Shown: in pieces, positions 1 through 31,329 of the stretch | How the letters are laid out: each line of letters opens with the position of its first letter | Numbering within the stretch: position 1 is the first letter of the stretch | From: Bugula neritina | Lineage: Eukaryota > Animalia > Bryozoa | Reading direction: 5' to 3' | Length of the DNA: 31,329 nt | NCBI GenBank assembly: GCA_964035545.1 | Contig: CAXIUT010000274.1 | Location: 1 to 31,329 of the forward strand | Notes under the pieces: generated by a model | The model's input: only the letters and a program-made list of their open reading frames with translations | The model's database searches: none | Told to the model about the DNA's origin: nothing | Position numbers and translations under genes: made by a program

Positions 1-87
1 CCCAACCCCAACCCCAACCCCAACCCCAACCCCAACCCCAACCCCAACCCCAACCCCAACCCCAACCCCAACCCCAACCCCAACCCC
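1..87. repeat. Left telomere, (CCCCAA)n
   Basis: Perfect C4A2 tandem repeat from base 1 to 87, abutting AT-rich unique sequence; Tetrahymena-type ciliate telomere repeat. Confidence 0.99.
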
Positions 88-292
88 TGAACTAATTAAG
101 TTAATTATAAAATATATATATTAGTATTAGGCGCCAGTAAGTATAAAATAACAATGAAAAATATCATATCATCAAAAATAAATTAGTGCATCATAGTTAC
201 TTAAAGTAGCACTTCGTATTTTCTTAACAATTAATGATAATATAAAATATTATAGTTAAAAGCATTAAATCAACTAATTTACTTATTAACGA

Positions 293-967
293 TCATCCCA
301 ATCTAAATGGATTGAAATCAATAGAATTGCTATAAGGCAAATAAGAATTTTATCTTCTCCAATTTTCATTTCCCCAACTTTGAAAAGGATATAACTGATT
401 CACTTCTAAACTCCTTCCATACTATTACTCAGTCATAATAATAGTCTGAATACCAGCTATACTAGTCTGACATCCTTGTTCTTGTTGCTGTTTTTCAACT
501 TTAAAGCTTTATATATTTTCTTGTATTTCGGGTTCATTCAGGGAAATACTTGAGTTGGACTGATAATCTTTAAGGGCAGAAAGAAATGAAATTCCAGACA
601 ATTCTAATTTGTTTTTTTAGTTTTTAATGATTTTATATGGATACTTATATATTTTTTCATACTTCTGATGATGACTACGACATTGGATGTCGGTTTTTGA
701 TTTCACAAAAGTACACATTTCCTTAAAAAAGTTGTTAGAACTACATTAATCATATTATTACTGTCTAATACCTTTCACTTTTGCTTTTTCTTTGTTGAGT
801 TATAGAAAAATAAGGTACAATAGATGCTACTGATCAGTCCAAACTCGGTTTTTCCAACTAATTGGTTAATTATCTTTATTTTTTGATTTTAAACCTTTTA
901 CCTCCTTGAAATCTACTCCAAGATTAGAGATCTGGTCTTAATTATTAGATTATTGATGAGATTCCAT
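293..967 (-). CDS. Myb-like (SHAQKY-class) DNA-binding protein, ~217-224 aa
   Basis: With TAR=Glu, open from ATG 967 to TGA 293: ...WKNRVWTDQEHLLYLIFLE...FFKEMCTFVKSKTDIQCRSHHQKYEK, matching WTxxEH...QxRSHxQK. Candidate in-frame 21-nt intron at 741-761. Confidence 0.88.
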
Positions 968-1340
968 AGGTTTTTTGTTGTTATAACTTAAACTTAAAAT
1001 ATCAAAATACTAATTTAATTAAACTAGTTAAACATTTACAGGTAACAAATTACTTTAAAGAAGAATAAATATTAGATAAGAGTCTATATTTCAATCACAT
1101 TCTTTTAGTTTGAATCATTCGAATCCCTAGTATCTAATTTATCTTTGAACTTCTAAAAAACTATTAATAACCTATTCCAGTAATAAATTCAAAATTTTAT
1201 CTTATAAAAATTCATTGAATAAGTCTATCATTTTTATAGCAATAGCTATGATTATCATTGTTTTACCCCTTTAAATCTAGTGAATTGAAAATAAATAGAT
1301 AAATATCATAATTATATTATTTTGAATATTTGATTCAATT

Positions 1341-2524
1341 ATGACTTACCACCAAAAAGACAGCTAAATGTAACCCATCAAACAGACCTAACAATTTTAA
1401 TAAAAACAATCAAAATCATATCTAGATCCAAATAAAAAACTTCTCTCCTCAAACATCAAAACAATCGCCACAGCAATCCTCATCATAGTATTGATAGTAA
1501 TGTCAATACAAATATACAAACTAAAATAAAATATCACAAAAACAAACAAAGAAATCCTACAAGTATCATACTCAATAACACAGCTACAATCAAATCAATA
1601 CGTCTACAATGGCATCAATGTCAACGGAAAACATCTGCTCACAGAATAACACGATCACCCTCAACTGACTTTTCCATATCCAACAATAGGCATCTCCAAT
1701 CCAGGCGACACCTACAACAACACCTTCGTCAAAGATAAATAATTTTATTAATTCGATTAAAGATTAATGGAAATATTCAAACCCTACAACGTATTTCAAT
1801 GTCTATCCAGGACACAGATTGCTAGTACGAAAGAATGGGTTCATAGCACGATGGAGGTTACATCGTTTGCAATAACTATATGAAAAAAGCAAAGGCTATG
1901 ATAAATTTTGGAATAAATGCTGAGGATTCATTCGGATGCTAAGTATCGCATAAATATGATATTGTCAACCATCAATACGACTGCTCAGTAGAACATGCTC
2001 CATCATGCAAATATGGAACTAAAAATAATCTATTCATGAAAGTATGTTCAGGCGATATCACTTAAATCACATAGAAATACACCTTCCAAACCTTCAAAGA
2101 TATCATCGATAGCAAACAACTCGCCAACAAACATATCGTTCTTAAAATAGATAATGATGGAGGATAATATCCCACTCTTAGAAGCTTACCTGTTTAGTAT
2201 CTCAAAAATATCGATCAAATTTTTTATTAGTTCCATCTCAACTATACCAAACCATAGACTTGGGGAGATCTTAAAATATTCTAAACCCTAGCATAACACT
2301 TTTATAGTGTCAATTTCCATATGAACAACTATGGCTGCTATAAATACTTTCCCTTCTTCTCTAGTGCCAATATGAGAAAAATGCCTTCCTGGGCATTCGA
2401 AGGAACTCTCGTCAATAAGCAACTTCTACAAATAAAGTAACCCACCAGATCTTTCGTTGAACATAAACTAAATAACATCAATGCACCAACGCTTAAAGAT
2501 TGCCAAATCATAAACAAGGAATGA
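1341..2524 (+). CDS. Type II membrane SAM-dependent methyltransferase (METTL24/Methyltransf_22/FkbM-like), 387 aa
   Basis: N-terminal TM helix (IATAILIIVLIVMSIQIY); motifs RMGSEHDGGYIVC, INFGINAEDSFG, HQYDC, VLKIDNDGGEY, QIFYEFH, FHMNNYG. A 20-nt intron at 1791-1810 restores the frame. Confidence 0.85.
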
Positions 2525-2680
2525 TCTTATTAGCAATTGTATCTAAACAACTATTTTGGATATTAAATACTTTAATATATTAAATCTTCATTTATAAAAT
2601 GTAAAATGACATTTCTAAATGACATGACTGATAGTTATGATTTGTAAAAATAAAAATATGATTAAATAAAGATAATTTTA

Positions 2681-3942
2681 TCATTTTTTGCATTCTTGAG
2701 GACCCTCTCCAACATCAGTCAACCAAATTCCTCGAGGATTCATTTTCATACCCTTGAATTCACTAAATCCATGTTCTTATTTATCTGTTTTATTTAGAAG
2801 ATCCTTTGCCTTCTTATTGAGTATTTCTTCTTGCTTTCCAAAGATCTCAAAAAGATACTTTAAAACTTTATTAACCATATTTTAATGGACAAACAAAAAA
2901 GCATGAGGTCCAGCATCAAAAGTGTAAGCCACTTTAGTTTATTTGCTTTACTTATTGATAATATGGTCTACTATATAGATAATCTGTTTTGAAAACTAAT
3001 TTAAATAGAATAAAGGAGGATAGCTGTCCAAACAAACAGCATGAAAATTATTACTATCCTAAATACAAAACTATTTACCTTAATAATAATTTATGCTAAT
3101 TTACTAAACTATTAATACTATCTTCCTATATCTTTGTTCTCTTTCTTTCGTACTTAGTTAATAGAATCAATAGATTGTACTATCTTTTAAATTCTTTAAT
3201 TGGCTATTTAATTCCGATATTTTATAAATTAACTAGTCTATTTCGATATTCTCATCCCGTTCGATGAAGATATATCTTTCTCTTTATTCTCAGTCACCAA
3301 AGCTATTATTCTAATAAACTACAATTCCTTTGAATCTTTTATTGATTGACTTATACACTTATTACTCATCTACTCTAACTACTATCTGGTTTCTTTATAC
3401 CCAGGAGTCAAATATTTTTTGTCGACTCCTTTCCACTCAACCAGCCCACCATACAGAGAACGAGTAGCACTACCAGATCCAGTTCTGGCAACAATAGACA
3501 ATTATTGTTGGGTAAAAATGGAGCCAAATAGATTGTTGAGGGTGACAGCCAGACATGAAAATCCAGAAGCAGAAGATGCCATACCAGATGCAGAAGGAAA
3601 GGAGTTAACCGATTATATCTTAAAATGATAGGAACTCCATTCTTAATCACTAAAATTTCTATATTTTTATTGCCACCTCACTTTATCTCTAACCATATTT
3701 AAGACTGAAACCATTCTATTGGTCATACTTTTTTGAAGTCCATTAAGAATAAAGATATCATTTTTGTATTATTTTGAAAAATGACAAGAAGTGGTCGATG
3801 ATAAATCATCACTATTGATAGTCAAACCGATAGATGAATTATAAGGAATCATTCTTTACTAGTTGTACTTTCCCCAGTATTTTATCAATGCTATATTTGG
3901 ACTTGACCTGTATTTTGCAGAATTCATCACCAATTTTATCAT
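2681..3942 (-). CDS. MVD: Diphosphomevalonate decarboxylase (GHMP family), 413 aa
   Basis: SPNIALIKYWGK, ESVNSFPSASGMASSASGF, ARTGSGSATRSLYGG, DSNNFHAVCLDSYPP, VAYTFDAGPHA, TDVGEGP. 20-nt intron at 3059-3078. Alternative in-frame ATG at 3927. Confidence 0.97.
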
Positions 3943-4099
3943 TTTAAAACGTGTTAGATCTGATATTTATATCACCTATTTAGTATTATTCAAATCAAAT
4001 CAAACCAATATATATTAAATATTAAACATATATTCTATCAGCTTTTATTTTGAATGTTAATATTTAACTTTATTTTAATAATAATTAAAACTCATAAAA

Positions 4100-4636
4100 A
4101 TGAAAAAAAACTATATAACTTTCAACAAAAACTACATAACTATCAACAAAAACGTCCAAGCACCTCGTAGTCCCCTCATAGACAACCGTCCTCAATCAAA
4201 ATCTTTAAAACTAAAGAACAAATCATCAACAAAAAATCAATCCCTAAAATAGAAATCTAAAAACCCCTCAATAAAAACAAAACAATCAAGAAGATAGATA
4301 TCATCATCATAAAAAACAATAAAATCAAAAACAGATATAAAACCTTTAAAAAAAGATAATAAAATATCAATATCCATAGACGATAAAGACTAAAACAAAA
4401 TCAACATATATACTGGTAAATAAATTCATTCGACTTTTATATCTGACCTAACAGATAAAAGTTTTTAGAATATAACTAATTTAAAATTAAATATTTTTCA
4501 ATATATATTAAAAAATCGTTTTGTTCAAGATAAAAATTTTGATAATATCTACGATCTGCTCGAAGAAAGATTCCCATAGCATCATCAAACCATCCAGTAA
4601 ATCATGGTAGAAATAGTAACAACCTTAGACTCATGA
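4100..4636 (+). CDS. Hypothetical protein, 178 aa (basic Lys/Ser-rich N-terminus, helical C-terminus)
   Basis: Uninterrupted ATG-to-TGA frame of 179 codons under TAR=Glu; C-terminus LKLNIFQYILKNRFVQDKNFDNIYDLLEERFPEH looks like amphipathic helices. No family confidently recognised. Confidence 0.7.
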
Positions 4637-4644
4637 TTGTATTT

Positions 4645-4773
4645 ATAATTAATATCTAAAAATAATCATTCATATGTTTAATAGTAATCATTAATATGTC
4701 TAATAGTAATCATATATATGTTAATAATAGTCATAAATAAGTAAATTAATAATAATTAATATCTAAAAATAAT
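4645..4773. repeat. 22-bp perfect direct repeats enclosing three degenerate ~20-nt tandem units
   Basis: ATAATTAATATCTAAAAATAAT at 4645-4666 and 4752-4773; interior units ATATGTTTAATAGTAATCAT / ATATGTCTAATAGTAATCAT / ATATGTTAATAATAGTCAT. Confidence 0.85.
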
Positions 4774-4784
4774 AAAACAACAAT

Positions 4785-5219
4785 ATGTAAAAGTAATAAA
4801 ACAACAATATCACCATTCAATAAGCACAGTAAAAGCTAAGATTGTTTGTTAAATAAAGATAATGGTAAAAATTCCATACCCCCAGAAATCTACTTCTCGC
4901 TCTAGTTGGATAAGTCGGATAAATATCAGAAATATTCCAATGGAAAGGATAAATATCCAATGGATTAACATAGTTTTCAAAATAAGAAAAAGTACATGTA
5001 GGATAAGAACTAGCTGATGTCCTAGCCTATCTTGTCAGATTGTCAGATGTATGTGGAATTGATCTTGGATAGGCATTTTTGAATAAGATGTAAAAAAATG
5101 AAAAGAAGTATCCGAAAGATCTAGTCCGTGGAAGTTCAAAAAAATATACATAATATAAAGAGAACTACAAGTAGAGATAAAAAGATAACTAAAACAGATA
5201 AGACAATAATAACAATTGA
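4785..5219 (+). CDS. DCTPP1: dCTP pyrophosphatase 1 (MazG-like all-alpha NTP pyrophosphatase), 144 aa
   Basis: FVKEREWEKFHTPRNLLLALVGEVGEISEIFQWKGE...HVGEELADVLAYLVRLSDVCGIDLG...KKYP...GSSKKYTEY; conserved Glu residues are TAA-encoded. Confidence 0.96.
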
Positions 5220-5239
5220 TTTGTATTTATTGTTGATAA

Positions 5240-8200
5240 TCATTTCCCATACGCTCTCAAACTCTTCAACTCGTTCTACAAATGATCCTGCTTCTCCTTT
5301 ATCTCTCCTTTCACCTGCTTCACATTCGAAAACGAACTCTACCAATTGATAGCTTCAATGCTTCTGAAATATCTATCGTTGTAGTGGTATTTCACATTGT
5401 TAGGATGGATTTTTAAATTAGAAATTATATTTGGAAGGAAGTAGTTGTTGAAGTTTATTGGTTTAGAAAAAGAATGACTAGGATATTGATTTATTTGTAA
5501 GGCCTATTTACTATATTGAGTGTAGTTTCGACCTTGCACAGATGATTCGACAGCTTTCCAGTTTTTTAGTTATCTAACTTGCTCCTCAGTAAGATATTCC
5601 TCACCTGAATAACTATATTTATTACCATTTCCATCAGGATAAATAACGAATAACCTTGGAATAATAGAATTTTGAGGTTGAGGTAAAGAATAATTTTGTT
5701 ATGGCACATGAATGCCAGATCCATATTAATTTTTATTCTAACCTGAATCTTTTATATTAGATGAAGCAGCTATTTCGTTTTTACTATTCCCATCAACTAT
5801 CTAATAGAATAATTACTTCTCACTTTAAAATAATTAGATTCTTTATCTTTAGTCGACACCTCTCCTTACCTCAAATTGACATCATAAACTCCCTCTTGAT
5901 GATTATCTATCTAGGTAAACAACTGGCTCCATCTTTCTTTCAACTATTCCTCTTAACAACTTTAAACCTTATTTATAAACGTAATCAACCCCTTTTCATT
6001 CACTTTTATCATAGAACTATCAGGATATGCAACCAGGACAACAGGTTAGTCAGTAACAACACCCTAACGATCAATTCTTTCAGTATATCTATGACAACTA
6101 AAACATGGATGGTATAATTCATAAAGCTAGCCATTGTAGCTTCGATCAAGTAAGTCAGAATAACCAATTTTAGAAAATTATGATCCGCAACCAATGATAT
6201 TAGGTTCTTTATTATGACCAAGATTTACACGGATTATAAAATTAGAATGATTCACTATTTAGAATTTATCAGAACCAAACCATCTGATAATAGTACCATC
6301 TTTAAACATTATTAACCTGTCATTATTTTTATATTGAACAAAAGTAGTTGAATCCTCTCGAATTCTAATCTTCTTATCTGTCTCAACTGTACACTCCACC
6401 TTCATCTCCCTTTATTCACCCTAACTCGATATCATATTGTGCTTGATATGAGTCCAAACACCAAAACTCAAGACAGATACATCTCCATTCGGATAAAATA
6501 TCTATATATTGCCATTTTTCAACCTTTTAGTGATCTATCCTCTAGATCCAAAACTTCTACTCTCCTCAAGTTCATTACTACACCAATATATAGTAGGATT
6601 AGGATCAAATGCTATATTAAATTACTTATTTTGAAAAGATAAACGAACAGATTGACTATCTTATTAGGTGTAAACTGATGTTTTTAAACTATTTTAATAT
6701 TTATAAAAAAGATTGCCTCTAGATATCTCATGTAAACCATATTATATATTGTCTTTATTCAAAGTTATTAGTCTTTTCTCAGTATCTCCCATGCAATATA
6801 AATTTTATGTTATTATAGTATTATCTGTAGGCATCATCTTCTTACCCAGTATCTTAAGATTACCTGTTTGTTTCCAATTATAATCCCAAAAAGTTTTATT
6901 TTATTTTTCTTATCTGAAATACTAATTCCAAAATTGAAAGTTAGGCAGTACTTTCCAATCAAAGATATGATTTTGGTAAAGAAATCTTCCTGGAGGATTG
7001 ACTCTAGCCAAAATAAGTAAATTATATCCATCATCACTACATTCTCCATAATATACCTTAGGATCATATTCTAATTATTGATTGATTCTTGAGTTTAGGT
7101 CTTTACATTACAATTTTTATACATATTTTCTATTATCAAAAGAGTAGAATATTCTGTTAGCCAGCTTATTGCTCAACTATGTGAACTGTTCAAGTTTATA
7201 TTAATATTCTAATCCATGCTAGAAAGGAGATTTTTTAAGAATAGAAGAAAGAGGAATAGATGAAGGCATTTTTTATGCTTTGAATTTTACTTTGAAATTA
7301 AGTTCATTTGATGTTGCAGATTCCTTTATTTATGGCAATTTATCTTTAAGATTAGCCAAGTTTATTTTGTTAGTAGGTTTGTTTTTATATTTATTCCATA
7401 ACTATGAACCTATTTCTTTGATACTTGTTCTCTTCTCATTGCTTTCTGTTGATATACTAATAGAATCAGCCAAATCATCAAGCATCTTATAGTATATGCT
7501 CATACTATTGGCTTTTTTCTTCTGACTAGATATTCTTTTATAGGTTGAAAGATCACTTTTAATGTTCTAAGGAAAACTTTCATACTTCCTCTAAATAACC
7601 TCTTCCACAATCTATGTTACAGGAGGACCTGTTTCTTTCTTCCCTTTCTTGTCCTCTTTTTTCTATTCGACAACAACTTCTTTCTTAATTGTCTACTTTA
7701 TAGTTGGAACCATTGGTGCTACAGTTTGTTCTTTAAACCAATTTCCATAAACTTACTTATTTAAAGATAATTGACAAAGTTTTTTAAATAATTATGATAA
7801 AAATTGTTGACAATCTTCTTCTGGATGCTGAAGATCTTTAAGAAAAGGAACTTCGATAATAATACTATTTTACAAAGAACTTTCTTAAGACATTCTTAAC
7901 TTTTTAATAGTTTGAATTATCTCCTTTTTAGAAGCTTTTTACTCTACATTTTCTTTTCTTTAATTTTTTTATTGTTCAGGTGATGTTTTATTGGCCTCAT
8001 CAGGAACATTTTAACTATTAAGCAAATCCTATTTTGGCATACCTGATCCTTCTTTTACTTTTTATTATACCCATACAATCACCTCAGGTTTAAGACCTCC
8101 CTTAATAGCTGTCTACAGACACTATTTATCAAGAGGAATATCCAGATAAAATAAAAATTCTGTAACTGCCTTCTAGAAATCAAATTATATTGGTTTTTAT

Positions 8201-8564
8201 GCCTCCTCAACAACTTATTACTTTTTAGGATCTTTCTTTGCATCTTCTAAATACCATCATAATTACTTTTAGGATCTTTCTTAGGATCAACAGGTTTTCT
8301 CAACTGAATCATATACTACTGTCCAACTGCATTTAAATTCTAACAAACAAAAAGCTATCCTTCTCGATTCAACTTACCCTCCTAAATATACTTTTATACG
8401 CCTTTTTATTTTGACAACTAAATCAATTTGTCCATATCTAACACCTTCTTAAGAGTAACTGCTTTCTTCAAAGCCTACATAGCATTTGGACTATCAACAA
8501 CTACAGGAATAACACTCCAAACAATAGCAGGAGGTAGCTACTCTTCTTGCTTCTTGGGTGGCAT
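5240..8564 (-). CDS. SPAG17: SPAG17/PF6-like ciliary central-pair protein, ~1087 aa
   Basis: MPPKK start and KDPKK repeats; blocks MMPTDNTII, EESRSFGSRGEITKRLKNGNIEIFYPNG, REDSTTFVQYKNNDRLIMFKDGTII and PRLFVIYPDGNGEEYL resemble PF6/SPAG17. Introns at 8247-8266 and 5797-5816 (20 nt), candidate at 5605-5625 (21 nt). Confidence 0.8.
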
Positions 8565-8608
8565 CAGTTTCCTTTTTGAATTATAATTATAAATATAGGA
8601 TATAAAAA

Positions 8609-10260
8609 TCACACCTCTATCTTCTCACAACCAAACATATAAAACCCCTACTTAGAATAACTGCCATAAAGACAACAAGGATATTCACTTTATTTGACCT
8701 ATAAAGATCGCTTTATACCATCAAAAGAACCAGCTTTGATAGTTGTTCCTTTGTCACTAGTTGCCATCAATCCCACAATCACATTATTCTTGAAATAACA
8801 TTGAAATTGTTTGAAATAATCATCTTATTCAAGGATTATTAACTTTCCATTGACATTTTTTTCATTTTATTTTTTATATTTATGTGAAATTCCTTGTTTT
8901 TCAGTATCATTCACTAGATAAGTAGCTTAAAATCCTAAAAATTGATTTTTATTCTAGAAAAAAGTAAGACCAACAATAAATGCCTCTCTCTGACCTATTA
9001 TTTTTCGATCATTAGCAATACTATACTTCTTATTATGCTTACCAACCTAAGTACTCTAAAAACAATGCTAAAATTAGTCATTTTTATTAACATTTGTTTC
9101 ATTTATGCTCTAATTTTTGAACAATATCTTCAATTGATTTAAACTGATCTTTTTCTTTCTTTACTGGAATGTCTACTAGCATTCTTATAACTAATAAATC
9201 AATTATTACAGCTATAGAGTAGATTGAATCGACCTATTTTCAGCCTCTTCCTTTTCCATTTCGAGCTGCATCACCTTTTTGTTCAAATCTTTTTGAGTCT
9301 TTCTCAAATTCATGATATCACTCTTCAACTTTTGAAACCCTTTCTTGCTCCTATCTTTAATATTCTCAGTTACTCGTGATAAAGAAGCTTAGTTTTGATT
9401 GACTTTCTCTCCAGTTTCGAAATATACCTTCAAAGAAAACAATTGGTTCTTATCATATCCCTTACTCAATAATTTCTGCTATAATTTGAATATCTTCTGA
9501 TTCTAAGCTTCATAACTTCCATCCTGACCTCGCTCTTACTCTTCCTCTAATTTCTGTTGATAAGTTTTTACTTCTTTATACAATCGACTCGTTTGATTAG
9601 CATATTCTGTTTTGATATGTCCGTCTTTAAGTAACTTGATGTATTCGTTTGATTGCCTTTTAGATTAACTGATTTATACTTCTAACTTTCTGACTATTTC
9701 TTGCCTTCGACCAAGAATGGTCTCAATGGACCTGGTTCTAAAAGTGTTTGAGCTCTTACTTATCGACGATTGTACCTTCATGTTAGTATACTTTTTATCG
9801 ATTCAAGATCAACTCTCGAAATTGACTCAACTCTTCCTCTACTCTCTCCAACTCCTTTCTCAAACTTTTATAATCAAGTTAAGGTATTTTTTTAATTTTC
9901 TTATTCCCACAAGTATTCAAAATATCTTCGACTCTATCCACCTCTTTTTGCAATATCCTATTTTTCTCTCCTAATTCTTAAATCATTGATTTTCTAACTA
10001 ACAAAAAAATGATACTTTCTTATCGAAGATGGAGATTAGGCATATCTCTGATAACTTTAATTGATATTGATTGTATTATAGCTGTTATTTACGTTTATAT
10101 TTTTATTATTTGGGACGGGAGTATTGATAGGAGGAAGAAATTAATTTTATTAACTATTAAATTATGAAATATCGAGACGATAACGATTGTCTTTAGGAAG
10201 GTTTTTTAATTTTTTAGGAGAAGAACTGTTTAAAGTTCTTAGTGTCCTGTGGGTTGACAT
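8609..10260 (-). CDS. Coiled-coil protein with C-terminal jacalin-like (beta-prism) domain, 535 aa
   Basis: Long heptad-rich region, then IVGLTFFENKNQFLGFEATY...LEEDDYFKQFQCYFKNNVIVGLMATSDKGTTIKAG...CLYGSYSKEGFYMFG. 22-nt introns at 9994-10015 and 9738-9759 are needed for the frame. Confidence 0.72.
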
Positions 10261-10525
10261 TTATATTTTGTAAAATTATTTATTTACATTAGATAACTTA
10301 TCTTGATTACATCATATTCAATATTCAAATAAAATGAAAAATTCTAGAGCCTTATTCTATTATCAATTATGATTTAAAATATATATTTAAAAAGTATTAT
10401 ATAATATATTCTTTTCTTTTCTTCCTTGACTTTCTAAAGAATCTTTTATTAGTTATACATTAGTATTGATATACATATTATGGTTGATGAATTTATTCTA
10501 TAATATAGTTAAAATATATTTAAAT

Positions 10526-12497
10526 ATGAAGAAAGCAGCTAAAAAAACATCAACCAAGATGGTTGTTGATTAATACTAAAAATACTTCAAAGGAAACGAC
10601 TACTGCAAACCATAAAAATTCGTATAAATTAATAAAATGCATCCCTGCAATCAACTCTATCATTAATAACTTAGATAAAAACCCAATAAAATCAATCATA
10701 AATATCAGCATGACTATTTATAGGAGCAATAACATTAAAAATAATAGAAAAATGTATATATTTCTATAATTTAGATAAATTAGCACTTCTATGATATTAA
10801 AAGTGATGATGATGACGATCATTTTTCAATGTTACTTTCACAACAAAGAAAAAACAATCGTTCTTCAAGAAATAAATCAAAAAATAATGCTTTTCCTTAA
10901 AAAAAATAAGATATTAGATTTCCACTTAAAAGTTATAAATAAAGTTAGTATTTCCCACATAACTAATATGAAACTTCATATATGTAGTAAATCCCTATCA
11001 AACAAAAAAGACCACTATCTTCAGCAGTCAATAAAAATCAAAGATCAATTCCACAAAAAACATAAAAATAAAAATAACCTAAACTAAAAAAGACCCTTTC
11101 TACTTCAAAATTTAAATAAGATAAGAAAAGAGTCAATAACTCATCTCATAAAGATAAAAATAACTTACAATCTCTCCATATTAAAGATCTAAAAAATATA
11201 ACTATGAAAAGACCATTGAATAGTCAATACCATGAACCTCTTTTAAATAAAATTAAAAAGAAAAATGTAAATTTTGCATCAAAAAATCTCAGAATCGAAG
11301 ATTTTCAAAAAGGACCTACAAATAATAAAAACAATAACGTAGCTTAAAAAATATACTTCAAAAAATAATAGTAAAAACCCTCAAAGCATAAAGATTATAG
11401 AATATATTAAGAATAAAAAAGATAAGAACCAAGAATAATCAAATAAAGAAGATAAAAACAACATTCTTAGAGATCAGAAGGATAATCCAATCGATATAAA
11501 AACATAAAAATGAATAACAAATAACCTATCTTTAAAGAATAAAGATAATAAAGACTACCATCAAGAAATAGAAGATAAAATATCGTTCATAATCATCCCA
11601 ATAGATCAAAATAACATTAACACAGAAATCAAAGGTAAAAACAATATTAATAAAGAAGATAAAGAGGTCAAGCAAGACACCAAGAACCATAATCTATTCG
11701 AAGAAGATAGCCAAATCGAAGAATTCCAAGAAATAGATAAGAATAGCATATTAGAAATAGAGAAGAATAAAGACCTCAAAGAAATAGATAATAACCAAGA
11801 GGAAATAAAGAAAGATAGCAATAAAGACCCAGATTAAATAGAGAACAAGAAAGACCTAGAGTTAATAGAGAACAAGAGCGACCTAGAGTCAATAGATAAC
11901 AATAAAGACCACAAAGAAATAGATAACATGAACAAAATCAAGGTAGAAACCATAGAAACCCTAGAAATCAGTCATCAAATTCAAGAAGATCTCCCAACCC
12001 AGGTCATTTCTTCAATTTTGTATCAAACAGTATAAACGAACAATTATCACTCATGAAGTACTAATCATTTAACTCAGTAGTCAATTTAGCATGATGTCAA
12101 ATGTCTTTTAAAACTTCTCTAACTTTGTAAACATCAACATCGATACCCAAGGAAACCACTTCCATATGAGTTCAAACATGTAATCCTCAGACGACTACAA
12201 CTCATAAACTTCATAATCATTTTCATCAGACTATGACTAATACTACGAAGATGATTCCTAACCAGAAGGCCTAGATGAAGAACAACTGAACCAAATCAAA
12301 AACACCATTTACGTAGCTCCAGAACAAGGTGGCATTCAGTACCTTTGATATAAAGTAGATGTACGATTTGTCTGATTGATTTGAAGACAGGCGAATAGGT
12401 AAAGAAGTTATATTGTGAGCATACTTTCCATAGCGATTGTATAGATTAGTGGTTAAAAAGGAAAAATCATTGTCCTTTATGTCGAGATAGACAATGA
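10526..12497 (+). CDS. RING-H2 E3 ubiquitin ligase-like protein with long low-complexity N-terminus, ~636-643 aa
   Basis: C-terminal GLDEEQLNQI...CTICLIDLKTGEEVKKLYCEHTFHSDCIDEWLKRKNHCPLCR. 20-nt introns at 12058-12077 and 12339-12358; candidate 21-nt intron at 10754-10774. Confidence 0.9.
11810..11917 (+). repeat. Four 27-nt coding tandem repeats (consensus NREQERPRV) inside the RING protein
   Basis: Units start at 11810, 11837, 11864 and 11891; a more degenerate copy lies upstream at about 11754-11790. Confidence 0.85.
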
Positions 12498-12591
12498 TAA
12501 ATGATAATCTATGAGATGTAGAATATCAGTAATATAAATTCATTTTTATGATGGATATTTTCTTCCATCGATAGAAGTTTATAATATATCA

Positions 12592-14508
12592 ATGACAGAA
12601 GTCTTTATCTCTGCCCTCTCAACAACCAGGCTAGAACTCAATGACTAAGACCTAGAATTCTATCTAGATTAAAAAAATAAAGAAATCATTGAAGTGCGTG
12701 AATGTCTTGATTTTCTTCATGATTTTAGTGAAATGACCTCAAAATAAAAAATACAAATCGACATGTCTACACTCTGGAAATCACTTAACGTACTAGGCAA
12801 AATACTAGGATACTAATCAGATTTCATAAATATCAATAAACTACATCTACCTTAGCATATCATCATGCAAGATCTCATGTTCAGAAATAACCTTTTCACT
12901 AAAAATACCTATAGAACCAATAGAATAATATAAAGATGGGATGTGGAAAGTGAAACATACTATATTCTTTTATCAGGAATCATCTAAAAATAATTTTTCA
13001 GAAATAGTATTTGCCTTGAAGATAATCGAAAATTACTTTAAACTTCAAGATTGTTCGAAAAACAATAGTTTTCTAAATCAAAAAAAAATAATAAAAAGAA
13101 ATTCATCAGAAATAACCATCAAATACCCATCTGTCTCAACTCCAAAAGAAATTAAACCAGAACCAATGATCTCACCTCAGGAATCTATCGAGCTGTCGTC
13201 AACACTTAAACTTTTTAACTCAATATTCCCTTCTGGAAAAAATATATAGCCTCTTTCCATAAGATATAACGATAGTATTTACTAAATTTTATAAGAAAAA
13301 ATTTAAACATCAGTTTAAAAATATAATAAATAACTGATAAAAAAGATCAAACATAAATATAAAAAGCAAAAGACAAATAACAATTCAATTTCTATACAAT
13401 TTAGACATACTAACGAAAAGTCTAACTATAATTAGACCCAAAATACATCTTTTTACTCTACATGGGCTAAATGCTAATCATATCTCCTCACTACAAAATA
13501 TAGATAAGTAAAAGATGCATACTAAATTCTTCAATTTGCTAGGTATTTAATCAAAAATGTTAGAATCCAACAAATTGTTCAGCAATAACGAAGTCATGTA
13601 GTATATTAATAAAGATATAACTATCTAAATTATTTTTATATTTCTAGAATTATCCATAAGATGGAGACACTTTACAATCTTTATTATAAAATTTATAAAT
13701 AAATAGAAGAAATAAACAAGATACCAAACAATATTATAAATCAAAATATAGCATCAATTTAAGAAAAACATGGAATGATACTAGCAAATAAAAATAATAA
13801 TACAAAAGTCCCTTATCAAAGATGATAAATATAAACAATGGAAATTTTTTACCAAATTGTAATACTTTGAAATCAAAAAAACAAAAAAAATAAGAAAACA
13901 ATCAAAAATATAATAAATTAGTAGGATGTAAATAAATATAGAACATAATAAAGAAATAATAGACAGTTTTAGGACTACTTAATAAATAATCTAAAAAGAA
14001 TAAGAAATAAAGATACTCTTATTAATCATAATCATTTAGCAAAACATATCAAGATAATGATAACATGGCCAAACATTAACTCCTCAAAGATTGCATGAAT
14101 TAAATTAAAACAAAAAGCGACATGATAAAACAAGCTGTCCTAGAATACCGTAAAAAGAAATAACTGGAAACGAGCTATCCCGATATTTCAATAAAAAAAA
14201 GAAAAAAAAATAACTAAAATATATTCAGAGATAATTCCTCAGAAATCATCAAAAGAAAAATCAAATAAATATACTCAAAAACATAATAAAATTAATATGA
14301 TCTGCCATACAACACATAAAGTATATATACGTAAAGCGTTCACTAAAATAAATTAAAAATAAAATGGAATAAAAGATAATCTAACTTAATATCGAAAATG
14401 TCAGCAAGAAGTCGAGATGAAATCAACAGCCATGGAGAGGGAGTTTTACTAGGAAGAGGCATAATGAAAAAAGTAAAGAACAATATTCGAAGAGTGAAAG
14501 ATAAATGA
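12592..14508 (+). CDS. Protein with two degenerate cyclic-nucleotide-binding-like domains, 638 aa
   Basis: Intronless 639-codon frame. TYRTNRIIERWDVESETYYILLSGII...YRAVVNTETFELNI and YIFLLYMGEMLI...CSAITKSCSILIKI follow the cNMP beta-roll pattern, but no intact GE...R cassette is visible. Confidence 0.7.
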
Positions 14509-14552
14509 TCTTCATTATTTTTTAACATTATTAATTATAGAACAATATATTA

Positions 14553-15998
14553 ATGCATAGAAAAATATACAATCACCTCACCTCCAAAGAAATACTCAAT
14601 AAAGAACACCTCAAATAAGTCTAAAACTTCCTCAAAACCCACTACTTCCGATAGTTCGGAAGTCCTCTCGAACTTGATAAAATCATCAACCACCTGCAAA
14701 TACACTAACATCACAATGAACACATCATCTTCAACCAAGGAGAATAAATAACCCGCTACTATTTCTTATTAGTAGGCAAGATCTTTCTCTAAAGAAAAAC
14801 AGCCAAAAGCAACGACGGATCTGAAGTCTCAATAATCGACAAATAAAGCGTAATAGGTGAATATTTTTACGACCGTTCAAACAAAAGAATAACCACAGCA
14901 TTCATAATTCCATAATAAAATTCAACACTTTTACTATCGATAGATAAGACCATATTCTAGCAGCTCTATCATAAACAAATATAGTAATATTCTAGATTAA
15001 AGAAAAAAATAATAGAAGTCAGCACCATTTCAAGATAACTGCTCTAAAACAAAGGAATGTTCAAATATATCGGTTGTAATAGATATCGATTTGGATAGGA
15101 AATATCACCATCATCTTTTGATTAAAATATCTAGCTGATTGTCAGTGGGTAGTGTTTGTTTAGTTGTGCATCTGGAGTTCTTAACCTCATTGATGGAGAT
15201 TATCTCAATTTGTAAAATTATTTTTCTAATAAATAAAATAAAGTTGTCTGGAACTATCGAGTTGTATCGTCATAGATGGTTACATGTGTCATTTCATGGT
15301 AGTTTATTGATAAATTGCCATAGCATTTTAGATAACAACTTGCTTTTATCAATAATTGTCACTAAATAGCACCAAGTTCTTTTACATCAATGAATAGTTC
15401 TCAGTTATAGTTAAATAACTAAAATATAAGATCAAGTATAAAAGGTAAATTTATTTTACCAAAAGTAAAAAAACTATCAGATTTATAACAAAATACTTAT
15501 TCCTATGATTTGATATAAAGTATTAAGAATAGAATAAGTCATAAAGCAAATAAAACAAAATCAATTAATAAATAATAAAATCATGATCAATCTTTATAAA
15601 GATTTAGAAAATAATACTGTTTAGGATTTTCTAAAAAAAATAAATAAATCAGATAAAACAAAATATAAATAAAAGAACCTAAAGGGTATTTCAAAATGCC
15701 ATCAGTTTATAAAAAAAAATAATTTATTTTTGAAAAATAAGCAAAAAAAAAATAATGGACTTAAATAATACTATAAAAATCAAAATAAAAACAAATAATC
15801 AATAGTAAATAATCAATAAAGAAGAAAAAGAAAAATAAATAGAATATCCATTTCCATAAAAAATAAAAAAGATTAATATAAATATTCGATAAATATCATA
15901 TGAAATAATCAACTAGAAATCTAATTAAAACAAATAAACTAAAATAATTCTTCAATAACTCCAATTCTAAACTAATAGTATTTCCAACCAACAAATGA
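14553..15998 (+). CDS. Cyclic-nucleotide-binding domain protein, 481 aa
   Basis: HIIFNQGEEITRYYFLLVGKI...SVIGEYFYDRSNKRITTAFI...LLSIDKTIFEQL; a second degenerate copy (ELIVSGEC...LIDGDYLNLE...NYRVVS) and a basic tail follow. Confidence 0.85.
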
Positions 15999-16021
15999 TC
16001 TTCATAATTTTAACATAAATA

Positions 16022-16567
16022 TCAACCAAATATAGAAGTCAATATACTCCTATCTTTATTCTAGTTTATCTTGCCCTTTATCCTCCGAGCGATTGATAAC
16101 CTCGATTAGTTCTACTGATAAAATGGTGACTCAATATCACAAAATTAATCATAAAGTAAACTCTAAGCTATACAGTAGGCAGTAGTCAGACAACTAAAAG
16201 CCAAAAAAGAACGAATGTAAAATTTAAAAGGAAGTTTTTTTATTACATTCGATCTGTCACCTTTCTTGACATACTCGCCATACGTCCAAGCCATTATTGC
16301 AGAAGCAGGCAACCAAAAATTTATTTTTCTTTTGATTGATTTCTTACATAAAGGTATCTCACACCACTTAAACCCAAATATCGCATTCTCATAATTCTAT
16401 CTTATCTTTTTGGGACTCAACATTATCTATCCCCTTGTATTAAAATTTTACTAAGGCAAAGCTCTACTTTACTTTTTCTTCTCCTTGAAGTCCTATTCCT
16501 TGATATTGAAGGCTCTAAAATATCCATCTATTTTCTAGATCTTTTCCTTTATTTCATTATTACTCAT
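16022..16567 (-). CDS. Hypothetical protein with two hydrophobic segments, 181 aa
   Basis: ATG 16567 to TGA 16022, 182 codons, filling the gap between its neighbours; hydrophobic stretches FWLPASAIMAWTY and FYIRSFLAFSCLTTAYCIA. Confidence 0.75.
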
Positions 16568-16596
16568 GATTAATTATAATTATGATAACTATACAA

Positions 16597-19500
16597 TCAA
16601 ATAGGTATTTGCGTAAAATACTTATTTATATTTTTAAGCATTCTCGCTTTATAGACAGGCGCCTCAACCACAGTAGCTGCAGGTCCTTTCCACATATTCT
16701 ACACCCACTATCCAGTCCCATACTCACGCATATAATCCACCACTCCGATCTGAAAACGGTTCCCATCAAGATAGTACTCTTCAGAATTTTAAATCTCTAT
16801 CACCAAAATCAATGAATAATCAATGACGTTATTTTAACAAAGATAATCAACTGTTGCAGATAGATCTTTGATAACATTGTCTTTGCAAAATATTGGTTCA
16901 CTAAAACGATCTATCAAAAAGTTGATATCAAGAGGTATTACTGGAGGCTTTGAAAATCTACGAGTCACTGAGCCCTTGAAATCAAATAAATACCAATCCT
17001 TCATCCCGAAAAATAAGTTTTACATCACGAAGTAATAATCTGTAGTCATGCCTCTCTCTACGATAAAAGCACCATAAATAGGAGTCAACACACTACCTTC
17101 ATGCAAATGAGTAAAATATTTAGGCAAAAACTTTCTAAAAGTCATAAACTCTCCTTTTTGGACCTTTTTGATAACCAAAAGATCATTATATGATCTCATA
17201 AACGATGAACCTGACTTTCCACCTGTAGCCATCCAAGCATCAGCACCAGCAATAGAACTAATAAACAACTCTATCGGAATATTATTCTTTCTTCTCAAGA
17301 CCTAAAACTCATTAGGAAATAACAAAGTAATACTCAAACTTAAACTAGAAGCTTATTTTTTTATTTTGTTCTGTACATCAAATTTTTTTTATTGAAATTA
17401 AAGCAAAGCGATCAACTTCTTAAAATCTTATGTGTCCATCAATAACTGCTCAGCTTATAGATATTTTGTTATTTTCACAGTTAATTCATTGTGAAATTTA
17501 AAATCTTATAAACAGTCTTTATGTTCTTTGCTGTTCAATGCAGCCACAATCAAACTTTGAGGCTTTGTTACAAAACAGGGAATAAACTAAAAATAACCTT
17601 GGTTAAATTTTAATGCAGATGAGATATACTTAAAAGTTTTATGAACCTCTTCTTCAGCTATTTTAGATGATTTTCTAGCCAAAATGTTTGATTCTGTTTT
17701 CCTATCATTTCTAGAAATAACCTGTTCTTCTTTACTAGCATAAGGCTGAAGCCATCCATAATCAATTACATCAGGATTAGTCGATTCAGCTGTCTGATAA
17801 TTGGAATATAACTCACTTTTAGATATCTAACTTGTTGAAAGGTCACTTTAGCATGACATGCTATTAGTTTCACTTATATATTCATTGATATCCAGATCTT
17901 CAAGCAAAAGATCATTATCGAAATCTTTAGCCATGTATTTCTGGTCAAGTTCTCTCTTTTTAACTGATTTTTTCACCTCATTGATAATTACATAACATCT
18001 TCGTAGTAAACTCATAAAGACAAACGATATTTTCAAAGCTTCAAGAAAAGAACCAATTCTTTTATTATTCAACATCAACTGAGCAATATTGTTCACCTTT
18101 GATACCTCTTACACCAACTCAGGTATGATAATATCAATGCATTGAGCTTGAGATAATCTAACATCAGGACTGCCCACAATCGAATGCCGAGCTTTAATGA
18201 AACTTGATTTAGGGTTTTTAATAATCGAATCAAATTTTGAATTTTTGGATAGTTCTGCAATAGTCTTTATTTATTCAAAAAGATAGTCCATCAACCTATC
18301 GATTTTACTCGCCTATAAAAGACTAGATCCAATTATCGCCCTTTGTTCCTTATTTTTCAAAAACATCTACCTTCCAGTTGCAGTCAACACACATTGTCTA
18401 TTCAAAGTATACTTTCCCACATAAAATTTAACAGATTTATCTCCAAGTTCAAATACTCTCACCTTTTTCGAGTGCTGACATATTATACTTTTATTTTTAA
18501 TTGATGTCTTCTTGCCATTGTTCTATCTGATGATCGTTTCTGTTGATCCTTTGAACATATTTTGAAGAAAGTTCAAAGTACTAAACTATAAATCTTACTT
18601 ATAGACATTTTGTCTTGTAGAAATAGGTTATTGACAATCCAAACACTCAATCAAACACTTTAATTTGTCTCTAGAAGGATATTTTTAAAGATAAGAAAAT
18701 ATCATTTCCATTTATTAATTTTTAACTGATTCATCTATCGAAGTAAAAGAAGAATAACAACTACTTTCGCATTATCCTTCATCAACTATCATCGACTAAG
18801 CCCAAACTCTTACATACTGGTCAGTTGAATAGTAAACATCCGAATGAAGATAGTTAGGACGACAACAAATTGAACACTTCTTATCCAATCCAGTCAACTT
18901 TTTGAGAAGATAACTACCTAAAGGAGCATCTTCTTCAGAATAAAACATTTGATGATAATCACATGATTATGAACATATTTAAGTGAAGTTAGGCCATTTA
19001 TTTTTAAACGATTTGGTTCTTCCTTTGATATATTCTTCAAGAGCACCTTTATTAACTTCAGGATAGTTCGTAAAATCGCTTTATACATAGGTTATTTGTT
19101 TATAAGTCACATATTTTTATTTAATGTAACTCAAAATATCATGATGAAATTATGCATAAAAACTAGAAAACATCTATGGATTGTTCAAATAACAATCTTT
19201 CCTCATCTGCTATGACATAGAATTTAGAATATTTTGGTCCATCTTTACCTTATAAACCTTCAACTTCATATGAGTCAGTGTCTGCAAAATAAACCTAAAC
19301 TACTTCTTAAGATTCTAAAGTAACTTCTGACTAGTATGTTTAATAATAAGAGTCAAACCTAACTCATCTTTCATAGTATGCACTTTGAAAAACTTTTTAA
19401 TTGCATTTCCTTACTTAGCTGAAGTATAAGTAGTTGAAGTGATCTTTTTGATAAAACCTGTTATCTGTTTTTAAGGATATGAGTATACTTTGCCTATGTT

Positions 19501-20531
19501 ATCAACTATTTTTTATATTTTAAGAGAAACTTTCAACCTAGAAAGATATTATACCTTTACCTTAGGAATAACCGTTATTGAATTTTATATCAACATATCT
19601 TAGAATTCTTTTTCAATTATTCCTTACAAAAATATCATGTCTATCTTAACTCGTTGACAGTATACTAAGATTTTATTCATTTCTTTTAATCTATAGTTAA
19701 TCATATTTTAAAATGAGACTTATTTATCTCCTCCAACCAAATCTTCAGACTAAATATTACCAAAAACTAAAATACAAGTCATTTTCTAGTATTCTTATCT
19801 TATTTTTTTAGATGTAAATGCTTTCTTGATAAGAACAATTGGTTACAAAGAAAGTGAAAAGTCTTAACCCCAAAACCCTTTGATTCTAATATTTTGACAA
19901 ATGTTCATGTTTCCAGTTATAACAAAATTAGGTGGCATTCTACTCACTATTTACTGAGCTTTTTCGTTTATTTCAGGTAAATATTTCAAAGGTATCTTAG
20001 CTTGTTTCAAAATAACTTGCAAAAGTACAATAAATCTAACATTAATCTCTTCTTATAACTTCTTTATTCCATTAATCTCATTTCCAGTATACTCCTCAAT
20101 AATACTTTGAATCTCTTTGAGTCTATCCTCTTCAGAAAACGAAGAGCTTTTACTCTCTTGTTGTATTTCTTAAATATTAGAAGGCAAATCATCAGTATAT
20201 TAATGCTATCCTGATTTTCTGTACTATATGTATTCATCATTATGTTTGGCAATATACTTCCAACATTTTTGAATACAAGCCTCACACATTCTAATTGACT
20301 TCTCAGGCATCCCTAGATCTTTACCAGATAGATTAAAATCAGAACAACTTGATATGATATCATATACCTCGCACAAAAGATTTGACCACAGTATCGACAG
20401 TGATGTTTTCGTCTGTAAAGAGTATGGAATTTTTTATCACATTTAAAACAACTTGTTACAGCCTCGTCTTTAACCCATTTCTCTTTTGTACAAAATGATG
20501 CCTTTATTATTTTTTGAACCTATTAGTTCAT
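16597..20531 (-). CDS. FAB1: 1-phosphatidylinositol-3-phosphate 5-kinase (PIKfyve/Fab1), ~1304 aa
   Basis: N-terminal FYVE domain (WVKD...CFKCDKKF...[17 protein letters not shown]), CCT-like and Cys-rich middle, kinase motifs [25 protein letters not shown] and IGVVDYMR. 20-nt intron at 20348-20367. Confidence 0.96.
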
Positions 20532-20652
20532 CTTCAACAATGTTTATAAAATTGACACACTTTAATCTCCGAACTTAGAATAATATCAACATAAATAATC
20601 ATCTTAGTGATTTAATCTATCATATAGAATATTATCATCTATTATATTTTCG

Positions 20653-23264
20653 ATGAACCCCTTCAGACATTCGCATTGTTTCAGCAAATGCCAACTAGAA
20701 CTCATCATTGACACCTACCTCAGCCAAGGACCCTACTACAACATCCTCCTCAAAGCCCTACAACTCAACATGCAAAAATATTAACAACTTTCTGATCCTC
20801 ATCGCAATGATAAACCTCACCCCATCCGCATCTACGCCAGAGACCATCAATGCAACAAAAATATAGTTGATTAAGATATCTAAATGTTAAATTCTTAAAC
20901 AAAAAAAGATACAAAAACTACCCATTCATCATCCAGTCTTAAATATTACTATCTCTATCCTCTAGAATATGTGATATAAATATTAGAAAGCGCACAGTTC
21001 TACAGTCTCCTACCCAGAGATATCATTATTAATCAAGTACTGACAGGCACTAACTTACAAATCATCATAGAAACATTAACTATCGTCAGTGAAGATATGT
21101 GCAAAAAGATAAGAATGACAATTGCAGGAAAAGAACTAGTCAACCCTTCAACTCATCAAGATAAAATCATTTAAGAGGCAAAAGAAATTAAATATCAATA
21201 ACCTCGTTTCAGTAAATAAATCAACTAGAAAAGTTTTGTAGATATCGAAGTTGATTAAGATGAAGATTAAGATTAAGATGAAGAAAGTAGAATAGATATT
21301 GAGCAATCAAGTAGGTTTATAAAAAAGTAAATATCAGGAACAAATAGATATATTAATATTGATAGGTAAATAGATTAAAAATCATGTAGGTTTTGTCAAG
21401 GATATCTCATCTATTTATATTAAACCATCGGATAAAACCCTCTAGACTAAGATATTAATCGTTTATCACCATAAACTATGAGATGTTTAGGTCTAATATC
21501 AAAAGCTGTAGCCTATTTTACCCTATATCTAACATAAACTAACAAAACACATGTCCCCAACGATATCAATATCATCAATAGAGTTCTCAATTCGCTAGGT
21601 TTAGTTATTACTGAATAGATATTCGCATCAGAACTAAATCCTAAAGTTATCCGGCCTCCAAAAGTTTCACTTAAAAAGCCTTCTAACTTGATATAGTAAT
21701 TATAGCCTTATTTCAAAAGTATAGAAAAGAAGAAGAATAATAGTTAATATTATGAGATATCTTAATTATTAAGAATGATCATTTATTCTCCAACATGCTA
21801 AGAAGTGAAATAGCAGTTAAGAATAAGTAGAATATAAACTTTTTAGAAATAAACTATCAGTAAAAATTATGATCATTAAGAAAAAGCACAACAACTTTTG
21901 AAAAAATAATTAAAAGATATGAAATAATACTAAAAATAAAGACTTATCATAGCTTCAAATACAGTAAATAATAAACAAATCTATCGACAACTAGGATTTC
22001 CAGAATAAGTAATTCCCAATCAACAACAAACTAAACCTAATAACTACAATGCTATGAATTCATCTAAACTCAATAATTCTTCTAAATTGTATGAAAGAAA
22101 TCAAAGTAATTATCAACGTTTAAGTCCTAGAAACAATAAAAAATAGAATAACTTTTTAGCTATGGAAATGTCTAATTCTTTTATGAAAAATTCAATTGAT
22201 GAAAAAAAAATGAAGAAAAAAGGTAATAAAAATAAAAATACTAATTAAAGAAAAAATACATCAAAAAAATAAGATAATATTTTCTCATAATTTCAAAATT
22301 CAGGTTTATTTGCAGTAAGCAATGCCATAAAAAACAATCTTATCAAAAGAGCATAAAGCCAAAACACACTAACTACTTCAGTTGACATCACTTAAAATCC
22401 ACAAAAATACTATTCCGATCAAATAGATGAATAAAATTAGTTACCTGATCATCAATTTAGAAAAATCCTTTACAATTCTTATTCAAAGAAGTATAACATG
22501 AATTCAAAAGCTGATAATAATTTTGCTGGAACTTCAAATAACGTCAATCCTCAAGCAATTCTATCTTCAAGTATGAAGCTACAAACTAAGAAAAGCAATG
22601 GATATACTAATAGTTCTTTATCTCATTTTATTGGCAGAAAACAAGAACAAGAACAAATGGATTGCATCTAAAGAAAATAAAAATAATTATTCAATAAACA
22701 ACTTCTCAATGGCTAGTTCATCAAAAGTATAACATATTATATTTAGATGAAGTATATCAAGAAATAAATAAAGGAGCAGCATAGATATTTACAGATTATA
22801 CCAGTACTATGAGTCTAATGGACAGTTTAAGACTATTCAAAAGCGGAGGTATGATTTTGATTAATATAGGACCAATATATACATAATATAACACTAAAAC
22901 ACAATTATCTACTCCTAATTCAATAAAACCAAAATAAAAAATAATATACTAAAATAGTAAAAAGTATAATCATACTGGTATAATCAGAAATTAAAAATAC
23001 AACAAATCCATTAAAACTGAACTCATCAATCACAGACAATAGTTTTTACAAATCTACTAAAAATAAAATTAGAGCAAATCAAGATTACTAAGAGGACATA
23101 AAAAAGATAAAAGCAGCTAAAATAAACCTAATAATAAAAATTATAAATAACTATATTAAATATAACTACAAAAAGCCATCAACAATAGAAAAAGTTTATA
23201 AATGGAATAAAATTAATCAACATAATGGAGTCAAAATGATTTCTATTAAAGTTTATGTCAGTGA
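20653..23264 (+). CDS. Hypothetical protein, ~856-863 aa
   Basis: About 690 codons are open before the first intron (22727-22746, 20 nt); candidate 21-nt intron at 22849-22869. Contains an acidic DEDEDEDEDEE tract and a CxxC. No family recognised. Confidence 0.75.
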
Positions 23265-23335
23265 TAATATTAATATCATAGCTTATTAACATATCATATT
23301 GTATTTGTTATTTATATTAAATTAACTTGATATCT

Positions 23336-24043
23336 ATGTTTGAAGGACTACTTTCCAGCAGTATCAAAAATATCAGAGAACTCGATGAGATTAACAAACA
23401 CGATCGATTCTATCTTCGCTACTATCTCACAGTCAAAAGAGCACGAGCCCTAAATTAAAAAATATATGGAGACAAAAAAGATAAATCAGGATAATAACTA
23501 AAAACAGCACATCCTCTCAGAATCGCTTGCCTTACAGAATAAATAAAAAATCAAAAAATATCAGATTACCACATGACCTGGCTACTAGGGCTGCTTCATG
23601 ACTCGAAATAAGATAATTTACTCACCTACACAGAACAAATCGATGAAGTTCTTATGGATTTAAGACCAGAATAAAAATAAAAGTTGATGAATTATATCGA
23701 TCAACTCACTTCAGAATAATGGAAGTCAAAAGGATAAAAGAAAGCTGATCAAATACAAAAGATGGAAATATTGGAATTGATTCCCAGTTGGATTAGAGTT
23801 TTTGATAAGTATGATAATTGTCGTCGTTTTAGAAAGAATCCAGTAGGAAATTCTAAAAAGAAAATCGATGGATATTTATCAGTTGCCTATCTTTGCTACA
23901 AAAGAGCATGTTAACGATATGAGTAAATATAGAAGAATTTACAACATTATATTCATTAGTTTTATCATGATATTTTGAAAGATATCGGAGGATTACCTAA
24001 AATCAAGGCTACAGCCTAGGCTTACATTGAATAGAATAAGTGA
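23336..24043 (+). CDS. MESH1/HDDC3-like stand-alone RelA/SpoT-type HD hydrolase, 235 aa
   Basis: YGDKKDKSGEELKTAHPLRIA...LGLLHDSKEDN...QLTSEEWKSKGEKKADQ...IRVFDKYDNCRR parallels the HP, LHDxxED, LT and DKxxN motifs of RSH hydrolase domains. Confidence 0.85.
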
Positions 24044-24115
24044 TTGTAGTTAGTCGTATTATTATAAAAAAATAATGATATTAAAAATAATTATTTACTA
24101 TTATAAATTATTTAA

Positions 24116-25270
24116 TCATGAAACTTTGAACACTTCATATTCTTTAACTAAAAAACTGCTATTATTTGAGCCTGTGAATAATTAATAGCAATCTTATTTT
24201 TAAAATTTATAATTACGATAGAATAAAAAGATATTACCTGAAGGTTATTGATGGCATTTATCAGCAATAAATAAATCTCCATGACCAAAGGAAGGACCAT
24301 ACCTTGACGAATTATATATAATACAATTTGATTGAATACATGGTATTTTTTATTTCATATCTAATTGCAAAGTAAATGCCTTTTTCGCTTAATCACAAAC
24401 CATATTGTCTTTTTTAGCTTCGTTCCAAGCATACTATGTAAATCCACCGATAGTTTTTCCTTTCTGAGTTCTTATTAGTGTAAGAGTATTAGTAAAATGT
24501 CCACATTTTTCATGGAAAGCTTGAGCTTTAAATCCATTTTAAGATGCTCTAAAAAGCAATTATATTTTATTTGGATAATTAAGAGTTTTTAACAAAAAAT
24601 CTACCTTTTATTCATTTAAAGATTTTAGAATAGTTGAATCTATTTATAATTTTTTATTTTTATTAGAAAAAGGCTTATTTATTTTTTAAATATTATGTTC
24701 TTTTTAAATCTATGCAAAAAATTCAAATAATCTCTTTTTTAAGAATAGCATTTTATCAAATAAAGCTTATAAATCTTTTTAATAATTTTATAACAACTTC
24801 GATGCATTTTATTTTGCTTTTTAGTTATACTTTTGTAAAGAAGTATAAAGTTAATTAACCTATTTTCCTCTAATATATTCTTTATTCTCTTTTTTATAAA
24901 CTTCTTGAATAAATTGTTACTATTCTCTCCCGAAGGCATATTTTCTGATGAATAATTGTCCTTTTTCTTAGAACTATTTCATCATATGATTTTCCATCTG
25001 AGATGCACTAAGAACAAATTATTTTAAATGATCAACCTTCTGATTAAAATGTTGAGTTAGAGATTTGAATTTTTTAGATGAACAGTCTACATGAACCTCA
25101 CAATATTTACAATCATCCTCATCACACATCAAAGATGGACTTTTACATGATATATTGGCACATATCCTGGAGATTTTGTTGCTTCCAGAACAGTAGAGGT
25201 CGCAGTACCCTACTTTGTATTGGCTAAGAAAGGCCTCAACCTAGGCATCTGTATGACATTATGTCCTCAT
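24116..25270 (-). CDS. TLDc-domain protein with N-terminal Cys/His-rich (B-box-like) region and coiled coil, 384 aa
   Basis: LLFRASENGFKAQAFHEKCG...TLTLIRTQKGKTIGGFT...YGPSFGHGDLFIAD...FLVKEYEVFKV; N-terminal CDLYC...ICANISC...LMCDEDDCKYCEVHVDC. Confidence 0.93.
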
Positions 25271-25708
25271 TGTAATTTTATATCACAAAAAGTATCAAGT
25301 ATAAATAAATTATCATTTATAAGAGGAAGAAAAAAAAACAAAATGAGATAGATGCTTATTTCTTCATCCAAAAACATTATTAATCAGAATATATCATTTA
25401 TTTATTGTTTAAAATAACTATTCTAACAATATCATCTCAAGTAATAATGGACGATGGAATTCATTTAAAAAGATAATATTTGATTAGATAGTTCAATTGA
25501 TATTAAATAATTGATTTATTTGTCAATATTTGTATAATTTATAAAATAAAAGATCATCAAGGTCATCAAATCATCAATTAGATTTTAATTCAAACAAATC
25601 CTTTGACAATAGTTATCTTAAATAACTTGATTTGGTTTAAAAATGTTGTCTTTAGTTTGGATATCCTTTGTTTTTTTTCTTTGACTTCTTTGAGTTTTTT
25701 GTGAGTGA

Positions 25709-25857
25709 TATAAAAGAAATGAGTAGCTTATAAAAGAAATGTCTAATCAGAAACGATCAGAACATCAGTTGAAGTGTAATTCTTTGTTGTAATCATTTGA
25801 ACTTTAACAAAAATGGACTGAACAATGACTAACGATGGAACACACATACGACTTTGA
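25709..25857 (+). promoter_or_regulatory. Cluster of four upstream ORFs with a duplicated TATAAAAGAAATG element before the 25835 gene
   Basis: TATAAAAGAAATG at 25709-25721 and 25729-25741; uORFs at 25719-25772, 25739-25828, 25813-25821 and 25825-25857. Whether they are transcribed is unknown. Confidence 0.4.
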
Positions 25858-26530
25858 CATTTTCAATCTTTAACAAGCAAATTCATTCTCCCCTAACGAT
25901 GACTACTTCCTTGACCTCGACTTCTTCTAGAAAGAAGAATCAACTCATCCAGCCAAAGAAGACCCTCCCAACCTCCAAAGGACCCTCACTGATCAATTCA
26001 ATGAGGAACCCTATGTTGAACCCTTCATGGCTTTTCCCCTTCCTCCCCAACCAGAATAAGAATTAGAAGACAACCCATTCAACAGATAAGAAATCAACCT
26101 CTTTCCTGAAGAACCTTCTCTATTCAGAGATTAAATTTCAAGCATTCCTTCAGTGAGCAAAGAGGAAGACAAAAAAGCTCCAGCCAAGAGCATAGCAACC
26201 AAAAATGTATGCTTCAACATCTGTCAAAAAACCATCAAAGTGATTCAAAAACAAACCTACTCAAAAAAACTTAATGACATTTGTGACTTCTACGGAGCCA
26301 ATGAAGAAGAATTCATTGACCATATCATCCACATAAAGAAAGAATTCACTGGTCCAAAAGCTCTTGCTAAATACGTATAAAGCGGAGCTATCTTTTCTCA
26401 AGTTTTCAGAGAGTTCATGAGATGGTTTCTAAAAGAGAAATATCTAAGACATTGTCTGCTTGGTGACATGAAGGACAAAGAGGCCTACATCAAATACAAA
26501 AACGAAGTGGTCCTTGTCATCCTTGAATGA
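25835..26530 (+). CDS. Ciliate-type hypothetical protein with acidic/aromatic Pro-rich N-terminus and basic helical C-terminus (possible transcription regulator), 231 aa
   Basis: 232-codon frame; C-terminus TKNVCFNICQKTIK...VFREFMRWFLKEKYLRHCLLGDMKDKEAYIKYKN. The function is inferred from composition only. Confidence 0.8.
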
Positions 26531-26577
26531 TCATAAATTATATTTAATTCTTATGCCTCAATATTGAACATTATTAA

Positions 26578-29500
26578 TCATTTTTGATAGTTGATAATGA
26601 TCAACTCAGACTTCAACTCTTGCATGATCGTATTCCACACATAATTGCCCATTTCAACCAATACTTCTGTTTCCTAATCATCATAGAAAAGCCATCTTTC
26701 TTAGGATTAAACTAACTAAGAATATTATATTATTTACTTCGTTTGCAAGCATTCGAGATAGCCTATCTTCTCGAATTTGCTCGATATAGGAGTCAGAAAT
26801 CTTAGCTGAACCAACCAAACTTTACTATTTATCAGCTAAAAGACCACAAACATAAGAACATTGCTCAGCTACTTTATCAACACTTTTCTTCAACTTTTAT
26901 TCAAGTTGATTTTCAGTCAAAGTTCTTGAAAAAGATGCACACTGCTTCCAAGGAAAAGGAGCTCCCCAAATACCATAAGGTCTTTCATGATCTAAAAATT
27001 CATTCATTGAATCAAAAAGAGCTCGATTGTGAATATGCAAAATAGTTTTAAGAAAGCCAACTCTTGCTTATTATTTATCAGCATCATCATAATATTGTTA
27101 GAATTAGAGAGTGGGAAGCAAACTTTGCTGGAACTTTTAAAATGCAGTCACTGGTACTATAAAAGTTGGAGCCTATTCTTCCTATTACTTGATTTAATAA
27201 TCCCCTTCATGCATATACCTCAACATTTATAAAGCACTTGGACCCATTGGATTACTCAAATTATTTAAAGCTGTTTTATGTGTACCTATATTATAAATAA
27301 ATTACGAAGCAAAAAGCTCATAAATCTTTTCAAATATTCTTTAATAACATTCAAATTAGTCTTAACTCCTTTCTTCTTTTTAGCCTGATTCTGTGCCCGA
27401 GTAACAAAACCATTTATTGATTTCATGATCTTGTTTTAAGAACATGGTTATTGATATAGTTCAATACATAAATCTAAGAAGATAAATTAGAAGATATCTT
27501 CCTTATCTTCAGCACAACAGTATTTTAGTTTTGTATCGAGATTATTAAAATCTTTATTGCTTCCAATTTATTTATTAATTATAGCAATTTATTCATCAGA
27601 ATATCCTTCTTCTTCCAAATCTCTTTATACCTCTTCATAACTAATATTATCACTTGAATCTTCACCACCGAAGTGCTAATGCTTCATCTTTAGCAATCTT
27701 TATTTAATAGCTTACATTTCTTAAGACCTTTGAAGAGATAATTCTTGACTACCTCCAAGAACTTCACTCATAGGTGATGGATGGATGTTCTACTCACTGT
27801 TTACATCTTATTAAAATTCATCGTCATAACCTTAAATATCTTCTCCTGATTTATTTGATCTTTATTTCCTTGATGGCTGTGAAATAGAAGGCTAAATACT
27901 TTCTTCTTAACTTTAACTTTAATTTTAGTTGCTTTATTGTTATTTCTTTGGAATTAAAGATTCTGCTTAAGTTGCTGCAGGTTTTCTCAAATAGGTTTAA
28001 CTCAAACACTTCATCATTTTTCCAGCTGCACTTTGCTATTAATACTTTCTAGAATGAATATTCTTATCTAAAATTCCTCTTGCTTATCGATATCCCTGCC
28101 AAATACTTTTCTTTACTTTAGATATTTCTTAAAGTTCCTTTTTAATCCATTTCAATATCCTCTATTTTTACTTTTAATACTACTTCGATGATAACTGATT
28201 AGACTATCTCTTCATCTCCAAAAATCCCAACTATTTTTATTTCTTATTTAACAAATTTTACTTCCTCTGCTTCAATGCAGTCGATATAGTTTCCAAATTC
28301 AACAGTTTAATATCTTAATTATCTTCAGTAGTATATTCTTATCTAAAAGAAGCAACATCTTAATCCTATTTTTCTTATTATTTGGCCAGAGATTCATGGT
28401 AGTACTCCTTATACAACTATTTTTATTTGTTAGAACTGTATTTACCAGTAAACTACTCATCTATTTCTTTGCTTTTACTATTTTGAACAGTTGCATCTGG
28501 AATCAAATCCCTCTGAAGATCATTTTTACTTCTCTACAAAAATGAATAAACCTAGTTCAAAACAGTCTGAGTATCAGCCTACTCACTTTTCATATTTTTC
28601 TTTATAAATTCAAGAAGATATCCCCACTTTTATATCTCCTGCTTTTTCAATTATTGTAACTTTATTCTTTCAAGTTGACTACTCAAACCTCCCCTTTCTA
28701 TTTATGATGACATAAATGGTCTCATCTTATCAACAGATATATTTGACTAAGACTATTTATTCGTATTCTAATTTTATTGAATAAATTTATTAGATACTGG
28801 CTATTATCTTTATTTCAATTTATTTTTCAATTAAGATTCAAACAAATTTTCCATTTCTTTTGATAAAACATCTCTGATGTTCTTTCTTTTTTATCTGTTT
28901 TCATTTTAAACTTCGCTTGGAAAACTTATATTCAATTCTTGTTATATCTACTCGACACCATCTCTCTTTTAAGACTGTTCACTAGCAGCCATCAACTGAA
29001 TATAAGTCTAAATCAACTGAGTTGTATCCTCTAGAACTTCAATATTGACAGCTTACTTCCTAGGCTACCCTCTTCTAGCTTTCTTTTAATAGAAGGCTAT
29101 TTCCTCAAGAAAATCAATTGAATGATCAGTCTGGATATGAATTCTTTCTCTCTTCTTTGAATAGTATGGGATTTAAGATTCTTCTATCTCGCTTCTAAGA
29201 ATCGAAGCAGTCATAGATTTTAAACTATTCAATTTGTCAACAATGACATTTTGTTGAGAAGAATCTCCTCGAATTTATTTATCTGATCTTGAAGTCAAGT
29301 TTTTCTTCTTAAGTTTTTTACGACTAGTAGAACTACTCATACTTTGTGGCACTTGTAATTGATATGGTGATTTGCCCTTACTGAAAGAAGTGCCCAATGA
29401 TCTTTTACTTAACTAACTATTCACTATCTTGTGAATTATATTCTTCAAACTATGATTGTAGTGACTCTTCTTATTACTTTTTACTTAAATAGCTGCAGAT

Positions 29501-29972
29501 TTACTTGCTCCCTCACATAAACTCTTCTTATACACTTCTCCTTAATATTTAGAATAACTTCTTTTTTTCTTAGTAGTCTAAACTTTCTTAAAAATCTGAG
29601 TCTGCATAAGTATTTTATGTTTATTTTTTTGACAAGTTTCAACATAACTAGGTCTACTTGTATTGATATCCATAGAATTTCTTTTAGACTTCCTTTTGTG
29701 TCGTATATCATCCATAGGTTGTAAATACTCAAGATCCTTATTGTATGTATTTCTGTCAGTATTAGAAGGATCAGGAGTTCGAGGGTATTGACAATTACAA
29801 ACAGTACTTTTAGGTTGGATATTATCAATATTGATTTTTTTATCTTTCACTCTAAATAATGAATCATATACTCTGGAGGCAATCCGTTACGACGACCATT
29901 GATATTAAACTAGATATTGATGTTTAAAGGATTATGTTAGTTAATCTGTTGATTGTACTTACTTTCACTCAT
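26578..29972 (-). CDS. Coiled-coil protein with C-terminal CEP350/DUF4378-like domain (probable basal-body protein), ~1110 aa
   Basis: C-terminus QIREDRLSRMLANELVESEERWLFYDDEETEVLVEMGNYVWNTIMQE resembles the CEP350 C-terminal W..YD.E motif. Introns at 29852-29871, 27286-27305 (20 nt) and 26716-26737 (22 nt) give a spliced length of 3333 nt. The central part was not read codon by codon. Confidence 0.8.
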
Positions 29973-30125
29973 GGCTGTTATATTATCATTATATCTCACT
30001 TTGTCAAATAACTCCAAATATTACACAAAATCACTTTGAATTTAAAAAACTAAAAAAATAACATGGAACAAAAAAGACAATAAGAAATAAAATTAAAGAA
30101 TGTTTTATGATATTGATATACAAGA

Positions 30126-31217
30126 TCAATGAAGAGCTTGCTGAAGATAACGACGATATGTTTGAGTTAATGGAGAACTATTACCTAGTTATTTGAAAAT
30201 TGAAAGCATTTCTTTGTTAGCTTTTTTATCTTACCAGTTTTTATTGGCTTTGATAATAGTCAAAAGGGTCTACAAACACTATTCTACCATCTAATTCTAT
30301 CGATAATACTGAGAAGCCTCATATTTTAAACTTAAATTATCTGGCTCTGCCTATAGTTTTTTCTTCCAAGTAACTACTTCGCTATTTTATTCTTTTTCTT
30401 TCTAAAAAATTTAACAGGTTCGACATAGATGCCCATATAACTATGCAAACTATGGTTTTTATATATAAAAGACCTAATTTTGTTTCAGTACCTCTACAAG
30501 AGCTTTCAGTTGAGCCATCTTTCCAGACTACGAATAAGAACAAGCAAGAAATATATCCCCCACTAACTTGTACTCCTGAGGCACCTTTGAGTATTTTATG
30601 CCTACTAGCACCTTCTAAGCACCTTAATAGTCTTTATCATTGAGTAATATTTTTGCTTGTTATAAAGCTTGACCCACCTACTCTCGTTCTTTATCTCCTT
30701 GCGAAGCTTTTCCTGCGCTTTAAAGAAATTTATCAAGGTTTTAATTTGAGATTTACCCACTAAATGCATCTATTGCCTTTCCACCATAAACCATAAAAAC
30801 AGTTGGAACTGCTTTTATTTGAAAGGCTTGAGCTATTTTTCCAAACTTATCGATATTAATTTTTAAAAGTTTAAGTTTTCCTTGAGAATTTTTAACTTTT
30901 TGTTCAAGCATTGGTGTCAACTTTTTACAAGGAGCGCACCAATCAGCATAAAAATCGATTAATAGTGTTTATTTAGTGGTAGAAATGATCTCCTGCCAAT
31001 CTTAGTATCTTTCTAACTCCATTATTTATTCAATATTTTTTGCATAAAATTACTTGGCTTCTTGTTTTATTCGATTCAATTCCTCTTCAGTTGGTGTCTT
31101 CTTATGCTAGCTAAACGAGGCAAGATATGGTTTGAGCAAAGATGAAGTATTAATCCATTTTGTATTATTTTTGACGATATTGGGTAGCAATCTAGTGAAT
31201 CTTCTGATATTGAACAT
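30126..31217 (-). CDS. CnoX/YbbN-like thioredoxin-TPR chaperedoxin with mitochondrial-type presequence, 363 aa
   Basis: MFNIRRFTRLL... presequence; IDFYADWCAPCKKLTPMLE...FQIKAVPTV...IDAFSG; TPR tail EAEPDNLSLKY...LLTIIKANKNWEDKKA...LGNSSPLTQTYRRYLQQALH. Confidence 0.9.
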
Positions 31218-31242
31218 CACAATTAAATAAATATAAAGAAAA

Positions 31243-31329
31243 GGGGTTGGGGTTGGGGTTGGGGTTGGGGTTGGGGTTGGGGTTGGGGTTGGGGTTGGGG
31301 TTGGGGTTGGGGTTGGGGTTGGGGTTGGG
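31243..31329. repeat. Right telomere, (GGGGTT)n
   Basis: Perfect G4T2 repeat to the end of the window, inverted relative to the left telomere. Confidence 0.99.

Follow-up and report, generated by a model that had tools for sequence, protein, structure and literature searches.

The window, that is, the whole stretch of 31,329 nucleotides analysed here, is a full telomere-to-telomere macronuclear chromosome of a ciliate, lying within a 216 Mb animal assembly. The left telomere occupies 6..83 as (CCCCAA)13 and the right telomere 31243..31326 as (GGGGTT)14, neither being assigned to a strand, and the G+C content of the ciliate genome is 29%. The genetic code is of the peritrich type, with UAA and UAG read as glutamate and UGA as the sole stop: open reading frames of at least 120 aa amount to 22,648 aa with TGA-only stops vs 122 aa with standard stops. 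A peritrich code had been guessed in the first-pass annotation, and the guess is borne out by RNR1, in which both TAA and TAG fall on conserved glutamate columns when the gene is aligned with 72 standard-code homologues (22 TAA/TAG codons; six near-invariant glutamate columns, at least three per codon). Since every gene of the window holds in-frame TAA or TAG, the homology of its proteins was followed through stop-free pieces (Arf and an RNR1 fragment) and through motifs read by eye. No tRNA genes were found in the 231 kb examined, and among runs recorded as RNA none was found to contain this sequence.

The eighteen gene ends of the chromosome

The first-pass annotation had all 18 genes ending in TGAT, and a check of all 18 coordinates in the sequence found the tetranucleotide on the sense strand at 18/18 stops, on both strands. 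From the left, the stop codon with its following T lies at 292..295 (minus strand; gene 293-967), 2522..2525 (plus; gene 1341-2524, with a single 20-nt intron), 2680..2683 (minus; gene 2681-3942, diphosphomevalonate decarboxylase-like, named from motifs by eye) and 4634..4637 (plus; gene 4100-4636). The MazG/dCTP-pyrophosphatase-like gene 4674-5219 ends at 5217..5220 on the plus strand, 20 nt from the convergent stop of gene 5240-8564 (1095 aa, two 20-nt introns), which is found at 5239..5242 on the minus strand. Gene 8609-10260 follows, with its stop at 8608..8611 (minus), then gene 10526-12497 with 12495..12498 (plus), in which a 20-nt intron at 12339-12358 leads to a last exon encoding a canonical C-terminal RING-H2 finger, and gene 12592-14508 with 14506..14509 (plus). 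A second close convergent arrangement is formed by gene 14553-15998, ending at 15996..15999 (plus), and gene 16022-16567, ending 23 nt away at 16021..16024 (minus). The remaining ends are those of the FYVE and PIP-kinase gene 16597-20531, PIKfyve-like by its eye-read motifs (16596..16599, minus), of genes 20770-23264 (23262..23265, plus), 23336-24043 (24041..24044, plus), 24116-25129 (24115..24118, minus) and 25835-26530 (26528..26531, plus), of gene 26578-29972 (26577..26580, minus), given splicing of a 22-nt intron at 26716-26737, and of a thioredoxin-domain gene running from 30126 to about 31200 (30125..30128, minus).

A home-made gene finder, which scores codon log-odds on both strands, allows 20-nt GT..AG introns and makes no use of the +4 base (the first base after the stop codon), predicted 18 genes and reproduced 16/18 of the stops exactly. 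For the two that differ (12497 and 26578), the manually spliced reading frames are open and both end in TGAT, which favours the earlier models; gene 26578-29972 left unspliced at 26716-26737 would stop at 26681, likewise in TGAT. As the same stops are recovered by a finder blind to +4 and by manual splicing, the gene ends were not cherry-picked.

Strength, position and taxonomic reach of the bias

In the same genome, T follows TGA at frequencies of 0.29 and 0.41 in the two off frames of coding sequence, 0.43 on the coding antisense and 0.47 in intergenic DNA. Against p0 = 0.465, 18/18 has p = 1.0e-6, so the chance estimate made in the first-pass annotation was about right when set beside a measured background. 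Genome-scale scope in this study means two contigs, the window and 200 kb of a second contig (C66), plus relatives. Across these predictions +4 is T in 82% of raw stops and in 96-100% of the best-supported sets, over a background of 29-47%, and the best-supported set of all (18/18 in the window and 27/27 on C66) is T in 45/45 cases (lower 95% bound, 0.92). The bias does not reach past this one position: T stands at 39-47% over +5 to +12 and at 34-50% over +5 to +33, both background-like, and no motif at a fixed distance downstream of stops was found.

On C66 the bias is again well above background, so it extends beyond the window. TGAT accounts for 103/135 predicted stops, for 37/40 in genes of at least 500 aa, for 29/30 in convergent pairs with a spacer below 150 nt, and for 27/27 (p = 1e-9) when such pairs are restricted to genes of at least 150 aa. 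The T fraction remains at 0.75-0.79 when intron penalties and length priors are altered, and about 21-24% of predicted stops are not TGAT under every intron penalty. At least some of these exceptions are artefacts, either assembly indels exposed by read-derived contigs or missed introns. Among the paralogues formed by genes 93-95 of C66, the T at +4 is kept and the sequence from +5 onward diverges.

These observations bear on the simplest account of the pattern, according to which it would reflect chance, an AT-rich composition or the way gene ends were chosen. Of all TGAN, TGAT is the most frequent (42%) in a genome of such low G+C, and many non-coding TGA-delimited reading frames likewise close with it; such an account is nevertheless highly improbable and was rejected, given the p values against the highest background (1e-6 for the window, 1e-9 to 1e-12 for C66), the background-like bases adjoining +4, the agreement of the independent, +4-blind gene finder, and the recurrence of the pattern in relatives and at termini fixed by homology.

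In seven environmental contigs whose introns are likewise 20 nt long, TGAT stands at 34/39 stops, among them RNR1 and Arf ends fixed by homology. RNR1 ends in ..CGS* and then TGAT here and in three relatives, Arf, which at 180 aa equals its homologues in length, ends in TGAT here and in three relatives, and the acidic tail of eRF1 is likewise followed by TGAT. The RNR1 scan of metagenomes comprised 80 loci, mostly standard-code, with eight UGA-only ciliates, L048, L054 and L056 being counted among the relatives; L027, with an Arf 88% identical but 48% G+C, was left out as unsuited to the codon model. Five host loci (L022-L026) from the eRF1 search stayed outside the analysis. The TGAT rule is not absolute across the clade, because homology fixes a TGAA stop in Arf of L028, a relative with 20-nt introns in which an in-frame TGATGA stands three codons on, and in RNR1 of L049 and L053, which belong to a lineage with 22-23-nt introns.

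The comparison with other UGA-only ciliates, which had been proposed in the first-pass annotation, showed that their annotated loci lack the +4 T bias or have it far less strongly: T at 2/9 and A at 7/9 in Tetrahymena thermophila, T at 8/15 in Paramecium, 2/6 in Ichthyophthirius and 3/6 in Pseudocohnilembus. Fisher tests of the four genera against 45/45 range from 2e-7 to 1e-3, on small samples of 6-15 genes per genus. In a literature search, no description of U at +4 in peritrichs or any other ciliate came to light, which is weak evidence given that subscription journals are poorly covered.

Recoding and 3'-end processing as alternatives

The first-pass annotation had gone further, suggesting that the release factor may need UGAU and that UGA-A, UGA-C and UGA-G could then be leaky or recodable. 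In its strongest form this would mean that UGAU is obligatory, eRF1 terminating efficiently only at UGA-U while the other three contexts are read through or decoded, so that the +4 base splits stop from sense. The near-fixation of T, the divergent eRF1 (QIKD for NIKS), the presence of an in-frame TGAT close behind some conserved ends that lack T (Arf of L028; genes 4, 60 and 103 of C66) and an in-frame TGA now and then inside Pfam matches on ciliate contigs are all consistent with such a scheme. In-frame back-up TGAs are, however, as frequent after T stops as after non-T stops, or more so, and back-up TGAT in particular is not enriched after non-T stops relative to T stops. Reading frames continue after 4/20 TGA-A vs 9/121 TGA-T, which is within the chance expected from tandem genes and so no excess, and a gene finder that permits read-through gives 4-13 internal TGAs per ~75,000 codons, among which T is not depleted.

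The search for in-frame TGA in conserved coding sequence that the first-pass annotation had proposed gave no verified case. None occurs in any of five RNR1 orthologues, and the best and only convincing candidate, in a PH-BEACH gene of C66, is due to two compensating assembly indels and disappears once both are corrected from read-derived contigs; a Pfam search with PH_BEACH did not detect this gene. A sense reading of UGA was therefore rejected on present data, the claim of leaky or recodable UGA-A/C/G is not supported, and an obligatory UGAU is unlikely. If it were true, the stop signal would comprise four bases, and UGA-V would be available for regulated read-through or as a sense codon. What stands of the earlier proposal is the very strong, lineage-specific preference seen in the window, on C66 and among the relatives.

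A different origin was also raised in the first-pass annotation, namely a 3'-end processing signal. In a wider form, TGAT would belong to an element of 3'-end processing or transcription termination, acting in RNA or DNA, which the stop codon merely overlaps in the very short 3' regions. In its favour, five convergent pairs have stops just 15-26 nt apart, TGAT and its complement ATCA are enriched 1.2-1.7-fold in spacers, and TATCA peaks 10-40 nt past stops. This enrichment is modest, however, and is seen also in divergent 5' spacers and in coding sequence; beyond +4 there is no extended motif and no constraint at a fixed distance, and a single base adjoining the stop is what A-site decoding predicts, unlike known cleavage and poly(A) signals. 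In spacers that contain 3' ends, TGAA occurs at 0.46-0.69 of expectation and TGAT at 1.6, and TGAA is undepleted in divergent 5' spacers, a pattern that counts in favour of UGA-U as the termination signal. The weak spacer enrichment of TGAT/ATCA speaks for the processing element and the want of an extended motif against it, which leaves it improbable.

A probable four-base termination signal and its known counterparts

The data support UGAU as a tetranucleotide preference that is very strong and specific to the lineage, and the stop signal of this lineage probably consists of four letters, UGA-U. The explanation that we favour, with fair though not full confidence, is that UGA-U is the working termination signal and has come near fixation through selection for the context least prone to read-through. 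With UGA in the A site, the +4 base would enter the decoding centre together with the codon and would thereby modulate the competition of eRF1 with near-cognate tRNAs; where one intrinsically leaky stop codon is left, selection may have moved nearly all genes to U at +4. The eRF1 of this ciliate is divergent, QIKD replacing NIKS and the GTS loop being shortened, and its optimum has perhaps shifted from the usual purine to U. The cause would then lie in how efficiently or faithfully termination proceeds on the ribosome, the functional link from +4 U to efficient termination being drawn from work in yeast and mammals.

Because a purine at +4 is favoured in most eukaryotes, the yeast ranking of UGA contexts may not transfer to this ciliate. 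In yeast, read-through follows the order UGA-C > UGA-A > UGA-G > UGA-U, Trp-tRNA preferring UGA-A, Cys-tRNA UGA-G/C and neither of them UGA-U (PMC4748822). A U-ended signal is thus the least read-through context there and the prevailing one here, and this gives selection an obvious ground for favouring UGA-U at gene ends, but yeast genes are without the near-fixation of UGAU seen here, and the hierarchy was measured with the eRF1 of yeast rather than that of a UGA-only ciliate.

Published +4 biases of eukaryotes are moderate and mostly favour a purine. Tetranucleotide stop signals in which the +4 base modulates termination by eRF1 have been reviewed (PMC4615788) and tested (PMC5829715) in eukaryotes, and they share with the present case a bias solely on the base adjoining the stop, as expected for entry into the A site. 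The difference is one of degree and identity, since those signals are moderate and usually purine, whereas a single pyrimidine, U, is near fixation here (45/45); the fourth-base rule is far stronger than known in other eukaryotes. In bacteria, as summarised in PMC6764699, U is also preferred at +4, so that base and position both agree with the present case, and tandem stops become more frequent as a side effect; there, however, the base is read by RF1/RF2 and the preference is strongest in highly expressed genes, whereas here the reader is eRF1 and the base is near-invariant.

Among ciliates, Condylostoma and the karyorelicts resemble this lineage in combining reassigned stops with very short 3' regions, and in both cases one must ask how a genuine stop is told apart. 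Their UGA, however, demonstrably also encodes tryptophan, the flanking bias is weak and the proposed cue is nearness to the poly(A) tail (PMC4967479), whereas no verified sense UGA was found here and the base next to the stop shows strong fixation. In most cases the fourth base follows no more than a statistical tendency; a eukaryotic lineage with a near-invariant one would offer a natural experiment on the sensing of +4 by eRF1 and the ribosome, and it would show how termination stays secure after two of three stops have gone to an amino acid. TGA followed by T would also be a strong cue when gene ends are called in the genomes of peritrichs or in ciliate sequence that contaminates animal assemblies, and a TGA that lacks the T helps to flag frameshift errors, false stops being without it.

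Tandem UGA in UGA-only ciliates (PMC6879139, PMC10553269) is a comparable sign of selection against read-through where a single stop is left; both papers concern extra in-frame stops rather than the +4 base, and a search of their text found no +4 analysis. In the present data, TGATGA follows 9/147 T-stops, a side effect of T at +4, and an in-frame TGA lies within five codons of the stop at 22/147 T-stops.

Stop codons of a complete ciliate chromosome

Telomere repeats cap both ends of the window, (CCCCAA)13 at 6-83 and (GGGGTT)14 at 31243-31326, so these 31,329 bases (28.5% G+C) make up an entire macronuclear chromosome, 31.3 kb long, which has telomeres of the G4T2 type and carries 18 genes. 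Open reading frames of at least 120 aa amount to 22,648 aa in the window when TGA is the sole stop, as against 122 aa with the standard stops. The 216 Mb assembly to which the window belongs has 321 contigs; the large ones use the standard code, and more than 100 small ones contain kinase genes rich in in-frame TAA and TAG. When RNR1 of a second contig, C66, is compared with 72 standard-code homologues, both TAA and TAG are found at positions where Glu is nearly invariant, and the code of the window's ciliate, as read from the sequence, is of the peritrich type (TAA/TAG = Glu); this code and the intron type are the basis of its taxonomic assignment. Nearly all introns are exactly 20 nt long; they start with GTA and end with TAG or AAG, and the A at position 15, probably the branch point, is invariant (window 1791-1810, 5797-5816, 8247-8266, 12339-12358, 22727-22746, 27286-27305 and 29852-29871, among others), and a minor class measures 22-23 nt.

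The first-pass annotation had claimed that all 18 gene stops in the window are TGA followed by T, possibly forming a four-base termination signal, UGAU. The coordinates were checked, and all 18 listed stops do read TGAT on the sense strand. Gene models, predicted from DNA alone, came from our own two-strand finder, which combines codon log-odds with start codons, stop codons and tiny GT..AG introns and is blind to the +4 base; its 18 predicted genes match 16 of the 18 annotated stops exactly. At 12497 the annotated stop is correct and the finder's is wrong, its 'stop' at 12348 sitting within the 20-nt intron 12339-12358, the splicing of which adds a canonical C-terminal RING-H2 finger ending at 12497. 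The stop at 26578 is reached by an open frame given a 22-nt intron (26716-26737), and the unspliced alternative at 26681 is likewise TGAT.

Background composition is an unlikely source of this uniformity, as had been argued at the outset. T follows 42% of all TGA occurrences (29% and 41% in the off frames of coding sequence, 43% in coding antisense, 47% in spacers) and occupies 39-47% of positions +5 to +12 past the stops; at p0 = 0.465, 18 T in 18 window stops has p = 1.0e-6. The constraint lies at +4 only, with background composition from +5 onward and a last codon that is somewhat A-rich.

Exceptions on a second contig

In C66, chromosomes of a similar kind, capped by telomeres and about 20-50 kb each, are strung into a scaffold with 200 N between them; 200 kb of this contig was covered, within about 231-234 kb of sequence from this ciliate in all. 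TGAT is found at 103 of its 135 predicted stops and at 37 of 40 in genes of at least 500 aa. Convergent pairs separated by a spacer of less than 150 nt, which has no space for a missed exon, have TGAT at 29 of 30 stops; in the best-supported class, where the gene also reaches 150 aa or more, all 27 of 27 are TGAT (p = 1e-9). Together with the window this class makes 45 of 45 (lower 95% bound, 0.92).

The raw T fraction on C66 stays at 0.75-0.79 under varied intron penalties, and its exceptions can be accounted for in part. They concentrate ahead of a long unassigned gap or of another gene on the same strand; several of those inspected proved to be a TGA within an unrecognised intron or shortly before the frame changes, and two sit at a telomere or scaffold junction. 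Contigs built from the reads of three public runs (X1, X2 and X5) were compared with the assembly over a test stretch of 1.4 kb and differ from it by an extra T and a missing base no more than 58 nt apart, at C66 41525 and 41583 (1525 and 1583 of the fetched piece L005). The ciliate contigs thus carry indel errors, and the false stops to which these give rise are followed by a random base. Telomere repeats also occur within the scaffold with no N gap (32326-32391, 132892-132940 and 167402-167455), which points to chimeric joining or to end-to-end assembly of chromosomes; non-T 'stops' of the genes adjoining them are probably not real ends.

Relatives and other UGA-only ciliates

Gene ends fixed by homology show the same base. 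An Arf gene without internal stops, whose 180 aa equal the homologue length, ends in TGAT. Close relatives with the same 20-nt introns were found among environmental and assembly contigs (loci L028-L030, L038-L045, L048, L054 and L056, from ENA, JGI and Logan metagenomes and NCBI GCA_025491035.1), with 87-96% identity in Arf and 72-76% in an RNR1 fragment where measured; as they come from several sample sets, the clade is widespread among sequenced samples. TGAT was counted at 5/6 stops in L028, 4/5 in L038, 4/4 in L039 and 4/5 in L042, and at 8/10 in L048, 1/1 in L054 and 8/8 in L056, these three being UGA-only contigs from a metagenome scan with the RNR1 fragment, which sums to 34/39. The conserved RNR1 end, ..CGS, is followed by TGAT in this ciliate, L048, L054 and L056, and by TGAA in L049 and L053 (metagenome contigs Ga0102832_1002481 and Ga0209958_1011277), a related UGA-only lineage with 22-23-nt introns in which only 2 of 3 stops are TGAT. 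The rule may be specific to the 20-nt-intron clade. Within this clade, the Arf gene of one relative stops at TGAA and is followed in frame, three codons further on, by TGATGA. T at +4 is a clade trait, very strong and not absolute.

Other UGA-only ciliates were sampled at annotated loci around the Arf orthologue, and these small samples give T at 2/9 stops in Tetrahymena thermophila (7 A), 6/22 over three Tetrahymena assemblies (orthologous loci, not independent), 8/15 and 10/14 at two orthologous loci in Paramecium, which may lean toward T, 2/6 in Ichthyophthirius and 3/6 in Pseudocohnilembus. Compared with 45/45, p ranges from 2e-7 to 1e-3, subject to the small samples. In our literature search, which left out most subscription journals, no paper described a rule of U at +4 for peritrichs or for ciliates at large; the literature does report tandem-stop studies in ciliates, peritrich genomes with narrow intron lengths and flanking bias in Condylostoma, which is weak, whereas +4 T in the present lineage is very strong.

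RNA processing, recoding and termination

UGAU had alternatively been proposed as a 3'-end processing signal. TGAT and ATCA are enriched 1.2-1.7-fold in all spacers and slightly in coding sequence, and TATCA peaks 10-40 nt past stops, where, in the window and C66, the enrichment of TATCA/ATCA is about 1.7- to 3-fold. These patterns lend weak support to such a role, but composition at +5 onward is at background. TGAA is reduced to 0.46-0.69 of expectation in spacers containing 3' ends, with no depletion in divergent spacers, and an immediate tandem stop (TGATGA) follows 9 of 147 T-stops. The spacer patterns fit better with a preference for UGAU at any UGA that a ribosome meets in the 3' region. 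Convergent stops lie as little as 15-26 nt apart (window 5220-5239 and 15999-16021; C66 13325-13339, 131439-131463 and 166561-166586) and between many tandem genes the next ATG comes 10-60 nt after the stop, so that the 3' UTRs, unless they overlap the neighbouring gene, must be extremely short.

The further suggestion that UGA followed by A, C or G is recodable was not borne out in 231 kb of ciliate sequence. A long in-frame coding continuation follows 4 of 20 predicted TGA-A stops and 9 of 121 TGA-T stops, within the range expected of closely packed tandem genes; among the 4-13 internal TGAs of a finder permitted to read through TGA, T is not depleted, and five RNR1 orthologues contain no in-frame TGA. 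The sole convincing candidate, a TGA-A in the PH-BEACH part of a BEACH gene, lies between the two indels of the read-derived contigs; applying both opens the frame and puts the TGA out of it, making it an assembly error. A few Pfam matches on other ciliate contigs also contain in-frame TGA (C27:44610-45089, C86:77892-78701, C264:86185-86943 and C87:46367-46510, among others), which could reflect indels of the assembly, pseudogenes or genuine sense use.

In cryo-EM termination complexes the +4 base is reportedly compacted into the A site, stacking on 18S rRNA. The influence of this base on termination underlies the concept of a tetranucleotide stop signal (reviewed in PMC4615788 and PMC5829715), and in yeast read-through declines in the order UGA-C > UGA-A > UGA-G > UGA-U, Trp-tRNA favouring UGA-A, Cys-tRNA favouring UGA-G/C and neither favouring UGA-U (PMC4748822). 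For a lineage left with the leakiest codon as its sole stop, the tightest context would bring the largest benefit. The eRF1 of this ciliate (minus strand, 589-1869 of locus L021, from contig C314) is 427 aa long, with an acidic tail followed by TGAT; it keeps YxCxxxF and reads GRASQIKD at the site of GTASNIKS in canonical eRF1, with QIKD for NIKS, and the GTS loop seems to be shorter by one residue. This apparent divergence offers a lead, from protein sequence, to a possible cause of the U preference.

Follow-up and report, generated by a model that had tools for sequence, protein, structure and literature searches.

A 31,329-nt contig from the genome assembly of the bryozoan Bugula neritina, analyzed here over its whole length (the window), raises the question of how TAA and TAG are read in its genes. 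Reading frames free of TGA reach 1279, 954, 902, and 733 codons in the window, and the longest frame free of all three standard stops has 121 codons. For 200 shuffles, the corresponding TGA-free lengths have a mean of 446 and a maximum of 693 codons, so the pattern of in-frame TAR codons (TAA or TAG) exceeds chance. An earlier note on this DNA had proposed that both triplets encode glutamate and that TGA is the only stop. The codons of related ciliates, the conserved columns of distant homologues, and a comparison with the eRF1 of the host all agree with this proposal. Judged from sequence comparison, the nuclear code of the ciliate is very probably NCBI table 30, with UAA and UAG as ordinary Glu codons and UGA as the sole terminator. 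Table 30 is already a known code and holds nothing surprising for the specialist.

The Chromosome and Its Genes

Both ends of the contig consist of C4A2/G4T2 telomeres, with 84 nt of (CCCCAA)n at positions 1–84 and 84 nt of (TTGGGG)n at 31246–31329. The window is the entire contig and represents a complete, small ciliate macronuclear chromosome, sequenced from telomere to telomere. It sits within a 216-Mb animal assembly, in which it is carried as a passenger. Many telomere-capped ciliate chromosomes are present in this animal reference assembly; the ciliate genome is only partly represented in it.

The codons on which the earlier note had based its proposal all lie in frame where it placed them, while the names it gave to the genes fared unevenly in profile searches. 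At the left end, a TGA-terminated ORF on the minus strand (293–1090) contains 14 TAA and 3 TAG codons in frame, among them the TAG at 827–829 (VWTDQ*HLL, the asterisk denoting a TAR codon); its assignment as Myb-like is a weak Pfam match with an E value of 0.06. The plus-strand ORF at 1334–2524, also terminated by TGA, has 8 TAA and 6 TAG codons, including the TAG at 2228–2230 (DQIFY*FHL). It had been called a methyltransferase, a name for which a Pfam search with stop-free pieces gave no support.

The mevalonate diphosphate decarboxylase (MVD) gene (2681–3999, minus strand; TIGR01240, PF22700) is confirmed by profile matches. Its exon 1 ends at 3079, followed by a 20-nt GT..AG intron (3059–3078) and by exon 2 from 3058 to the TGA stop at 2681–2683. 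TIGR01240 matches with 149.8 and 51.7 bits, across 18 TAR codons (8 TAG and 10 TAA). The TAG of the SK*TS motif cited in the earlier note lies in this gene at 3238–3240 (MRISK*TS). The MazG-like domain of dCTP pyrophosphatase type (4929–5219, plus strand) is likewise confirmed, with a PF12643 score of 33.6 bits against a cut-off of 27, reading through 2 TAG and 4 TAA codons up to the TGA at 5217–5219. Of the cited TAA codons, those at 4911 and 4920 lie in the same frame just upstream of the domain (LALVG*VG*ISEIFQW), and that at 5004 lies within it (VG*ELADV). No dCTPase orthologue was found at the syntenic place in the relatives, nor was the host DCTPP1 found.

The third name confirmed by profile is that of a PIKfyve/Fab1-type kinase (16597–20519, minus strand; PF01504 and FYVE), whose nearest named homologue is the Paramecium 1-phosphatidylinositol-3-phosphate 5-kinase. 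A 20-nt intron (20348–20367) follows the FYVE exon, whose end is at 20368; the main ORF contains 40 TAA and 18 TAG codons, with the PIPK domain at 16600–17301 and the stop TGA at 16597–16599. The cited TAA at 17020–17022 is in frame (YYFVM*NLFFG), as is the TAA at 23609 (LHDSK*DNL) in the plus-strand ORF at 23240–24043. The latter ORF is 58% identical to its counterpart in the related contig R2b, where GAA aligns to this TAA; its earlier designation as an HD hydrolase gained no support from the Pfam search with stop-free pieces.

Several further genes are conserved in the relatives. A large gene on the minus strand (5392–8624), made up of two overlapping TGA-free frames (5392–8256 and 8079–8624), is 42–45% identical to its orthologues in the relatives R1 and R2. 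Conserved ORFs are found at 8609–9802 (minus strand; 13 TAA and 13 TAG; 37–40% identity to relatives), 12505–14508 (plus strand; 49 TAA and 10 TAG; 34–35% identity, with a TGA stop common to R1), 16022–16663 (minus strand; 41–48% identity), and 26681–27460 (minus strand; 60% identity to R2b). At the right end, a thioredoxin-domain protein is encoded on the minus strand (30126–31109), with PF00085 matching the piece at 30756–30968 and a TGA stop at 30126–30128.

Glutamate at TAA and TAG

For a codon-level comparison, syntenic contigs from four related ciliates in public metagenomes were used, and the TGA-delimited ORFs were aligned by blastp with the TAR codons masked as X. The 5,399 aligned window codons include 236 TAA, 107 TAG, and 0 TGA. 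Opposite the TAR sites of the window, the relatives mostly have GAA or GAG. For TAA (354 pairs), the partners are E in 141 cases, TAG in 32, D in 29, TAA in 25, S in 22, K in 14, and Q in 13, and for TAG (165 pairs) they are E in 62, K in 12, TAA in 12, TAG in 11, and D in 8. This profile matches that of the ordinary GAR-Glu codons of the window, which stand opposite E (202), D (51), TAA (39), TAG (31), and Q (23). TAR makes up 56% of the Glu codons of this AT-rich ciliate, TAA being the most frequent of them all.

The assignment was also evaluated by a likelihood test, using a single relative per window codon and leaving one codon out at a time. As a control, 10 of 10 sense codons were named correctly, including TAT as Y. 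Glutamate came out best for TAA, with D next at 113–120 ln units worse, and also for TAG, with Q next at 42–46 ln units worse.

The usual ciliate code, table 6, would have TAA and TAG encode glutamine. Paramecium, the source of the nearest named homologue (of the PIKfyve-type kinase), uses this code, and a few TAR codons do stand opposite Gln, such as one eRF1 TAA aligned to VQQRLKLY of the host and 13 of 297 TAA pairs in the relatives. Glutamine is, however, no commoner opposite TAR than opposite GAR-Glu (4% vs 6%), and its likelihood is 132–134 ln units worse than that of glutamate for TAA and 42–46 worse for TAG. Nor does CAR content trade off with TAR: it stays at about 3% throughout, while the window and its relatives keep a similar summed share of GAR and TAR (e.g., 5.1 + 6.3% vs 6.6 + 3.5%). 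We consider the Gln code highly improbable.

Even less credible is the split code of Oligohymenophorea sp. PL0344, in which UAA encodes Lys and UAG encodes Glu. Such a code does exist in the same class (PMC10553269), and the finding of tRNA(CUA) but not tRNA(UUA) genes described below would be in line with it. Against it, TAA is opposite K in 14 of 297 pairs and opposite E in 141, and K is outside the top four amino acids for TAA in the likelihood test. The relatives moreover exchange TAA and TAG freely, with 32 TAA-to-TAG and 12 TAG-to-TAA pairs.

The conserved columns of distant homologues lead to the same assignment. In PIKfyve, the column of the TAA at 17020–17022 (VM[TAA]NLF) has E in 69 of 86 homologues. 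For MVD, the host exons were too short to serve as a direct query, and 39 homologues were instead fetched with a 206-aa open frame. Most MVD TAR sites lie in variable columns, and the pooled counts misleadingly favor K or D because two columns, one holding a conserved Pro and the other a conserved Asp, dominate them; per-column scores were used instead. Over 21 TAA columns of the MVD and PIKfyve homologues, E ranks first at +9.7, with Q at −8.8, while the 8 TAG columns (K +1.8, E −1.2, D −2.1) do not decide TAG by themselves.

Further comparisons use genes elsewhere in the assembly. In two α-tubulin genes (contigs C87 and C16), 12 of 13 TAR codons fall where Glu makes up at least 94% of the column among 120 eukaryotic tubulins: 10 of 11 TAA columns at this threshold, which speaks against Lys, and 2 of 2 TAG columns at 95% or more. 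Q accounts for at most 2% in these columns, a further point against the Gln code. In the alignment of the ciliate eRF1 to that of the host, Glu is opposite 8 of 12 TAR codons, including the FEPF, MEKRHNY, and GGENG sites, and opposite 4 of the 5 TAG codons. The earlier note had set aside both the Gln code and the Lys/Glu split, and it is borne out on this point by the relatives' codons, the α-tubulin columns, and the likelihood test. Table 29 (Mesodinium, UAR = Tyr) was also considered and rejected, Y being a leading residue neither opposite TAR nor in the α-tubulin columns.

Termination at TGA

In well-conserved contexts, defined by at least 5 of 12 identities to the relatives on either side, the window contains 91 distinct TAA and 45 distinct TAG codons and 0 TGA; a TGA acting as a sense codon within genes (Trp, as in tables 27 and 28) was thus not found in the conserved contexts of the window. 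A TGA aligned to TGG at 8494 was examined as a candidate and discarded, as it belongs to the wrong frame of an overlapping ORF. At the ends of genes, TGA is found in 13 of 13 window ORFs checked, and the stop of the PIKfyve gene is kept in both R1 and R2.

These observations bear on a context-dependent code like those of Condylostoma and the karyorelicts, in which TAR or TGA would have a second meaning at some positions, rare termination at TAR for instance, or TGA would sometimes be read as Trp or Sec. The contrast of 0 TGA with 136 TAR in conserved coding context, together with termination at TGA in all the ORFs checked and in the β-tubulin gene (contig C10), makes such a code very unlikely.

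Candidate Decoding Machinery

The earlier note had suggested a search for tRNA-Glu with UUA and CUA anticodons, and the outcome was divided. Two tRNA genes with a CUA anticodon, each followed by a T-run, are present elsewhere in the assembly, with Rfam tRNA scores of 62.2 and 57.2 bits. For UUA, three anticodon-loop/T-loop patterns run over the assembly, which holds a partial ciliate genome, gave nothing that ARAGORN accepts. The Rfam tRNA search, in which 63 of 18,702 candidates were scored, returned mostly host tRNAs.

The two tRNA(CUA) are equally similar to the Glu, Gln, and Lys tRNAs of the host, with 51/72 and 43/72 identities to tRNA-Glu and 52 and 44–45 to tRNA-Gln. A tRNA(CUA) has an anticodon stem like that of host tRNA-Gln, with an acceptor start and T arm like those of tRNA-Glu. 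A covariance model built from the pair places the host Glu, Gly, Asp, Lys, and Gln tRNAs within 3 bits of each other and detected no additional ciliate tRNA in the assembly. A pattern search for nuclear ciliate tRNA-Glu and tRNA-Gln yielded only host genes, one match on C73, and one on C214; C73 is a 19%-GC contig that is probably mitochondrial, and the match on C214 lies within a bacterial-type cluster.

The eRF1 gene, whose N domain that note had also suggested for inspection, is present in the assembly. In the N domain of the ciliate protein, NIKS is replaced by QIKD and the GTS loop is shortened, so that two stop-recognition motifs are altered; the motifs of this domain act in stop codon recognition (PMC3632111). 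The contigs bearing the tRNA(CUA) and eRF1 genes match the window in their telomeres or in their use of TAR codons in frame. We propose that tRNA(CUA), together with a tRNA(UUA) that escaped detection, would be charged with Glu and read UAG and UAA, and that the altered eRF1 would no longer recognize UAR.

Identity of the Ciliate

The organism is likely a peritrich that lived on the sequenced animal or in association with it. Peritrichs are familiar epibionts of aquatic animals, and table 30 is the code of Vorticella, Opisthonecta, Carchesium, and Campanella. As in these ciliates, Glu is the meaning of both UAA and UAG, with UGA as the only stop, and the classical evidence for the peritrich code, TAR at invariant α-tubulin Glu columns, is reproduced here. 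The present case is that of a passenger in an animal assembly, with TAR at more than half of the Glu codons of an AT-rich genome.

Direct placement is limited by the available markers. No ciliate 18S was found in the assembly, the universal 1391 site being confined to C135 and the host array of C6, and α-tubulin is too conserved for placement, plants matching at 94%. Homologues closer than Paramecium are metagenome fragments only, with no named peritrich proteins among the matches. Paramecium as the nearest named relative of the PIKfyve-type protein fits an oligohymenophorean and does not prove a peritrich.

The same observations, Paramecium as the only named close homologue and an assembly in which no ciliate 18S was found, could be taken as signs of a second origin of UAR = Glu, within an oligohymenophorean lineage other than the peritrichs. 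To this we assign a low but appreciable probability. UAR = Glu is known only in Peritrichia, as the peritrich code with a single inferred origin (PMC11687900, PMC10553269). The 20-nt introns of the MVD and PIKfyve genes resemble the tiny introns, of narrow length distribution, reported from three peritrich genomes (PMC13685798). Moreover, a Paramecium best match is what would be expected of a peritrich if the named databases hold no peritrich proteome, because some phylogenies recover Peritrichia as the sister of Paramecium (PMC10553269).

A broader alternative, which we regard as unlikely, is either a non-peritrich, with UAR = Glu arising twice in Oligohymenophorea, or a deep-branching lineage related to peritrichs, so far unsampled and often met in freshwater metagenomes, that took its own route to UGA-only termination, with the QIKD eRF1 and the mixed Gln/Glu-like tRNA(CUA). 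In that case, this tRNA(CUA) could be the remnant of the inferred switch from Gln to Glu.

Relation to Other Codes and Implications

With the table 6 ciliates Tetrahymena and Paramecium, the ciliate described here shares UGA as the only stop, UAR as sense codons, presumably read by suppressor-type tRNAs, and C4A2 telomeres, while differing in the meaning of UAR, Glu rather than Gln. With PL0344 it has in common UAG = Glu, tRNA(CUA) genes, and the UGA stop, and it differs in UAA, which is Lys there and Glu here. The tRNA(CUA) of PL0344 are all 69–93% identical to tRNA-Glu (PMC10553269), whereas the present ones are equally near to the Glu and Gln tRNAs of the host.

In the public gene calls on related contigs, genes are broken into fragments of 20–100 aa, and standard annotation would miss ciliate chromosomes of this kind or break up their genes in the same way. 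The contigs and their metagenomic relatives provide multi-species, codon-level material for a code with few sequenced genomes. Among it are candidate decoder tRNAs and an eRF1 in which NIKS is replaced in an unusual way. Should the lineage prove to fall outside Peritrichia, it would represent a second origin of UAR = Glu.

A Ciliate Chromosome in the Bryozoan Assembly

The window is the entire contig C283, one of the 321 contigs of the 216 Mb assembly, and has a G+C content of 28.5%. Its first 84 nt are CCCCAA repeats (1-84) and its last 84 nt TTGGGG repeats (31246-31329). With telomere repeats at both ends, the contig is therefore a complete, telomere-to-telomere ciliate macronuclear chromosome of 31.3 kb, on which at least 13 genes are found on both strands. 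On the large contigs C1-C9 lie tRNA genes of the animal type, genes with many introns, and an rDNA array. The ciliate thus came along as a passenger when an animal genome was sequenced, its chromosome being contamination, or an epibiont, left in by the assembly curators. Pieces of the same DNA are present in sequencing runs that come from two further studies and bear the labels of two further organisms. Further non-host material is found on three contigs: C73, possibly the mitochondrial genome of the ciliate, has 19% G+C and organelle-like tRNAs; C214 bears a bacterial-type cluster with 11 tRNAs; and C135, where 167 kb separate two 16S/18S universal sites, is probably a bacterium.

When TGA alone is read as a stop, the window has frames of 1279, 954, 902, and 733 codons, while the longest frame in 200 shuffles has a mean of 446 and a maximum of 693 codons; the longest frame free of all three stops has 121 codons. 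Genes were identified from stop-free pieces and read-through HMM matches. A PIKfyve/Fab1 kinase is recognized by its FYVE and PIP5K domains, mevalonate diphosphate decarboxylase (MVD) and a MazG-like pyrophosphatase domain (4929-5219) by read-through matches, and a thioredoxin-domain protein from stop-free pieces. The first three agree with the PIKfyve, MVD, and dCTP pyrophosphatase named in the earlier note, whose cited codons all proved correctly placed and in frame. The match for its Myb call is weak, its "methyltransferase" is without Pfam support, and its "HD" ORF is a real gene, conserved in related ciliates, but the HD name is likewise without Pfam support. Two 20-nt GT..AG introns lie on the minus strand, one joining two MVD exons (3059-3078, …IIIK / DSNNFH…) and the other restoring the FYVE finger of PIKfyve (20348-20367, …CGQIFCAS / CSDFNL…).

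TAA and TAG as Glutamate Codons

Relatives were found by a library-wide HMMER search with a 93-aa PIP-kinase piece as the query. The matches were short fragments, at most 82% identical, that standard-code gene calling had produced on metagenome contigs (ENA ERZ27237461 k141_396969 and ERZ27233560, JGI 3300045973 Ga0485830_0001472, and Logan SRR35489367 and SRR31730567), and these contigs are syntenic chromosomes of related ciliates with 38-45% G+C. The gene order from PIKfyve to MVD is common to the window and the relatives (loci L090 and L096). Beyond MVD, the relatives continue into chitin synthase and a PI3/PI4-kinase gene, and the window into an ORF, a Myb-like ORF, and the telomere (1-3000), which implies that the chromosome breakage site differs between them. 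The relatives lack a counterpart of the MazG-like gene at the syntenic position. The window also contains long low-complexity Lys/Asn/Glu-rich ORFs (10430-15998, plus strand; 27256-29964, minus strand), where the density of TAA/TAG (TAR) peaks at up to 9% of codons and of which the relatives keep only 12505-14508.

For the codon comparison, all TGA-delimited frames were translated, X standing for TAA and TAG, and aligned by blastp. Window TAA (354 pairs) stands opposite GAA/GAG (GAR) in 141 cases, followed by TAG (32), Asp (29), TAA (25), Ser (22), Lys (14), and Gln (13); the preponderance of Glu over Lys is at odds with the PL0344 code, in which UAA is Lys and UAG is Glu. Window TAG (165 pairs) is opposite Glu in 62 cases, Lys in 12, TAA in 12, and TAG in 11. 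The GAR codons themselves have the same profile, their partners being Glu (202), Asp (51), TAA (39), TAG (31), and Gln (23).

A likelihood test, using one relative per window codon and drawing the substitution profile of each amino acid from its remaining codons, called all controls correctly (GAA, GAG, CAA, CAG, AAA, AAG, GAT, TAT, AAT, and TCA). It assigned TAA to Glu, with Asp next at 113-120 ln units worse and Gln at 132-134, and TAG to Glu, with Gln the next best at 42-46 ln units worse. These values reject table 6, where UAR is Gln; table 29, where UAR is Tyr, fails similarly, as TAA and TAG are called Glu while TAT is called correctly. Composition agrees with TAR being Glu, because the combined GAR and TAR share is constant between the window and the relatives while that of CAA/CAG is unmoved. 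TAR makes up 343 of the 612 Glu codons in the window.

At individual sites, the TAA at 17020 is opposite GAG or TAG in the relatives, and that at 23609 is opposite GAA. The two TAR codons following KYWGKYN in MVD are GAA GAA in the relatives and E and D in the host, and the TAG of SK[TAG]TS is opposite GAT or TAG in the relatives and E in the host. For the dCTPase sites, no orthologue was found in the relatives or in the host.

More distant homologues give the same assignment. At the TAA of VM[TAA]NLF, 69 of 86 PIKfyve homologues have Glu. When the 21 TAA columns of PIKfyve and MVD are scored in the manner of Codetta, Glu ranks first (+9.7), with Ala at +2.0 and Gln at -8.8; the TAG columns of these genes (n = 8) are too few and variable to single out one residue. 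Two alpha-tubulin genes on other contigs contain 19 in-frame TAR codons. In an alignment with 120 eukaryotic alpha-tubulins, 13 of these sit at positions represented in 10 or more of the sequences, and at 12 of the 13 Glu makes up 94% or more of the residues (TAA 10/11, TAG 2/2). The eRF1 gene on contig C314 (L093:1540-2874, minus strand) has 16 in-frame TAR codons, 12 aligned to host eRF1. Glu is opposite eight of these, among them the sites of the invariant Glu in FEPF, RLRxEKRHNY, GGENG, and AIE; the remaining four are opposite Gln, Pro, Ser, and Arg. The likelihood test, the codon pairs, alpha-tubulin, and eRF1 thus agree with the earlier claim that both codons encode Glu.

The use of TAR varies among genes. 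It amounts to 6.4% in ordinary window genes, compared with 0 of 441 codons in beta-tubulin (L097:1516-2841, minus strand, contig C10) and 6 and 13 codons in the alpha-tubulin paralogues (L098:775-2259, minus strand, C87; L099:1113-2498, plus strand, C16). This scarcity suggests that TAR is avoided in the most highly expressed genes.

Termination and Candidate Decoding Machinery

Conserved contexts, defined by at least 5/12 identities on both sides of the codon, contain 91 distinct TAA, 45 distinct TAG, and no TGA, which speaks against stop-less codes. TGA inside looser alignments represents either shared stops (e.g., YFTQIPI-TGA in the window and in two relatives, R1 and R2) or the wrong frame of overlapping exons. 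TGA ends all 13 window ORFs inspected, as well as the beta-tubulin gene, in line with its proposed role as the only stop.

The earlier note had suggested looking for tRNAs with UUA or CUA anticodons and for changes in the eRF1 N-domain. Pattern searches located two tRNA(CUA) genes on ciliate contigs, C10:16787-16858 (plus strand) and C256:3981-4052 (minus strand), each followed by a T-run and with Rfam tRNA scores of 57 and 62 bits; C10 also bears a C4A2 telomere. The two genes are identical at 54 of 72 positions. In the C10 tRNA, the 5' UCC start and the T arm are Glu-like and the anticodon stem is Gln-like; this tRNA has an acceptor-stem mismatch (A4·A69) and is about equally similar to the host Glu, Gln, and Lys tRNAs. 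Neither a tRNA(UUA) nor a ciliate nuclear tRNA-Glu was found in the assembly, which holds only a fraction of the ciliate genome.

The N-domain of eRF1 is indeed altered. Stop-codon recognition involves the NIKS, YxCxxxF, and GTx motifs (PMC3632111). The ciliate factor keeps GGQ and YxCxxxF but has QIKD at the host NIKS position and NG-SVV versus host NGTSMI, the GTS loop being one residue shorter. Judging from the sequence, these changes would restrict the factor to UGA.

The Code and Its Bearer

Both features of NCBI table 30, UAR as Glu and UGA as the sole stop, are found in the window, which supports the earlier assignment to this already known code. The code is known from peritrichs, and UAR = Glu has been inferred to have a single origin, starting from an ancestor of Oligohymenophorea in which UAR was Gln (PMC11687900, PMC10553269). 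The assembly contains no ciliate 18S, and tubulin is too conserved to place the organism. The only named close homologue of PIKfyve comes from Paramecium, which some trees place as the sister of Peritrichia (PMC10553269). At 20 nt, the introns of the window fit the narrow intron length distribution that has been reported for three peritrich genomes (PMC13685798). The ciliate is probably a peritrich.
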